Source: an uncultured Thermococci archaeon (GTDB lineage Archaea > CAYQAE01 > CAYVLA01). From it: DNA of 64,000 bases. Below, one piece after another: positions 1 to 64,000 of the stretch. Position 1 is the first letter of the stretch; the number at the start of each line of letters is the position of its first letter. Location of the stretch: NCBI GenBank assembly GCA_964549615.1, contig CAZJVP010000048.1, positions 1 through 64,000 of the forward strand, in the 5' to 3' direction. Below the pieces are notes generated by a model. It had not been told where the DNA came from. It ran no database searches and saw only the letters and a list, made by a program, of their open reading frames with translations. Both the position numbers and the translations under genes were made by a program.

Positions 1-276
1 ATCGAGCGAACGGCTTGTACCTGGACAGTCGCCTCATATGTCCGTTCCTTCTCCCTGCAACATCTTCCCTGCCTGAAAGCATCGTGACCGCTCGAAGGTA
101 CACCAAATGCGATCAGATCGGTTGGCCAATCGACGCGACGCCGGGCCTTGAAAAATGCTCGTCCCTCCACCGTCCCGCGTGTGATAGGCTCGCGCGAATC
201 CTCAAGGCAGCCGTATCGACAACTGAGCGGCGGAACGACCGACAGTGTTCCTCTCGTGGCCTCCCAGTTCAAGGTG

Positions 277-825
277 CTACAACCCGATCAGGGTCACGAA
301 CTCATCTGGATCGACGAAGGAACTGCCCGTTATCTCTCTCAGCCTCTTCTTCCTTTGCAGGAAATCTGCATCCCCTGTGACGAAGAACCGAATCTCTTCG
401 TCAAGCAACCTGCGTGCACAGATCAAGGAAGCGATGTGCATGCAGTCAAGCGTCCTCAACCCGACGTTGTAAGTCAAGTTCAGAGCGCCGTGCAGCAGTG
501 CCGGCATGCGGACGCTCTTCCCCTCCGAGAGCAACTGAACGTCATCCAAGGGGTCGACGAACACCAAGTTCAACCTCATGAGCCTCTTGATCAATGCCGA
601 AATGACCCTGCCCCTGTCTTGCACGCCTAGCTCGTGCAGTGAGCCCGATCTAGTCTCGATGCTACGACTTGTTACGGACGCGACTTCCAAGATAGCTAGC
701 GAGGATGTGCATCCTCGAAGTCCTTCTTTTCCTAACTCCCTCACGATTTTCTGGCAGCTGCTGTGATACGGGTCATCAGGCTTGAATCTCGCGAGGAAGA
801 CGTTGGTGTCCATGTAGGAAATCAT
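277..825 (-). CDS. vapC: PIN-domain (VapC-like) ribonuclease toxin
   Basis: PIN acidic motifs YMDTNVF, LAILEV, RTLDCMHIA and FVTGDADF; overlaps the upstream RHH gene by 4 nt. Confidence 0.85.
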   Translation of the reverse strand: MISYMDTNVFLARFKPDDPYHSSCQKIVRELGKEGLRGCTSSLAILEVASVTSRSIETRSGSLHELGVQDRGRVISALIKRLMRLNLVFVDPLDDVQLLSEGKSVRMPALLHGALNLTYNVGLRTLDCMHIASLICARRLLDEEIRFFVTGDADFLQRKKRLREITGSSFVDPDEFVTLIGL

Positions 826-1091
826 CGGCCGCGACCTTCCGCAACGATCTCCGCTGCAGTCCTCTTCCCGCAGAAGAGACCTGCACAGATCTTTTCAAGC
901 TCGTCATCGTCGATGTCCGCCTCGGACCACTTCTCGGCTTCAGCGTCTAGGAACAGCTCGGGGTGTCTGTCTATGTAGTCTTCTGTCATGGTCCTTAGGG
1001 CCTCGCTGCGGTTCTTGAAGATCCCCCTGCGGACAAGATCGTCTACCTTTCGAACGAGGTCTTGTTCGAATCTGGCGTTTATGATTTCCAC
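822..1091 (-). CDS. Ribbon-helix-helix (CopG/VapB-like) antitoxin
   Basis: EIINARFEQDLVRKVDDLVRRGIFKNRSEALR is an RHH pattern; acidic C-terminus; start refined to GTG at 1091, just downstream of a TATA/palindrome. Confidence 0.8.
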   Translation of the reverse strand: MEIINARFEQDLVRKVDDLVRRGIFKNRSEALRTMTEDYIDRHPELFLDAEAEKWSEADIDDDELEKICAGLFCGKRTAAEIVAEGRGR

Positions 1092-1106
1092 AAGATCCGA
1101 TTGGCT

Positions 1107-1128
1107 GCGTAAGATAAATATCTTACGC
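1107..1128. promoter_or_regulatory. Inverted-repeat operator overlapping the TATA region of the vapBC-like operon
   Basis: GCGTAAGATA-AA-TATCTTACGC with perfect 10-bp arms, 15 nt upstream of the antitoxin start. Confidence 0.7.
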
Positions 1129-1451
1129 TCACGCTTTAGCACGGCATACGGAGGGCTTGCTGGCAGGATGGGCCGCCGATAGGAATGGGATTCATCAATC
1201 GGGTTCATCAGAAGGTTCCTTAGGTGATCCTCCCCATCGCAAAGAACTCCGGGTTACCCCTGAGGAACGTCGTCCTCACGGTCAACACCGCTTACAATGT
1301 CACGGGAAACTGCAGCCTCAAGTCCCACACCGAGCCAACAGAATGAACGACCCATGCTTGCCGAGCTATGACTTCATCGCTCTGGCGGGAAATCCAAACC
1401 ATTATCTCTTCCGAACGCGGTCAAAAAGAACCAATCCAGGGGAGAGGTAGG

Positions 1452-3161
1452 TTGAACAGGAACGGCTGTGGGGTCGCCGCTGCCGTATGTAGTCTGGTTG
1501 CGGTGGCAGTCATGATGACCTACGTTGGAGCAGCTGCCCAGCTCAGGGTCAAGTGGGTGTTCAATGCCACTCAGGGCTTGGAGAGCCCTGTTAGTAGTGG
1601 ACACCAAGGATGCCAGACGGTCTGGGATATTGACGAAGACGGGATTGATGAGATCATCTTTGGGACGCCCTGGGGAGACAGCAAGAGGCTCTGGTGCATT
1701 GGGGCAGATGGCGCATTCAAATGGAGCTATCCGCCCATGGACTTGGACGGCCTTCCGGGATACTGGATAAGCAAGGTGTCCCTGGTCGATGTGAACAGGG
1801 ACGGCAGATACGAGCTGTGTTTTGCCGGAGGAGGAAGGCTTCATGCTCTCGACGGCGAAGGGCGAATCATCTGGACCTGGGACAACCCTAACGTTGGCGC
1901 GGACATACCTGGACCTCCACAGGCCCACGACATCGATGGGGACGGCTTCGTCGATTTCTTTGTCGCCGACGAGACGGGCTACCTGTATAGGCTGAACTAC
2001 GAAGGCCACCTCGTCTGGTCGTCGCACCTGTGCAGCAACGCCGTAGGCCAACCGACCATAGCCGACATAGATCGGGACGGAGGCTGTGAACTGGTGGTGG
2101 CAAGCTGGGATGGGTGCCTCTACTGCTTGGACGCTGGGACTGGAAGGGAGGAGTGGAGGTTCCACACGTCGGCCAACATCAGGAGCCCGCCCATTGTTGC
2201 CGACGTCAACAAGGACAGTGAATACGAAGCGCTTGTCTGGAGCGAAGGTTCCTTGAGCGACGCTCCCTTGAGCGAAGGCGGTACCCTGTTCTGCATAAGC
2301 TTCTACGGGACTGAGATTTGGAGTCTCAGATTGCCGGGGAAAGACCGTACCGGTCTCGTGCAGCAAGTGATGCCGTCAATAGCTGATTTCGACGGCGATG
2401 GAAGCATGGACATGGCGATCATGGCATCTGCCTACCTAGGGCAGATCTCCAATGTCTCATCGACTGACGGCAACGTGGGGTACATCATAAGTGTCTATGG
2501 ACATGACAACAGCGTGTACGTGATAGACATTGGTGGAACGGTTCCCAGGGTGAAGTATGCCCTCAACTTCACGGAGATGAGCCTGAAGGGAATGATTCCG
2601 CGCGCAACTTCCCATTCCTTTTCGTCCTGCCAGTCCCAGCTGGTCGCAGACATCGATGGTGATAACAGGCAGGAGATTCTGTGGCTCGCTCCGTACCCGA
2701 TCGTCACGGATGCGGCGACAGGTGCTGTCGAGGCCTACTACGTCAGCGCTGACGCGGTTTGGGACGGCCCAGGACAGAGGAACGGAGGGTGGTGGGGAGA
2801 TGTCGATAAGGATAGGAGGTCCGAGTGGATCTGTGGGGCAGGTGCGGCATACTGCAGTTTTCTGACGGGCTGCCGTCAGCAGACGGGGGTCTACTGTCTG
2901 ACCTTGGACGGAAAGTTTCCGGCCCAATCGCCGTGGCCCGAGTACTACCATAGTGCCTGCCCAGCCGAATACCAGAACCTGCAAGACTGGTTGGGCCTGA
3001 AGGCTGCCTACTCGAACTCCCTCTGGTTTCCCATGGATGAGCTCCTCTTGGCAGGGTTCCTGTCTCTAGCTGCCCTGGGCTCGGTGCGCCGATCGTGTCG
3101 TCGAAATGCTAGTCACAGTCCAAGTCTTGCGGTTCAGCCCCAACTTCTACGCCAACTATAG
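1452..3161 (+). CDS. Secreted FG-GAP/PQQ-like beta-propeller protein with C-terminal membrane anchor
   Basis: Signal peptide; repeated DxDxDGxxE Ca-binding loops; W-x-F PQQ-like motifs; C-terminal PMDE-hydrophobic-RR; start refined to TTG 1452 after GGAGAGG. Confidence 0.8.
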   Translation: MNRNGCGVAAAVCSLVAVAVMMTYVGAAAQLRVKWVFNATQGLESPVSSGHQGCQTVWDIDEDGIDEIIFGTPWGDSKRLWCIGADGAFKWSYPPMDLDGLPGYWISKVSLVDVNRDGRYELCFAGGGRLHALDGEGRIIWTWDNPNVGADIPGPPQAHDIDGDGFVDFFVADETGYLYRLNYEGHLVWSSHLCSNAVGQPTIADIDRDGGCELVVASWDGCLYCLDAGTGREEWRFHTSANIRSPPIVADVNKDSEYEALVWSEGSLSDAPLSEGGTLFCISFYGTEIWSLRLPGKDRTGLVQQVMPSIADFDGDGSMDMAIMASAYLGQISNVSSTDGNVGYIISVYGHDNSVYVIDIGGTVPRVKYALNFTEMSLKGMIPRATSHSFSSCQSQLVADIDGDNRQEILWLAPYPIVTDAATGAVEAYYVSADAVWDGPGQRNGGWWGDVDKDRRSEWICGAGAAYCSFLTGCRQQTGVYCLTLDGKFPAQSPWPEYYHSACPAEYQNLQDWLGLKAAYSNSLWFPMDELLLAGFLSLAALGSVRRSCRRNASHSPSLAVQPQLLRQL

Positions 3162-3258
3162 CCACGGGCAAAGCTTTATCCTCCAGCCCAGAAGCGAATC
3201 CGACCGACGGAAGCGACCCTCCCCAACGCTTGACCAGCTGAATGAGGTTTGCCGATCC

Positions 3259-4464
3259 ATGCGCTCGGAATGGCTGTCCTTCAAGCGGCTCCTTTCCTTA
3301 TCCTTGATCTGCCTGGCGTTCCTGCCGAGCGCCCTTGGCGACGGGGACACAAGGAGGGCCAGTCTGCTGTTGGTTGGGGATATCTTTCCCTGTCCCGTGA
3401 TAGTGCTGTGCGAATCGGATCCGCTGTACCAGTACTTACCGATACAGACCAGGGAGATACCCGCGACGGAGGCCCAGCGGTACATCAGACTCTACTTCCC
3501 AAGGACCAGGGACGAGCTCTACGGCTATGGGGTCCTATTCTTCGTGGACCCGGACATGGACCCCTTCACCGGCCAACAGGTCGCGGCGATGCTGGACTCA
3601 GTCGCCAAGGGGCACTCGGGGACCTTCTGGACCTTCGGTCCCCACTACTCAAGCGTCGTCGCATCCGCGCTCGAGGCGGTGGTGCCCCACGAGATGTCGC
3701 ACGAGTTCAAGCAGTGGTCGTGGGGCAATGACTTCTACACCGTCAAGTTCAGAAGGAACCTCCCGCCCGTATTCACCTCATTCATCGACCTCGGGCTGGA
3801 GAAGGTCAGGGCCTACGGATGTGGGCAGACCGTGCCGAGGCCGGGTTCAACCGTCTGGGGCGACCTAGTCCCATTCGGTTGGCCCTGGATGACTTCCTGG
3901 AGGTACGGGGGAAACGGGGGCGTCTGCTGGGTGGCCGCCGATGACCTCGACCATCCCTGGTGGAGCGGAGAGACCTATGGCTTTTGCGAGAACAAGTATG
4001 CGATAGATGTCCTGGCGAACATCATTACTTACACGGTCGGAGGCAAGCTGCCCGACGATGTCTTGGTGCCAATCCGGATTCGCAGGGAGTTCCTCGACTA
4101 CAGGAGCGGAAAGAGCTTGTTCGTCTCGATCCTGGAGTTCGTGGAGAAATTCGGGGCTGGCACGAACCAACTCTATGAAGACTTCTCAAGGATCGATGCC
4201 GGCCTCGTCGGCCAGGCAAAGGCCTTCTACGTAGATGGCGACTACGATCAGGCCCTGGCGGCCATCAGGCAGGGTAACGAGGAGGTGAAGGCCCTCTGCG
4301 ACAAGGCGTTGGAAGCCAGGAAAAGGGCCTTGCTCTGGATCTTCCTGATCGAGTGGCTCGCGGTTTCCGGCACGAGCATGCTAGCGGGCTTCATGGTCTG
4401 GACGCTGATGGTGAAAAGGAGGATGTACCGGGAAGTGACGACCACCAGGCTTATCGCGAGGTGA
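3259..4464 (+). CDS. Family A membrane protein, copy 1 (signal peptide, GATase1-like domain, helical stalk, C-terminal TM)
   Basis: Shares RYIRLYFPRT, KFGA and ALLWIFLIEWLAVSGT...WTLMVKRRMYREV with three other ORFs in the window; start refined to ATG 3259. Confidence 0.8.
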   Translation: MRSEWLSFKRLLSLSLICLAFLPSALGDGDTRRASLLLVGDIFPCPVIVLCESDPLYQYLPIQTREIPATEAQRYIRLYFPRTRDELYGYGVLFFVDPDMDPFTGQQVAAMLDSVAKGHSGTFWTFGPHYSSVVASALEAVVPHEMSHEFKQWSWGNDFYTVKFRRNLPPVFTSFIDLGLEKVRAYGCGQTVPRPGSTVWGDLVPFGWPWMTSWRYGGNGGVCWVAADDLDHPWWSGETYGFCENKYAIDVLANIITYTVGGKLPDDVLVPIRIRREFLDYRSGKSLFVSILEFVEKFGAGTNQLYEDFSRIDAGLVGQAKAFYVDGDYDQALAAIRQGNEEVKALCDKALEARKRALLWIFLIEWLAVSGTSMLAGFMVWTLMVKRRMYREVTTTRLIAR

Positions 4465-4488
4465 TGCCTCCTCGAGATCCGCAGCCCC

Positions 4489-5283
4489 CTAGGCGGCGCG
4501 GGCGTGTTCCCTCCAGGCCAGAAGCTCCTTCTCCTCGACCCCTCCGGTCATCTCGATGAAGGCCTCCTCCAGCGTCCTCTTTCCGGTCCGGGCGATGATC
4601 TCCTCCACCGTCCCTAGGGCAATCAGCCTGCCCTGGTTGATGATGCCAATCCGGTCGCACAGCTCCTCCACGATGGGCAGGATGTGGCTGCAGACGAAGA
4701 TGGTCTTGCCGGCCTGGTCGGCGAGTTCCTTGATCAGATCCTTGACCATGAGGGCGGCCCTTGGATCGAGGGTGGAGGTTGGCTCATCCAAGAACAGGAT
4801 CGGCGGATCGTGCACCAGTGCCGCCGCCAGCAGGACCTTCTGCTTCATCCCCCGGCTGTATCCCTCCAGCAAATCGTTGCGCCTCTCCGACAGCCCGAAA
4901 AGCTCGAGCAGGTTCTGGATCCTGTCCGGCACGATCTCCCTGGGCACGTCGTAGAGGGCTGCCATGAACTCGAGGAATTCGTAGGCGCTTAGCTTCTCGT
5001 ACAGCCCGGGAGATTCGGCCAGAAGGCCCGTCACCCGCTTGACCTCGTTGGGCTCCTTGAGGATGTCATGCCCTCCAACCATGGCAGTTCCGGAGGTCGG
5101 CTTGATTATGCAGTTGAGGAGACGGACGGTCGTGGTCTTCCCCGCACCGTTCGGGCCAAGCAGCCCGAAGGTCTCGCCCTCGTATACCTCGAGGTTGAGA
5201 TGATCCACAGCCCTTATCTCCCCGCGTTTACCATAGTACTTACAGAGGTCCACCGTCCGAGCCACCACGTTCATGCGTCGCAC
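4489..5283 (-). CDS. ABC transporter ATP-binding protein (ABC-2/DrrA-like), no adjacent permease
   Basis: GPNGAGKTT Walker A, YSRGMKQ signature, LFLDEP Walker B, SH switch. Confidence 0.92.
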   Translation of the reverse strand: MRRMNVVARTVDLCKYYGKRGEIRAVDHLNLEVYEGETFGLLGPNGAGKTTTVRLLNCIIKPTSGTAMVGGHDILKEPNEVKRVTGLLAESPGLYEKLSAYEFLEFMAALYDVPREIVPDRIQNLLELFGLSERRNDLLEGYSRGMKQKVLLAAALVHDPPILFLDEPTSTLDPRAALMVKDLIKELADQAGKTIFVCSHILPIVEELCDRIGIINQGRLIALGTVEEIIARTGKRTLEEAFIEMTGGVEEKELLAWREHARAA

Positions 5284-5553
5284 CCGCCTGTTGCGGCTGG
5301 CCTTTGGCGCCTATTTATCCCTCACAAGCCCCATCCTCTTATAGTACTCCAAATACCCATGCCGGTCCACCGAGGGTTGGCCTGGTCCGGCAATCTTCAA
5401 ACGAGAATAGCTCATGGGAGGCAGAGGTCCTGTCCTCCGCCTCCCGGTACTGGCCACCTTCACGGCGAACCCCGCCGCAAAAATCCCAGCCTCACCAAGA
5501 CCCGCCAGCCAGCCTGACAAAGATTATTCAGCGGCCGATGAGGGCGCGACGCC

Positions 5554-7008
5554 ATGCCGATCAAGATAGCGATGATCGGGGCGGGCAGCATTCTCTTCAC
5601 GCGACGGCTCATCCAGGATGTCCTCACCGTTCCGGAGCTGGAGGATGCCGAGTTCGCCCTGACCGACATCAACGAACGAAACCTGGGCATGGTCTACCAG
5701 CTTGTGAAGCGCGACGTACAAGCGAACGGGAAGCCGGCCAAGTTGGTGGCAACCCTCAACCGTCGCGAGGCACTCGAAGGGGCCGACTACGTATTCTGCA
5801 CAGTTCGCGTCGGTGGCCTTGAGGCATTCCAGCTCGACATCGATATCCCTCTCGAATACGGCGTTGACCAGTGCGTCGGCGACACGTTGTGCGTCGGCGG
5901 GATCACGTACGCCCAGCGTTCGATCCCCGCGCTATTGGAATTCTGCCAGGATATCCGGGAGGTCGCGGCTCCCGATTGCCTCCTCATGAACTACGCAAAC
6001 CCCATGGCGATGAACACCTGGGCATGCGTGAAGTACGGCCGGGTACGGACGGTGGGGCTCTGCCACGGGATCCAGGGCGGCATACGACAGATCGCAGACG
6101 TGCTCCATGTCCCTGCAAAGGAACTGGATGTCATCTGCGCCGGAATCAACCATCAGGCATGGTTCATCTCTGTGAAGCACGAGGGCAAGGAGCTCACCGG
6201 AAGGCTTCTCCCAGCGTTCGAGCGACACCCCGTGTACCGGAGGACCGAGAAGGTGCGCATAGATATGCTCCGCCGGTTCGGCTACTATACCACCGAGAGC
6301 AACGGCCATGTCTCGGAGTACGTTCCCTGGTACAGGAAGCGGCCACGGGAGATCCGCAAGTGGATCGACCTGAGCTCCTGGATCAACGGGGAAACGGGAG
6401 GGTTCCTGCGCGTCTGCATCGAGTCGCGGAACTGGTTTGAGACGGACTTCCCGAAATGGCTTAAGGCCGATCCGCCGAGGTACAGCCCCGAGAAACGGTC
6501 AAGCGAACACGGATCCTACATCATCGAGGCACTGGAGACCGGGCGCACATATCGCGGCTACTTCAACGTGCTCAACAGGGGAATAATCACCAACCTCCCC
6601 GACGACTGTATCGTCGAGGCCCCAGGTTACGTTGACCGGAATGGAATCAACATGCCGATCGTCGGGGATCTGCCACTTGCGTGCGCCGCGACCTGCAACG
6701 CGAGCGTCCAGGTGCAGAGGATGGCGGTCGAGGCCGCGGTGCACGGGGATGTCACCCTGCTCAAACAGGCTGCCCTGCATGATCCGCTTACGGCCGCGGT
6801 GTGCAACCCGCCCGAGATATGGCAGATGATCGACCGAATGCTCGTTGCCCAGGCCAAGTGGCTGCCCCAATACGGAAAGGAGATCCCGAAGGCCAGGCGG
6901 AGGCTGGCCTCCCAGAAGAACCTCGGCACGAGATCCAACCGGGGAGCCGCCCGACTCAAGATAAGGACCGTTGACCAGATGAGGCGCAGCGCGAAGGCGC
7001 GCAGATAG
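5554..7008 (+). CDS. melA: GH4 family glycosidase, alpha-galactosidase (MelA-like)
   Basis: KIAMIGAGS NAD-binding motif, NYANPM, GLCHG, AGINHQAW, TESNGH. Confidence 0.85.
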   Translation: MPIKIAMIGAGSILFTRRLIQDVLTVPELEDAEFALTDINERNLGMVYQLVKRDVQANGKPAKLVATLNRREALEGADYVFCTVRVGGLEAFQLDIDIPLEYGVDQCVGDTLCVGGITYAQRSIPALLEFCQDIREVAAPDCLLMNYANPMAMNTWACVKYGRVRTVGLCHGIQGGIRQIADVLHVPAKELDVICAGINHQAWFISVKHEGKELTGRLLPAFERHPVYRRTEKVRIDMLRRFGYYTTESNGHVSEYVPWYRKRPREIRKWIDLSSWINGETGGFLRVCIESRNWFETDFPKWLKADPPRYSPEKRSSEHGSYIIEALETGRTYRGYFNVLNRGIITNLPDDCIVEAPGYVDRNGINMPIVGDLPLACAATCNASVQVQRMAVEAAVHGDVTLLKQAALHDPLTAAVCNPPEIWQMIDRMLVAQAKWLPQYGKEIPKARRRLASQKNLGTRSNRGAARLKIRTVDQMRRSAKARR

Positions 7009-7241
7009 GGGGGCATCGGCCCTCAGCCATCACTCAGGCCATCCATCCAAGGACGAAGCGCTCCTGCCGAGCGACTTCAAGCAAAGACCGGACGAATTAT
7101 CAAGGAAGCCGGAGGGGTCTTGGCTTCAGTTTGACTTGTGGGCATCCTGTCCAAGCTGCGAGGCCGGGTGCTAGCCTTTGCTTGGACTGGTCCCCACGCC
7201 GATCAGCAAGACATAAGAGGCGCATCGCCGGGCGCTACCAC

Positions 7242-8276
7242 ATGCCAGACTCTTCGAAGGCCAGGAGGGTCAAGGTGGGCGTGATCGGCGTTGGAGCCAT
7301 CGGCAGGCACCATGCCCAGGCATACAGGAACGCACCGGAGGCCGAGTTGGTCGCGATAGCGGACATCGATGAGGGCAGGGCCCGTGCTGCGGCAACCGAG
7401 CTCGGCGTGCCCAACGTCTTCACCGACTACAGGAAGATGCTCAAGATGCCCGGCTTGGAGGCAGTGAGCGTCTGCCTGCCCAACGTCTTGCATGCCCCAG
7501 CATCGATCGCTGCTCTGGAAGCCGGCAAACACGTGTTGTGCGAGAAGCCCCTCGCCACCGATGTCGCGAGCGCGCAGAGGATGGTGAGAGCTTCCAGGAA
7601 GAGCGGGAAGCGGCTGGCGATGTCGCTCAACCTGCGCCATACCGGAAGCGCCCAGATGCTCAAGAAGGCCGCTGAATCGGGGCTGCTCGGCCGCATCTAT
7701 CACGGGAAGGGCGGGATGCTGAGGAATAATGCCATACCGAAGGGCTGGTTCCACCGAAAAGAGTTCGCGGGTGGCGGGCCGCTGCTCGACCTCGGCTCCC
7801 ACATACTGGACGTAACATGGTGGGTTATGGGCAAGCCGAGGCCGGTCTCGGCTTACGGCGCCACTTACGCCGAGTTCGGCCCTAGGGGATTGGGGAAGGG
7901 AGACTGGGGGGTTGGCTACGAGGAGGGCCCCTTCGACGTGGAGGACCTCGCCTTGGGGCTTGTGCGGTTCGAGGGCGGGGAGACGGCCTTCGTGGAGGTA
8001 AGCTGGGCTGTGAACGCCAAGCCGATCACCTACAGTTACGTCTGCGGAACGGAGGGCGGCGCGTCGCTTTACCCAACCTTCGAAACGTTCAGGACGGACG
8101 GCACGCCCCTGACCATGGAACCGCTACAAGATTCGAACCCGCCGGTAAGATTCATCCAAGACCTGCTTGCGGACAGGCCACCCGTCGGGCCGGCCGAGGA
8201 GGGAGTCGTCGTGATGAAGATGCTCGAGGGCATCTACAACTCGGCGGAGACGGGTCGCGAGGTCCGGATACGCTAG
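7242..8276 (+). CDS. Gfo/Idh/MocA family oxidoreductase
   Basis: VGVIGVGAIG, GKHVLCEKP, GGGPLLDLGSHILD; start refined to ATG 7242. Confidence 0.92.
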   Translation: MPDSSKARRVKVGVIGVGAIGRHHAQAYRNAPEAELVAIADIDEGRARAAATELGVPNVFTDYRKMLKMPGLEAVSVCLPNVLHAPASIAALEAGKHVLCEKPLATDVASAQRMVRASRKSGKRLAMSLNLRHTGSAQMLKKAAESGLLGRIYHGKGGMLRNNAIPKGWFHRKEFAGGGPLLDLGSHILDVTWWVMGKPRPVSAYGATYAEFGPRGLGKGDWGVGYEEGPFDVEDLALGLVRFEGGETAFVEVSWAVNAKPITYSYVCGTEGGASLYPTFETFRTDGTPLTMEPLQDSNPPVRFIQDLLADRPPVGPAEEGVVVMKMLEGIYNSAETGREVRIR

Positions 8277-8468
8277 CTTAGCCTTGTGAGTCGGTTGCCC
8301 GGAAGTCACGGGCGTGACATCTCGGATAGGCGTGCATGTCCGCCCCTTAACGGCCATCTTGTGGTGAGTTGCAATGAGGTTCTTTCCTAAGGAAGGGCCC
8401 ATGGGCGAAGTGACTGTGGGTTGCCTGAGGGGGGCACATGGGTCCCGGGGGAACATTTTTCACTTACG

Positions 8469-8482
8469 GGTTACGCGTAACC
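8469..8482. promoter_or_regulatory. 14-bp perfect palindrome, candidate operator
   Basis: GGTTACGCGTAACC, 8 nt upstream of ATG 8491 of an RHH-like protein. Confidence 0.5.
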
Positions 8483-8490
8483 GCGATACA

Positions 8491-9021
8491 ATGCCTGCAG
8501 GAAAGCGCATAGGAAAGAAAATGCCTCACAGAGAGTTGGAGGAGTGGCGAAATCGCTGCATGGAGGCCATGAAGCTGTGGGTGGAGAAGAGTAAGGAGGC
8601 CCTGAGGTGCGGGGAGGACGAGATACCCCCGATACCAGCGCTGCCCCCACTTCCTCCGCTTCAGCATGGCCCGCCAGGTTTCGGCGGAAACCGTGAGCAT
8701 GTTCCCCCCTTCTTCGGCCCGCCGCGGTCCAACGTGGTGGCCTCCAGGATAGACGACGAGGGACTCAAAGTCGTGGACATGCTCGTCGAGGCCGGCCTCT
8801 TCGATACCCGGTCAGAAGCTGTGGCTTATCTGGTGGCCGAAGGCATCAAGGCTCGCAAGGACGTCATCGACCAAGTCTCGGCGGCGCTCGGAGAGATCCG
8901 CGAGATAGCCAAACGAAGAGAGGAGAGGATCGCCAAGCTCAGGGAGCAGATAGGCATCGCCCGCCCGGAGGCCCCCGGCGAAACCCCATACACCAAGGAC
9001 CAGCCCCCGTCGCTGCGCTAA
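8491..9021 (+). CDS. RHH-like DNA-binding protein with Pro-rich linker and C-terminal coiled coil
   Basis: SNVVASRIDDEGLKVVDMLVEAGLFDTRSEAVAYLV; start uncertain (8491 or 8521). Confidence 0.65.
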   Translation: MPAGKRIGKKMPHRELEEWRNRCMEAMKLWVEKSKEALRCGEDEIPPIPALPPLPPLQHGPPGFGGNREHVPPFFGPPRSNVVASRIDDEGLKVVDMLVEAGLFDTRSEAVAYLVAEGIKARKDVIDQVSAALGEIREIAKRREERIAKLREQIGIARPEAPGETPYTKDQPPSLR

Positions 9022-9238
9022 GGCGCGAGCTCAGCCCCAAATTCCGCCTGCCACAGACTCCCATCTGCGTCGATTGGGTGAGGAAAGCACGGAGGAAGGG
9101 GTGACGTTCCTGGACAAGCACAGAAGTGGAGGAGCCGCATCGTGGTTCCAGAGCGTTCCAGCGAACACTTAAGGGCCGTCTCACGCTTAGCAAGGAGGCT
9201 GTGAAGCGCAAGGCGCAAGTCTACTCGGAGGAGACGTT

Positions 9239-10609
9239 GTGAGCGTTCCCAAGAGGTCTCTGGCAAACATTTGGAGAAGGAAGGTAAGGACAGCCTTGAT
9301 CGTATTGGCACTCGGTTTCTCCGTTTCCATTGCGATCTCGGTTCCTGCCGCCTTGAAGGCGCAGGGCAACTTGACGGAGGCAATAGTCCGGACCCAAAGG
9401 GTGGGATACACAGCCATGATCAACCTTACGGCGACCGAGATCCTAGTTGGGCCGCCCACGCCCACCTTCGAGATGGGAGCAGGCGGCATGCGGATGCGCC
9501 AGATGCTCGGCTTCGGAGGCCAAGGGTCCCTCAACCAGACCATAACGGATGAGATCGGATCGATGGCCGGCGTTGAGTTGACGGTGCCCATCCTGCAGAG
9601 GATGGTATCCCTTCCTTCGCAAGAGACCTCGACCCAGACGGGGTTCAGGATGAGAAACTTCCTTCAGGTCATTGGAGTCGGGACGAACGCCTTCCTCGTC
9701 AAGGAGCGTGCCCTTCTGCCGAGAACGACGCTGGAAGGTCGAACCCTCACCCAGGAGGATGCAGGATGTATCATGATCGGGTCCAACCTCCGGGACCTAC
9801 TCGGGGTAGGCGTGGGAGACACGATGCAGCTTGGCGACAAGACCTTTCAGATCATCGGCGTCTTTGACTCGGGCACAACATCCACAACGACCGAGGGGGG
9901 GCGGCGCTTTGCGCCCAGCTACGCCTACATGCTGCTCTCGGACGCCCAGGATCTGTTCGGCATGAACGGGCAGGTCACTTCGGTGAGGGTCTACGTTGAG
10001 AGCGTCGACCTGGTGCAGAGCGTGGTTGACCAGATAGCCAATACGTACGGAGAGAACGTCACCGTCACGACCCAGGAAAGCCTGCTGCAGAACCTCCCGC
10101 AGGTATACAGAAACGTTGAGGACACGGTCAGCGAGCAGCTCAACCAGGCCCGAAGCATGGCCACCCAGGAGGTTGCGATCTCACTGATCGTCGGAGGCGT
10201 CATAGTGTTCTCGACGATGTTCTACACGGTCCGGGAAAGGACCAAGGAGATAGGGATACTCAAGGCACTGGGCTTCAGGGACCGAGACGTGATGAGCCAG
10301 TTCATGCTTGAGGGCGTCGTCATAAGCCTCGTGGGCGGGCTTGCAGGGGTGGCGATCGCGGCAGTGGGGGCTCCCGCGCTGGCCAATCTCTTGCTTCGCC
10401 CGATCTCGGTTACGGGGCAGGGAGGGGCGGGCGGCGGCTTCTTCCCGGGCCAGATAAGCGTGGAGCAGATCCAGCTGAGCGCCCCACTGGATGTGGGGCT
10501 GGCGCTGGTCGGCATCGGGATTGCGGTCGTCCTAGGAGTCGTGGGGAGCTTCTACCCCGCCCTCCACGCCTCTAGGCAGAACCCGGTGGAGGCGTTAAGA
10601 CATGAGTAG
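9239..10609 (+). CDS. MacB/FtsX-family ABC permease
   Basis: RRKVRTAL at N-terminus, large extracytoplasmic domain, ERTKEIGILKALG, ASRQNPVEALRHE. Confidence 0.92.
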   Translation: MSVPKRSLANIWRRKVRTALIVLALGFSVSIAISVPAALKAQGNLTEAIVRTQRVGYTAMINLTATEILVGPPTPTFEMGAGGMRMRQMLGFGGQGSLNQTITDEIGSMAGVELTVPILQRMVSLPSQETSTQTGFRMRNFLQVIGVGTNAFLVKERALLPRTTLEGRTLTQEDAGCIMIGSNLRDLLGVGVGDTMQLGDKTFQIIGVFDSGTTSTTTEGGRRFAPSYAYMLLSDAQDLFGMNGQVTSVRVYVESVDLVQSVVDQIANTYGENVTVTTQESLLQNLPQVYRNVEDTVSEQLNQARSMATQEVAISLIVGGVIVFSTMFYTVRERTKEIGILKALGFRDRDVMSQFMLEGVVISLVGGLAGVAIAAVGAPALANLLLRPISVTGQGGAGGGFFPGQISVEQIQLSAPLDVGLALVGIGIAVVLGVVGSFYPALHASRQNPVEALRHE

Positions 10610-11468
10610 CGCGATTGCTCCTGAAGGCACCGACAACTTGACGCTGCCCAGCGCCGATGTCGGCGCGAGGGGCACGGGCTTCAACGTCCTCGTCATGCAG
10701 GGCGTCACGAAGGTCTACAACAGTGGACCAAATCGGGTGGAAGCACTCAAAGGAATCGACCTCACCGTCGCGCAGGGGACCATGGTTTCCATTATGGGGT
10801 CCTCGGGCTGTGGCAAGACAACGCTGCTCAACATCGCGGGTTGCCTGGACACGCCCACATCTGGGAGGGTCATCCTTGACGGGATCGACCTGGCAACGGT
10901 TCCCAGGCGCGACCTACCTACGATAAGGGCCCGCAAGGTCGGCTTCATCTTCCAGACCTTCAACCTCATGCCCATGCTGACGGTGCTAGAGAACGTTGAG
11001 CTTGCGATGGAGCGGGGGACGCTGCCCAAGAACGAGAGAAGGCAAAGGGCCATCCAGCTGCTCGAACAGGTGGGGCTGAGCGAAAGGGTCAACCACCGTC
11101 CCAACCAGCTCAGCTCCGGCGAACAGCAGAGAGTCGCCATAGCAAGGGCGCTAGCAAACAACCCCTCTCTGATACTGGCAGATGAACCTACGGGGAACCT
11201 CGATAGCAAGACCGGGCTGGGGATAATCAAGATCCTAAGGGGCCTCTGCGCCGACTCGGGGGCTACCATCCTTCTCGTCACGCACGACAGGACGATGGGT
11301 TCGCTGGGTGACAGGATGCTGTTCCTGCGAGACGGCAGGCTGCTGAAGGAGGAGAAGAAGGGAACGCTTGCTCCCGAGAGGGGCGAGAAGCCCCGCTGTC
11401 CAAGCTGCGGTAGGGAGATAGCAGCCGACTTTGTGGTCTGTCCGTACTGCGGCGCGAAGTTAGCATGA
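10602..11468 (+). CDS. LolD/MacB-type ABC ATPase with C-terminal zinc ribbon
   Basis: GSSGCGKTT, LSSGEQQRV, LADEPTGNLD; C-terminal CPSC...CPYC. Confidence 0.92.
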   Translation: MSSAIAPEGTDNLTLPSADVGARGTGFNVLVMQGVTKVYNSGPNRVEALKGIDLTVAQGTMVSIMGSSGCGKTTLLNIAGCLDTPTSGRVILDGIDLATVPRRDLPTIRARKVGFIFQTFNLMPMLTVLENVELAMERGTLPKNERRQRAIQLLEQVGLSERVNHRPNQLSSGEQQRVAIARALANNPSLILADEPTGNLDSKTGLGIIKILRGLCADSGATILLVTHDRTMGSLGDRMLFLRDGRLLKEEKKGTLAPERGEKPRCPSCGREIAADFVVCPYCGAKLA

Positions 11469-11490
11469 GATCTCGGGAAGGTGTGAAATC

Positions 11491-12516
11491 ATGAGTACAG
11501 CCCCAGAAGAGCCGCTCGTTCCAGCCGGCGGAATCCCAAGCACGCCCCAAAGTCCTCCGGGCGCCGGGATGGGGAAGAGAAGACGGGAGAACGCCCTTGC
11601 CGGTGTCGTCGTCGTCGCGCTCCTTCTGTCCGCCACGATGGGCGTGGCGCTTTACCAGGTACACAACAAGCTGAAATACGAGACCGAACAGACGGTGAAT
11701 CTCTCCCAGCAGTTGGCCGATGTGGAGGCGTCCCTTGCCAAGCAGGTGGACCAGAGCAATAGGTATGCAGCGCTGCTAGAGCAGTACCAACAGATAGTCC
11801 GCAGCTACCAAGAGAGGATTGCCGAGGCGAACCTCAGCATCAACATCACGACGCCGCTCATCAACCTCACGGCACCGACACATCTCTTGCTGAGCGAGGC
11901 CTCCTTGATCGCCCCGGCCGTAAGAACGGTCGGGTCCTTCCAGGTGAGCTACGAAGGTGTCGCGACAACGCTCAGCTTGGAAATCATTTCTGGCAAGGGC
12001 AGGGTCCTTGTAAGCACGAAGCCGCTCATGGGCGAGGTGTTTCAGGACACTGCGGTCTTGGCCAAGGAGACGGCGGAGCGCCTGACCGGCAAGAGCCTGG
12101 CCAACTGCGACCTCATCTTCTCGATAGAGGCGCCGGCAGAGATACCCGCCGTTGACGGCCCGAGTGCAGGCGCGGCGATGTGCCTGCTGGTGATGTCCCT
12201 GATCCAGGGCAAACAGCTCGCGCCTAATGTGGCCGTGACGGGGACGATCAAATCCGACGGGACGATCGGCGAGATCGGCGGCGTGTTGGAGAAGGCCAAA
12301 GCAGCCAAGGAGGCCGGCGCGAAGATCCTCCTGGTGTCCAAAGAGAACTCGCGCATGACGATCTACAAAGAAACGACGGTCACGAGAGGACGGTGGACGT
12401 ATCGCGTCAGCGTGCCCGTCCAAGTCTCGACAGAAGAGTACATCGAGGAAAATGTGGGGATAGATGTCGAGCTCGTGAGTAACGTGCAAGAGCTGCTTCG
12501 CCTCGCCGCCGCATAG
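11491..12516 (+). CDS. Membrane-anchored Lon-like (S16) protease lacking an AAA+ domain
   Basis: N-terminal TM and coiled coil; DGPSAG catalytic Ser; TGTI...IGGVLEK catalytic Lys. Confidence 0.85.
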   Translation: MSTAPEEPLVPAGGIPSTPQSPPGAGMGKRRRENALAGVVVVALLLSATMGVALYQVHNKLKYETEQTVNLSQQLADVEASLAKQVDQSNRYAALLEQYQQIVRSYQERIAEANLSINITTPLINLTAPTHLLLSEASLIAPAVRTVGSFQVSYEGVATTLSLEIISGKGRVLVSTKPLMGEVFQDTAVLAKETAERLTGKSLANCDLIFSIEAPAEIPAVDGPSAGAAMCLLVMSLIQGKQLAPNVAVTGTIKSDGTIGEIGGVLEKAKAAKEAGAKILLVSKENSRMTIYKETTVTRGRWTYRVSVPVQVSTEEYIEENVGIDVELVSNVQELLRLAAA

Positions 12517-12539
12517 CCCAAGAATAGGCAAGAGCAACC

Positions 12540-12974
12540 GTGCCGGAAAGCCATCCACGACTGGTGGCCGTACGAATGGGAAGGGGTAGCGAAACCGAAG
12601 AGGACTGCGTGCGACTCAAGGTGGGTTCGCGAAGATTGGAGGTGCGTAGAGCCCCCTCTTTCCCCGGCTCCGGCTTCGTCGGCTTTGCCGAGCTGTACCT
12701 CGACGGGAGGTACGAAGGCTATCTGGCCATACCGAAGGAGGGCGGGCCTAATGTGGTGATCTACGGGAGATCCCAACTCCCTAGAGCAAGAGCTCCTCTG
12801 GGTGAGGCTGCCGGAGATAAGGAGATCTCCCCCGCCCTCGAACGGGTGCAACCGACGGTCTCGGCGCCCGGTGCTGGGTCCCTGCCCATGCCACGGCACA
12901 GGGTCGTGGAAAGCGTGAAACGGATGCTGAGACGCCGGCGGTGGTTGCCGCGTCGACGACAAGGAGAGCCTTGA
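12540..12974 (+). CDS. Hypothetical protein
   Basis: ORF 23 nt downstream of the Lon-like gene; globular-looking core, basic tail. Confidence 0.45.
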   Translation: MPESHPRLVAVRMGRGSETEEDCVRLKVGSRRLEVRRAPSFPGSGFVGFAELYLDGRYEGYLAIPKEGGPNVVIYGRSQLPRARAPLGEAAGDKEISPALERVQPTVSAPGAGSLPMPRHRVVESVKRMLRRRRWLPRRRQGEP

Positions 12975-13275
12975 GCATCAGCATATCGAGATGATGCACG
13001 CCCAATCGAGGGGTGTCCCGTGCGTCTTTTGCCCGTCAGACTGGGGGAGATCCCCCGTACAGGGAAATGCTGTGGAGATCTACGAATCCGATCGGTTTCC
13101 GCGCGGAGCATCTTTCCAGGCCAGATATGAGACTTCAAAAAAGCGGCAGGTCTTTGTGTTCGGGCAACATGACCGAGCCTGTCTGGGACCACACACCGTG
13201 ACATGCTTTTCTGGTCAAGGACCACGATGGCTGGCTACCGACCATTTGCTTCTGGCGAAGCGTTAGAGGAACTTG

Positions 13276-13297
13276 AAGAAAAAAAGGCCCCGCCCTC
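13276..13297 (-). terminator. Oligo-T terminator
   Basis: GC tract followed by TTTTTTTCTT on the minus strand, downstream of 13363-13824. Confidence 0.45.
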
Positions 13298-13362
13298 CGA
13301 CCGCCCTCTCCGGGTTTTCCACGGGGGTCTACGCGCAGCCGGGCGGGGCGCCATATTGCCCA

Positions 13363-13824
13363 TCAGGGCTCCTCGGCCGAAGGCTCCTCTGGCGGTACTT
13401 CGCCCGCCCACCGGCCGCAGCATCCCCAGCGCATGCGCGGGCCTCCGAAGGGCCTACACGGCATGCAGGGCATCCCTGAGCTCTGCCTAAGGGCTTCCAT
13501 CTTGGGCCCAACTATCTCGCGTATCTGGTCCATCTTGTCCTTCAACTGCTGGCGAAGATCGTTGGCTTCCTGGGCGAGCTGCTTGACCGTCGCGGTCTCC
13601 TCCTCAGTGAGGTCGAGCTTGGTCGCCATTTCGTCTATCGCGTCGCTGTCGCCGAGATCGAAGCAGCGCATCCACCGGCCCAATCTCCACCCGATCTGAT
13701 TGCACGTCTGGTCAGTCGTCGCATCCGACCCGTCGCTGGTTGCGGCAAGAACCGCCAGCGGGACGATGGTCGCCAGGGCTGCCATGCAGATAATGCCAAC
13801 TCCGAGTTTTCCGGAAATCCTCAG
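13363..13824 (-). CDS. Exported helical protein, weakly Spy/CpxP-like; probable CTG start
   Basis: Signal peptide, LDLTEEE helical hairpin, Cys/Met-rich tail; GGAGGTGA 6 nt before an in-frame CTG at 13824. Confidence 0.6.
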   Translation of the reverse strand: MRISGKLGVGIICMAALATIVPLAVLAATSDGSDATTDQTCNQIGWRLGRWMRCFDLGDSDAIDEMATKLDLTEEETATVKQLAQEANDLRQQLKDKMDQIREIVGPKMEALRQSSGMPCMPCRPFGGPRMRWGCCGRWAGEVPPEEPSAEEP

Positions 13825-14062
13825 CGCTTATCACCTCCGATCACTCCGGGATTGGAACTCTTGATCTGTGTTCGTCGATACGCTGCGGAACAAGCCGTTC
13901 CAGCGGTCTGGCCGGACGGATTCGGGCAGAGCGGGCGCGCGAACCGCCCAGTGGCATCGGATGAGATCCCCCAGTTCCTTCTCGTCGGCCTCGGATGCGG
14001 CAAATGCGCGGCATAAGCAGTTTTATCCCATGGATTCCCGCTGCGGGAGCGGAGGCCAATCC

Positions 14063-16846
14063 ATGCGGAATCTGCCATCATGCGCGATCATTGCGATCAT
14101 GGCCTCATCCTTACTCGTGTCGATCGCCGGCTTGAACGCGGACTGGCCGATGTGGAGGCACGACCGCGAGAACTCGGGTCACTCCCCCCTGCCCGGCAAC
14201 ATGAACACGGCGCCCCAGGTTCTGTGGACGTACTTCGTGGGAGGCTACGCAAGCCAAGCGCTGGGGGTGGACCTAGACGGTGATGGGATGGAGGAGGTGG
14301 TCTATCTCACGGCAGGCAAGCTGAAGGCTGCCAAGACAGGCGGGGAGGAGATCTGGTCAACCCCACCTCTGGGGCTATCCAGCATCCTGGCGGTCGAGGA
14401 CATCGGAGCAGACGGGTCGGTGGAGATAGTGGCATGCGTGTACTCGCCCTCGGCAATAGTCCTGATAGATTCCGAGACCGGGGGTCTTGTGTGGAACTAC
14501 AGCTTCCCCTCGCCATCGTCCGGGATCGGTCGCTACTCTTTCAAGGCCGCCGATATCTCGCCGCAGATGCCCGGCCCTGAACTCATCGTCTGGCCCTATA
14601 AGAGCGAGATCGGCTATGCCTTTGGCTTCCCGGCTGATGCAGCAAGCGGCCAGCTTCTGTGGACGGCGGAGGCGCCGGAGACTAGGAACTATCCACCCCC
14701 GATAGCGGTCGCCGACCTGGACCTGGACGGCTCCATGGAAGTCTTCTTGGCAACGTTCGAGAGGATCTACTCCTTCGACGGGCTCACAGGTAGGCAGGAG
14801 ATGCTTGCCTACTCACCCGGCATAAACAGGAACTATGGCACCATGGTCGCGACGAACCTGGACGAGGATCCCTACCCTGAGATCGCCCTCTTGGCGCCGA
14901 ACCTCAACGAGCATCTCTGGATCGTGGACAATGACGGCTCGCGTCTGACCCAGATCTGGGACAGGTTCTTCGAGTACTCCTACCCGGATGACCTCGTGGA
15001 GATCAAGGTGACGGTCGACTCCGTGTCGGACGTCGATGGTGACGGCCGCAAGGAAATCGTCTTCTCCTTCTTCAACCAATCAGCGGATGCCAGATGGCAC
15101 ACCCTCATTTGGGATGCCCTTACGGCTGCACAGGAAGGTGACCTCCTGGACGAGTACCTTCTGGCTGTGGCCGACATAGATGGTGACGGAACAGACGAAG
15201 TCATCACCAGCGAGCAGCACCAGAGATCCACCCTCTATTACTCCAACATCAGCATACGCAGCCTCGATTCGGGGGAAAAGATCATCCTCAGAAACACGGG
15301 ATTGGTCATGGACTACTGGGCGGCTTACCCGCTTGGGACGAACACGATAGCCAACGGCGAGAGATGGATGGAAGGCGAGCATGGCTATGCGATATGGGCC
15401 AACGGCTCACTCGGTTTCCTGAAGCTTGTCAACGGTGTGCCCCGGATCAGATGGGTGGTGCGGCAACCATCGGTGGGATTGACCATCCTGGGGACCTATT
15501 CTGGAACGGGGGTGCTGGCGAGCGGGAACGATGGCTGGCTCAGAGCTTACGATGAGTCGGGAGATGTCGTCGGAATGTTCAGGACCGGCGGCTTCCTCTC
15601 GAGCCTCGTGGCAGCCGACCTTGACGGCGACGGCAAGGTGGAGGTCATAGCGAAGAATAGCCAAGGAAAGCACGTCGTCCTTGAATGGAACGGCTCACAA
15701 TCGGGCGAGATCAGGGGCGCGCCCAGGTACGCCAAATTCGGCAAGGACGGATCGTTCGTCGTATGGGACATGGACGGCAACGGGCAGCCGGAGATCCTGG
15801 TCGGGGAACCGAATGCCCTGGGCGTCCTGGATGGGTCCGGGACCCTTCTGGAGAGCTACTCCCTTCCCTCAAATCCGTACGACTGGATGGTGGCGAACAT
15901 CACGGCAGACTCACACTGGGATCTGTTCGTCTGCTGCCTTGGGACGGGCAGCCACACGGCCTACACGCTTGCGATAGACGGCGCCTCCGGTCGGGTGTTG
16001 TGGACCAAGCAATACGGCACTTACGCAGGCTTCATGAGCGTGATGGATTACGACGGGAACGGGCTGGACGACCTTGTGATGCGCGAACACTTCGACTTCT
16101 ACATCATACTAGGGCCGACCGGCGAGGAACGCAAGGGGACCTCCATCTGCGGCTACCACGCCCCCATCCTGACGGACATCGAAGACGACGGCCGCGTGGA
16201 GATCGTCTGGGGCGGCGGTTGGGGCAGCCTAGCGGTGGACCGCAAGTACGATTGGGTGATCGCAAACGTGACCTTCACCTATACGGCGCAGGTCTGGGTG
16301 AAGCTCTTCGGCGGCGGGGACAGCGACGAGATATACGGCAAGATGCCCGCGGTTGCGGACGTGGATGGCGACGGCATCAAGGAGGTTGGAATTGGGAACC
16401 GGAACGGCACCTTCCATTGCTTCGACGGATCCAGCGGCAGGCTTGAGTGGAACTTCGCAGTGGGCTCGTCTTCGTCGGATGTCCACAGCTGCGACATCGA
16501 CGGCGATGGGCTTGCAGAATTCCTCTTCGGCACCGGGGACGGGAGGCTCATCTCGCTGGGACGCGACGGGATCGAGTGGGAAATGTACTTCGGGGACACA
16601 GTGGGAGAGCCGATCCTGTGCGACCTCGATGGAGACATGAGATCCGACATCCTCGTTCCGGTCATGGATGGGTACGTGTACGCGCTCCACATACCGGAGC
16701 GGGTTCTGAGTTCGATTTCGACGGGGCTCTTCGCGTTCGGATTTCTCAGGATACGCAAGCGCTCCCATGACAAGGGCGTCCATGCCTCAATCCATGAAGG
16801 TGGAAGTGAACATGTTTGTCCTATCGGGTGGCCTTCCTTCCCCTGA
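14063..16846 (+). CDS. Large secreted FG-GAP/PQQ-repeat protein with C-terminal IPE-TM-basic tail
   Basis: Signal peptide, WPMWRHD..NSG, more than 10 DxDGDG loops, ends HIPERVLSSISTGLFAFGFLRIRKR; start refined to ATG 14063. Confidence 0.85.
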   Translation: MRNLPSCAIIAIMASSLLVSIAGLNADWPMWRHDRENSGHSPLPGNMNTAPQVLWTYFVGGYASQALGVDLDGDGMEEVVYLTAGKLKAAKTGGEEIWSTPPLGLSSILAVEDIGADGSVEIVACVYSPSAIVLIDSETGGLVWNYSFPSPSSGIGRYSFKAADISPQMPGPELIVWPYKSEIGYAFGFPADAASGQLLWTAEAPETRNYPPPIAVADLDLDGSMEVFLATFERIYSFDGLTGRQEMLAYSPGINRNYGTMVATNLDEDPYPEIALLAPNLNEHLWIVDNDGSRLTQIWDRFFEYSYPDDLVEIKVTVDSVSDVDGDGRKEIVFSFFNQSADARWHTLIWDALTAAQEGDLLDEYLLAVADIDGDGTDEVITSEQHQRSTLYYSNISIRSLDSGEKIILRNTGLVMDYWAAYPLGTNTIANGERWMEGEHGYAIWANGSLGFLKLVNGVPRIRWVVRQPSVGLTILGTYSGTGVLASGNDGWLRAYDESGDVVGMFRTGGFLSSLVAADLDGDGKVEVIAKNSQGKHVVLEWNGSQSGEIRGAPRYAKFGKDGSFVVWDMDGNGQPEILVGEPNALGVLDGSGTLLESYSLPSNPYDWMVANITADSHWDLFVCCLGTGSHTAYTLAIDGASGRVLWTKQYGTYAGFMSVMDYDGNGLDDLVMREHFDFYIILGPTGEERKGTSICGYHAPILTDIEDDGRVEIVWGGGWGSLAVDRKYDWVIANVTFTYTAQVWVKLFGGGDSDEIYGKMPAVADVDGDGIKEVGIGNRNGTFHCFDGSSGRLEWNFAVGSSSSDVHSCDIDGDGLAEFLFGTGDGRLISLGRDGIEWEMYFGDTVGEPILCDLDGDMRSDILVPVMDGYVYALHIPERVLSSISTGLFAFGFLRIRKRSHDKGVHASIHEGGSEHVCPIGWPSFP

Positions 16847-17255
16847 GATATTCTCCCACATGCCTAGCGAACTCATCGAAGTCCTTCAGTTCTTTCACCA
16901 AGTACCCGTGTAGCCTCTCCACGTCGACATCGGCATAGGCATGAACCAGCAGGTTTCTGAAGCTGGCCGCCGGGGCGAACCTCCTAGCAAATCTCGCGGG
17001 AAGGACGCCCTCCCGGCCCAACGTTAGGATCGCTCCCCGATAGTCCTCGGGCTTCTCAAACCCTTCCTCCGAGATGATGACCTCCGCGATGTCCAGAGCG
17101 GCCTCTATCGCGACCTGGAAGTTGCGTTCGATTGCGCTCCTTAACTCGTAGTTATCTTTGAGCTGTCCCACCGTCACATTCTGTTTGCCTCGAAGGTAAT
17201 CAATGCACCTTTTCATCGACATGAGCTTCCTAGCTACTGTCTCGCCCGCCTCCAT
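16821..17255 (-). CDS. HEPN/DUF86 (HepT-like) RNase toxin
   Basis: FRNLLVHAY matches the R-x4-H-x-Y motif; directly downstream of the MNT gene. Confidence 0.9.
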   Translation of the reverse strand: MEAGETVARKLMSMKRCIDYLRGKQNVTVGQLKDNYELRSAIERNFQVAIEAALDIAEVIISEEGFEKPEDYRGAILTLGREGVLPARFARRFAPAASFRNLLVHAYADVDVERLHGYLVKELKDFDEFARHVGEYLRGRKATR

Positions 17256-17259
17256 GGGA

Positions 17260-17673
17260 TCACTCCAATCCCTTCTCGGACACCCTCCTCAGAAACGCGT
17301 CCACGGCCCGTTTCTCATAGTATCTCCTGTCCAGATACAACGACATTATCCGATGCTCGACCTCGACCTTCCTCGAGGCATCCCTGACGAAGACCGGCTT
17401 GAACCTGATTATCTCATAGTTCAAGCTGGGGCTGGCGTCGTTCATGACAACCAAGTCCACCTTGTCGGTCTTGAGCAGCGATGCGATCTCCGACATCAGC
17501 CTCAGCCGCATCTTGAACCTTTCATCGCCTGAAAGCGATTCGTCCAGGTACACCGCGATGTCGACATCGCTCAGCTTGCCCCCCTCGCCACGTGCTTGCG
17601 ACCCGAAGATGTAAGCGAGCTGGACCTGTTTGTGTCGCCGGGCGAATTCCCTTATCTGCTCCTCGAACTCCAT
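17260..17673 (-). CDS. Minimal nucleotidyltransferase (MntA-like antitoxin)
   Basis: FGSQARG...SDVDIAV (GS-x10-DxD) and VDLV. Confidence 0.9.
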   Translation of the reverse strand: MEFEEQIREFARRHKQVQLAYIFGSQARGEGGKLSDVDIAVYLDESLSGDERFKMRLRLMSEIASLLKTDKVDLVVMNDASPSLNYEIIRFKPVFVRDASRKVEVEHRIMSLYLDRRYYEKRAVDAFLRRVSEKGLE

Positions 17674-17983
17674 GCCGAATCCGCGTATGGATCTAGCGTA
17701 CCCGAGTATTAACTTTACCCATCACGAGATTAGTGAGCTGGGAAGAGCGGCGCATTGGCAGAATACAGGTGTGCCGAGCCCCGTTTGGTTCAGGTCGGAT
17801 CCGACGGCAATGTAGCCAAGTAGCACCGTGTTGAACAGCCTAGCCTGGGATGCGATACGTCAGAGGGAAGGTGGACTCCAGGGACCGATGCGTATGGCTC
17901 TTGCCGGCCCAACCTGCTATCAGTGTCTTATTCGCCCAGCTGTCCCCGTGCCCAGTCTAGGTCGAAGCTGGACTGCCGCGGAT

Positions 17984-19639
17984 TCAGACAGCCTGCCGCC
18001 TGCGAGAGGAGAGGGAACTCCTGATTCTTCCGCCGATCCTGGGGAAGGGTGCCAACGGCCGTCTGAAGGTAACGGCATTCAACCTGCCCCCGTTGATGTC
18101 CTCCACCATCTTCCTCAGGTCCCAGCCGTATTGGCGCTCGCAGACGCTGACTGCCCGAAGCCCAATCCTAGTTCCGAGCTCTACCAGGAGGCGGACGCCG
18201 ACCTTGGAGGTCGGGCCTGAGAGGCGTCGGATCATCTGGGGCCCGAGGATGTATGGGACCGATCTGAGGGTGTGAAGCCAGCACTTCATGAACAACTCCC
18301 CGTGGAGGGGGGTTAGATCGGCGAGGCGGAAGGAACCCCTTCCCCGGTTGTTTATGTCGACGTAGAAGAGGGGCACCAGAAGGCCGATATGCCCCTTCAG
18401 GCTCTCCACGAGCTCCAGCGTGAGCTCGATGTCCTGCGGCGTCTCGCCCGGCAACCCAACAATCAGCGTCGCGCACGCCAGCCATCGATGCTCGGAAAGA
18501 AGGTCAAAGCATCTCCGCACCATATCGGGCCATTCCTCGCTGCGGAACGGCTTCGGCTTGCCGGGAAGGAACTCCCTGATCAATCTCGGACTCCCAGTCT
18601 CGATTCCGACCTGTCCACTCACGATGAAGCGTGACTTGAGCTCGTCGCCCCTGCCCTCCCTCTCCTTCGCGTCTCGTATCTTCTCGTTGATCTCCTCCAG
18701 AAGCGAATCAGCCTGCACGATCGATGAAACTGAGAAGTGGCTAACGGCTAGGTCATGAACGCCGGGGATCGACAGCACCGCGCCAAGAAGCTCCTTTATC
18801 CGTTCAGGACTTATGCGGGATCCACGGGAGCCATATGCGAGCACATCCTCGGAGTGAAGTATCGGCTGTTGGCCGGCCCTGAGGTTGAGAGAGACCTCGG
18901 CCACTATCTTCTCAAGGGGGATGCTCCGAAGCCTCCTCATCGCCGGGATGCAGAAACGACACCCCCTCCCGCATCCCCTCGCCACTTCGACGAGCCCTGC
19001 GACTGAGGGCTGAGCTATGATCGGTATCTCCTCGGCGAGCACATACTGGCCTTCGACCACCCTTGGCGCCGACCTACCTTGCACCAAGTCGCCGAAGAGC
19101 TTTGGGACGACCTTCTCGCCCTCCCCCACCACCACATGGTCTATCCCCAGATCGTCCATCGTTTCCTCGTCGGCAAGCTGCCAAGCCCCCGGTCCTCCCA
19201 ACACGATCTTCGCGTCCGTGCTCCCTCTTATGGTCTCCAGAAGTGCCCTAAGATTGTGCTCCATGTAGGAGACCCCGCCCATGAGTTCCCTGAACGTGGA
19301 GGTGGCCGGGCCGATGCCCAAGGGGTCGTTCGCCGTCAGCCCCACGACGAGCGTCTTTGGCCCCAAAAGTTCGCTCAGATGCATGGGATGCGCGACGATC
19401 ACGTCATCTCTATGAAACCCAGAGACCAGCAGGCTCGCCTCAACCTTCCTCAGACCGTACGGGGCAAACCTAGCCGAGCCGTCGGCGTTCGCGTCCACAA
19501 TGGGACAGAGCAAGCTGTAGTACACCCAATCCGGGAGCCTGCCGCGCGGCAGCGTGGCCGCGAAACCAAGGAAAAGGTGGCTGTGGTAGCTGCTCATCAG
19601 GGTCCTTTCCGATGTCAGGACGATCTTTCTCTCAACCAT
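17984..19639 (-). CDS. Radical SAM protein with B12-binding-like N-terminal domain
   Basis: APYGLRKVEA, VLGGPG, VGEGE, EVARGCGRGCRFC (CxxxCxxC), GIETGS, IVGLPGET. Confidence 0.88.
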   Translation of the reverse strand: MVERKIVLTSERTLMSSYHSHLFLGFAATLPRGRLPDWVYYSLLCPIVDANADGSARFAPYGLRKVEASLLVSGFHRDDVIVAHPMHLSELLGPKTLVVGLTANDPLGIGPATSTFRELMGGVSYMEHNLRALLETIRGSTDAKIVLGGPGAWQLADEETMDDLGIDHVVVGEGEKVVPKLFGDLVQGRSAPRVVEGQYVLAEEIPIIAQPSVAGLVEVARGCGRGCRFCIPAMRRLRSIPLEKIVAEVSLNLRAGQQPILHSEDVLAYGSRGSRISPERIKELLGAVLSIPGVHDLAVSHFSVSSIVQADSLLEEINEKIRDAKEREGRGDELKSRFIVSGQVGIETGSPRLIREFLPGKPKPFRSEEWPDMVRRCFDLLSEHRWLACATLIVGLPGETPQDIELTLELVESLKGHIGLLVPLFYVDINNRGRGSFRLADLTPLHGELFMKCWLHTLRSVPYILGPQMIRRLSGPTSKVGVRLLVELGTRIGLRAVSVCERQYGWDLRKMVEDINGGRLNAVTFRRPLAPFPRIGGRIRSSLSSRRRQAV

Positions 19640-19995
19640 CCTGCCAGCCCCCGTAGCCGAATTCTATGAGTAAGCCAGACTCAAGTCATCCAGCTAGCGT
19701 GCCACCGGCCTGCGTCCCGGGATGGGCGATCCCCCTCATATTTTTTTCGATACGCAAGGCAAATGACGCAAAGAGACACCGGCCCATCGAACCCCAACAA
19801 GACCTTCGAGACAAGGATCCACGAGGACCTTCGGATGCCAAGGACGGCCCGGCCAAGGTGGAGGGGATGGAAGGACAACCACCGCCCGTAAATCCCTGTC
19901 GGGCGGCCCATCAAGTCTCAGGCGTTGCCAGCTGCTTCACTCCTAGGACGTAGGAAAATAGATATCTGTCATCGCGGACCCGTATACAGTCCGGG

Positions 19996-21255
19996 GTGGC
20001 GATGGAACTGCGAATCCCCTGCGGATCTCGCCGGAATCGGATGGTCCTAGGTATTCTAGCGGCAGTTCTTCTGCTCGGTCTGCTGGGAGTCTTGCCGATC
20101 AAGCTCAAAACCCCTCATGTTCTTAGCGGACTGCCCAGCGCCGTGATACTCACCGAATGGGGTGAGCGAGAAGAAGAGCTTGTCTGGGAGCAGCACAATC
20201 CTACCGGTCGCTGGGAGGAGGGCTTGTGGAAGACGACGCTTCCGTTCTGGATGAATGCGATTGGAGCTGTAGAGGTGGCCCGGATGCAAGGAATGCCCGT
20301 CGTAGGCTGCTGGCTCTCTGGGATGGGGGAGAGGGGCCCGACCCTTGTCCATGTGGACTTGGTGAACAACAAGAAGTACACCTTGGACGTGAAGAAGGCT
20401 ACGGGCATCAACGAGGTGAAGAGCATGGCGGCGAACTGGACCGGGGAGGTGTGCGTGGGAGGACTGGAGGGAATGGGATGGTTCCACAACGACAGCTTCA
20501 CCTGGACCTTCTACCCGGTGGGGAGCCGTGGCATCCCTGGCCCCGTGACGATGCTTCACTTCGACCGTGAGGGCAAGCTCTGGGCAGGTGGCTATGTCTA
20601 CCCGGGCGACGACGAGGCCAAGCCTACCGAGGGTTGGATCTCCGTCTACGATGGAAAGACTTGGAAGACCTGGACCGAGTGGCTACTCTACCCGTACGGC
20701 AAAAGAAACAAAGTGCCTCTTCCGCCTGTCTGGGACGTCGCGTTCAAAGAGGAGGTCCCCATCATCGCCACCGATAGGGGGCTGGCTTTCTACGACTCTG
20801 GAGAGGGAGAGATTCACGCCATAGAGCCGGGCCGGGGTCCTCCCGTCGCGGGGATCGAGGTGGCTGATACCCCGATTGTCAAGATCTTCTACGATGAGGC
20901 GGGGAGCCCATGGCTGATAGGCGGTGATCCCGTGCGGGGCGGGCGTTACCTATCCTACGTCTCCGGCTCTCGCACTAGGAGGGTATCCTTCGCACCGACC
21001 GACAACCCTCGATGGATTCACTTTGGCCTAGGCCGGATATGGGTGGTTGCAGACCAGAACATCTTCCTCTGCAACAAGTCGATGTACGGCGAAGATGTCT
21101 GGAAGAATGGGTACATAGGAGGTGGACCCCACGGCTTCCTGTTTGACAGGGAGGGCAAGGTGTACTTCACCGGCAGGCTGGGTCTTTTCCGTTTCGACTT
21201 CGAAACCTATGGTGACATGTACTTCTGGATCTACGAGGTCGAGCACGTAGCATAG
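19996..21255 (+). CDS. N-terminally anchored beta-propeller protein (Reg_prop-like repeats)
   Basis: N-terminal TM; repeats FDREGKLWAG, IATDRGLAFYD, FDREGKVYF; start uncertain. Confidence 0.7.
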   Translation: MAMELRIPCGSRRNRMVLGILAAVLLLGLLGVLPIKLKTPHVLSGLPSAVILTEWGEREEELVWEQHNPTGRWEEGLWKTTLPFWMNAIGAVEVARMQGMPVVGCWLSGMGERGPTLVHVDLVNNKKYTLDVKKATGINEVKSMAANWTGEVCVGGLEGMGWFHNDSFTWTFYPVGSRGIPGPVTMLHFDREGKLWAGGYVYPGDDEAKPTEGWISVYDGKTWKTWTEWLLYPYGKRNKVPLPPVWDVAFKEEVPIIATDRGLAFYDSGEGEIHAIEPGRGPPVAGIEVADTPIVKIFYDEAGSPWLIGGDPVRGGRYLSYVSGSRTRRVSFAPTDNPRWIHFGLGRIWVVADQNIFLCNKSMYGEDVWKNGYIGGGPHGFLFDREGKVYFTGRLGLFRFDFETYGDMYFWIYEVEHVA

Positions 21256-21496
21256 CCCGGTGGAACCCAGGCATAGTGCTCGATTGCCAGCACTCAATCC
21301 GCCAAGCTGTGCCCACGTCGATAGACGGTCTTGCTTTCTGCCTCAGGTCGGGCGATCCGGGAGGCAAGCAAGGAGTCAGGAAGGTTACGCAGCCTTCTCA
21401 GCAAGCAGAAGGATCTGGCCGACCTGCCGTGTCATGCGCATCGTCCTTTCCGATACGAAGATTGGATGTGGGGTGGGATTCGCCCCGCACAGTGAA

Positions 21497-21587
21497 TGGG
21501 CCCGGCGGGATTCGAACCCGCGACTTGAGGCTTAGAAGGCATGCGGGCCAAGGGCTCCCCGCCCCATCCTAGCTAGGCCACGGGCCC
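21497..21587 (-). tRNA. tRNA-Arg(TCT) with a 16-nt intron at position 29/30 (intron 21541-21556)
   Basis: Acceptor stem GGGCCCG/CGGGCCC, D-stem GCCT/GGGC, T-loop TTCGAAT; anticodon stem GGGGC/GCCTC with loop CTTCTAA forms after intron removal; BHB motif; TTTTAAT upstream. Confidence 0.93.
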
Positions 21588-21865
21588 CCCTTGCTGGGGC
21601 CGATCTCATTAAAAATCGTTCTCTGATCGGACGAGGCCCGGCGCAACCAGAAGGATGGTTCTGTGCGAAGCGGGGGCCAAGAAGCGGAAATCCGATCCAA
21701 GAACCGTGCCGGACGGTCAGCAGAGGTCCGCTGAACAAACATTTTTATGGTGCTTGCCGGGACGCTGGCCAAAGAGGCCTGGGTCCGCTCCTGGACCACG
21801 GCCGTGCTCTGCTTTTCCCACCTAGATGTGAGAAAGCGGTGAAGGCGATCTAGAGGAGGAGTGAC

Positions 21866-22984
21866 ATGGCAAAAGTGAGTCTGAGCGTGATCAAAGCTGA
21901 CGTTGGGAGTTTGGCGGGACACACCGTCGTCCCCAACGAGTTGAAGGAGATAGCGAGGAAGAGCCTCTCCGAGGCCAAGAAGAGCGGCCTCATCAAGGAC
22001 TTCTACGTTGCCAACTGCGGGGATGACCTTGAGCTCATCATGGCCCACAACAAGGGCACTGACAATGCGGAGATCCACGGACTAGCGTGGAAGACCTTCG
22101 AGAAGGCGGCTGACAAGGCCAAGGAGATGATGCTCTACGGCGCGGGCCAGGACCTACTGTCGGACGCATTCTCGGGGAACGTCCGGGGGATGGGGCCAGG
22201 GATCGCGGAGATGGAGTTCACGCAGCGCAAGGCCGAGCCCCTCGTAGTCTTCATGATGGACAAAACGGAGCCCGGCGCGTTCAACCTTCCCATCTTCAAA
22301 ATCTTCGCCGACCCGTTCACAAACGCGGGCCTCGTCATCGATCCCAACGCGCATGCCGGCTTCAGGTTCGAGATCTGGGACATCCTGGAACACAAGAAGG
22401 TGATGATGAGCTGCCCTGAGGAGATGTACGACATGCTCGCCCTGATCGGCGCAAAGGGCAGGTACGTCATCAAGAGGGTCTATCCCAAGAAGGAGCACCC
22501 CAAGCTGCCACCCGAGGAACCCGTCGCGGTCGTCAGCACGGAGAAGCTGTTCCAGATAGCGGGCGAGTACGTCGGAAAGGACGATCCCTGCGGGATAGTG
22601 CGGGCCCAGTCCGGCCTTCCCTCAACGGGCGAGGTTCTCGAGGGATTCGCGTTCCCGCACTTGGTGTCGGGATGGATGCGCGGTAGCCACAACGGGCCAC
22701 TCATGCCCTGCGCCGAGAAGGACGCGGTGTGTTCAAGGTTCGACGGCCCGCCAAGGCTGGTTGGCCTTGGCTTCAACCTGGCGAACGGCATCCTACACGG
22801 ACCCATGGACATGTTCGCAGATCCGGTCTGGGACTACCAGAGAATGGAGGCCGCGAAGATAGCGGACTACATGAGGAGGCATGGGCCATTCGAGCCCCAC
22901 AGGCTGCCTCTTGAGGACATGGAGTACACGACCTTGCCGAAGGTCCTCAAGAACCTCTCCGGGCGGTTCGAGCCCGTCGAGTAG
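21866..22984 (+). CDS. fbp: Bifunctional fructose-1,6-bisphosphate aldolase/phosphatase (class V FBPase)
   Basis: SVIKADVGS, CGDD, LYGAGQDLL, YVGKDDP, GWMRGSH, RRHGPFEPHRL. Confidence 0.97.
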   Translation: MAKVSLSVIKADVGSLAGHTVVPNELKEIARKSLSEAKKSGLIKDFYVANCGDDLELIMAHNKGTDNAEIHGLAWKTFEKAADKAKEMMLYGAGQDLLSDAFSGNVRGMGPGIAEMEFTQRKAEPLVVFMMDKTEPGAFNLPIFKIFADPFTNAGLVIDPNAHAGFRFEIWDILEHKKVMMSCPEEMYDMLALIGAKGRYVIKRVYPKKEHPKLPPEEPVAVVSTEKLFQIAGEYVGKDDPCGIVRAQSGLPSTGEVLEGFAFPHLVSGWMRGSHNGPLMPCAEKDAVCSRFDGPPRLVGLGFNLANGILHGPMDMFADPVWDYQRMEAAKIADYMRRHGPFEPHRLPLEDMEYTTLPKVLKNLSGRFEPVE

Positions 22985-23001
22985 TGGGCGGGGGCTGGGC
23001 A

Positions 23002-23676
23002 TTGAAGATCAGGACGCCCGTTATCGTGCTCAACGTGAAGGCTTATGCCGAATCCTCGGGCGAGAGGGGCGTAGCGCTTCTCAAGGCGTGCGAGGAAGCA
23101 TCCGAAGAGACTGGCGCGTCCATAGTGATCTGCCCCCAGCAGGTCCAGCTGGCCCTCATCGCCAAGCAGTCGAGGATCCCGGTCTTCGCGCAAAGCGTCG
23201 ATGCCCTCGACCCGGGCAGCCAGACGGGCTGGGTAACGCTTCAGTCCATAAAGGCGGTGGGCGCGGCCGGAACGCTAGTCAACCACTCGGAGCACAGGCT
23301 AAAACTGGCGGAGATCGAGTGGATCGTCTCCAAGGCAAGGGAGATGGACCTCGTCACCTGCGTGTGCACCAACAATGTCCCGGTCAGCATGGCAGCGGCT
23401 GCGGTGTCGCCCGACTTCGTCGCGGTGGAGCCCCCGGAGCTGATCGGATCGGGCATCGCGGTCTCCAGGGCTGACCCTCAGATCGTGCGCAACAGCGTCG
23501 ACGCCGTCAAGAAGGTCAACAGAAAGGTCACCGTTCTTTGCGGCGCCGGGATAACCACAGGCGACGACGTCAAGGCCGCGATCGAGCTGGGCTCGGAGGG
23601 AGTACTCCTCGCCTCCGGAGTGGTCAAGGCCAAGAATCCCAAGGCCGCGATCCTGGATCTCTGCAAGGGCGTGTAG
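23002..23676 (+). CDS. tpiA: Triosephosphate isomerase, archaeal type
   Basis: LNVKAY, NHSEH, AVEPPELIGSG, LCGAGI, GVLLASG; start refined to TTG 23002. Confidence 0.96.
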   Translation: MKIRTPVIVLNVKAYAESSGERGVALLKACEEASEETGASIVICPQQVQLALIAKQSRIPVFAQSVDALDPGSQTGWVTLQSIKAVGAAGTLVNHSEHRLKLAEIEWIVSKAREMDLVTCVCTNNVPVSMAAAAVSPDFVAVEPPELIGSGIAVSRADPQIVRNSVDAVKKVNRKVTVLCGAGITTGDDVKAAIELGSEGVLLASGVVKAKNPKAAILDLCKGV

Positions 23677-23742
23677 TCCGGCCCTTGCAATCGCTGCGAA
23701 AAATAGATCAAGTCAGCGGGAGCTCGGCCGGCCGGTGAGCGA

Positions 23743-24753
23743 ATGGGCCTAGATGTGATCTCGCTCGGGGAGGCCTTGATCGACTTCATCTCCCTTAAGC
23801 CCGGAGTGTCTCTCGAGGACGCGCCCGGATTCGAGAAGTGCCCTGGGGGAGCACCGGCCAACTTCGCCGTGGCCTGCGCCAGACTCGGGCTTTCGACTGG
23901 CTTCATAGGCAAGGTTGGCGACGATGCGTTCGGACGATTCCTGGCGGCCACGCTCGCAAGCAACGGGGTCGATGTCTCGCAGGTGAAGTATTCCGAACAC
24001 AGGACCGCGCTGGCGTTCGTGTCCATTGCCAAGAACGGCGAGAGGCATTTCATGTTCTACCGCCGCCCCTGCGCGGACCTGATGCTTGAGGAAAGGGAGA
24101 TCGACCCGGGCTACATCTCGGGCGCAAAGATCCTGCACTTCGGAACGGTCAGCCTTTCCGAGAGCCCTGCCAGGGAGGCAACCATGAAGGCCGTGCAATG
24201 CGCGAGGGAGGCCGGCGTGCAGGTATCCTTCGACCCCAACATCAGGTTCCATCTCTGGGCCAAAGAACCGGATGAGATAAGAGAGGACGTCATCTCGGTC
24301 ACAAGAACGTGCGACATATTCCTGCCCTCGGAGGAGGAGGCGCGGTTTTTGTCGGGGATGGATGTCCGGGCCTCGATTGACGAGTTTCTTTCATGGGGTC
24401 CGAAAACGATCGCCATCAAGCTCGGCGAACGCGGGTGCGTTGTTGGGGACAAAACCAAGACCGCAGAGGTCCCCGGAATAAAGGCTAGGGCCGTCGACAC
24501 AACCGGTGCGGGCGACGGATTCGATGCTGGCTTCATCTTCGGGCTCCTTCAGGGACATGGACTTGAGCGAGCCGCGCTCTACGCTAACGCGGTCGGAAGC
24601 CTCGTCGTGCGAAAGAGGGGTGCTATGACGTCGCTGCCCTCCAGGCGCGAGGTTGAGCGGCTTGTCAGCAAGGTGCTTGCCCGGAGTCAGAGCCGATCAC
24701 ACCACACTGCAAAACGGAGGGCGCACCGACGCACCAAGAAACCTACCGGATGA
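23743..24753 (+). CDS. PfkB family carbohydrate kinase (fructokinase-like)
   Basis: GEALIDF, GGAPANFA, FDPNIR, DTTGAGDGF. Confidence 0.92.
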   Translation: MGLDVISLGEALIDFISLKPGVSLEDAPGFEKCPGGAPANFAVACARLGLSTGFIGKVGDDAFGRFLAATLASNGVDVSQVKYSEHRTALAFVSIAKNGERHFMFYRRPCADLMLEEREIDPGYISGAKILHFGTVSLSESPAREATMKAVQCAREAGVQVSFDPNIRFHLWAKEPDEIREDVISVTRTCDIFLPSEEEARFLSGMDVRASIDEFLSWGPKTIAIKLGERGCVVGDKTKTAEVPGIKARAVDTTGAGDGFDAGFIFGLLQGHGLERAALYANAVGSLVVRKRGAMTSLPSRREVERLVSKVLARSQSRSHHTAKRRAHRRTKKPTG

Positions 24754-25036
24754 AGCCCTTCGGGCCGGCGTCCAAGCGGGGTCCTGCGTCCTGAAAGGGA
24801 GGAGCGGGAAGCCGGAGACTTTCAGCGCAGTCCCGCTCGGCTACGCAGATATGCGCGTTGACGCATAGCTCGGCGCAACCATCAGGGCCGGGAAGAAGGC
24901 AAGACCCAGTCACGCCACACCAGCCCACACGGAGATGCCGCCGAGAAATGTGCCCTCATCGCCTGGGATCCATCTCATGGGACGCTAAGAAGCCCCGGTA
25001 GTGGAGAAATCGGTCGGCCAAATGTACAAACCGCAT

Positions 25037-25420
25037 CTACACGTAGTCCACAAGAAATGAGCTTCGCTCGACACATTCTCTGTGCCTGACGAGCATCTGC
25101 TCGATGGCTTGCCTGAGCGAGTCCCTTCCGACCAAGCCGACCAACGATCCTATTGGCCTTCCCTCGCAGTAGAACACGAGCGTCGGAGTCGAGAACACCC
25201 CGTTCGTGGCCGCAATGACCTTGTTCTCGGCGCTCTCCAAGATGTTCAGCCTGGCGAACTTGACCTTTCCCCGGAACTCTTCCGAGATCTCATCGAGTAT
25301 CGGCTCAAGCATCCTGCACCAGGGACATGCCTGATGCCAGAACTCGACCAACACCAGATCCTTCGAGGCCGCGACCCGATCTCTCCAGTTTCCCGCGTCC
25401 ACATCCATAACGGCACTCAA
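25037..25420 (-). CDS. Thioredoxin family protein
   Basis: VLVEFWHQACPWC active site and STPT cis-Pro motif. Confidence 0.88.
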   Translation of the reverse strand: MSAVMDVDAGNWRDRVAASKDLVLVEFWHQACPWCRMLEPILDEISEEFRGKVKFARLNILESAENKVIAATNGVFSTPTLVFYCEGRPIGSLVGLVGRDSLRQAIEQMLVRHRECVERSSFLVDYV

Positions 25421-25432
25421 GCCTGCTCTCCC

Positions 25433-25978
25433 CTATCTGGCTTCCGCCTCCCTTATGGACCTTGGCCTGAACTGGGTCACGCCCTCGGGGCTAGAGTAGT
25501 CCGGAATCATAAACGAGTCCCACTTCCCCTTGAGCTCCACCTCTTTCCCGACGAACTTGTCGAGCACTTTAGCCGACTGCCATGCCTCGGTTCCCGACGA
25601 GAGGATCACGTAATACTTGGTCCCGTTCATCTCGAAGCTGGGCCGAACGTCCGACTCGCCAAGGCGTATGCGGTGGGTCCACCCCTTCTTGTAGAAGTTG
25701 AGGTACTGGCCTTGAAGGCCCTCTTTGCTGATGCGGTCGACCTCGTCCTCCGAGATGAATGTGGGGTCGCCCTCCTTTGGCACCGCGAGGACCACCATGT
25801 CGTTCGCCTCTAGGATTCCCCGCACGATCTCCTCCTGTCCCGGGAGCTGGTCGTACAGATAGACGGCCCGCGGAACCTGGATCCAGCCGGCGTCCCTTCC
25901 GCTGCCCACAATCACGTAGGCCGCGACGCCAACTCCGACCGCCACCGCCAAGACGATGTAGGGCGCCAGTCTCGACAC
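25433..25978 (-). CDS. Hypothetical membrane-anchored protein
   Basis: N-terminal TM; co-oriented between the nfn genes and thioredoxin. Confidence 0.65.
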   Translation of the reverse strand: MSRLAPYIVLAVAVGVGVAAYVIVGSGRDAGWIQVPRAVYLYDQLPGQEEIVRGILEANDMVVLAVPKEGDPTFISEDEVDRISKEGLQGQYLNFYKKGWTHRIRLGESDVRPSFEMNGTKYYVILSSGTEAWQSAKVLDKFVGKEVELKGKWDSFMIPDYSSPEGVTQFRPRSIREAEAR

Positions 25979-26012
25979 GGAAATCTCTCGCGGCGGTCGC
26001 TGATATTTCCTT

Positions 26013-27416
26013 CTAGCCCGCGGAGAGGTATTCGTGGATCGCCTTTGCCGCTAGCCGCCCTGCGCCCATCGCAGCTATCACCGTGGCCTCACCGGTCACG
26101 ATGTCCCCGCCCGCATATACGCCCTTCTTGGAGGTCTTTCCGGTCGTGGGGTCGGCAACGAAGTACCCCCACTCGTTCACCTTCAGGTCCTTTGTCGTTG
26201 AGGAGATGAGGGGGTTGGGCCCCTGCCCTATGGCCACCACGACCGTGTCGATTTCCTTCTCGAACTCGGATCCCGGGACCGGCACCGGCCTCCGCCGGCC
26301 GGAGCTGTCGGGCTCTCCAAGCTGCATCCTCTGGCACCTCATCGCCCTCAGCCGCCCCTGGCCATCGCCGAGATAGGCGACGGGCACAGTGAGGAACTCG
26401 AACTTCACCCCTTCCTCTTCGGCGTTCTCAACCTCCTCCCGCCTCGCAGGCATCTCGGCCCTGGAGCGCCGATAGACGACGGTGACCTCCTTTGCCCCGT
26501 AGCGCAGGGCGCTTCTCGCCGCGTCCATGGTCACGTTGCCCCCACCTATCACCGCGACCCTCCTGCCCACCTTTATCGGAGTGTGGTACTCAGGAAACCG
26601 ATATGCCTTCATGAGGTTGGTTCTCGTGAGAAATTCGTTGGCCGAGTACACGCCGCAGAGGTTTTCGCCCGGTATCCCCATGAACTTCGGCAGCCCCGCG
26701 CCGCTCCCGATGAAGACGGCGTCGTAGCCGGAGCTAAGAAGCTCGTCTATGGATGCCGTTCGGCCGACGATGAAATTCGTTCTGATCTCAACGCCGAGAG
26801 CCTTGAGCGTATCGATCTCCCTCTGCACTATGGCCTTGGGAAGCCGAAACTCCGGTATGCCGTACACCAAGACCCCACCTGGCTTGTGAAGGGCCTCGAA
26901 GATGGTGACCTTGTGGCCCAGCCGGGCAAGGTCGCCGGCGACGGTAAGGCCGGCCGGCCCCGATCCGATGACAGCCACCCTCTTCCCCGTGGGAGCCGCG
27001 ACGCTGGGAATGAAGACGTTCGATGAGCGAGCCTCCCAGTCGGCCGCGAACCTCTCCAACCTGCCGATGGCCACCGGTTCGCCGTGCCTGCCGAGCACGC
27101 ATGCCTCCTCGCACTGCGTTTCCTGGGGACATACCCGGCCGCAGATCGCGGGGAAGACGTTGTCCCTCTTGATCCGGACGACAGCGCCCTGAAAGTCCCC
27201 TTTGGCGATCAGGCCTATGAAACCCGGGATGTCTATCTGGACCGGACACCCGGAGACGCAGCGCGGCTTCTTGCACTGAAGGCATCTGCTTGCCTCGGCG
27301 ACGGCTTGCTCGGGCCCGTAGCCCAGGGCGACCTCGTCGAAGTTACCCGTTCGTCTCGTCGGGTCTTGCTTGGGCATGGGTGTCTTCGTCTTGCTCGGAA
27401 CAGGCATCCTCAGCAC
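26013..27416 (-). CDS. nfnB: NfnB/SudA (GltD-like) large subunit of NADH-dependent reduced ferredoxin:NADP oxidoreductase
   Basis: RCLQC..CVSGCP, CGRVCPQETQCE, GSGPAG, GGGNV, GGDIVTG; paired with nfnA. Confidence 0.9.
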   Translation of the reverse strand: MLRMPVPSKTKTPMPKQDPTRRTGNFDEVALGYGPEQAVAEASRCLQCKKPRCVSGCPVQIDIPGFIGLIAKGDFQGAVVRIKRDNVFPAICGRVCPQETQCEEACVLGRHGEPVAIGRLERFAADWEARSSNVFIPSVAAPTGKRVAVIGSGPAGLTVAGDLARLGHKVTIFEALHKPGGVLVYGIPEFRLPKAIVQREIDTLKALGVEIRTNFIVGRTASIDELLSSGYDAVFIGSGAGLPKFMGIPGENLCGVYSANEFLTRTNLMKAYRFPEYHTPIKVGRRVAVIGGGNVTMDAARSALRYGAKEVTVVYRRSRAEMPARREEVENAEEEGVKFEFLTVPVAYLGDGQGRLRAMRCQRMQLGEPDSSGRRRPVPVPGSEFEKEIDTVVVAIGQGPNPLISSTTKDLKVNEWGYFVADPTTGKTSKKGVYAGGDIVTGEATVIAAMGAGRLAAKAIHEYLSAG

Positions 27417-28234
27417 CTGCTGCGTGCCTCAAGCGCGCACCTCTCCTCCTCAAGATAGAAACTCTGCCTCTTCAGCAGAAGGTCGAAATCGACTTGGTGG
27501 GCATCGAACTCGGGACCGTCCACGCACGCGAACTTCGTTTTCCCGCCCACCTCCACCCTGCACCCACCGCACATCCCCGTCGCATCGACCATGATGGGGT
27601 TGAGGCTTACGACGGTCCGGATGGAGTGGGGGCGTGTGGTGTTGGCGACTGCCCTCATCATGACGGCGGGGCCGACCGCGTACACGTAGTCTATCTTCCT
27701 CCCCGACGAGATCAGGTCCTGAAGGACCGTGGTGACGAAACCCTTCCTCCCGTAGGTTCCGTCATCGGTCGTGATGTACAGCTCGTCCGATATCCTTCGG
27801 AAATCGTCTTCCAGTATCACCAGATCCTTGGTCCTTGCGCCGACTATGGAGATCACGTAATTGCCCGCTTGCTTAAGCGCTCGGGCCACCGGAAGGACGC
27901 AGGCTGACCCGATGCCCCCGCCGACCACGACGCACGCTCCGTACCGTTCGATCTCCGATGGTCTGCCGAGCGGCCCGGCCACATCAAGCAGCCTGTCTCC
28001 CTCAGCCAGGCTGCCCAAGAGCATCGTGGTCTTACCGATCTCCAGGAACACTAGCGTGATGGTGCCCTTATCCGGATCGGCATCCTGAATGGTCAGGGGT
28101 ATTCGCTCGCCCTGCTCGTTGATCCTTATGATGACGAACTGGCCCGGAAGGGCTTTGCGAGCTATCTCGGGCGCGTCGACTTCGATCCTCTTTATCTTGT
28201 CTGCTAGGATGGTCTTCTTGACTATCGCGTTCAT
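27410..28234 (-). CDS. nfnA: NfnA/SudB small subunit (FAD, 2Fe-2S)
   Basis: GERIPLT, GGGIG, MVDATGMCGGCRV, ACVDGPEFD. Confidence 0.92.
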   Translation of the reverse strand: MNAIVKKTILADKIKRIEVDAPEIARKALPGQFVIIRINEQGERIPLTIQDADPDKGTITLVFLEIGKTTMLLGSLAEGDRLLDVAGPLGRPSEIERYGACVVVGGGIGSACVLPVARALKQAGNYVISIVGARTKDLVILEDDFRRISDELYITTDDGTYGRKGFVTTVLQDLISSGRKIDYVYAVGPAVMMRAVANTTRPHSIRTVVSLNPIMVDATGMCGGCRVEVGGKTKFACVDGPEFDAHQVDFDLLLKRQSFYLEEERCALEARSRC

Positions 28235-28612
28235 GGCGCCCAGCCGGAAACAACGGAGTTGATAAGTATTCTACCGTGGCGGATCTGTGCGCCACTTGCC
28301 GCAGGGCCGAATCCTGAAGTCGCAGCCCGACCCCAGCGGACCCGAAGCGGAGGGGCCTCACAGCGGACCCCAATCTGGTCAAGCCGTAGAGGAAACTGCG
28401 ATCCAAGGCGCGGGCCGAGCTTGAAGCTTTTCATGCACGGGCGGACCCGCACCGGACGACATCACGGCTCGGCAGCCCCGGGTGCTAGTGACAGCGCGAT
28501 CTCACGGGCTGCTCGCAGGACCGAAGGAGTTCGGTGAGGATCAGAGAAGCACTGCCGCAGGGCCCTCTCGCAAGTTTCCGGAGGGAAGCGAACGGGGGTC
28601 TCATGGCCGGAG

Positions 28613-29068
28613 CTAGTCCTTGAGCAGTTCGATCGCTTCTTGGATCGCGAACTTCACCCTCTCCGTGCAGGCGAAGTCGTGCACGCTTCGGCAGTACTCC
28701 TTCAGACCCTCCGGCGTCTTGATGTCCAGCTTGGTGAGCTCCCGACAGGTGACCGCGCCCCACCGCCTCCTGAAGTCCTGTATGAACTTGTCGACCCTTT
28801 GCCATGTCGCCTGGGGGCTCTGCAGATTATCCGTCCTGCCGTACTTCAGGCCGATGGCCATTGCCGCCCCCGATATGGTGCCGCAGGTGAGCCCGTTCAC
28901 GGAGAACCCAGCACCGACCCCCGTGGCCATATTCGGGATCAGGTCGGAGTCGACCCCGGTACTCGCTAACCGCAAGCAGCACGCTCTCGCATCAGTTATA
29001 CGGCCGGCCCTGCGGAAAGTTGGGGGCCGGTCACAGAAGTATCCTGCTGCCTTCTCCGGCAATTCCAC
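28613..29068 (-). CDS. C_GCAxxG_C_C family redox protein with an internally frameshifted, UGA-containing segment
   Basis: GLTCGTISG, VTCREL, ACTERV; the N-terminal YN*CESVLLAVSE consensus is found only in the -1 frame. Confidence 0.75.
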   Translation of the reverse strand: MELPEKAAGYFCDRPPTFRRAGRITDARACCLRLASTGVDSDLIPNMATGVGAGFSVNGLTCGTISGAAMAIGLKYGRTDNLQSPQATWQRVDKFIQDFRRRWGAVTCRELTKLDIKTPEGLKEYCRSVHDFACTERVKFAIQEAIELLKD

Positions 29069-30024
29069 GACGGTGGTCGCGCCAATTCTTCCGGCTGCCC
29101 TTGTGCGTGGTCCCTAACTGATGGCCCTGGTCCCCCCTGATGAGGTCCCTGTGCACACTTCGACACGTCGGACTACGGGCACCAGGGCGTTGAGCAACGA
29201 GGAGAAAGCGCCGCAGCCCCGACGGTGGCCCGGCGGAGAACATCCGCTTCAAGGCGCTCGGGGGAGGGGTTGCTCACTCACTCCGCAGCAAGTTGAAGGA
29301 CCACCGGGTCCCGCAGGACTGTGAGGCGTGCTGAAGACAAGGATTTTCGTCCATGATGCACAAGATGCTTCATTGAGCGTCGGCGACGACCCTAGCGCAG
29401 AATCCGGCCTGAACTGGGAGCCGACGACAGCGAAGTGAGCGGCTGCCCCTCAAGCCGGATTGCATCTTGCTTTGGGCTAGGAAATGGATGACGATTCGGA
29501 ACCTCTGCCGAAGTGTGATGATAGCCCGGCTCGGATTCGAACTCCCCAGAAGCGTCAAAACAAGCTTCTTCCGAGGTCTCGGGCTCTCCCTCGGCCGATG
29601 GCCGACCAAAGGCCCGAATGATTGACCGCTACACTCGGCGGAGGCATCATCCTCCTCCACCGGGCTTTCCGGGCTGACAGGCCCAGGACAAAGATTCTAA
29701 TAAATCTCTCATCCGATGCCCTGCTCCTTTCGGTACCCGATCTTCACTCATTGCCTTGAACCTTGAGGCGAGTGCGAGCGGGAGGCGGGACTGACTCTTG
29801 GATTGGCCCGATCGCAGGACCCTTGATCCGGAGTCCTGATCAGGAGTCTGGACCTCCACATCCTGTCTCTCTGGCGTTCCTTGAGCCGGATCTCGGTTCC
29901 TGGGACAAGCAGACTGAGTCGCACGTTGGCTATGGATCAGCACAGCGTCGATTATCCCCTCTTGGAAGGATTGCGGCGTGGTCTGGAAATCAATAAATAC
30001 CGAAGTCAATCGATAGCTAGCGAA

Positions 30025-31089
30025 TTGGGCGACCAAGCGGGGAAGGGCGAGGGAATCCAGAAGAGCAAGCTGTACGAGATGCTCATGGAAAAGAAGGGCT
30101 ACACTGCCGATCAGCTGATGCAGGAGATCGAGAAGAAGAGAGCCGAATACGACATGCTGACCGACGAGGGGGCCCTCGTGCTCATCGCCAACGAGGCGGG
30201 GATAGTCCTAGAAGAGCCGGCCAAGATCTCCACCATGAAGATAGCCGACCTCAAGCCCGGCATGCAGGACCTCGACATCGTGGGGCGGGTGGTGCGCATA
30301 ACGCCGCCTAGAGACTTCACCCGCAGGGACGGGTCGACGGGATACGTCTGCAGCCTCATCCTCTCCGACAACACCGCCTCGGTGAGGCTCACGCTCTGGG
30401 ATCAGGAATGCAGGCTGCTTGAGGACATCAAGGAAAACGACATCCTCAGGGTGGTCGGCGGGGTCTGTCGATCGGGCCCGCGCGGAGTTGAGATCCACAC
30501 CGGGCGAAGAGCCAGGTTCGCTCTCAACCCCTCCGCATCCGAGGATCCCCGCGTGCAGAACCTCGGCGAAGTCGTCCCGCCGACGGAGCCCCCGGCGCTG
30601 AGGAAGAGGATCGCTGAGCTTGATGAGGGGGATGCCAACATCGAGATCAGGGCGACCATCGTCAGGTTCTACCGCGTCTGGACCTACGACGCCTGCCCAA
30701 CCTGCGGGCGCAAGGTGTCCGAAAGCCGCTGCCAGATCTGCGGTGACGTGGAGGCAGTGCCGAGGGCGATCTTGGACGTGGGATTGGATGACTCATCGGG
30801 CTTCATTAGGGCGAAACTCTTTGGCCAGACGGCGGAGGAGCTGCTCGGCTCGACGGCTATGGAGATTCGACGCGGCATCGAAATGCTGCTTGGAAAGGGG
30901 ATGGAACCGAGGCGGGCGTCGGAAGAGTATCTAAGCCGAAACCATTCCGATGCCCTCGGTCGCGAAGTCGTGTTACGAGGCAGAGTGGCGGTAGACGAAT
31001 ACCGGGGCCTGATGCTTTCGGTTGAGTCCATCCGAGATGCTGATCCGGTGGAGGAGGCGAAACTCATTCTCAAGGAGGTGGGCCTCTAG
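30025..31089 (+). CDS. Replication protein A large subunit (RPA1/RPA41-like; OB folds plus Zn finger)
   Basis: KIADLKPG..DIVGRV, LSDNTASVRLTLW, YDACPTC...CQIC, LDDSSG; TTG 30025 lies about 27 nt after AATAAATA. Confidence 0.88.
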   Translation: MGDQAGKGEGIQKSKLYEMLMEKKGYTADQLMQEIEKKRAEYDMLTDEGALVLIANEAGIVLEEPAKISTMKIADLKPGMQDLDIVGRVVRITPPRDFTRRDGSTGYVCSLILSDNTASVRLTLWDQECRLLEDIKENDILRVVGGVCRSGPRGVEIHTGRRARFALNPSASEDPRVQNLGEVVPPTEPPALRKRIAELDEGDANIEIRATIVRFYRVWTYDACPTCGRKVSESRCQICGDVEAVPRAILDVGLDDSSGFIRAKLFGQTAEELLGSTAMEIRRGIEMLLGKGMEPRRASEEYLSRNHSDALGREVVLRGRVAVDEYRGLMLSVESIRDADPVEEAKLILKEVGL

Positions 31090-31090
31090 C

Positions 31091-31468
31091 ATGCAGGAAC
31101 AACCCGGAGCCCAGACATCATCTGAACAGGGATCGGAGTTCGAGGAGTTCGCCCGAGAGAAGCGGGTCGGCGAGATCACTGGCGCCGAGCCATGGATCAG
31201 CCTAATAGGCACCGTCATCTCGAGAAACACTGCGGACTCCTCGATGGTCCTCGATGACGGAACCGGACAGATAACCGTGAAAGCAGCAAAACTACCCGAG
31301 CCTGGAAGTCTCGTTAGGGTCGTTGGCAGGGCATTTACTTCAGCCGGCAGGGTGGCGATCGATGGGGTGATCGTGCAGGATTTTTCGTGCTTTGATGTGA
31401 ATCTCTATAGAAAGGTCCTTGATCTGGAGGAGAGGGCATACAGTCCAGAAGGCGACTTCCATCCGTGA
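31091..31468 (+). CDS. RPA small subunit (RPA3/RPA14-like single OB fold)
   Basis: ISLIGTV, VLDDGTG, VRVVGR; lies between RPA1 and RPA2. Confidence 0.8.
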   Translation: MQEQPGAQTSSEQGSEFEEFAREKRVGEITGAEPWISLIGTVISRNTADSSMVLDDGTGQITVKAAKLPEPGSLVRVVGRAFTSAGRVAIDGVIVQDFSCFDVNLYRKVLDLEERAYSPEGDFHP

Positions 31469-32175
31469 GGATCCGGATCTCGGAAGTGCTATCATCGGAG
31501 TTCGTGCGAAGCGAAAGCGACTTTGAGCCCAGCTACGTCCTCACGCGCTTCAAGAAAAAGATCCACAGGGTGAAGGTGGTGGGGACGGTCAGGTCGCCGC
31601 CCATCTTCGGATCTGACAACACATACGCCCGGTTCCAGCTCGATGATTCCACCGGCGTCATATGGGTTTCCGCCTTCCACGGCCGGGTCGCCATGGTCGA
31701 GGGGATTGCACAGGGCGACATGGTCCAGATCGTGGCGACTGTGAACGAGTACCGCGGGAGGCTAGAGCTCATCGCCGAGTGCATCCGGAAGGTGAGTCCA
31801 AACTTCTGGTTGCTCCACCGCGCGGAGGCCGCAAGGTCAGAGCTTGAGGACAGGAAGGAGTATGAGAAGCTCAGATCGATCGCCGTACATGAGAGGAACA
31901 TCCAGGAGGCAAAGGAGGCCGCGAGGGAGATAGGCATCGACGCAGAGGTCGAACCCATCCGCGTGGAGATCCCGACCAAAGAGGATGAAGATCTCGGGAG
32001 CAAGGTACTGGGCCTGATCTCAGAGTTGGACGCAGGGGGCGGAGTCTCCCTGCGGGAGATAGCGCGGGCCCTGAAAGGATCTCATTCGGAGGATGAGATC
32101 GAATCTGCAGTAAACAAGCTCCTGGACGACGGCGAGATATACGAACCGACGGTTGGAAGATATTCTAGGATATGA
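31465..32175 (+). CDS. RPA middle subunit (RPA2/RPA32-like OB fold plus C-terminal winged helix)
   Basis: RVKVVGTV, LDDSTG, C-terminal LLDDGEIYEPTVGRY. Confidence 0.85.
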   Translation: MRIRISEVLSSEFVRSESDFEPSYVLTRFKKKIHRVKVVGTVRSPPIFGSDNTYARFQLDDSTGVIWVSAFHGRVAMVEGIAQGDMVQIVATVNEYRGRLELIAECIRKVSPNFWLLHRAEAARSELEDRKEYEKLRSIAVHERNIQEAKEAAREIGIDAEVEPIRVEIPTKEDEDLGSKVLGLISELDAGGGVSLREIARALKGSHSEDEIESAVNKLLDDGEIYEPTVGRYSRI

Positions 32176-32376
32176 GACAGAGGGCAATGCCCCGTCCATC
32201 CCAGCACGCTCATTCTTGGTGGCGGGCCATCTGAGAAGATTTTAATCCGGACAACGTCAGGTCGGGCCGGGCGAGATCTGATGCCCTTTGCCTGCCTGGC
32301 TTGAGGCCGCGCCCATCCGCGGTCACGTCTCGCCGTCTGCACCGGGTTGATTGGGGCTTCGGAGTCGTGACACTTC

Positions 32377-33360
32377 TTGGCGAAGGCTATCGAGATCAAG
32401 GACGTCACAAAGGTCTTCACGAGCAAGGAGGAGGGGAAGAAGAAGGTGCTCAGGGCGGTTGACGGCGTGAGCCTCTCCTTGGAGTACGGGGAGTTCGTCG
32501 GGCTTCTAGGTCCGAACGGCGCCGGAAAGACGACCCTCATCAAGATACTGGGAACCCTGATACTCCCCACGGACGGCACGGCCAAGGTCGCGGGCTATGA
32601 TGTGGTGAAGGAACCGGACAAAGCCCGGTCAAGTTTTGGCTGGCTTCACGGCGAAACCGGTGGAAGGGCACTCTACTGGAGGCTGACCGCGCTCGACAAC
32701 CTCAAGTTCTATGCGTCTTTGCACAACGTGCCGCCGGATGTGGCCAAGAAGAGGATAGACGTCCTCCTGGATTTCTTCGACCTGGTGGAAGACAAGGACA
32801 AGATGGTGAAGGATTTCTCCACGGGGATGAAGGTCAGGGTGATGCTTGCCCGGTCGCTTCTGGCCAACCCGCCCATCCTTCTCATGGACGAGCCGACCGT
32901 GGGCCTAGACCCGATCACTGCGGATGAAACGCGGAGGCTGCTAATATCCCTAAACAGGGACCTCGGGAAAACCATACTCTTCACCAGCCACAACATGTTG
33001 GAGGTGGAGAAGCTTTGCCATCGGGTCGCAATCATGCACAAGGGCAGGCTCATCGCGGACGGCAGCCCCGCACTGCTGAGCAAGCTGCATCGAGAGACGG
33101 AAGGGATAATCCTTGAGGTGGAAGCCACCCTGCAGCTGGAGCGCGTCAGGAAGGTCTTGGAGTCCCTACCCCGAGTTGAGGGCATCCTGAACGCTCAAGA
33201 GACGGAGGGCTCCTACATCTTCCAACTAGCAGTCGACGACGAGAGGGAAGCGCTGTACGAGCTGCCGGGTGAGCTGAAAAGGGCCGGCATCACCTTGACG
33301 AGCATCTCGCGTTCCAAGCCAAGTCTGGAGGAGGTTTTCCTTCGCTTGACTAGGAAGTGA
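32377..33360 (+). CDS. ABC-2 type ATP-binding protein
   Basis: GPNGAGKTT, FSTGMK, LMDEPT, PSLEEVF. Confidence 0.93.
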   Translation: MAKAIEIKDVTKVFTSKEEGKKKVLRAVDGVSLSLEYGEFVGLLGPNGAGKTTLIKILGTLILPTDGTAKVAGYDVVKEPDKARSSFGWLHGETGGRALYWRLTALDNLKFYASLHNVPPDVAKKRIDVLLDFFDLVEDKDKMVKDFSTGMKVRVMLARSLLANPPILLMDEPTVGLDPITADETRRLLISLNRDLGKTILFTSHNMLEVEKLCHRVAIMHKGRLIADGSPALLSKLHRETEGIILEVEATLQLERVRKVLESLPRVEGILNAQETEGSYIFQLAVDDEREALYELPGELKRAGITLTSISRSKPSLEEVFLRLTRK

Positions 33361-34253
33361 TGGCAATGACGCCCAGAGCGACGACGCAAGACGTCATAGA
33401 TGTTCTCAGGTACGATCCTCCCAAGCAAAGGTCCGACCTCAGGCAGACCTGGGCCGTCTTCGTGGCCAACCTGAAGATCTTCCTTTCGTACAAGACATGG
33501 GTGGCGACCGAGACCGTGACCACCCTGTCCTCGATAGCGATGTTCTACTTCTTCAGCTTCCTCGTGAACCCGGAACGACTGGAGGAAGCCGGATATGGAA
33601 GCAGCTACCTAGGTTTCGCGCTGATAGGCGTGGCGAGCACGAACTACCTTTGGATGTGCATAAACAGGCTGAGCCACTCGATGTCCCACGAGGTAAGGGA
33701 GGGAACGTTCGAGACGGTGATATCGTCGCCCATTCGGTTGAGGTCTTACGTGGTCGGGATAGCGATAAGGGGCTTCCTCGTGAGCTGCTACTTCATGGCC
33801 GGGGCTTTGACGATGGGCATTGCGCTGAAGGCGCCGCTCATCCTTAATCCTGGTACGATTTCGTCAGCCATTTTGCTCGTGCTTCTGCTCATCTCAAGCC
33901 ACCTCGGCATCGGGGTCATGGCGGCAGGCGTCATACTGGTCTACAAGAAGGGGGATCCCCTCACCTTCCTGTTCACCGGACTGACGGAGTTCTTCGGCGG
34001 AGTGCTGTTTCCGTTGCAGCTCTTGCAGAACTACCCCTTGGCTTGGGCTTTTGCCTGGGTCCTCCCCTATACACATGCGCTGAACGGACTCAGGAAGGTC
34101 CTCCTGTTGGGCGAGACGGTGTTCTCCCCGTCGGTCGCAACCTCGGCCGGGGTCCTCGTCGCGTACTCCGTCGTCCTGCTGCCCTTGAGCCTTCTCTTCT
34201 TCCGATGGGGATACAATCGAATTAGAAAAGAGGGGTCAACGACCACATATTGA
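33357..34253 (+). CDS. ABC-2 type permease
   Basis: About six TM segments, EVREGTFE, GVLFP, LPYTH. Confidence 0.88.
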   Translation: MMAMTPRATTQDVIDVLRYDPPKQRSDLRQTWAVFVANLKIFLSYKTWVATETVTTLSSIAMFYFFSFLVNPERLEEAGYGSSYLGFALIGVASTNYLWMCINRLSHSMSHEVREGTFETVISSPIRLRSYVVGIAIRGFLVSCYFMAGALTMGIALKAPLILNPGTISSAILLVLLLISSHLGIGVMAAGVILVYKKGDPLTFLFTGLTEFFGGVLFPLQLLQNYPLAWAFAWVLPYTHALNGLRKVLLLGETVFSPSVATSAGVLVAYSVVLLPLSLLFFRWGYNRIRKEGSTTTY

Positions 34254-34262
34254 GGCGGCCAA

Positions 34263-35141
34263 ATGAAGCGCGACTTGCTGATGGCAAACCTTGGGGACAA
34301 CCCCTCTCAGTACGGCCGGGTCGGGGCCCTTGCTAAGCTGAAGAGCTTCGTCATCAGGGACGCCAAGATATGGTGGACCTACAAGATGTGGGTCCTGCTT
34401 GATTTGATGAGCACCCTCATGTTCGTGATCACCTATGCCTTGGTTTCGCGGATCGTTTCCCCGGACAGGCTTGTCGCCGGCGGCTACACGCGAGGTGGAT
34501 ATCTGGCCTTTTCGGTGATAGGGATCGCGTTCCAACAGTACGTCTTCTCATCCGTTCTAGGCATCTCGGAGGCCATAAGGGACGAGCAGTGGTTCGGCAC
34601 CATGGAAACGATACTTTCGTCCCCGACAAGCTTCAGGATCTTCTTGCTCGGCGAGTCGCTTTTCAGGTTCATGATAAGCACCATCCTCCTCACGGGCGCG
34701 GTGGGGCTTGGCATTGCCCTCGGCGCAACCTTCGAGGTCTCCCCCGCCATCATCGGCTCGGTGGCAGTTCTCTCGGTTCTGATGGTTTTCAGCCATCTCG
34801 CGATCGGCATCGCCAGCGCCGGCGTAATCATGAAGATCAAGCAGGGGGACCCGGTGGCCTGGGCGTTCTCTTGGCTGACGCAGCTCGTCTCAGGCGTTTT
34901 CTATCCCCTGAACGTCCTCCCCAACTATCTCAAATGGGTCGGGCTCGCATTCCCCCTAACATATTCGTTGCACGGGGTCAGGCTCTGCCTGATGGGCGGG
35001 CGAACGATCGCTGATCCCGTCGTGGCCCGGAACGTTCTTTGGCTGTGCATCTTCATCGCCATCTCGATGCCGGTGTCCCTTTACATCTTCAGGATCGGCT
35101 ACGACTCGTCGAGGCGAGATGGGTCGCTCGGACAGTATTAG
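34263..35141 (+). CDS. ABC-2 type permease (paralog of the preceding gene)
   Basis: EQWFGTME, SGVFYP, FPLTY. Confidence 0.88.
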   Translation: MKRDLLMANLGDNPSQYGRVGALAKLKSFVIRDAKIWWTYKMWVLLDLMSTLMFVITYALVSRIVSPDRLVAGGYTRGGYLAFSVIGIAFQQYVFSSVLGISEAIRDEQWFGTMETILSSPTSFRIFLLGESLFRFMISTILLTGAVGLGIALGATFEVSPAIIGSVAVLSVLMVFSHLAIGIASAGVIMKIKQGDPVAWAFSWLTQLVSGVFYPLNVLPNYLKWVGLAFPLTYSLHGVRLCLMGGRTIADPVVARNVLWLCIFIAISMPVSLYIFRIGYDSSRRDGSLGQY

Positions 35142-35280
35142 CGCCGGTGACGCCCATCAAGTGCGCAAGTCATTAGCCGCGGGCGCGACCGGCCCAGCTC
35201 AGCTGGGGCGAGATATTTTAATAGAAATTAGGGGTCCTGAGCTGGCCGAGGCACAGCGAGGCTCCCATGGTAGGGCGAAC

Positions 35281-35526
35281 ATGAGCTTTAGAGTGTTTGT
35301 GTGCGAGAGCTGCTCATCGAAGGTGGGGATCGAAGAAAAGTCCAAGGAGAGACCGTCGGTCTGTCCCAAATGCAGGGGCATGCTGATGTCCGGGGGGACT
35401 TCCGAGGAGTTCAAGGGCAGCGTTGTGGTCTGCCCCGACTGTGGCAACTCGTTCTTGTACGGCGAGGCCCCTTTCAAGTGTGCCTTCTGCGACCATACAT
35501 TCAGGGACCAGTTCACCTACTTCTGA
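35281..35526 (+). CDS. Small double zinc-ribbon protein
   Basis: 81 aa with four CxxC pairs; AT-rich TATA near 35215; start refined to ATG 35281. Confidence 0.75.
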   Translation: MSFRVFVCESCSSKVGIEEKSKERPSVCPKCRGMLMSGGTSEEFKGSVVVCPDCGNSFLYGEAPFKCAFCDHTFRDQFTYF

Positions 35527-35593
35527 GCGGGACGTTTCCGGGCCGCCCTCAAATGACGGGTTGCGAGCGGCCCGGCGAAATACCCCCTTCGAC

Positions 35594-37252
35594 CTACGTC
35601 ATCCCGCCCATCCCGCCCGGCCCCATGCCGCCGGCTGGAGGCTTCTTCTCCTTCTCCTCCTCTTTCTTAAGCTCCTTGGCGGATATGACGTCGTCGATTC
35701 TCAGGATCATGCAGGCCGTCTCGACGGCAGACTTGATGATCTGCCGGTTCACATCGAGCGGCTGAATGACCCCAAGCTTGTACATGTCTGCGATCTTTCC
35801 TTGGAAGATGTCTATGCCCATCTGCGGGCCCTTCGTCTCATTCTGGGCCACCAAGTCTTGGACTATGTCGATCGGGTCAAGGCCCGCGTTTTCGGCCAGG
35901 CTCCTCGGAACGATCCTCAGGGCCTCCGCGAACGCGGAGACGGCAAGGCCCTCCTTGCCCCCGACGCTTGAGGCGTAGCTCTGCACGGCACGGGACACGG
36001 CGGCCTCCACTGCCCCGCCTCCGGGAACGATCTTGTTGTTCTCCAACACGTCGCCCACGACGCACACCGCGTCGTGCAGGGCCCTCTCGATCTCGTCCAC
36101 GACGTGCTCAGTACCTCCCCTTATGAAGATCGTCACCGCCTTGGGGTCCTTGCAGTCCTCAACGAAGATCATCTCGTCGCCGGCTATTTTCCTCTCCTGC
36201 ACGAGTCCGGCGCTTCCCAAGTCATCCTTGGTCATGTCGTTCAGGTTCGTGATGATCCTGGCTCCGGTGGCCCTGGAAAGCTTCTCCATATCGCTCTTCT
36301 TGACCCTTCTCGCGGCAAGTATCCCGGCCTTCGCCAGATAGTGCTGGACGAGGTCGTCGATTCCCTTCTGACAGAAGACCACGTTCGCTCCGACCTTGCT
36401 GAACTTCTCCGCCATGTCCTTCAGCATCTTCTCCTCCTCGCCCAGGAAACTCTTGAGCTGTTCTGGCGTGGAGATCTTGATCTCAGCATCGGTCTCCGTC
36501 TCCTGGACCTCGAGCTTGGCGTCAACGAGGGCTATCTTCGCATTCTCCACAGTCTTTGGCATGGCCGGGTGCACGACCTCTTTGTCTATGATCGCACCCC
36601 TGACCAGCTCGGTCTCAGAAACGCCGGCACCCTGCTTCTTGACCATGTTGATGTAGTCGACGTCCACCTCTGTCTTATCGCCCACCTTCTCTGCAACCAG
36701 CTTGGCCGCCTTCACGGCAACTGAGGCGAGGTGGTCCCTGGCCACGTTGGCTGCCTTGCCGGTCATCGAGGTCTTGGCTATGTTCTCGAGGGTCTTGGTA
36801 TCGTTGGGATCGATCGTCTTTGCGATCCTGTCGAGCTCCTCGAGGGCCTTTCTTGCGGCGGCCCGATACCCGCTCACTATGACGGTGGCATGTATGTCCT
36901 GGGCCATGAGCTCCTGTGCCTTGGTCAAGAGCTCGCCTGCCAGGACTACCGCCGTTGTGGTTCCATCGCCCACTTCCTCGTCCTGGGTCTTCGCAACTTC
37001 GACCATCATCTTTGCCGCAGGGTGCTCAACGTCCATTTCGTCAAGGATGGTCGCGCCGTCGTTGGTCACCACGATGTCCCCGAGGCTGTCAACGAGCATC
37101 TTGTCCATTCCCCGCGGGCCCAGGGTGGTCCTCACGGCCTCCGCGATCACCTTCGCAGCAAGGAGGTTGTTCTGCTGGGCGTCCCTGCCTCGACGCCTCT
37201 GTGTTCCCTCCTTGAGTATAAGCACAGGCGTGCCTGCCAGTTGAGTCGCCAT
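35594..37252 (-). CDS. ths: Thermosome subunit (group II chaperonin)
   Basis: [28 protein letters not shown]-repeat C-terminus. Confidence 0.98.
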
Positions 37253-37281
37253 GCAATCGCCTTGCTCATCTGTCTTATCGG

Positions 37282-37297
37282 TTATATATAAAGCTTT
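37282..37297 (-). promoter_or_regulatory. BRE/TATA of the thermosome gene
   Basis: AAAAGCTTTATATATAA on the minus strand, about 30 nt upstream of the ATG. Confidence 0.65.
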
Positions 37298-37354
37298 TCG
37301 GTCTCGAGGGTAGCGTTGCCATGCCCCAGCCTTGTTCCTGGCTGCAGGCTTCAG

Positions 37355-37990
37355 CTAGCTTCTTCCGATCCCGCTTCCCCATCCGCCCGTCTCATAGGAA
37401 AGGAGCGTCCCGTTTTCCACCAAGGCCGCAAGCCGATCGTCCATCCAAGCCGGAACAAGAATGGACATGCTCTGCCCCATCTCATCCACGGCAACTCCCC
37501 TACATGCCGCAAGGAGGTCGTGGATTCCGACGGGGCTGACCCCGGGACCGAGCCTTAGGAGGACAAGAACATAACCGACGTAGACGACCCGCCTGTCGGG
37601 GTACGTGGTCGCGATGCCCCCGCCATCGGCCGAAACGAGGGCATCCACCCCACCGTTCATCCCGACGACCTCGTATCCCTGTGCCTCGCCCTCTCCGCCG
37701 AGTTTGGTCACTAGAGCGCTCTCCCCGAGGTCCTTCAACGCTCCACGGGCTTCGTCGGCGATCGGAGCTTGGACTCTCTCAAATCCGCCCTCCTGCTCGA
37801 ATGCGCCCTTCTCCCCCGCCAGGATCAAGGTCCGATCCTCAACGGCTTCGGTTGTGCCTCGGCATCGAAGGCCGTACAGCAAGATCGATTGCACGGATCC
37901 TGCAAAAAGCCCCAACACGATGATCGCGGCCACCAACCTGTCCAATATCCCACGGGCCCCTGTGTCTAACGCACATAGGCGCTGGAACAA
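37355..37990 (-). CDS. Hypothetical protein with N-terminal TM
   Basis: 211-aa ORF with hydrophobic segment LVAAIIVLGLFAG; start uncertain. Confidence 0.5.
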   Translation of the reverse strand: MFQRLCALDTGARGILDRLVAAIIVLGLFAGSVQSILLYGLRCRGTTEAVEDRTLILAGEKGAFEQEGGFERVQAPIADEARGALKDLGESALVTKLGGEGEAQGYEVVGMNGGVDALVSADGGGIATTYPDRRVVYVGYVLVLLRLGPGVSPVGIHDLLAACRGVAVDEMGQSMSILVPAWMDDRLAALVENGTLLSYETGGWGSGIGRS

Positions 37991-38247
37991 TTCATATATC
38001 TATGCTGAAACGATCCGGAAGGGAGCAATTTAGCTTCCCACTGGTTTCCAGAGCGGCACATGGGGGCAATGCGGGAAGCCAACTTGCCGCCTGATCCGAC
38101 CCACCCGACCGATTTGGTCGGAACGAGACGGTCATCGGCCGCTTCGATATCCTTAGGTAATATTTAAGAAAAACGTTTGGCGATCATCGCTGCCGACGAT
38201 CCTCGTGGAGATCCGTCTTTCGATCGTTTTCTCCTGGGGAGATCTAA

Positions 38248-38607
38248 TTGCGAAGCAGGAAGACCAACGCGGTCATCGCACGCTTGATCGACTCCCTTAG
38301 GGCTCTCTCTCACGAGACAGGGGCAGCCATATGGAAGGATCTCTCCGTGAGGCTATCCAAGAGCACAAGGCGGATGCCGGCGGTCAACGTTGGCGAGATA
38401 TCCGCAAGAACCGAGCCGGAGGACCAGGTCGCCGTACCGGGCAAGGTTCTCGGTTTCGGCAGCCTCAACCACCGCGTGATCGTGGCGGGCGTGGGCTTCA
38501 GCGCAGCGGCCCGGAGGAAGATAGCCGCAGCAGGCGGCGAGTGCATTAGCTTGATGGATCTCGCCAAGAGGAACCCGAAGGGGTCCAAAGTCAAGATCAT
38601 GATCTGA
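38248..38607 (+). CDS. rpl18e: 50S ribosomal protein L18e
   Basis: AAIWK..RL.KSTRR..VNV, VPGKVLG.G; operon order. Confidence 0.95.
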   Translation: MRSRKTNAVIARLIDSLRALSHETGAAIWKDLSVRLSKSTRRMPAVNVGEISARTEPEDQVAVPGKVLGFGSLNHRVIVAGVGFSAAARRKIAAAGGECISLMDLAKRNPKGSKVKIMI

Positions 38608-38617
38608 GGAACCGACG

Positions 38618-39058
38618 ATGATCGTAGTTGATGCAAGCGACCAGATACTCGGAAGGATGGCCTCCATCGTAGCCAAGCGATTGCTGGAAGGGGAAACGGT
38701 TGCAGTCGTCAACTGCGAGAAGGCAGTGGTCACGGGCAATCCAACCGTCACGTATGCAAGGTACAAGACCAAGTATGATCTTGGACGCGTCGTCAACCCA
38801 ACCAAGGGGCCTTTCTTTCCCAGGACCCCCGATAGAATCGTGAGCCGCGCGATAAGGGGAATGCTGCCCTTCAGTAAGCCCCGGGGAAAGGCGGCTTTCC
38901 GTCTCCTCCGTGTCTACAGGGGAGTGCCTGATTCGCTGAAGGACGCCCCCCTGTTGAGATTCGAGGAGGCGGGCGTGGACCGCCTGGGGAGGAAGAAGTA
39001 CACGACGGTCGGCGATATCTCGCTTGCGCTCGGCGTCAAGAGGGAGATGGTGTTTTGA
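38618..39058 (+). CDS. rpl13: 50S ribosomal protein L13
   Basis: VDA..ILGRMAS, GPFFPRTPD, RGMLP. Confidence 0.96.
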   Translation: MIVVDASDQILGRMASIVAKRLLEGETVAVVNCEKAVVTGNPTVTYARYKTKYDLGRVVNPTKGPFFPRTPDRIVSRAIRGMLPFSKPRGKAAFRLLRVYRGVPDSLKDAPLLRFEEAGVDRLGRKKYTTVGDISLALGVKREMVF

Positions 39059-39459
39059 ACGAAGTACCGCTCACGGTCTCGGCCAGGTTCAAGCGGGCGA
39101 CCGCAAGGGCGACCCTCCGGGAGGGCAACGGCGAACTCAGGATCGACAGGAAGCCGCTCGACGTCTACGGGACCGAGCTGGCCAGAGAGAGGATACGCGA
39201 GGTGCTCTATCTGGCCGGAGACGCGACGAAGAAGGTGGACATCAGCGTTCACGTTGAAGGCGGTGGGATCTCGGGCCAGACCAATGCGATCCGCACCAGC
39301 ATTGCCACGGGCCTGATCCAGTGGACCAAGGATCCGAACCTGAGGCAGAAGTTCATGGAGTACGACCGTTCCATCGTCAAGGGCGACGCTAGAGTAAAGG
39401 AATCCAAGAAGGCGGGCCGCAGGAGGGCCAGGGCCAAGAAACAGAAGAGCTACAGGTAG
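39055..39459 (+). CDS. rps9: 30S ribosomal protein S9
   Basis: GGGISGQ..AIR, ARAKKQKSYR C-terminus. Confidence 0.96.
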   Translation: MNEVPLTVSARFKRATARATLREGNGELRIDRKPLDVYGTELARERIREVLYLAGDATKKVDISVHVEGGGISGQTNAIRTSIATGLIQWTKDPNLRQKFMEYDRSIVKGDARVKESKKAGRRRARAKKQKSYR

Positions 39460-39465
39460 GTTGGC

Positions 39466-39669
39466 ATGATCATACCGATTAGATGCTTCACATGCGGCAA
39501 GCTGATAGGGGACAAGTACGAGGCTTACAAGGAGCGGGTTGGCTTCGGGGAGAAGCCAGAGGATGTGCTACGTGACCTCGGCATCAACCGCTACTGCTGC
39601 AGAAGGATGCTGATCTCGCACGTCGACCTGATGGACGAGGTCATAAAGTACAAGAAGCCATCGGCCTAG
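39466..39669 (+). CDS. rpoN: RNA polymerase subunit N (Rpo10)
   Basis: [19 protein letters not shown]. Confidence 0.98.
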
Positions 39670-39953
39670 ACCGTCTTGAACCTTCTGTCGGGCAAAGGAC
39701 CGACGTAGGGCGTGACCGAGACCTTCTCGTTCTTTGAGAGGTTGAAAACCCTGACTATCTCGGGGGCAAGCCCGATGGTCCCTGGCTCCACCTCGTCCTC
39801 GACAATCTTGCCTATGAGCGTCCCTATCTCGAAGTTTATCTGGACCCATTCGCCCGGCTCCAGTCCCATCTTCCTAATATCGTCCACGTTCATCTTAACT
39901 ATGTCGCGCATGTAAGCGCTCCTTGCCGCGAACTCAAACACCCGCCCCGACAT
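39666..39953 (-). CDS. Small standalone double-psi beta-barrel (CDC48_N/VAT-N-like) protein
   Basis: Two half-repeats IVKMN...[11 protein letters not shown] and IGLA...[11 protein letters not shown]; GGAGG SD. Confidence 0.6.
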
Positions 39954-39968
39954 CGTCCCTCCTCCCGA

Positions 39969-41183
39969 TCACTCCCTCTCGATAAGCTTGGTCACCCTTA
40001 CCTCCTTGTACAGCCGCCTCCTCACCATCAGGCTCCAGAGTAGAAAGCCCGCGACCATCGAGGTGCCGGAGACGACGAGCCATTCTGCCATAAAGATCCA
40101 GAAAAGAGCCCTGTCCTTTGCTTCCAAGACCTCTTGGGTCATAGCGTCGAGTTCGGCCAAGAGGCTCGACAGCCCGGATCGGCACTCCTCCAGCTCCTGA
40201 ACCACGTACTGCTTGTCCACGGCTGCTTTGGCCGCGCCGAGCTCGCCTAGCCTCATCTCAACCTGCCTCAGATTGGCGCCGAACCTGTCGGCGAAGTCTA
40301 TCGTCGAGACAAGGTATGTCCTCCTGTAGTGGAACTGGTTGAAGAGCGCCCTTATTTCGTGTACGAGCTCGAGGTCCTGCGGGATGGGGACGCGCGCCGG
40401 GAAGTATATCAGATGCGACAGCACATCGATGTGCCACTTCCAGCGGTAGAAATCGGGCGTGCCGTGCCACTTGTGCACATATGCCACGGACCTCCCCTCG
40501 CCGTAGTCCCAGTAGACGATCACGGGCTTGTTGCGGTTGTAGGGGACCTCCGGGGACATCCTAGCCAAGACTGTGGCGCCTTCCCTCTCCCAGGGGCGGT
40601 TGTGCGCCCATATCCTTATCTCGTGCCAGGGAAGGTTGCGCATCAAGGGATGATCGCGGTACTCCTCCTCAACGATTATGTGGAAGCCGTGCTGCTCGTA
40701 GTATATCGCCGCCTTGTCGTCGACAGGGAGGATGTCCCCGATCGGGTGTAGATACCAAGAGGTGTGTCTGCCGCTGGTCGCAAAGCTCGACGAGTCGTCA
40801 GCCATCAGGAAACCCATGCCCTCGTTCCGGACCCCTTCCTTAACCCAGTTCTGAAAGTCGTCCCGCAGGTGGCTTGCATCCATCCCGTCCTCTATGACCA
40901 CATCAAAATTGTCGTAAAGCGCGCGCTGGCTTCTCGGCAGATACATTCGGAGACACCGGAAAGCCTCCTCGCCCATTGACCACGCGTGAGCCGGAACGGG
41001 ATAGTAGCTGATTCGAGGATCCTGGCTGAGCACGGGGCCTGGGTGTCCAGGGTAGAACCATGCCTTGCCGATGTGAAGCAGGCGAATCACGCCGTTGGCG
41101 TCGGTCCTTGCGTCGAACTCGCCCGATGCCTGGGAAAGTGCGATAGCGATGAGGACCGCAAAGGCGAACAGCCCTTTTCGCAC
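39969..41183 (-). CDS. Family A membrane protein, copy 2
   Basis: RCLRMYLPRS, RFGA, ALFWIFMAEWLVVSGT...WSLMVRRRLYKEV. Confidence 0.8.
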   Translation of the reverse strand: MRKGLFAFAVLIAIALSQASGEFDARTDANGVIRLLHIGKAWFYPGHPGPVLSQDPRISYYPVPAHAWSMGEEAFRCLRMYLPRSQRALYDNFDVVIEDGMDASHLRDDFQNWVKEGVRNEGMGFLMADDSSSFATSGRHTSWYLHPIGDILPVDDKAAIYYEQHGFHIIVEEEYRDHPLMRNLPWHEIRIWAHNRPWEREGATVLARMSPEVPYNRNKPVIVYWDYGEGRSVAYVHKWHGTPDFYRWKWHIDVLSHLIYFPARVPIPQDLELVHEIRALFNQFHYRRTYLVSTIDFADRFGANLRQVEMRLGELGAAKAAVDKQYVVQELEECRSGLSSLLAELDAMTQEVLEAKDRALFWIFMAEWLVVSGTSMVAGFLLWSLMVRRRLYKEVRVTKLIERE

Positions 41184-41290
41184 GCGTATCGGTAGGCCTT
41201 CATCTTAGAAAAACTTGCTGGTATCAGGCGCCAAGGATGCCATGGATGGGGTTTCAGGCTTGCGCGCGATTCCCCTTGACGAACCGGAAT

Positions 41291-42055
41291 TTACACCGCG
41301 TAGCCGCCGTCCAGCACCCTTATTTCGTAGAGGATGGCCCTGAAGAGCCAAAGCCCAAAGGCGCAGGAAACCACTAGGGGAAGGAGGGCGAGAGGGCCGG
41401 GCAGGTGCTCGCTCCCGAGGGCCGCGAAGAGGAATATGGCAAAGTTGTACAGGGCATGGTACGTGACGGCCATGGCGTACCGGGTTATCCAGAAGCCCCC
41501 CAGTAACTTCTGGGTGGATATGCCGGATCCCGAGATCGCGCCCGTGGCGCCGTGAAGCGAGGCTGAGCCAAGCGACCTTACGACGATCAGCACTGCGATC
41601 GACGCCAAGCCCGCAGCCTGACCCAGGGCGAGGCTTTCCTGTTTCCAGGAAACGAAGAAGTACATGACGTTCTCAGTCGCAGCGAAACCGAAGCCTGCCG
41701 CCGCCCCGTACACAAGGCCGTCCTCGATCTCGTCGAAAAAGGGCTTGTTGCGCAACAGAAGGACGGGGAGGGCTTTGGTGAACTCCTCGAAGATGGGGGC
41801 CAGGACGACGATGCCAAGAAGCAGGGTGCTCCTCTGGGCGGCATTGGTCGCCGTCGCGTAGATATCCACGACCACCTGCCCGGCCATCTCGAGGACCAAG
41901 GCCAAGCCCGTCGAGACGACGGCACCGAGAGCGAAAACCTCTAGGACTCTGCCGAAGGGTTCCCTTCGCGTCAGCTCTGAGCGCCTCACCCACAGAACGT
42001 AGAAAATGCATGGAACGAAGCCCATAGCGATGAGGGCCAGCTCCTCTTGGATCAC
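41291..42055 (-). CDS. prsW: PrsW family intramembrane protease
   Basis: RREP, APIFEEFTK, DGLVYGAAAGFGFAATEN, SLHG, YHALYN; start refined to GTG 42055. Confidence 0.9.
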   Translation of the reverse strand: MIQEELALIAMGFVPCIFYVLWVRRSELTRREPFGRVLEVFALGAVVSTGLALVLEMAGQVVVDIYATATNAAQRSTLLLGIVVLAPIFEEFTKALPVLLLRNKPFFDEIEDGLVYGAAAGFGFAATENVMYFFVSWKQESLALGQAAGLASIAVLIVVRSLGSASLHGATGAISGSGISTQKLLGGFWITRYAMAVTYHALYNFAIFLFAALGSEHLPGPLALLPLVVSCAFGLWLFRAILYEIRVLDGGYAV

Positions 42056-42156
42056 ACCCCGCGCCACAGGTTGGAGGATAAATATCTTCCGACCGAGAGA
42101 CCGGAAGGAGGAGCAACTCGGGAGTGTGAAACTTATCACTGCAACAGGACGGACTG

Positions 42157-45100
42157 GTGAGCATGGATCTGCCGACGGAGCTCGAACAACTGCATGAAAT
42201 GCTCGAAAGGAGTCTGCTAGCACGCTTGGAGTGGAAATGCATTGGGCTGGACGTGCCCGGCGCCCACAGGGTCGTCTTCGACGACTCCGGTTGGTCGGGC
42301 CAGGGAGCGCTGGCTGGGCGGCTGTGGAACGTCGGGTGGTTCAGGACCCAATTCACCATCCCGGAACTCCTAGACGGCTGTGCCTTGGAGGTTTCACCGA
42401 TCATGGGGGGAAGGAGTCGGGTCTTCGTCAACGGCAGGCTGATCGGGAGTTGCGGTGCCGGCGGCTCGGTGCCGACCCCGAAGGTCAGGGGCGGGAGTGT
42501 CCTCACCCTGGCAATAAGGAACGAGAATGGCTGGATAAGCTATGAAAACCCGTGCCCTGCCACCATCAGGTGTGAGCGTCAGGCAATATTGCTTGGCATC
42601 TTCGAGGAACTCTTCTTCCTCCGGAGACTAGAGCAGGCCGGCGGCCGGGAGAGTTCTGAGATCAGCAGGTGCCTTGAGTCATTCTTGGAAGCGGTTGATC
42701 GGGAGGCGCTTGCCCACGGCCAGATCGATTGTTTCGTCCAGTCCCTCGCCAAGGCACGGGACGCGCTCCTGCCAGCTGCCAATCTATTGAAGCGCTATAC
42801 AATCTACGTCGTGCCACATTCCCATGTTGACCTAGCGTGGGGATGGACCTACGAGGAGACGAAGAGGATAATGAGGACGATCTTTGACCGGGCAACCGAG
42901 CTTCTGGATGATGACCCCAACTATACCTTCGCCCAGGACCAACCGCCGGCTTACAACCACCTAGAGGGAACGGGGCTCATGGAAAAGGTCGCCCGTTACG
43001 TCGGCGAGGGCAGGCTGGACCCCTGCGGGGCGATGTACTCGGAGCCCGAGGGCAACATGCCGTGCGGGGAATCCTTCGTCCGCCAGGTAATGCTCACCAA
43101 GAGATACTTTCAGGATAGGTTCGGCGCCGACCCGAAGGGGTGCTGGAATCTGGACTCCTTCAGCGGCCATTGCTGGAGCCTCCCCCAGATCCTGACGAAA
43201 TCCGGGGTGCGCTACTACACCTTCGCAAACTGGGGGAACCTCATCCCGGACGTGGAGTTCTGGTGGGAGGGGCCGGACGGATCGCGAGTTCTCGCCTACC
43301 ATCTTCCTTGCCACTACGATAGTGCACAGATGATGGAGCACAACAAGATACTCCAAAACTTCTTTGGCTATGCTTCCAGATCCAAATTCAAGCGCTTCAT
43401 GTTCCTCGACGGCGATGACCTAACTCCGCCCGTGCGCGACAGCATCGAGGGCGTCAAGTGGTTCAGCCAGTTGGCGGTCGGCCCAACGGTGAAGTTCTCC
43501 ACGCCGGCGAAGTTCTTTGAGGATCTGGAGAAGGACGACCTTTCAGCGATCCCCACCTACCGGGGGGAACTCGCCCAGCACCTCGATCCTAACGGCAGCA
43601 ACAACGCCGGGTCGTACACCACGCATTGCGAAGTCAAGAGAAGGAACAGGCTCTGTGAGAATCTCCTCCTGACGGCGGAGAAGTTCGGCTCCATCGCGAT
43701 GCTTCTTGGAATGGAGTTCCCGAGGGCGCTCATGCAACGGGGATGGGAGGCCGTGCTCCTCAACCAGATGCACGACATCCTGCCCGGTACCGCGATCAAG
43801 GAAGCCTATGAGGAGGCTCATCGCCGATACGATGAAGCGGAAGCGATCGCGAAGGAGACGATCGCGCTCTCCCTTGGACGGATCTCCGCAAGGATCGATA
43901 CCCGCGGCAAGGGGACGCCGATCGTAGTCTTCAATTCCCTCAGCTGGGAGAGAACCGATGTCGTTGAGGTGAAGGTCACCCTCGATCACACCTACAAGGC
44001 TTGGCCTAGGATCACCGGGCCCGACGGAGAAGAGGCCGAGTGCCAGGTGCTGCACGACAGCCGGGGAACGTTCGACAAGACCAATAGAAGCATGACCATC
44101 CTCTTCGTCGCAAGAAAGGTGCCGGCCCTGGGCTACAAGCTCTACCGCCTCACCCTAGACGGCAGGCGCCCACGGTCCGCGGGGAGGGTCTCCAAGGTGA
44201 GCCAGTTCACCCTGCAGAACGAGTATCTGGAAGCCGTGATCGATGCTCAAACCGGCCTCGTCCGATCGCTGAAGCGGGGAGGGCGGGAGTTCATTTCGGG
44301 ACCCGAGGGCTTCCTGTTGGTAAGGTACCTAGATAGCGGCGACCCCTGGCACATCAGGCTCGTCGGGGATGCCTCCAAGCTCATACGCGCCCAGTCGGTG
44401 GAACTTGTGGAGGCCGGCCCTGTCCGCACCACGGTGAGGATCTGCAGGAAGGATGGGAACACCCAGATCGTTCAGGAGGTGTCGTTGTGCAAGTCCGTGC
44501 CAAGGCTTACTTGCCGGACGACCTTGGACTGCGGCGACCTTTACGTCCTGTTCAAGGCCTCGGTTCCGGTCAATGTCGGTCCGGCCAAGGCCACCTTTGA
44601 GATACCTTTCAGCACGATCTCCAGAGAGGCCGCGGGCATCGACAGGCCGGCGCAGAACTGGGTTGATTTGTCCGACGGGGAGCGCGGCCTCGCCGTCCTG
44701 AACGATGGCAGGTACGGCTACGACATAGATGGCGGAAGAAGGATCAGGTTAACGTTGCTGAGGAACCCTAAGGGACATCGCTCCAACGAGGGAACGGACT
44801 CCGGCCCCCACTCAACCTCGCTGGGTCTCTTCCCGCATGAAGGTGACTGGACATCCGGGGTAGTCCGCCAGGGCCTGGAGTTCAACAACCCCCTGCTCTG
44901 CCACGTGGACAGCCCGCACGAAGGCGACCTTCCCACCGCTTTGTCGTTTCTCTCCCTCTCGGCCCCCAATGTGGTGGTGTCCTGCCTTAAGCCCCACGAG
45001 GACTCCAAAGACCTTGTCCTGCGCATCTATGAGGCCCACGGATCCCGTGTCGACGATGCCGGGATACGGGGCAGGATCGGGTTCGAGGGACTGGAGGAGA

Positions 45101-45213
45101 TCGACATGACGGAGAGGGAAACGGTGGGGACGCTTGCTGGGAAGGCACCCGTTGTGCTCTCCCCTTATGAGATCAAGACCTTGAGGATGAAGGCGCCGCG
45201 GATTCGATTTTGA
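42157..45213 (+). CDS. GH38 alpha-mannosidase
   Basis: HSHVDLAWGW, GESFVRQ, DSFSGH, NQMHDILPGT, FNSLSWER, LSPYEIKT. Confidence 0.93.
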   Translation: MSMDLPTELEQLHEMLERSLLARLEWKCIGLDVPGAHRVVFDDSGWSGQGALAGRLWNVGWFRTQFTIPELLDGCALEVSPIMGGRSRVFVNGRLIGSCGAGGSVPTPKVRGGSVLTLAIRNENGWISYENPCPATIRCERQAILLGIFEELFFLRRLEQAGGRESSEISRCLESFLEAVDREALAHGQIDCFVQSLAKARDALLPAANLLKRYTIYVVPHSHVDLAWGWTYEETKRIMRTIFDRATELLDDDPNYTFAQDQPPAYNHLEGTGLMEKVARYVGEGRLDPCGAMYSEPEGNMPCGESFVRQVMLTKRYFQDRFGADPKGCWNLDSFSGHCWSLPQILTKSGVRYYTFANWGNLIPDVEFWWEGPDGSRVLAYHLPCHYDSAQMMEHNKILQNFFGYASRSKFKRFMFLDGDDLTPPVRDSIEGVKWFSQLAVGPTVKFSTPAKFFEDLEKDDLSAIPTYRGELAQHLDPNGSNNAGSYTTHCEVKRRNRLCENLLLTAEKFGSIAMLLGMEFPRALMQRGWEAVLLNQMHDILPGTAIKEAYEEAHRRYDEAEAIAKETIALSLGRISARIDTRGKGTPIVVFNSLSWERTDVVEVKVTLDHTYKAWPRITGPDGEEAECQVLHDSRGTFDKTNRSMTILFVARKVPALGYKLYRLTLDGRRPRSAGRVSKVSQFTLQNEYLEAVIDAQTGLVRSLKRGGREFISGPEGFLLVRYLDSGDPWHIRLVGDASKLIRAQSVELVEAGPVRTTVRICRKDGNTQIVQEVSLCKSVPRLTCRTTLDCGDLYVLFKASVPVNVGPAKATFEIPFSTISREAAGIDRPAQNWVDLSDGERGLAVLNDGRYGYDIDGGRRIRLTLLRNPKGHRSNEGTDSGPHSTSLGLFPHEGDWTSGVVRQGLEFNNPLLCHVDSPHEGDLPTALSFLSLSAPNVVVSCLKPHEDSKDLVLRIYEAHGSRVDDAGIRGRIGFEGLEEIDMTERETVGTLAGKAPVVLSPYEIKTLRMKAPRIRF

Positions 45214-45644
45214 AGAAGATGCACGTATCCGGGACGATACGCTGGCCGGTCAGACTTCCTGCTCGACGAGCCATAGTTTCCGAGCTGCATCCAAGCATGG
45301 AGGTTCGGGTCAACTTCCTCGGGCTCCTTCCTCTGTAGATCCGAAGGAGACTCATCCGGTGGCCGGAACCTCTTCTCCGAGGTCCTCTTCCCCGATCTGG
45401 CTCATCTAGCGGAGAGAAGCGACAGGGAAAAGCCCAAGAGTGAAACCGGCCTGGGCTAGGCATCCCCAGCGCAGAGCACCCATGTCCCATCGGCCATCTG
45501 GCTCCCCTTGAATCCGCTCGCTAGGTTCGTCGTGGGGAGATGGCGATACGATGATAACGGGGCCGCCTGCTTCCTAGAAGATGGCGGGTTCCGTCGAGAC
45601 CTTAAATAGCGCCTTCGCCCTGGCGGAGTGACAAGGGTGTCCGC

Positions 45645-46148
45645 ATGATGATACGGTTCTACAGGAAGGGCGATTCGGAATCGATGCAAAGGATAGCGCC
45701 TCGCGCGTTCATGGGGTTGGGACTTGCCCGCTATGCCATCGACAAGGACCTTGACCGCAAACGGGTGGCCGAGTACTACGCCCGGGAGGCCTCCGGCTAC
45801 GCCGAAAGGGCGGAAAGGCGGGAGAGAACATTGCGGGTGATCGTCGCAGAGGACTCCGGCAACGTGGTCGCATACATCGTGGTCGCCATCGATGAAGCCA
45901 ACTCGGAGCAGTTCGGGCTCAGATGGGGCCGGATAGTGTCCCTCGCAGTCGACCCGGACCACCAGGGAAGGGGCATAGGCAAGATGCTCGTCGCCCGGGC
46001 TCTCGACTGGCTTCGCTCAATGGGCGCCGCCTACGTCGAGGTCCTCACCGACCAGAACAACGTCGCAGCCCAACGAGCATACGAGGCAAACGGATTCCGC
46101 GCCGTCTACGCGAGCATAACGTTCTCGAGGCGCATTGCGCCTACCTAG
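45645..46148 (+). CDS. GNAT family acetyltransferase
   Basis: LAVDPDHQGRGIG motif A, NVAAQRAYEANGF. Confidence 0.9.
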   Translation: MMIRFYRKGDSESMQRIAPRAFMGLGLARYAIDKDLDRKRVAEYYAREASGYAERAERRERTLRVIVAEDSGNVVAYIVVAIDEANSEQFGLRWGRIVSLAVDPDHQGRGIGKMLVARALDWLRSMGAAYVEVLTDQNNVAAQRAYEANGFRAVYASITFSRRIAPT

Positions 46149-47226
46149 TTACCTCAGCGCTCCTGACCAACTCGTAGAGACGGTTCGCGTTCCTGTTCCT
46201 CTCGAAATGCTCCCTGATGGGCGCGACGAGCTGATCGAGCGCCTCAGCGACGGCGTTCTTCAGGTCGAGAGGATGTATTTCCCCCGCCGCGTACAGGCGC
46301 TCCAACTCCTGGTAGCTTTCAACTTCCAGATTCCCCCCGTATTTGGCAGGCCTTTCCACGCGTAAGGATCTCAGCTTCCTGAAAACTATGTATTTCGAGT
46401 ACTCAAGCATGGGGTTGTTTTGCACCTCCTTGGGCGGGCAATAGGCCGCCCTGACTTTTCTCCTGATGGCCTCGGGGCTGTCGTGGACGTAGATGCAGCT
46501 CTCAGGCAGGGACTTGCTCATCTTGGAGGTTATCGCCGCGTCCATTCCCGCCTCCGTCTCGAAGCCCTCGCCCTTCCTCAATCCCTGGAGGCCCATCAGT
46601 ATGTGGTGGTGGACCGCCACCGGCTTCCAAAGCCCGATCTTGGGACCGATCTCCCTTGCGAGGATGTTGGCCCTTCTCTGGTCAACGCCGAGCTGGCATA
46701 TGTCGCACTTGAGTTGGAAGATGTCGGAGACCTGCATGGCAGGGTAGAAGAACTGCGCCACGTCCTGGAGCTCGCCCTGCTTTCGTCCCATGATCGTCAA
46801 GCAGCGCTGCATCCTGCTGAGCGTGGTGTTCTTTGCAATGAGGATGACCCGTTTCCAGTACTCGCTGTCCATGTTCTCACTGGCCCAGAGGACCTCGACC
46901 CTGTTGGTGTCGACGCCAGCCGCCTTCCAGACCTCGATGAAATACTCGCCCACCTTCCGGATCTTGTCGAGATCCCCTCCCATCTTGTTGTTGATCCACG
47001 CGTACCAGTCGGCGAGCCAGAGCTTGAACCTGATCCCAGCATCCAAGAGATCCTGAAGGTTTATCGCCCTGTAGAGGGCGAAGTGTATGGGGGCAAGCCC
47101 CGAGGGCTCGAACCCATCATAGGCTATGGGATGATCCTTGCTCTCAAGAAGCTGCCTGAGCTCCTCCTCCGTTATGATTTCCTCGCCCACCCTTCTGATG
47201 AGCTCAAGCTTCGTCTCGACGTCCAT
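46141..47226 (-). CDS. tyrS: Tyrosine--tRNA ligase (archaeal type)
   Basis: AYDGFEPSG, YPAMQVSD, GVDQR, KMSKS, IHPLDLK. Confidence 0.96.
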   Translation of the reverse strand: MDVETKLELIRRVGEEIITEEELRQLLESKDHPIAYDGFEPSGLAPIHFALYRAINLQDLLDAGIRFKLWLADWYAWINNKMGGDLDKIRKVGEYFIEVWKAAGVDTNRVEVLWASENMDSEYWKRVILIAKNTTLSRMQRCLTIMGRKQGELQDVAQFFYPAMQVSDIFQLKCDICQLGVDQRRANILAREIGPKIGLWKPVAVHHHILMGLQGLRKGEGFETEAGMDAAITSKMSKSLPESCIYVHDSPEAIRRKVRAAYCPPKEVQNNPMLEYSKYIVFRKLRSLRVERPAKYGGNLEVESYQELERLYAAGEIHPLDLKNAVAEALDQLVAPIREHFERNRNANRLYELVRSAEVTR

Positions 47227-47280
47227 GTTACATGCAGCCTCCGCCGCTGTGATTAGTGTTTCCCAGGGCGGGCCTCGGAC

Positions 47281-48108
47281 CTAGCTCGACTTAGCGCCGA
47301 TCCAGTTGATGGCCATGGGGCCAGCGCCGAACCCGGTCTCCGTGGTTACGAACTGGATGATCCCAGCATGGCCAAACATGTACAGCGTGTCGAGGGTTAC
47401 CTCCAGATGCACCCTCTCCCCCGCCGAGAGGTCATGGAAATGAAGCATGCCAAACGGGGCCTCGGCGATGCTGGCGCACGGCTCCTCGCCCGGGGCGGAC
47501 TTGGACTTGAAGCAGATCGATTCCCTGGGGGATGTGTACCTGATGCTGCTGATGACAGTGTTCCGCGAGAAGAAGAAATCCCTGTACCCGCAGAATGTGC
47601 TAACCCTGCCTCCCTCGCCGACGAGGAGTGCGTAGACCGTGTAGACCGACCCAAGGATCTCCTCTCCTGCTAGGGCGGCCATAGCGTCGGTGAAGTCGAA
47701 GAGGTACATCTTCCCGCCGAGTTCCAGCTCAAAGACTTGGTATGTCGGCTGTCCACCCAACTGGGCCTGCATGGAGTCGAGGAAGGCCTTTGTCTCCCTA
47801 AACCTAGGCACGTTCGCGATCATGTCCTCAAGACTGCGCCCCGTCGTCTCATTCCACGGCTTGACCAGCGGCACGGAGAGGTTCACTAGGAAATGAAACC
47901 GAACTACTAGGTCCGGAAGGTCGCGGACCGCCATCAAGTCTATGGAGTAGCTAGGCGACCCGGGCACGCCGCCGGGGATGTCGCTAGGCGTGCGCTGGGC
48001 GAGGACCCTGACGACCTCCTTCTCACGGATGCCGAAAGTCAAGAAGGAGACAAGCGTCGTGATGACGAGTATGATTGCAAGGAAGCCCGCCAGGCGCCGG
48101 TCAACCAC
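47281..48108 (-). CDS. Family B N-terminally anchored protein, partner of family A copy 3
   Basis: Overlaps the stop of 48101-49324; homologous to 54293-55072 (DR.L.G.LA, R[DN]L.D..VR, [FY]DF, G.RV). Confidence 0.75.
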   Translation of the reverse strand: MVDRRLAGFLAIILVITTLVSFLTFGIREKEVVRVLAQRTPSDIPGGVPGSPSYSIDLMAVRDLPDLVVRFHFLVNLSVPLVKPWNETTGRSLEDMIANVPRFRETKAFLDSMQAQLGGQPTYQVFELELGGKMYLFDFTDAMAALAGEEILGSVYTVYALLVGEGGRVSTFCGYRDFFFSRNTVISSIRYTSPRESICFKSKSAPGEEPCASIAEAPFGMLHFHDLSAGERVHLEVTLDTLYMFGHAGIIQFVTTETGFGAGPMAINWIGAKSS

Positions 48109-49324
48109 TTAAACCGCCTCCCCTCGTCACCTTGACCTCCCTGTAGAGCCTCCTCTTCACCATCAGCGTCCAGACCACGAATCCGCATATGAGCCCAGTC
48201 GCGCTGACGACGAGCCATTCCGTGATGAAGATCCAGAACAGGGCCAGATCCCTTGCCTCGAGGGCTAGGTCATAGGCCTCCTGAAGCATCCCGAAGACCT
48301 CATCTGCGATCTGCTTGCTCTCCACAAGTTCCAGGTCGACGAAATGCTTCTTGGCTTCCTTCAGCCGCGCGTCGGCTTCCGAGAGCTTCCTGTCGACCTT
48401 CCTCGTGTCGGCGCCGAACTTGCTGATGAAGTCGATCGTCCCGGTGATCACCTGGGTCTCGTCGTAGACGTCCTTGAAGCGCTGGCGGGTGGCGTGAAGG
48501 AGGTTGATGTCGGAAGGGGGCGTAAGCCCCGCTAGGAAATACACCATATTGCACACGAAGTCAGGATAGTGTTTCCAACGGATGAATCCCCGGCCAGCGG
48601 ATCCCCCCCGGAAGCCGGGCGCTGATGCAAAGAACCGGCCCTTGCCCACGTCCCACCAGACCCACCCAGGGTCCCTGAGGCCCACGCCGGTGCCACCCAG
48701 GCGGATCACCTGCGAGAGCTCGTGCGCACCCTCCTTCAGTTCGACGACGTTGTACCCGCCGAAGACGTTGTGCTGCTCATACTCGTCCCAAGGCACGCTG
48801 CGTATGAAAGCATCATCTGGAGCCGTGACGACGGTCTTCCCGTCGGGGCCGTATGTGCTTGTGCACTTGACCGGCATCACCTCGCTGAGAACCGTTGCAT
48901 CCCACGAGGGGAAGCCGGCACCGCCCCCGAACGACTCAAATCCGCCAGCCATGAACAAGCCAAGCGCGCTGTCCCTGCAGGCGTCGGCCATCCACTGGAT
49001 GGTGTTTGGAGGAAAGGCGTACCACGTCGTATCATCCAAGCCGATGATGTCGCAGCTAGCCACCATGCTGGCCTTGGTCCTGGGCATGTAAAGGCGCATG
49101 GCCCTCTGAACCAGGGTACTTGGAAGGCCGTACATGTTCCCGGCGATGGGCGTCGCGGAGATCAGGGGGTCGAATTTGTAAACCTGGTAAGGGCATGCCG
49201 CAAACGGCTGCCCGATGTAGATGACCCGGATGACGCCGGTTTCTGGATCGCGCTTCAACTCCTTGCCTGCTGCCGTCGCAAGGAGGAGGATAGCACATAT
49301 GCCCAGAACGGCCCCCGGCCGCAT
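48101..49324 (-). CDS. Family A membrane protein, copy 3 (clearest DUF1355/GATase1-like motif)
   Basis: GLFMAGGFESFGG...W..TVLSEVMPV; RLYMPRT; ALFWIFITEWLVVSAT...WTLMVKRRLYREV. Confidence 0.8.
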   Translation of the reverse strand: MRPGAVLGICAILLLATAAGKELKRDPETGVIRVIYIGQPFAACPYQVYKFDPLISATPIAGNMYGLPSTLVQRAMRLYMPRTKASMVASCDIIGLDDTTWYAFPPNTIQWMADACRDSALGLFMAGGFESFGGGAGFPSWDATVLSEVMPVKCTSTYGPDGKTVVTAPDDAFIRSVPWDEYEQHNVFGGYNVVELKEGAHELSQVIRLGGTGVGLRDPGWVWWDVGKGRFFASAPGFRGGSAGRGFIRWKHYPDFVCNMVYFLAGLTPPSDINLLHATRQRFKDVYDETQVITGTIDFISKFGADTRKVDRKLSEADARLKEAKKHFVDLELVESKQIADEVFGMLQEAYDLALEARDLALFWIFITEWLVVSATGLICGFVVWTLMVKRRLYREVKVTRGGGLSG

Positions 49325-49472
49325 TGGTCCGAAAACACGCCGATTTGTCGATTTAAATATTCCGGCAATGATATGATGACTGGAAGCGAAGGACAGCCGG
49401 TCTGCCCGGTGCTGCCGCGGCCGTTGAACGGCTAGGCACCCCCCGGGCTTGTTCCTCGGCAGAGGCCCATCC

Positions 49473-49829
49473 TCACTGGATCAGCTCCGCAAACAGCGCC
49501 CTAACCAGCCCCTTTTCCGATCTTCCCGCGCGAAGGGCGCGAAGCACTGAGTTCGCAAGATCGTCCAGCGACACCCTGGTTACCACCTCGTAGTAGAGAG
49601 GATCGATCTTGACCCTTGTAACGATTCTGCAAGGGACCGGTACGACGGTGTACGCATCAACGCCATAGCTGGAGGGGACGTCCGGAATCCGGCGCATCAA
49701 CAGCCTCCCGGCCTCCTTCGAGAGCGACGCCGCTATGTCGTCGCGGATCAGAAGGTTGTGGCGAAGCCCGGCGACGAACTCCCGGATCCGCAACTCACGG
49801 TCAATGAGGATGTCCATGACATCGCCCAT
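49473..49829 (-). CDS. Hypothetical protein
   Basis: ATG 49829 preceded by AGGAGG; 118 aa. Confidence 0.55.
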   Translation of the reverse strand: MGDVMDILIDRELRIREFVAGLRHNLLIRDDIAASLSKEAGRLLMRRIPDVPSSYGVDAYTVVPVPCRIVTRVKIDPLYYEVVTRVSLDDLANSVLRALRAGRSEKGLVRALFAELIQ

Positions 49830-50261
49830 CCTCCTTTCCCTCCGGTCAAGGACCCATCCTGGGCTCTTTGATTCGAAACCGTCCTGGGGCGGCATTGTGG
49901 TAGCGTTCGGCACCACGAATGAGTCTCCCCTGAGCTGGGCGAGCCTAGCATCCAGGTACACGGTTCTTGATCGGAGGAGTGATCTCTGACGGGCTCGAAA
50001 GCACCATGCCCTCAGGCTAGATCCTGAGAATATCACGTCCCCTATCCTCGCCTTGCCGTGCCTGCGCGCCGACAGCAGGCTTCTGACCGAGATCAGATCG
50101 GAAGGATGTTCGGACGACGTCCGGCCCCGCTCCGACGAATCGTTTTGGCAACAGCCGGATAACGGTTTCGGTCCTTGGAGCTGCTGCGGAGGCTGGGAAT
50201 CTACGCCGTCAGGGGTGGAAAATTATATCAGAAGGACGCCAGATCGAGCGGGCAGGTCCAA

Positions 50262-50507
50262 ATGGCCGATGACCAACAGACCTGCCCGAAGTGCGGCGTC
50301 CCGATGCCCGTGGCAGACCAGATGATGCTCGTCGAGCCCAAGCACATCAGGATCGTCCTTCTATACCGGTGTCCGGAGTGCGGGACGACCGTGGACTGGA
50401 AGGCACGGGTCGAAAAAGGAAAGATGCCGTGGGTGAGGAAGACCGTCTACCGTGGTGAGTCGCTAGGCTTCGCGTTTCCCAAGAAAACGGCCAAACCAGA
50501 GGCTTGA
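50262..50507 (+). CDS. Small zinc-ribbon protein
   Basis: CPKCG...RCPECG; TATA-like AATTATAT near 50221. Confidence 0.7.
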   Translation: MADDQQTCPKCGVPMPVADQMMLVEPKHIRIVLLYRCPECGTTVDWKARVEKGKMPWVRKTVYRGESLGFAFPKKTAKPEA

Positions 50508-50642
50508 GGAATCAGGCCCAGCCTGAGCAAAGTCCGCGTCAGCCGCATCCGCCCTGTCTTCGCTTGACCCGCGATGTCCTTGCCTTGGAGGCCAATCACG
50601 CTCGTTTCCATTTTTCAAAGCCTCTGATGTCGCGATGGCTCG

Positions 50643-51674
50643 ATGCGACCGGCCATTCAGCCGAGCATATGCCATGTCCGACCGGGCTCGCGCCAGCAAT
50701 TCATCGTCAGCGGCCTCGAATCCCTTGGTCCCACCTGGCTTGTCGACGGGATAGCTGGAGGAAATCGTCGGGTCGGCACCATCACCCCCGAGGGATTGTA
50801 CTCCTCTCCGTCAACCCCACCAAGGGGCGAGATCGTAATCGAGGCACGCCTCGACCGAGGAAGCACGAAGGCGGCCTGGGCCACAGTGCTCTTCGATTCC
50901 CTGTCTCCGTTCTACCGCCATGCAGGCTTCTGGAAAGCAAGGATCGACGAGGAGCGATGCATCTCCTCGGCACACGGCATCTGCATGGACGGCGCCGACC
51001 GGATCCTGATAGTGGACACGAGCTTGTCCAGAATATTCCGCTTCACGTCCAAGGTCAAGTTCCTGGGAGAGATAGGGTCGGGAAAAGGCCCGGAACCCGG
51101 GCAGCTCGACGGGCCGCGGCACGCAAAGGTCAGCCCCTCCGGTGAGGTCTACGTGGCCGACGGCAACAACGGACGCGTCCAAGTTTTCGACCGGGATGGG
51201 CAGTTCCTACGTTCATGGGCCAGGAAGGGAAAGGGGGAAGGCGAGCTGCTCCGTCCGCACGCCTTGGACCTCGCCCCCGACGGCTCCGTATTCGTCGTCG
51301 ATGTCGACAACAGCAAGGTCGTCGCATACGACCAAGAGGGCCGCCTGCTATGCAGCTGGGGACGGCACGGCACTGGTCCGGGCGACTTCTGGGCGCCGCA
51401 CAGCTTAGCGGTGGACCCGAACGGCGATGTATTCGTGGCGGAGTACTTCGGGCGTGTCCAGAAGTTTACCCCGCAGGGGCGGTGCATCGCACGCTTCGCC
51501 AACCCTTTTCGCGACGGCCAGCGCACCCACGGAGACTACAGGTACCATGCCATGAACTGCGATTCCCGGGGGAACGTGTATCTCATGGCTCGAGATAGCC
51601 TGGCGGGTATGGCGAAAAGCGTTGATAAGTACAACAACAGCGGGGATTTCGTCACGAGATTGAAGGCTCCTTAG
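50643..51674 (+). CDS. Ig-like plus NHL-repeat protein, apparently cut short by an in-frame TAG (frame continues to 51785)
   Basis: W.V.GIAGGN..VGTI...GLY Ig-like domain; five NHL blades before the TAG and a sixth-blade-like sequence after it. Confidence 0.85.
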   Translation: MRPAIQPSICHVRPGSRQQFIVSGLESLGPTWLVDGIAGGNRRVGTITPEGLYSSPSTPPRGEIVIEARLDRGSTKAAWATVLFDSLSPFYRHAGFWKARIDEERCISSAHGICMDGADRILIVDTSLSRIFRFTSKVKFLGEIGSGKGPEPGQLDGPRHAKVSPSGEVYVADGNNGRVQVFDRDGQFLRSWARKGKGEGELLRPHALDLAPDGSVFVVDVDNSKVVAYDQEGRLLCSWGRHGTGPGDFWAPHSLAVDPNGDVFVAEYFGRVQKFTPQGRCIARFANPFRDGQRTHGDYRYHAMNCDSRGNVYLMARDSLAGMAKSVDKYNNSGDFVTRLKAP

Positions 51675-52235
51675 GGGCAACCGCGGATGGTGTGCGAGGC
51701 CGCGGCCACAGGTAACGCGGGCACCCTCTTCGTCGCAGGTTCTTCCAATGAGCAGGCCGGAGTTTCTATCTTCGTTCCCTGTTAGCAGTAAGCGAAAGAA
51801 CGGCGCGTGAAGATGCGAGGATGCCCCGACTCCAACGCCGACCACTGAGCTCGAGCCTTGTCGTGACGAGATGCGGTGTTTGAGAATCTTGGCACGCTTG
51901 GGGTAGCAAATGTCGTTGCCGCGCGAGTCGACTAGCTGCCTTGCGGCGGGTGCATCTCGTCGGGTAGTTTACCGCGGTTGGCCGGACTCCGCAGTTGCGG
52001 CGCGGCGATCTCAAGCCGTGGTCGGCCCCCACTTGGTGCCCCGGGCGGCCTAACGGAGGATCAAGACTTAGTGCCCCGCGGCCGCGAGCGCTCCCGAGGC
52101 GTCCATTCGGGCAACCGTTTGGGACATGTGGCCCCGGGAATAGCACCTGCGCATCCGGGGCAATAGAACGCTTCGGACGTTGTCCGCGAAGGTTTAAGAA
52201 CTCAGCGATGCAGTTGGTTGCGGAGAGAGAGGTCA

Positions 52236-52841
52236 ATGGATCTCAATACTCTAACGAACTTCGTGCTCTTGATCTGTCTCGTTATCTTCATCGTCGTCCT
52301 CGCCTATCGGGCCTTGTCCGGTTTTGCCGCCAGGCCGCGATACCCAAGGGCCCAGCCGGCGACGGTTCGCTACATTGGAAGGGCGGCAGGGACGGAGCCG
52401 CAGGTTCTTGAGGAGCAAGTCGCCGAGAAGGAAGCTCTTGCTCCGGAGGAACCGCCGATGTCTGTGGAAGCCACGATTCCACAGGAGCCCACGCTGGTGC
52501 AGCGTCCGGTCGCCGCGCAACACGCGCCCGGGCCCCGAAGAGCCACAGTTTTTCCCTCCATACTCGCAACCGAGCTTCTGTCCCGCGCTGCTGACGAAGA
52601 CGCGGAGGAGATCCAAAGGATCGCCAAGGAGCTCGTTGACTACTGCGTGGTTCGCGGGAGCGCCGCCAACGTCAGGCCGGAGGTTCTCGAAAAGCTTGCG
52701 GTTCAGTTCGCAACCTTGGAGGTGGCCGTCAGGAAGGCATCCATCGGCGCGGACGGGGAGGCACGCCCAGTCCCGGATGACCTGCGGTCAGATCTTTTCC
52801 GTGAGGCGTTCCGGCTTTTGGCGTCGCAGGCCAAGCGCTGA
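52236..52841 (+). CDS. Hypothetical protein with N-terminal TM, Pro/Glu-rich linker and helical C-domain
   Basis: TTTAAG TATA near 52193 and GAGG SD before ATG 52236. Confidence 0.65.
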   Translation: MDLNTLTNFVLLICLVIFIVVLAYRALSGFAARPRYPRAQPATVRYIGRAAGTEPQVLEEQVAEKEALAPEEPPMSVEATIPQEPTLVQRPVAAQHAPGPRRATVFPSILATELLSRAADEDAEEIQRIAKELVDYCVVRGSAANVRPEVLEKLAVQFATLEVAVRKASIGADGEARPVPDDLRSDLFREAFRLLASQAKR

Positions 52842-52987
52842 GGCGGACGAAGAACGCGATCGACCTTCGCTGGCTACGGGGGATTTCGATTCCCATAACC
52901 GCAGAACAGTCGTTGACGAGAGCAAACCGTACCATGGGGCTATCAAGCTGCACATCATTTTTAGGTCAAGGCTGAGTTCCGGAGACC

Positions 52988-54289
52988 GTGGACGCCGAGA
53001 CCCGGACCTGGGCCGGACAGATAGCCGTTTCCCTGCCTTGGCGAACCTGCGCACCTCTCTTCAAGCCTAGGCACGTGGCCGGGTTCCTTGTTATCTGGGT
53101 CTTGGTCGGAGTGTCCCCGGCCCGCAGCGCGCCCGCCGAGCGGATCAAGATCATACTCACCGGCAGGGCGTACGAGGGCTCCCTGATGAGGAACTGGTTC
53201 GTAAACGAACCCATGGCGGATCCCATCGCGATACCGACCCGCGATGTTCCGGGCGGGATTGAGGAGGGCAGGCGGTACGTCAGGATGTACTTCCCTCGAA
53301 CCTACGAGCGGCTTGCGGAATGCGACTTCGTGATCTTCGAGGGAACCGAGATGGTGCACTTCTCGCACACGCAACAGAAGTGGCTACATGATGCCATAAG
53401 GGACCATGGCATGGGTGGCCTGAACTCCAGGAGCGTGCTGAGCGCCGTTTACTATGGCCAGTGGATTGCATCCGTGACCCAGCTGGCCTTCCCCAACGAC
53501 GTTGACGCCGTCATCGCGGGTCCGGGGTGGAAGTTCGGCCAGACCATGGAGATAGTGCTGAACGATGACCCGAGCCTCAGGCCAGTCCTTCTCATGTTCA
53601 AGGACAAACCCATCAAATGGAAGCTTACAAACTACGACGCGATGGTCGTCGTTCCGAGACCCGGTGCCACGATCTGGTCCTGGATCAAAGGACCGTTCCC
53701 GGAGCTTTCGATCCCATGGCCGGGGTACACGCCGCACTTGATCTCTTGGACGTATGGCAACGGAACGACCTGGACCTGCCATGACAGGACAGTCAACTGG
53801 TGGCAGGACATTCGCGATGCAAATCCATACGGGCTGGACATGATAATGAACATGATCCTCTACAGCACCGGGAGGGATCTTCCCCAGGACATAGACCTCA
53901 TTCATTCGATTCGAAGGCGGTTCACCGAGTTTGGGACGAGGAAAACGCTCGTCATCTCGACGATCGAGCTCGGACAGAAATTCGGTGCAAGCATGACGCG
54001 AGCGGAGGCGAGCTTAACGGAGCTGGAGAAGCTTTACCTCGCGGCCAGGGAGGCCTATGTGGAGCAGAGGGAGGTCGAGGCCTCCGATCTCGTTAACCGG
54101 CTCATAGAGGGCTCAAGACATGCCAACGAGGTGGCCATGGAGGAACTCAACCGGGCCCTGCTGTGGATCCACGTCATCAACTGGCTCGTGGTGTGCGGCA
54201 CGTTCATGGCCTCTGGGTTCGTGCTCTGGAGCCTGATGGTCAGAAAGAAGCTCTACAGGGAAGTGGCGTCGACGCGGCTGGGAGGCTAG
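52988..54289 (+). CDS. Family A membrane protein, copy 4
   Basis: RYVRMYFPRT, KFGA, ALLWIHVINWLVVCGT...WSLMVRKKLYREV; start uncertain. Confidence 0.8.
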   Translation: MDAETRTWAGQIAVSLPWRTCAPLFKPRHVAGFLVIWVLVGVSPARSAPAERIKIILTGRAYEGSLMRNWFVNEPMADPIAIPTRDVPGGIEEGRRYVRMYFPRTYERLAECDFVIFEGTEMVHFSHTQQKWLHDAIRDHGMGGLNSRSVLSAVYYGQWIASVTQLAFPNDVDAVIAGPGWKFGQTMEIVLNDDPSLRPVLLMFKDKPIKWKLTNYDAMVVVPRPGATIWSWIKGPFPELSIPWPGYTPHLISWTYGNGTTWTCHDRTVNWWQDIRDANPYGLDMIMNMILYSTGRDLPQDIDLIHSIRRRFTEFGTRKTLVISTIELGQKFGASMTRAEASLTELEKLYLAAREAYVEQREVEASDLVNRLIEGSRHANEVAMEELNRALLWIHVINWLVVCGTFMASGFVLWSLMVRKKLYREVASTRLGG

Positions 54290-54292
54290 GGG

Positions 54293-55072
54293 TTGGACAG
54301 GCAGCTCATCGGCGTGTTAGCGGTGTCTCTGGTGGCCGCGACATTGGTCACGCTCATTGCGGCGGCGGAGAAGGAAAGGATTCTGGTCTCGGGGGTTTTC
54401 TGCCCGGAGTACATGGCGCAGTCGAGCGCCGAGTACTGCTTCGGCGTAAGCTTCATCACGACTCGGAACCTTGCGGATGTTGAGGTCCGGGCTTGCACCC
54501 TTTCAGGCCTGACGCCGGAATCGTTTGGTCTGAAACCCGACGAGCAGGATCCCGAGCTCTACCCGCCTATCAGTATCCTCAGGGAGGAATCATCCCGGTT
54601 GGGCGTCGAGATCCAAGCTAGCCGGTTCGAGCTCAACGGTGACTCATCGTCGCAGCAGATCGTCTACTACGATTTTCTCCCGCTGTTGGAACGTCTCTTC
54701 ATCGATCCGGCGCGCTTGCCGCTTGGTCGGATCACAACCTGCTATGGTTTCTTCCGCCGAGCGGGGAAGCTTGAGACTTGTTTCAAGGGTAGCGGTGAGA
54801 TCTTTCCGGCTGAAAGCTCCTCGCTCAACAAGATCCTCGTAGAGGTGGACGGGCGCCCGCGGTACGGCTGGGAGAGAGGCACTGGCCCTGAGAGGCAGGC
54901 GCGAGGGATCAGAGTGGGAGAGGTTACCAAGGGCAGCCGAGTGGACGTCCTGTATTACATAGACGGACGGTGGGCGAGAGTGGGATCGCTACTTTGGAAG
55001 CTGGACGTGATTGCGGGAGGCGAGGTCCTCTACTCGAGGGTGCGTCTTATCAACGTGGCCGGCTCTGCCTAG
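54293..55072 (+). CDS. Family B N-terminally anchored protein, partner of family A copy 4
   Basis: 3 nt after family A copy 4; homologous to 47281-48108. Confidence 0.75.
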   Translation: MDRQLIGVLAVSLVAATLVTLIAAAEKERILVSGVFCPEYMAQSSAEYCFGVSFITTRNLADVEVRACTLSGLTPESFGLKPDEQDPELYPPISILREESSRLGVEIQASRFELNGDSSSQQIVYYDFLPLLERLFIDPARLPLGRITTCYGFFRRAGKLETCFKGSGEIFPAESSSLNKILVEVDGRPRYGWERGTGPERQARGIRVGEVTKGSRVDVLYYIDGRWARVGSLLWKLDVIAGGEVLYSRVRLINVAGSA

Positions 55073-55164
55073 CCGCCGACGCGGTTTGGACAAGCGCTTG
55101 TCCTCTGCCTTGCGTCGAGCTGGGCGAAAAACCAGGCAAAATGCTTCTCTCGGCTCTGCCAGCC

Positions 55165-55452
55165 GTGTTAGGTAAAGGGACATATGTTACACTTTTCCGC
55201 CTCCCCGCTCCGGCGGCCTTCCACCGAGCGATCAAGTTTGGTATGCCCATCGATGCACAGGGCTCCGAACAAAATATTCGGGAGGCGGGTTGAGTCCTTT
55301 CTCTCCTCCGGGGAGGAAGAAACCTCAAGAAGTCAGTCCGCCCATTCGAGATATTCGGTCGCGGGCCGGAGCGCCATGACTCCCCATGACTCCTCGGACT
55401 GAGGCATGGAGAGTCCTCTGCAGAGTGTAACATATGTGGGTTTACCCAACAC
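55165..55452. repeat. 288-bp non-coding segment bounded by 29-bp inverted repeats (dif-like sites or MITE ends)
   Basis: 55165-55193 and the reverse complement of 55424-55452 match at 25/29; flanked by TCGGCTCTGCC(A/T)GCC direct repeats. Confidence 0.75.
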
Positions 55453-55516
55453 TCGGCTCTGCCTGCCAGCCGAAATGCTTTTAAGTGCGCATACTCAGTG
55501 GATAGGCGGCGGTTCC

Positions 55517-56974
55517 ATGAGAGGTTCAACCAAGGGAATTGCCTTTGCAGCAGGACTTGCAGCGGTGCTGGCGATTCTTATGCCCTCAGCGTTGGCACTG
55601 CCAAAGATGAGGGTCAAATGGACGTTCAACGTCACGCCGATAGTCTCGACGGGCTTCGCATGGACGATCGTCTTGCAGGCAGACCTCGACGGAGACGGAA
55701 TGCTAGAGACGGTCCTAGGGACGGAGAAGGGCGGCAGAATGGTCGCGGTTGGTCCAACGGGAAAGCTGGTCTGGGTCTTCCCACCCCTGGACTCGGACAT
55801 AGTTCCACAGCTCATAAACAAGGTGCCCTCGATCGATGACATCGATGGCGATGGCAAGCCGGAAGTACTCTTCGGCTGGGGTGCGGCCCCCAACGGCGCG
55901 GTGTACTGCATCAACTGGGACGGAAAGCTTAAGTGGGTGTGGACCGACCCTGAGGGGCAGGCGCATTTCAGGTACGGAGGAACGCTTGCCAGGGACTTCG
56001 ACGGCGACGGAAAGAAGGAGGTCGTGGCGGCCGGGAGCGATGCCAAAGTCTACATGTTTAGCCATACGGGCCAGCTCAAGTGGGTCAAGTTCCTTCCACC
56101 AGGGAGGGCCGTGGACAGCATGATCAATGCTTTCGACGTTGACCGTGACGGCGAGTTGGAGATCCTTGCGTTCTCGCGGTCCCTCGGGGAGGGCCCGGGA
56201 ACGGAGGGCGGCTTGAACGGCGTCTTCTACTGCCTGAGCAAGGATGGTCAGGAGAAGTGGACCTGGAGTTCCCCGGGCTGGACCGACTGGCTCCACAACA
56301 TGCCCACGGTGGCGGACGTCAACGGCGACGGTGAGTATGAGATCGTTTTCGGTCTCTGGAGGCTCGACTCAGGCGACCGGGGCGGAATAGTCATACTCAG
56401 CTTCTACGGAACGGAGATCGCAAGGAAACAGGTGGCCAGCGGCAACGTAGCGCACAATGCCATGTTGGCCGACATCGACGAGGATGGCAGGTTCGAAATA
56501 CTCATCGGCATCAGAGCCGGGCTCTACTACTGCTTCCATCCCGACCTGAAGGAGAAGTGGGCCTTCAACATCACAAAGATCATCGGGCAGGTCGGCAGGC
56601 CTGTCAACATGGGTGGGGCCTTGGGCGATGTGACGGGCGACGGCAAGATAGACGTAGTCTTCCAGAGCTGGAACAACAACACGATCTTCGTCTTGGACAG
56701 GTTTGGAAACCTCGCCGCTGAGCCCTACAACCTCAAAGTCGACGCGACGGGCTCGGTTGCGATCGGAGACATCGATAAGGACGGCAAGTCGGAGATCGTC
56801 GCATTCGCAGGACCAATCCTATACTGTCTGACCTTGGATGCGCCATACAATGCCAAGACATTCGTCTGGCCGATGTACGGCAAGGATGCTGCCAACACCG
56901 GAGCAGTCCCCATACCAGAGGCGTTGATAGGGTTGCTAGCCCTGTTGGCCGTGCCGCTTCTGCGCAAGCGGTAG
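55517..56974 (+). CDS. Secreted FG-GAP repeat protein with C-terminal IPE-TM-RKR tail; paralog of 1452-3161
   Basis: Signal peptide, RVKWTFN, SFYGTEI, YCLTLD, ends PIPEALIGLLALLAVPLLRKR; start refined to ATG 55517. Confidence 0.87.
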   Translation: MRGSTKGIAFAAGLAAVLAILMPSALALPKMRVKWTFNVTPIVSTGFAWTIVLQADLDGDGMLETVLGTEKGGRMVAVGPTGKLVWVFPPLDSDIVPQLINKVPSIDDIDGDGKPEVLFGWGAAPNGAVYCINWDGKLKWVWTDPEGQAHFRYGGTLARDFDGDGKKEVVAAGSDAKVYMFSHTGQLKWVKFLPPGRAVDSMINAFDVDRDGELEILAFSRSLGEGPGTEGGLNGVFYCLSKDGQEKWTWSSPGWTDWLHNMPTVADVNGDGEYEIVFGLWRLDSGDRGGIVILSFYGTEIARKQVASGNVAHNAMLADIDEDGRFEILIGIRAGLYYCFHPDLKEKWAFNITKIIGQVGRPVNMGGALGDVTGDGKIDVVFQSWNNNTIFVLDRFGNLAAEPYNLKVDATGSVAIGDIDKDGKSEIVAFAGPILYCLTLDAPYNAKTFVWPMYGKDAANTGAVPIPEALIGLLALLAVPLLRKR

Positions 56975-56982
56975 GCCAACAC

Positions 56983-56995
56983 TTTTCTTTTTTCT
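56983..56995 (+). terminator. Oligo-T terminator
   Basis: TTTTCTTTTTTCT just after the stop at 56974. Confidence 0.45.
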
Positions 56996-57019
56996 GAAGC
57001 CTTTCCAGGTGAGATGTGA

Positions 57020-58285
57020 ATGACGGAGTCAGGGCCCCACAAGAGCATCCTCATTCTTTGGGCGTTCACGTTGATTCTCAGCATCGCCGGCTGTTCCGGC
57101 GCTAAGGTCTTCACCCAGAGGAACGGGCTGGCGGGCCAGAAGGTAGCGGTCGTCGCGGGCAGCCCGGAGACGGTCTGGGTCTACAGTTACTATCAGATTC
57201 CGTCGGGAACAGGCTTCGAGGTCATAGGTGGCGTCAGCGAGTTCAAAGCATTGGGAAACTGGACGACGTACACGAAGGATGACGGCCTGGCAAGCGCAGT
57301 GGTCTACAGCATTGCCATAGATGGTAAGTCGGTCTGGTTTGGCACAGCAGACGGGGCGAGCCTGTTTGACAAGTCGAAGGGCACCTGGCGAACCTTCAAG
57401 ACCGCGGATGGGCTGGTCTCAAACGACGTCTTGTCCATCGCAGCCGGGCCGGACAAGGTATGGCTCGGCACCAAACAAGGCGTGTCGGTATACGAAAAGG
57501 CCTCTGGCAAGTGGAGTTCGCTCACCGAGGAGGACGGGCTCATCTTCAGGTACGTCAGGGACATCGCTTTGGACGGCGACGTGGCGTACTTCGCGACGAG
57601 CAAGGGCGTCAGTAGATTTGACTCGGCGACCGGCGAGTGGCAGTCGATAACGAAGGACAACGGCCTTAAAGACAACATGGTCAACTGCATCGTGGTTGGG
57701 TTCGATTCGATCTGGTTTGGAACGCCGGCAGGCGTCTGCCGTCTTGAGAAGGCGACGGGCAGCTGGACATACTACGGTGAGGGCGAGGGTCTGTCCCCAG
57801 AGGGAGTATCGGCAGCGGCAATCGGGAAGGATGCAGTCTGGTTCCTTACCGGGAAGGAGGTTGCGAGCTTTATGCCTGCCAAGCAGAAGTGGAGGATCTA
57901 TAGCGAGGGCCTATCGGAGACCCAGCTCAACGATATCGCTGTGGGAAAAGGGTATGTCTGGGTCGCGACAAACAACGGGTTGATCCGACTGGGCGGCGGC
58001 TTCTCTGCGTTGCACATAGTGATGCTAGCAGTAGTGGTCTGTGCCGCGATCGGATCCGTGTATGCCCTTCGCGGCCGTCGACGGGCCGGAGCCAAAGCGG
58101 AGGAACCGAGGAGGAAGGCACCCGAGCGTCCGCCGTACGCCGCGTGCGGGGGCCAGCCATCGGCGCAAAACTGCCCGCGCTGCAAGTACAACGTTCTCAG
58201 CGGCGGAAGCCTGTATTGCAGCAAGTACGGCAAGAAGGTTGACTACGGACGTCCAGGGAAAGGCCAGGAACCCGCCCCGCCGTAG
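57020..58285 (+). CDS. Reg_prop-type beta-propeller with C-terminal TM and cytoplasmic Cys-rich domain
   Basis: Repeats [YF]T.DDGL.S..V.SIA...VW[FL]GT..G.S; TM; C-x8-C-x2-C-x11-C tail. Confidence 0.85.
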   Translation: MTESGPHKSILILWAFTLILSIAGCSGAKVFTQRNGLAGQKVAVVAGSPETVWVYSYYQIPSGTGFEVIGGVSEFKALGNWTTYTKDDGLASAVVYSIAIDGKSVWFGTADGASLFDKSKGTWRTFKTADGLVSNDVLSIAAGPDKVWLGTKQGVSVYEKASGKWSSLTEEDGLIFRYVRDIALDGDVAYFATSKGVSRFDSATGEWQSITKDNGLKDNMVNCIVVGFDSIWFGTPAGVCRLEKATGSWTYYGEGEGLSPEGVSAAAIGKDAVWFLTGKEVASFMPAKQKWRIYSEGLSETQLNDIAVGKGYVWVATNNGLIRLGGGFSALHIVMLAVVVCAAIGSVYALRGRRRAGAKAEEPRRKAPERPPYAACGGQPSAQNCPRCKYNVLSGGSLYCSKYGKKVDYGRPGKGQEPAPP

Positions 58286-58523
58286 GCATGGGCTGGCGTC
58301 ATTGCGTTGCAGTTGGACAAGCTCGGCGATGCGACCGTAGGTACTTACCTTGGAAGTTGCCGGCTTAGTGATTGCGAAGCGATGACTGTTTTGCTCGTCT
58401 GGATTCCCAATTCCAAACGGGAGTCTGGCTGGCCTGACCCTTACGAGCATTCACGGGGGCGCAGCCGGGTGTGCGGTGTGCGGGGGCGGTTTCATTTATT
58501 AAATGGATATACTATCCAAGATC

Positions 58524-59552
58524 ATGCACAAAACTATTCCCTCCTTGATTGCCTGCCTCGCGATCTGTCTTGCGTCAAGCTGCTGGGCCCAGACTTTCCC
58601 CATAGGTCCCGATGACCCGATCGTCGTCAAGGCGCTCGCCTACATTGCCGCCCACCAGAACCCCGATGGCGGTTTCGGCCAGATGGGCGAAAGCGATCTT
58701 TCCACCACCAGCAGGGTCGTGGAGGCCCTGGCGGCTGCTGGTAAGGACCCCACGAGCTACGTGGTGAATGGGATGGGCCCCGACGACTATATGCTTTTGG
58801 TCTCCAAGTCCGTGTACGAGGGCACCCTAGGCACGAATCCGGTTGCGGACAAGATCAACATCCTTCTCGGCCTGGCCGCCTGCAAGTTGAACCCCCGCGA
58901 TTTCGGTGGCAGGGACCACGTCCAGTCCCTTCTATCCATGCAGAATGAGTCAACCGGCGCCTTCGGCAGCGGCCCCATGGATACTGCATACGCAATACTT
59001 GCATTGATGGCCTCCGGCGTGCCGGCAGACCACCCAGCCCTGCAGAAGGCACGATCCTACATCGAAGAAAGCCAACTGCCCGGCGGTGGGTTCGAGCTTT
59101 TCCCGGGGTGGGGCCCGGACTCCAACGTCATTTGCGTGGTCATCGTCTGCCTTAGGCAGATGGGCGTGCGAGGCGAGACCTTCCAGAAAGCCGTCTCGGC
59201 GCTCCCCGCCTTCCAGAGCCCGTCCAACCGTGGCTTCTTCTGGATGGACAGCCCGGACCCGTCCTCGACCGCGCTGGGCATACAGGCAATACTCGCGGCT
59301 GGCGGTGATCCTCGCCAACCGCCTTGGGGCGAGGGAGGAGAGAATCCGGTCAAGTATCTGCTCAGCACCTTCAACGCCACAACGGGCGAGTTCTTCGATC
59401 CATGGGGCAGCTTGAGGCCCACGGCCTTGGCGGTGCCGGCAATCCTAGGACGCCTCACGCCGGGCATCAATATTTCGGAGTCGGCGGTCCTCTGCTCGAT
59501 TCCCGCCTTGTTAGCGGTGCTCCTCAGGTTCAACGGTGCAAATCGTGAATAG
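58524..59552 (+). CDS. Secreted prenyltransferase/squalene-cyclase-repeat (alpha/alpha barrel) protein
   Basis: QNPDGGFG, QNESTGAFG, QLPGGGF repeats; signal peptide; C-terminal ISE-TM; TTTATTAAA about 25 nt upstream. Confidence 0.8.
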   Translation: MHKTIPSLIACLAICLASSCWAQTFPIGPDDPIVVKALAYIAAHQNPDGGFGQMGESDLSTTSRVVEALAAAGKDPTSYVVNGMGPDDYMLLVSKSVYEGTLGTNPVADKINILLGLAACKLNPRDFGGRDHVQSLLSMQNESTGAFGSGPMDTAYAILALMASGVPADHPALQKARSYIEESQLPGGGFELFPGWGPDSNVICVVIVCLRQMGVRGETFQKAVSALPAFQSPSNRGFFWMDSPDPSSTALGIQAILAAGGDPRQPPWGEGGENPVKYLLSTFNATTGEFFDPWGSLRPTALAVPAILGRLTPGINISESAVLCSIPALLAVLLRFNGANRE

Positions 59553-60471
59553 GCTCACAGTGCTCTTGGCCGGGCTTGGCATTTTCGTCGCCGTCGGCCT
59601 CATCGTGCCGCACATCTCCAGCGGGCCGAAAGGCGATGGGAACGCGCCCGCCAATGTGACCGTGGTCATAACCCGCGACTACGGCAAGATCCTTCTCCAA
59701 ATGGCGCAGTTCCCGCCGACTTCGGGTCTGACGGCGATGGAGATGCTCCACAACATGACGAGCGTCGAGACCAGGTACGGCGGCATGTACGTCTACTCGA
59801 TGTTTGGGCTGAAGTCCGACCTTGCCAAGAAGCTCGACTGGCTGTACTATGTCAACGGCGTCTATATGGACAGGGGGTTGGCAAGTTACAGGCCCCAGCA
59901 AGGCGAGGTCGTGCAGGTGGACTACCACTACTGGGGAAGCTACCCCCCGTCTCCAGGCTTCCTCAGCGGGTACCCAGCCAAGCTCGCCTACGGCCTTCAT
60001 GGGAAGAAAAGCAACATCACCATCGTTGCGGGCAGGGAGGTTCGCAAGGAGGCGGAGGACCTCGCCCGCGTCATCACGCAGCTGGCCGGGCGTGAACCGA
60101 CGATCGTCGAAGCCTCCTCGTTGACTGAGGACCGGAGGGATGAAGACTTGATAGTGCTTGCGACCCCACAAACGGCTTCCCTCTATCAGGAAGTGGTCGA
60201 ATGGAGGAAGAACGTCTATTGGTTCTCGAGCCTGGAAGACGGCAAGCTCTGGCTCAACGGCCTGGAGAGGGGGCACAGAACCGAGCTTGAGCACGGTTGC
60301 GCCATCCAGTGCATGGATTTCCCGGGCAAGGGCATCTGGGCCGTCATCGTGCTTGCGACCGACGAGCGTTGGATGGCGGAGGGGCTAAGGTATCTCAACG
60401 AGGGATCGGCTGGATACAGCGCCGCCTTTGCTGCAACCCCCTCCGGGATAGTATTGCTGCCGGTGGAATGA
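59536..60471 (+). CDS. DUF4430 (transcobalamin beta-domain-like) membrane-anchored protein
   Basis: VETRYGGMYVYSMFG...DWLYYVNG....G..Y. Confidence 0.8.
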   Translation: MQIVNRLTVLLAGLGIFVAVGLIVPHISSGPKGDGNAPANVTVVITRDYGKILLQMAQFPPTSGLTAMEMLHNMTSVETRYGGMYVYSMFGLKSDLAKKLDWLYYVNGVYMDRGLASYRPQQGEVVQVDYHYWGSYPPSPGFLSGYPAKLAYGLHGKKSNITIVAGREVRKEAEDLARVITQLAGREPTIVEASSLTEDRRDEDLIVLATPQTASLYQEVVEWRKNVYWFSSLEDGKLWLNGLERGHRTELEHGCAIQCMDFPGKGIWAVIVLATDERWMAEGLRYLNEGSAGYSAAFAATPSGIVLLPVE

Positions 60472-60472
60472 G

Positions 60473-61366
60473 TTGTTCGACCTGACATACCGGGACCTCG
60501 GGTCTTTGGTGCACAGGCTGGGAGTTTCAGCCAAGGTCTTGCTTTTCGGTTGGCTCTTTGCATTGTCGCTGATCTACTCCGATCTCCTCTTCCTTTCATC
60601 CCTGATCGCGGTGTGCTTGGCGCTCGCTTTCCTAGGAAGGGTCGGCGCCTCCACCGTAAAGTTCTTGAGATTCCTCCTGGTTTTCGTCGTCCTGGTCTTC
60701 CTAATCAACCTAGTCGCCAATCAGCACGGTGAACACGCGTTAGTTAGAACCAGCTTCAGGTTCTACTGGTGGCGGCTGACGTTCAGGCTCACGCAGGAGT
60801 CCTTGTCCTCGGCCATTCGGATGGTTCTCAGGCTTCTGGCCGTGATCTTGGCCTTCCTGGTCTTCACGCTCACGACGAAACCCGAAGGCCTACTTAGGAA
60901 GGTGACGGCGATCAAAGGACTCGAGGGACTGGGGCTGTTGCTTGCCCTGTCCTACAGGTTCCTGCCCACGATCTTCCTCGACGGTGTCCGGATCAAGGAT
61001 TCCTTAAGCTCGAGGGGCGTACGGTTTGAGGAGGGAAGCAGGTGGGAGAGGATCAGGTCGTACTCCAGCCTAGGAATTCCCTTGGTCGTCAACAGCTTGG
61101 ACAGAAGCCTCCAGCTTGCCGAGGCCCTAGAGAGCAGGGGATATGCGGGCTCGCGACGCACCAAGGCCGCGGCCCCAGCGCGTTCCGCCTCCGACGTCCT
61201 GCTCGCATCGTACTATCTCTGCGCAGGTGCCGTGTTCCTCGGACTCTGGGTCACCCTGGACATCGGCCGCGCGGCCATGTTCGTCCAGTCGACGAATCTG
61301 CCCGGTGCCGCGGCCCTCTTCGCCTCCTTCGTCGGACCGGTCCTTGCTCGGAGGGGTCGGGCTTGA
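60473..61366 (+). CDS. ecfT: ECF transporter T component
   Basis: RFLP, SRG and LAEALESRGY motifs; multiple TMs. Confidence 0.9.
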   Translation: MFDLTYRDLGSLVHRLGVSAKVLLFGWLFALSLIYSDLLFLSSLIAVCLALAFLGRVGASTVKFLRFLLVFVVLVFLINLVANQHGEHALVRTSFRFYWWRLTFRLTQESLSSAIRMVLRLLAVILAFLVFTLTTKPEGLLRKVTAIKGLEGLGLLLALSYRFLPTIFLDGVRIKDSLSSRGVRFEEGSRWERIRSYSSLGIPLVVNSLDRSLQLAEALESRGYAGSRRTKAAAPARSASDVLLASYYLCAGAVFLGLWVTLDIGRAAMFVQSTNLPGAAALFASFVGPVLARRGRA

Positions 61367-62811
61367 TTGAGTTCCAGGACGTGACCTTCACCTACCCAGC
61401 GTCGCCGTCCTACGCGCTAAGGGGCCTGAACCTTAGCATCGGCGAGGGCGAGTATGTCGTCGTTGCGGGGCGGTCGGGCTGCGGAAAGTCCACCCTGCTA
61501 CGTTGCATGAACGGCCTCGTCCCACATTTCTACGGCGGCACCTTCGCGGGCAAGGTCACCGTGGACGGGCTGGACACCAGATACACCAAGGTGCGTAGGC
61601 TTGCCGAGGTCGTCGGGCTCGTTTTCCAGGACCCCGAGAGCCAGTTCGTCACAACTTCGGTGAAAAGCGAACTCGAATTCGGCCAAGAGAACCTTGGAAG
61701 GACGCCTGCGGAGATCAGCACGAAAACAAGGGAGCTTGCCGAGCGTTTCGCCCTTGACGCCATCTTGGACAAGCCTCCGGCCGAGATATCCGGCGGGGAG
61801 AAGCAGAAGGCGATAATCGCGTCCGTGGCCGCGATGGGCACCAGGGTCCTCGCACTTGATGAGCCGACCTCCCAGCTTGATCCCCGTTCCGCCTCCCAGA
61901 TATTCGAACTGCTCAGGAACCTAAACGAGCAGGGGATGACGATAGTCCTCACGGAACACAGGCTCAAGCGCGTGCTGGGCGATGCATCCCGGGCATTGGT
62001 GATGGAGCAAGGGAGGGTGGCTTTCGATGGCAAGCCATCGGAGGTGGCGCGACGCTTCCCCGAACTCGTGTCGATCGCACCTCCTCCTTCCAGGCCTCGT
62101 TCAGAAGACCGTTCGGTCGTCCTTCAGATCAGGGACCTTTGGTTCCGGTATCCATCGCAGGAGAGCTGGGCGATAAGGAACCTCTCCTTCGACGTCCACA
62201 GGTCGGAGCTCCTCGGCATCATCGGTTCCAACGGGTCCGGGAAAAGCACCCTGGCCCTAGTACTAGCCGGACTCCTCAGGCCGTACCAAGGTCGGGTTCT
62301 CCTCGACGGGGAGGAGCTTGCCTCGATTCCCAGATCGACCATCTCGAGGAAGGTGGGAATAGTGTTCCAGGATCCCAACATCCATCTTTTCCACGATGAC
62401 GTCAGATCCGAGGTCGAGTTCGCGATCAGGAATATGGGGTTAGACGCGGGGAAGGAGACCGAGCGCATCCTTGACCGCTTCGGACTTAAGCACCTTGAGT
62501 CCAGAAACCCTCGCGACCTCAGCGGCGGGCAGAAGCAGACAGTCGCCATAGCCAGCGTGATGGGCTATCGGCCTCAGGTACTTCTGCTTGATGAGCCCAC
62601 GAGAGGGCTTGACCTCGTCGAGAAGGCCGAGATCATGCAGACGATCCTCGAGCTCGCTCAAGGCGGTCCAACCGCGATCGTCGTCCTCACGCACGACCTT
62701 GAGATCGTCGAAGCCTTCGCCGATCGCGTCGTTGCCATCCGTGGCGGCGAGATGTTGCTTGAAGGGGACCCAAAGCGGGTGATCCCCGGGTTCCTGGAGG
62801 CGATGCGGTGA
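61363..62811 (+). CDS. ECF transporter fused double ATPase (EcfA-A')
   Basis: Two Walker A motifs (GRSGCGKS, GSNGSGKS), VFQDP, LDEPT; start refined to TTG 61363. Confidence 0.92.
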   Translation: MIEFQDVTFTYPASPSYALRGLNLSIGEGEYVVVAGRSGCGKSTLLRCMNGLVPHFYGGTFAGKVTVDGLDTRYTKVRRLAEVVGLVFQDPESQFVTTSVKSELEFGQENLGRTPAEISTKTRELAERFALDAILDKPPAEISGGEKQKAIIASVAAMGTRVLALDEPTSQLDPRSASQIFELLRNLNEQGMTIVLTEHRLKRVLGDASRALVMEQGRVAFDGKPSEVARRFPELVSIAPPPSRPRSEDRSVVLQIRDLWFRYPSQESWAIRNLSFDVHRSELLGIIGSNGSGKSTLALVLAGLLRPYQGRVLLDGEELASIPRSTISRKVGIVFQDPNIHLFHDDVRSEVEFAIRNMGLDAGKETERILDRFGLKHLESRNPRDLSGGQKQTVAIASVMGYRPQVLLLDEPTRGLDLVEKAEIMQTILELAQGGPTAIVVLTHDLEIVEAFADRVVAIRGGEMLLEGDPKRVIPGFLEAMR

Positions 62812-63572
62812 GCCGGCTCCTGACGGCGATCCTGGCAGTCGCGGCCATCGGCGTCACAGTCGCATTCGTGTTGGCCATCACCCACCTCGGACCCTCAGGC
62901 CTGGCAAGTTTCAGGGATCGAGTCGGGCCCTCGACCTTCGATTCAGCAGCCTCAATCGTGGCCGCCCTGCTCTTGACCGGTGCGCTATTCTCGGTCGAGG
63001 CTCGACGCCTGGGTGCATCCAAGGAGATAGCCTTCGTGGCGATGATCGTGGCGCTCGGAGCCGCCGGGAGGCTGTTGTTCGCGCCCGCCCCGAACGTCTC
63101 GCCAGTCGACTGGCTGACCCTTTGCACTGGAATCGTCTTCGGCCCAGTGACAGGCTTCACCGTCGGAGCCGCGACGATGCTGGTCTCCAACTTCTGGCTC
63201 GGCCAGGGACCTTGGACCATCTACCAGATGGTTGGCATGGGATCGCTCGGACTCGTCGGCGGGGCTCTTGGCAGCTGGAAACGGTTGCTGGGGAGAAATC
63301 CCCTGGCCGCGCTCGGCGTCGCCTGGGGCTTCGCGTACGGGGCGATCATGGCTGTCTTCTGGGTCTTCATGGTGAGCTCGGTCTTGAGCTGGACCAGCTT
63401 CTTGGCCTACTTCATCTCGGGTCTTCCGTTTTGCCTGCTGCAGGGGACCGGTAATGCGATCTTTCTCTACGCACTGGGACCCAAAACCATAATGCTGTTG
63501 GAGCGATTCAGGCAAAGGCAGTCCGTTCGTTTCGTTGAACCATCGCCCGGGGGCGTGAACGTTGACCTATGA
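62808..63572 (+). CDS. cbrT: ECF S component, CbrT-like (probably cobalamin)
   Basis: GRLLFAPAPNVSPV, VSNFWLGQGPWTIYQM. Confidence 0.75.
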   Translation: MSRLLTAILAVAAIGVTVAFVLAITHLGPSGLASFRDRVGPSTFDSAASIVAALLLTGALFSVEARRLGASKEIAFVAMIVALGAAGRLLFAPAPNVSPVDWLTLCTGIVFGPVTGFTVGAATMLVSNFWLGQGPWTIYQMVGMGSLGLVGGALGSWKRLLGRNPLAALGVAWGFAYGAIMAVFWVFMVSSVLSWTSFLAYFISGLPFCLLQGTGNAIFLYALGPKTIMLLERFRQRQSVRFVEPSPGGVNVDL

Positions 63573-64000
63573 GGAGTTATCGAGGATCCTAGAGTCAAGG
63601 CCGCCGGGCCCCAAGCCCTTCTTCACGGCCGCCCACCTGATCAGGTATCTTGAGCTTGTCCAAATGCGCCATTTCGGTCGCAAGGAGCTGGCCCAGCGCC
63701 TCAAGCTCGGCGAGGGCAGCGTCAGAACCATCACCGATCTCCTCAGGGCCAGAGGGCTTGTGAACGTCGTCAGGGCCGGCGTCAAGTTGAGCGAGGCCGG
63801 CGCAGCTGCCCTTGACTCGATCAGGAAGGAATTCTCAGAAGGACAGCCCGTGCCGGCGAGCAAGGCCGTCGTCGGCGAATACAACGTGGCGATAGCGGTC
63901 AGAGGCGGAGGGAGAAAGGTCACATCCGGCCTCGAGCAGAGGGATGCAGCAATGATCGCCGGTTCGAAGGGCGCGTCCACCTTCGTGTACTCCTCTGGCA
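63562..64000 (+). CDS. DUF4443-like winged-HTH protein, partial (runs off the window end)
   Basis: Manual translation from TTG 63562: PGPKPFFT..HL, GRKELAQRLKLGEGSVRT, GLEQRDAAMIAG.KGA. Confidence 0.7.
   Translation, partial: MTYEELSRILESRPPGPKPFFTAAHLIRYLELVQMRHFGRKELAQRLKLGEGSVRTITDLLRARGLVNVVRAGVKLSEAGAAALDSIRKEFSEGQPVPASKAVVGEYNVAIAVRGGGRKVTSGLEQRDAAMIAGSKGASTFVYSSG

Follow-up and report, generated by a model that had tools for sequence, protein, structure and literature searches.

The window, meaning the whole 64,000-nt stretch of archaeal DNA that was analysed, encodes four members of one membrane protein family (family A), two members of a second family (family B) and a PrsW-family protease, located as follows:

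3259..4464, plus strand: family A copy 1, 401 aa, with signal peptide, GATase1-like head, three-helix stalk and conserved base
4306..4461, plus strand: conserved base of copy 1, last 52 aa (juxtamembrane helix, transmembrane (TM) helix and basic tail)
39969..41183, minus strand: family A copy 2, 404 aa, PF07090 match of 28.0 bits
39972..40127, minus strand: conserved base of copy 2, last 52 aa
41291..42223, minus strand: PrsW-family intramembrane protease gene (Pfam PF13367, E 4e-28)
47281..48108, minus strand: family B member B1, 275 aa, with N-terminal TM anchor and beta-sandwich ectodomain
48101..49324, minus strand: family A copy 3, 407 aa, PF07090 match of 31.3 bits, the copy used for modelling
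48104..48262, minus strand: conserved base of copy 3, last 53 aa
52988..54289, plus strand: family A copy 4, 433 aa counted from the GTG at 52988 (the start is uncertain, either this GTG or the one at 53075)
54137..54286, plus strand: conserved base of copy 4, last 50 aa
54293..55072, plus strand: family B member B2, 259 aa, beginning 3 nt past the stop codon of copy 4

A preliminary description of this DNA had placed the four family A ORFs at these positions and on these strands, and all four were found there. They are true paralogs (28–30% identity to copy 1 in a MAFFT alignment), and 19 of the 46 columns invariant among the four copies lie within the last 50 residues. The motifs quoted in that description, R-[LM]-Y-x-P-R-[TS], P-x-D...R..F...FGA and the C-terminal AL[FL]WI..[EN]WL.V..T...GF..W.LMV...Y.EV..T, were all recovered; copy 4 has Asn in place of the conserved Glu.

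Family B genes lie downstream of 13 of the 129 family A copies in the genome. At copy 3, the GTG start of B1 overlaps the end of the family A gene by 8 nt. The A–B gene pair was kept at three of four related loci, the fourth being cut by a contig end. No single clade unites the B-linked copies: their distribution required 12 changes on the family A tree, compared to 11–13 in the 10 listed of 200 shuffles.

Size, range and age of family A

The preliminary description had guessed at a genome-wide expansion, which proved real: besides 129 full-length copies, the genome contains 17 fragments or divergent matches. The full-length copies are spread over 49 of 104 contigs and occupy 172.6 kb, or 5.4% of the 3.2-Mb genome. 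The C-terminal module was detected in four of the five genomes of the phylum that were searched, all belonging to one taxonomic family, with 136, at least 150 (when 150 of 222 first-look candidates were scored), at least 146 (when 150 of 160 were scored) and 91 matches; the fifth genome had none. A full-length family A profile matched none of 27 genomes outside this taxonomic family. No published description of family A was found, and the earlier claim that it corresponds to no characterised family holds, PF07090 and its solved members being without known function. Family A is a lineage-restricted family of approximately 129 type-I single-pass surface proteins.

The public relatives of copy 1 were 90%, 87% and 60–66% identical to it. 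The best matches of copy 2 reached 71%, 67% and 52% (genomes G001, G003 and G002, respectively), and the orthologs of copy 3 69%, 64% and 60%. Because orthologs across genera share 60–71% identity and paralogs only 31–38%, these comparisons show that, as judged by sequence, the paralogs are old and each is individually conserved. One family fills a twentieth of the genome, yet its paralogs are old and individually conserved; its size and conservation point to a central, unstudied part of the cell-surface biology of this lineage.

Head fold and N-glycosylation sequons

The common architecture proposed for the four copies was confirmed: a Sec-type signal peptide, a GATase1-like head, a stalk, and a conserved TM helix and tail. 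The extracytoplasmic head is an alpha/beta domain of GATase1-like (GIFT-type) fold within the PF07090 superfamily. The stalk is an antiparallel three-helix unit whose last helix continues into the conserved base; from the helix topology, the conserved FGAN loop probably adjoins the membrane. In the AlphaFold2 model of copy 3 (pLDDT 91.3, pTM 0.86), the head aligned with 2gk3 (STM3548), the nearest solved structure, at Z 25.2 (rmsd 2.0, 207 residues) and with 3rht at Z 24.3, and residues 271–360 matched antiparallel three-helix bundles at Z 11. A family A profile search retrieved 2gk3 (E 1.6e-13), 3soz (4.2e-11) and 3rht (9e-11). Copies 2 and 3 just pass the PF07090 cut-off in Pfam (27 bits), copies 1 and 4 score below it, and 27 of 87 family members match the Pfam model at E ≤ 0.001. 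By both Pfam match and fold, family A is a divergent subfamily of the PF07090 superfamily.

The solved members of PF07090 (GATase1_like, formerly DUF1355), STM3548 (2gk3), STM1381 (3soz) and the Planctomyces protein 3rht, share with family A the head fold and the motifs yDvivl.D, G.GllM.GG..sF, L.evLPv and G.Gr..a...D, with no catalytic Cys. Each of them is a stand-alone protein of 250 aa that was deposited as cytoplasmic and has no known function. In family A the head is instead combined with a signal peptide, a three-helix stalk and a conserved TM base, and the family is archaeal, sequon-depleted and present in 129 copies. The check for catalytic GATase residues suggested in the preliminary description was negative: among the 129 copies, no head column contained Cys in more than 12% or His in more than 29%. 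Class I glutamine amidotransferases are recognised by a nucleophile-elbow Cys and a His(/Glu); in family A the elbow position reads G-x-G-x-x-M-x-G-G, without Cys, and a conserved His is absent.

The genome carries STT3/AglB genes, with three STT3-like genes in total. Family A ectodomains contained 17 N-glycosylation sequons versus 121.8 ± 9.1 expected, a seven-fold depletion, and 112 of the 129 copies had no sequon at all. Depletion was likewise seen in 83 public relatives (16 sequons versus 75.6 expected; 67 without any). Control motifs in family A remained at 0.79–0.86 of expectation. The opposite was observed for 130 other putative exported ORFs (548 sequons versus 284 expected) and for family B (82 versus 27.6, a three-fold enrichment). 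For the encoded proteins, these counts show a strong avoidance of N-glycosylation sequons by family A.

The conserved membrane base

The base consists of a juxtamembrane helix, the TM helix and an RRRLYREVxxTR cytoplasmic tail (median 16 aa, net charge +4). Its standing as the most conserved part of the protein, first claimed from the four window copies, extends to the whole family: across the 129 paralogs, all best 20-column windows fell in the C-terminal 48 columns (2.95 bits versus a mean of 1.73). Over 8256 paralog pairs, the base (TM and tail) averaged a pairwise identity of 0.515, as against 0.255 in the head and 0.269 in the stalk. Near-invariant base positions are W (95%), E (96%), W (95%), G (92%), M (98%), R (95%), Y (95%) and T (97%), and mostly small residues in columns 379, 383 and 387 form a stripe along the TM helix. 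The conserved Glu had been described as intramembrane; it lies approximately 20 residues above the cytoplasmic RRR, a spacing that would place it at the outer membrane interface rather than mid-membrane.

The base is exclusive to the family. All 135 TM-model matches in the genome were to ORFs of family A, and no other protein in the genome contained the tail motif or the juxtamembrane motif. The fraction of identical residues encoded by the same codon was 0.413 for the base and 0.434 for the head; since synonymous sites are randomised, selection on the base acts at the protein level. The premise of the preliminary description that simple anchors diverge fastest was only partly true: family B, too, has an anchor somewhat more conserved than the ectodomain (0.33 versus 0.22), and part of the anchor conservation is therefore generic. 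The effect in family A is much stronger and includes invariant Trp, Glu, Gly, Tyr and Thr. A family-specific base under protein-level selection is compatible with a common docking or assembly role.

Interpretation and comparison with known systems

The preliminary description had interpreted family A as variable outer modules docking on one shared membrane partner or processing protease. This was partly supported, namely as to architecture, GATase1-like head, conserved TM and tail, expansion and lack of a characterised family, but not as to an intramembrane Glu; the shared partner or protease is putative. The best reading, to which we assign a probability of about 0.5, is that family A presents diversified, obligatorily glycan-free binding heads on one shared membrane module for docking or assembly. 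The base would act by helix-to-helix packing within the membrane, its counterpart being either further family A proteins or a single invariant membrane component. In this view the heads, which are old and individually conserved, would serve to bind a variety of extracellular partners or ligands, and one partner class may be the sequon-rich family B proteins, presumably co-transcribed with about one-tenth of family A copies. Sequon avoidance suggests that the head would encounter the oligosaccharyltransferase (OST) and would have to remain bare to function. Such a family offers experimental handles in its family-exclusive near-invariant base, its diversified non-catalytic heads and its seven-fold sequon depletion: the base could be used as bait for a partner, and engineered sequons as a functional probe. 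It would also give the uncharacterised PF07090 fold its first functional context and may bear on how GIFT-type domains came into the eukaryotic OST.

It is possible, if unlikely, that this archaeon degrades polysaccharides and uses the heads as glycan-binding capture or receptor modules, unglycosylated so as not to bind their own glycans, and that the base merely oligomerises them. The GIFT/GATase1-like fold occurs in ThuA-like, GH42, Agd3, fucosidase and mannosidase accessory domains (Z 13–17), passages of PMC7226087 mention a proposed sugar-binding role of GIFT domains, and the sequon depletion of the heads would fit; however, sugar binding is not known for any PF07090 member. The neighbourhood within 4 kb of a family A copy, which covers 27% of the genome (baseline 0.27), holds 11 of 19 sulfatases, four of five fucosidases and seven of 12 Reg_prop proteins, and the window additionally encodes GH4 and GH38. 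These enrichments are biased upwards, as the families were defined from the same neighbourhoods in which they were later counted, and are weak once corrected for 11 tests; GFO/IDH/MocA, ABC ATPase, URO-D-like and TIM-barrel families were not enriched. Decidedly unlikely, in our estimate, is a base that serves as the recognition signal for one shared membrane protease (PrsW, rhomboid or an archaeosortase-like enzyme), with heads shed or re-anchored and family A proteins being processed surface or secreted proteins. In the direction of transcription, the PrsW gene of the window precedes copy 2 by 108 nt on the same strand, a position kept at two of four related loci (L018 in G001 and L019 in G003), but only one of the 129 copies has a PrsW neighbour, in a genome of which more than a quarter lies close to a copy. 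The genome encodes two PrsW, two archaeosortase-family and two rhomboid proteins, and the TM helix contains helix-weakening Gly, Thr and Ser next to a near-invariant juxtamembrane stretch; against this, conservation spans the entire TM helix and a 12-residue cytoplasmic tail. Archaeosortase/exosortase signals (PGF-CTERM, PEP-CTERM) resemble the base in that a conserved C-terminal TM helix is followed by basic residues and many paralogs carry them. Tags of this type are approximately 25 aa long, with a short signature motif, and are portable among unrelated proteins, whereas the base is approximately 50 aa long, has a conserved cytoplasmic motif and occurs on family A heads only. NCBIfam, with its models of C-terminal sorting signals, gave no match to any of the four window copies at E ≤ 0.01.

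We consider it very unlikely that family A supplies the archaeal OST AglB with accessory or adaptor subunits analogous to OST48/Wbp1, with the invariant base docking on AglB and the variable head recruiting clients such as B proteins. The layout of OST48/Wbp1 is identical (signal peptide, GIFT-type luminal domain, C-terminal TM helix, short tail), and two OST chains resemble the family A head in fold, 6s7o_G at Z 14.8 and 6c26_B at Z 11.9, which judging by chain length are probably OST48 and Wbp1; this match is no better than those to IFT52 or ThuA. The avoidance of sequons in family A and their enrichment in downstream family B would agree with such a role. Passages of PMC7226087 describe OST48/Wbp1 as type-I proteins whose luminal domain is GIFT/GATase1-like, whose cytosolic tail is short and whose single C-terminal TM helix docks in the membrane complex; the Wbp1 helix contacts Stt3, and Wbp1 is thought to be a docking platform. 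OST48 differs in its second luminal domain and in being single-copy. The four window copies had no Pfam match to DDOST_48kD at E ≤ 1, and 129 copies stand against three STT3-like genes. One copy, on contig C61, lies 400 nt upstream of an STT3-like ORF, but this adjacency is within chance; in G003 the two genes are convergent, and in G001 the flank of the copy holds no STT3-like ORF. The notion that family A is, by analogy, an archaeal OST48/Wbp1 counterpart multiplied approximately 130-fold into a library of client-specific adaptors, whose invariant base would plug into AglB or another single membrane machine while the diversified, glycan-free head selects the surface proteins handled, for instance the B proteins rich in sequons, is similarly improbable; an AglB adaptor role, if true, would be the first described accessory-subunit system of an archaeal OST and a new way of programming surface glycosylation. 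Little credence is also given to a partnerless base, conserved solely through the insertion and stability constraints of this organism's membrane. The family B anchor likewise exceeds its ectodomain in conservation, and the DNA occurs in a run labelled hot springs metagenome, possibly its own source; but the invariant Trp, Glu, Gly, Met, Tyr and Thr and the cytoplasmic motif exceed mere hydrophobicity, and family B anchors vary freely within the same membrane. That the conserved 3' end reflects gene conversion or a DNA/RNA element, or that the proteins are active glutamine amidotransferases, is extremely improbable: nothing beyond the Pfam family name favours it, synonymous codons are equally randomised in base and head, no 7-mer is shared upstream or downstream of family A genes, and the elbow lacks Cys in heads with no conserved His.

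The idea of the preliminary description, variable outer modules docking on a shared membrane partner, has a parallel in immunoreceptor families (TCR-CD3, KIR-DAP12), which join shared signalling adaptors via conserved TM residues. The likeness, variable ectodomains on a conserved TM helix with polar residues, is one of analogy; there is no homology, and the conserved Glu of family A would be interfacial, not mid-membrane. GATase1-like (GIFT) modules, as in family A, are also present in GldG/ABC_transp_aux, in IFT52 (GIFT domain) and in DUF4350, where they are often membrane-tethered by terminal TM helices. In Pfam, the four window copies matched none of these families. Family A was assigned neither to GldG/ABC_transp_aux (no Pfam match; of 54 ABC ATPase genes, seven were within 4 kb of a family A gene, versus the baseline of 0.27) nor to the ThuA-like proteins (no Pfam match; fold likeness only, 1t0b at Z 16.8). 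IFT52 matched the family A head at Z 14.6, and the protein atlas lead for family A was DUF4350/IFT52_GIFT (0.81).

Extent and anatomy of family A

The four family A open reading frames (ORFs) named in the preliminary description were all present, and two genes of the partner family B accompany them:
3259-4464 (+), family A copy 1
39969-41183 (-), family A copy 2
48101-49324 (-), family A copy 3
52988-54289 (+), family A copy 4, start uncertain (GTG at 52988 or GTG at 53075)
47281-48108 (-), family B gene B1
54293-55072 (+), family B gene B2

In an alignment of the four copies, all of the motifs quoted earlier were recovered. Copies 2-4 were 28-30% identical to copy 1, and 19 of the 46 invariant columns fell within the last 50 residues. 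Copies 2 (28.0 bits) and 3 (31.3 bits) matched PF07090 (GATase1_like) just over the Pfam cut-off of 27; copies 1 and 4 had no Pfam match.

Profiles built from the four copies were searched against all stop-to-stop ORFs of at least 60 aa in the window's genome (3.21 Mb, 104 contigs, 99.5% complete, 2.8% contamination). At E < 1e-40, 130 ORFs were found, 129 of which matched both the head and the transmembrane (TM) profile, bearing out the suspected large genome-wide expansion. The copies lie on 49 of the 104 contigs and total 172.6 kb (5.4% of the genome); 17 extra matches were fragments, split genes or divergent relatives. The full-length profile matched four of 31 related genomes. These four make up a single taxonomic family, and no match was obtained in the 27 genomes outside it. 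A 68-position C-terminal profile matched four of the five genomes of the phylum examined, with counts of 136, at least 150 (a floor, as 150 of 222 first-look candidates were scored), 146 (among 150 of 160 scored) and 91; the fifth genome gave no match. When 1.84 billion cluster representatives were searched exhaustively with a profile, 317 clusters passed E <= 1e-30, 621 passed E <= 1e-10 and 2463 passed E <= 1e-3. All 91 relatives found by a word-indexed search were unnamed or annotated "hypothetical protein", two of them labelled "Theionarchaea archaeon".

We modelled copy 3 with AlphaFold2 using 87 aligned sequences (pLDDT 91.3, pTM 0.86). The model opens with a hydrophobic helix (residues 3-19), which is followed by an alpha/beta domain (32-264) and by helices at 273-301, 308-329 and 333-390. 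The alpha/beta head superposed best on STM3548 (2gk3; Z 25.2, rmsd 2.0 over 207 residues) and a Planctomyces GATase1-like protein (3rht; Z 24.3). The next matches were ThuA-like proteins (Z 16.8), then Agd3, chain 6s7o_G of human OST-A (411 residues; Z 14.8), GH42 accessory domains and IFT52 (Z 14.6). Judging by chain length, 6s7o_G and 6c26_B are probably OST48 and Wbp1. The family A profile matched 2gk3, 3soz and 3rht across the whole head (E 1.6e-13 to 9e-11). The Pfam family to which the head belongs is known, though uncharacterised. No head column exceeded 12% Cys or 29% His when the copies were checked for GATase catalytic residues, and the nucleophile-elbow position reads G.G..M.GG. A catalytic GATase was therefore rejected, which rules the heads out as canonical amidotransferases.

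The stalk (residues 271-360) aligns structurally with antiparallel three-helix bundles (Z 11, rmsd 2.0 over 86 residues) and is therefore predicted to be a compact bundle whose third helix runs on into the membrane. The second most conserved motif, F.E.FGAN, lies between stalk helices 1 and 2; going by helix topology rather than model coordinates, this loop would sit at the membrane-proximal end, beside the conserved juxtamembrane stretch. The N-terminus was hydrophobic in 110 of the 129 copies (crude threshold) and is combined with one C-terminal TM helix and a basic tail (median 16 aa, net charge +4), an arrangement that predicts a head outside the cell.

According to a 2026 paper, a search for work on STM3548 function found none (PMC13432705). 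Literature on DUF1355/PF07090/GATase1_like/STM3548 treated no archaeal members, the accessible part of PMC9258230, on Theionarchaea, does not mention family A, and nothing relevant was found among the papers listed on sequons (N-x-S/T N-glycosylation sites) in archaea. Across the literature searched on these three subjects, we found no description of the stalk-and-base architecture, nor one of the 129-fold expansion, the family-restricted range or sequon avoidance.

Conservation of the base and depletion of sequons

The TM helix and tail had been described as the most conserved part of the protein, and this held across all paralog pairs.

Mean identity by region (8256 paralog pairs; copy 3 against its three orthologs)
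Signal peptide: paralogs 0.21; orthologs not computed
Head: paralogs 0.255; orthologs 0.58-0.72
Stalk: paralogs 0.269; orthologs 0.48-0.63
TM plus tail: paralogs 0.515; orthologs 0.77-0.79
Tail alone: paralogs 0.59; orthologs not computed

The top 20-column windows by information all fell in the last 48 columns (2.95 bits vs a mean of 1.73). Near-invariant base positions were W (95%), E (96%), W (95%), G (92%), M (98%), R (95%), Y (95%) and T (97%). Columns 379, 383 and 387 hold mainly small residues, forming a small-xxx-small stripe of the kind typical of tight helix packing. The conserved Glu, previously described as intramembrane, is separated by about 20 residues from the RRR cluster below it, a spacing that would put this Glu at the outer interface and not in the middle of the membrane.

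Identical residues were encoded by the same codon in 0.413 of cases for the base and 0.434 for the head; therefore, selection on the base acts at the protein level, and gene conversion or a nucleic-acid element was rejected as the source of its conservation. Shared regulatory DNA was not apparent either, as even the commonest 7-mers upstream (150 nt) or downstream (120 nt) occurred in only 8-10 of 125-129 genes. All 135 TM-profile matches were family A ORFs, and the tail and juxtamembrane motifs occurred on no ORF outside the family, so the base was rejected as a portable or general sorting tag. The median nearest-paralog identity was 0.54. Copies 2 and 3 had matches of 60-71% in other genera, against 31-38% between copy 3 and ordinary paralogs, which indicates an old expansion with each paralog individually conserved. 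This age and conservation argue against fast antigenic variation.

Sequon counts were compared with expectations from per-protein shuffles.

N-x-S/T sequons, observed and expected
129 family A ectodomains: 17; 121.8 ± 9.1
Family A heads only: 14; 86
Family A stalks only: 1; 26
83 public relatives of family A: 16; 75.6 ± 8.2
Background ORFs of at least 350 aa: 2355; 1828
130 other exported ORFs (crudely selected): 548; 284 ± 14
28 family B ectodomains: 82; 27.6 ± 4.5

No sequon at all was present in 112 of the 129 copies and 67 of the 83 public relatives, and four control motifs occurred at 0.79-0.86 of expectation. The window copies hold 0, 0, 0 and 1 sequons vs 3.1 expected, which alone is not significant. 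Three matches to the oligosaccharyltransferase STT3/AglB, two of them strong, were found in the genome. Depletion to a seventh makes sense only if the domain encounters the oligosaccharyltransferase and glycans are harmful to it. The threefold enrichment in family B is the opposite of what is seen in its upstream partner.

Partner genes and possible roles

The genome encodes 31 family B members. The family has an N-terminal TM anchor whose conserved start reads DRRL.G......S[TS], and beta-sandwich domains come after the anchor (AlphaFold2 pLDDT 86.6). No Pfam family was matched by family B and no NCBIfam family by either A or B; Foldseek against the PDB gave no convincing match for the B fold (TM-scores <=0.38) and the protein atlas nothing usable. 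A B gene lies directly downstream on the same strand for 13 of the 129 family A genes, including copy 3 (8-nt overlap) and copy 4 (3-nt gap), and 22 of the 31 B genes have an A gene within 3 kb. The pair was kept in three of four related loci of other genomes, the fourth being cut by a contig end. B-linked A copies did not form a clade (FastTree; 10 of 200 shuffles displayed). Folding copy 3 residues 21-407 with B1 scored 0.09 (mark 0.32), a result that speaks neither for nor against binding. For the stretch 39900-49400, no RNA data set was listed.

Family B was enriched near family A copies (p 4e-7), although neighbour families were picked from the same neighbourhoods in which they were then counted, making p-values optimistic. 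Within 4 kb of a family A copy (baseline 0.27) we also found 11 of 16 members of a 355-aa family without a Pfam match and 7 of 12 Reg_prop proteins. The 355-aa family, termed C (C51:33465-34535, locus L003, and 15 relatives), often adjoins family B genes, and there may be an A-B-C gene module. On the 3.3-kb contig C61 (locus L042), a family A copy (268-1527) lies 400 nt upstream of a weak STT3-like ORF (1927-3291; 27.5 bits) on the same strand. This occurs once in the genome; the two genes are convergent in the related genome G003, and no A gene lies within the flank of the STT3-like gene in G001. The adjacency was rejected as a meaningful link, being within chance given 129 copies.

The base is exclusive to family A and constrained at the protein level, and the heads are, by sequence comparison, old, diversified, non-catalytic and, from sequon counts, obligatorily unglycosylated. 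We give a probability of about one half to the reading that the base serves all copies as a docking or assembly module, packing with other family A members or with a single invariant component of the membrane. On this reading, the heads would act as modules that bind different extracellular partners, B proteins included. Glycan capture by the heads, which is compatible with this docking reading, seems unlikely; 11 of 19 sulfatases and four of five fucosidases lie within 4 kb of a family A copy (baseline 0.27), and the ABC ATPase, GFO/IDH/MocA, URO-D-like and xylose-isomerase-like TIM-barrel families were not enriched there. Slightly less probable is recognition of the base by a shared protease or sorting enzyme. 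A PrsW protease gene lies upstream of copy 2, a position kept in two of four loci (G001 and G003), and the genome has only two PrsW genes.

Pure membrane constraint is a very improbable cause of the conserved base. The family B anchor, taken as a control, is also more conserved than its ectodomain (0.33 vs 0.22), so base conservation is partly generic, yet the effect in family A is far stronger. We consider it equally improbable that family A proteins are OST48/Wbp1-like adaptors of AglB. Wbp1 has a GIFT domain and its TM contacts Stt3, according to the accessible part of PMC7226087; the likeness of family A to these proteins is one of architecture and fold only.

Other genes of the window

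Three FG-GAP/beta-propeller surface proteins are encoded at 1368-3161, 13868-16846 and 55406-56974, all (+). The C-termini of two of them consist of a P-x-[DP]-E motif, a hydrophobic helix and a basic cluster, and so resemble an archaeosortase-type sorting signal; no NCBIfam CTERM model was matched, and the genome has two archaeosortase-family genes. Six ORFs of 187-419 aa (8374-9021, 19996-21255, 25082-25813, 37355-37990, 49473-50036 and 52218-52841) had no Pfam match at E <= 0.001. An ABC ATPase with a C-terminal zinc-ribbon, 10602-11468 (+), adjoins both a MacB/FtsX permease (9239-10609) and a Lon_C protease-domain protein (11491-12516); this set may be related to MacB-type systems. The long PrsW ORF, 41291-42223 (-), and the divergent GH38 alpha-mannosidase ORF, 42157-45213 (+), share 67 nt at the start of the latter. 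Because the PrsW domain starts only at residue 88, the true start is probably further downstream. Glycan-degradation genes (GH4, GH38) occupy 5554-8276 and 42157-45213. The genome-wide repertoire, with 19 sulfatases, 5 fucosidases, 36 GFO/IDH/MocA oxidoreductases and 25 xylose-isomerase-like TIM barrels, recalls planctomycete-type polysaccharide degraders.
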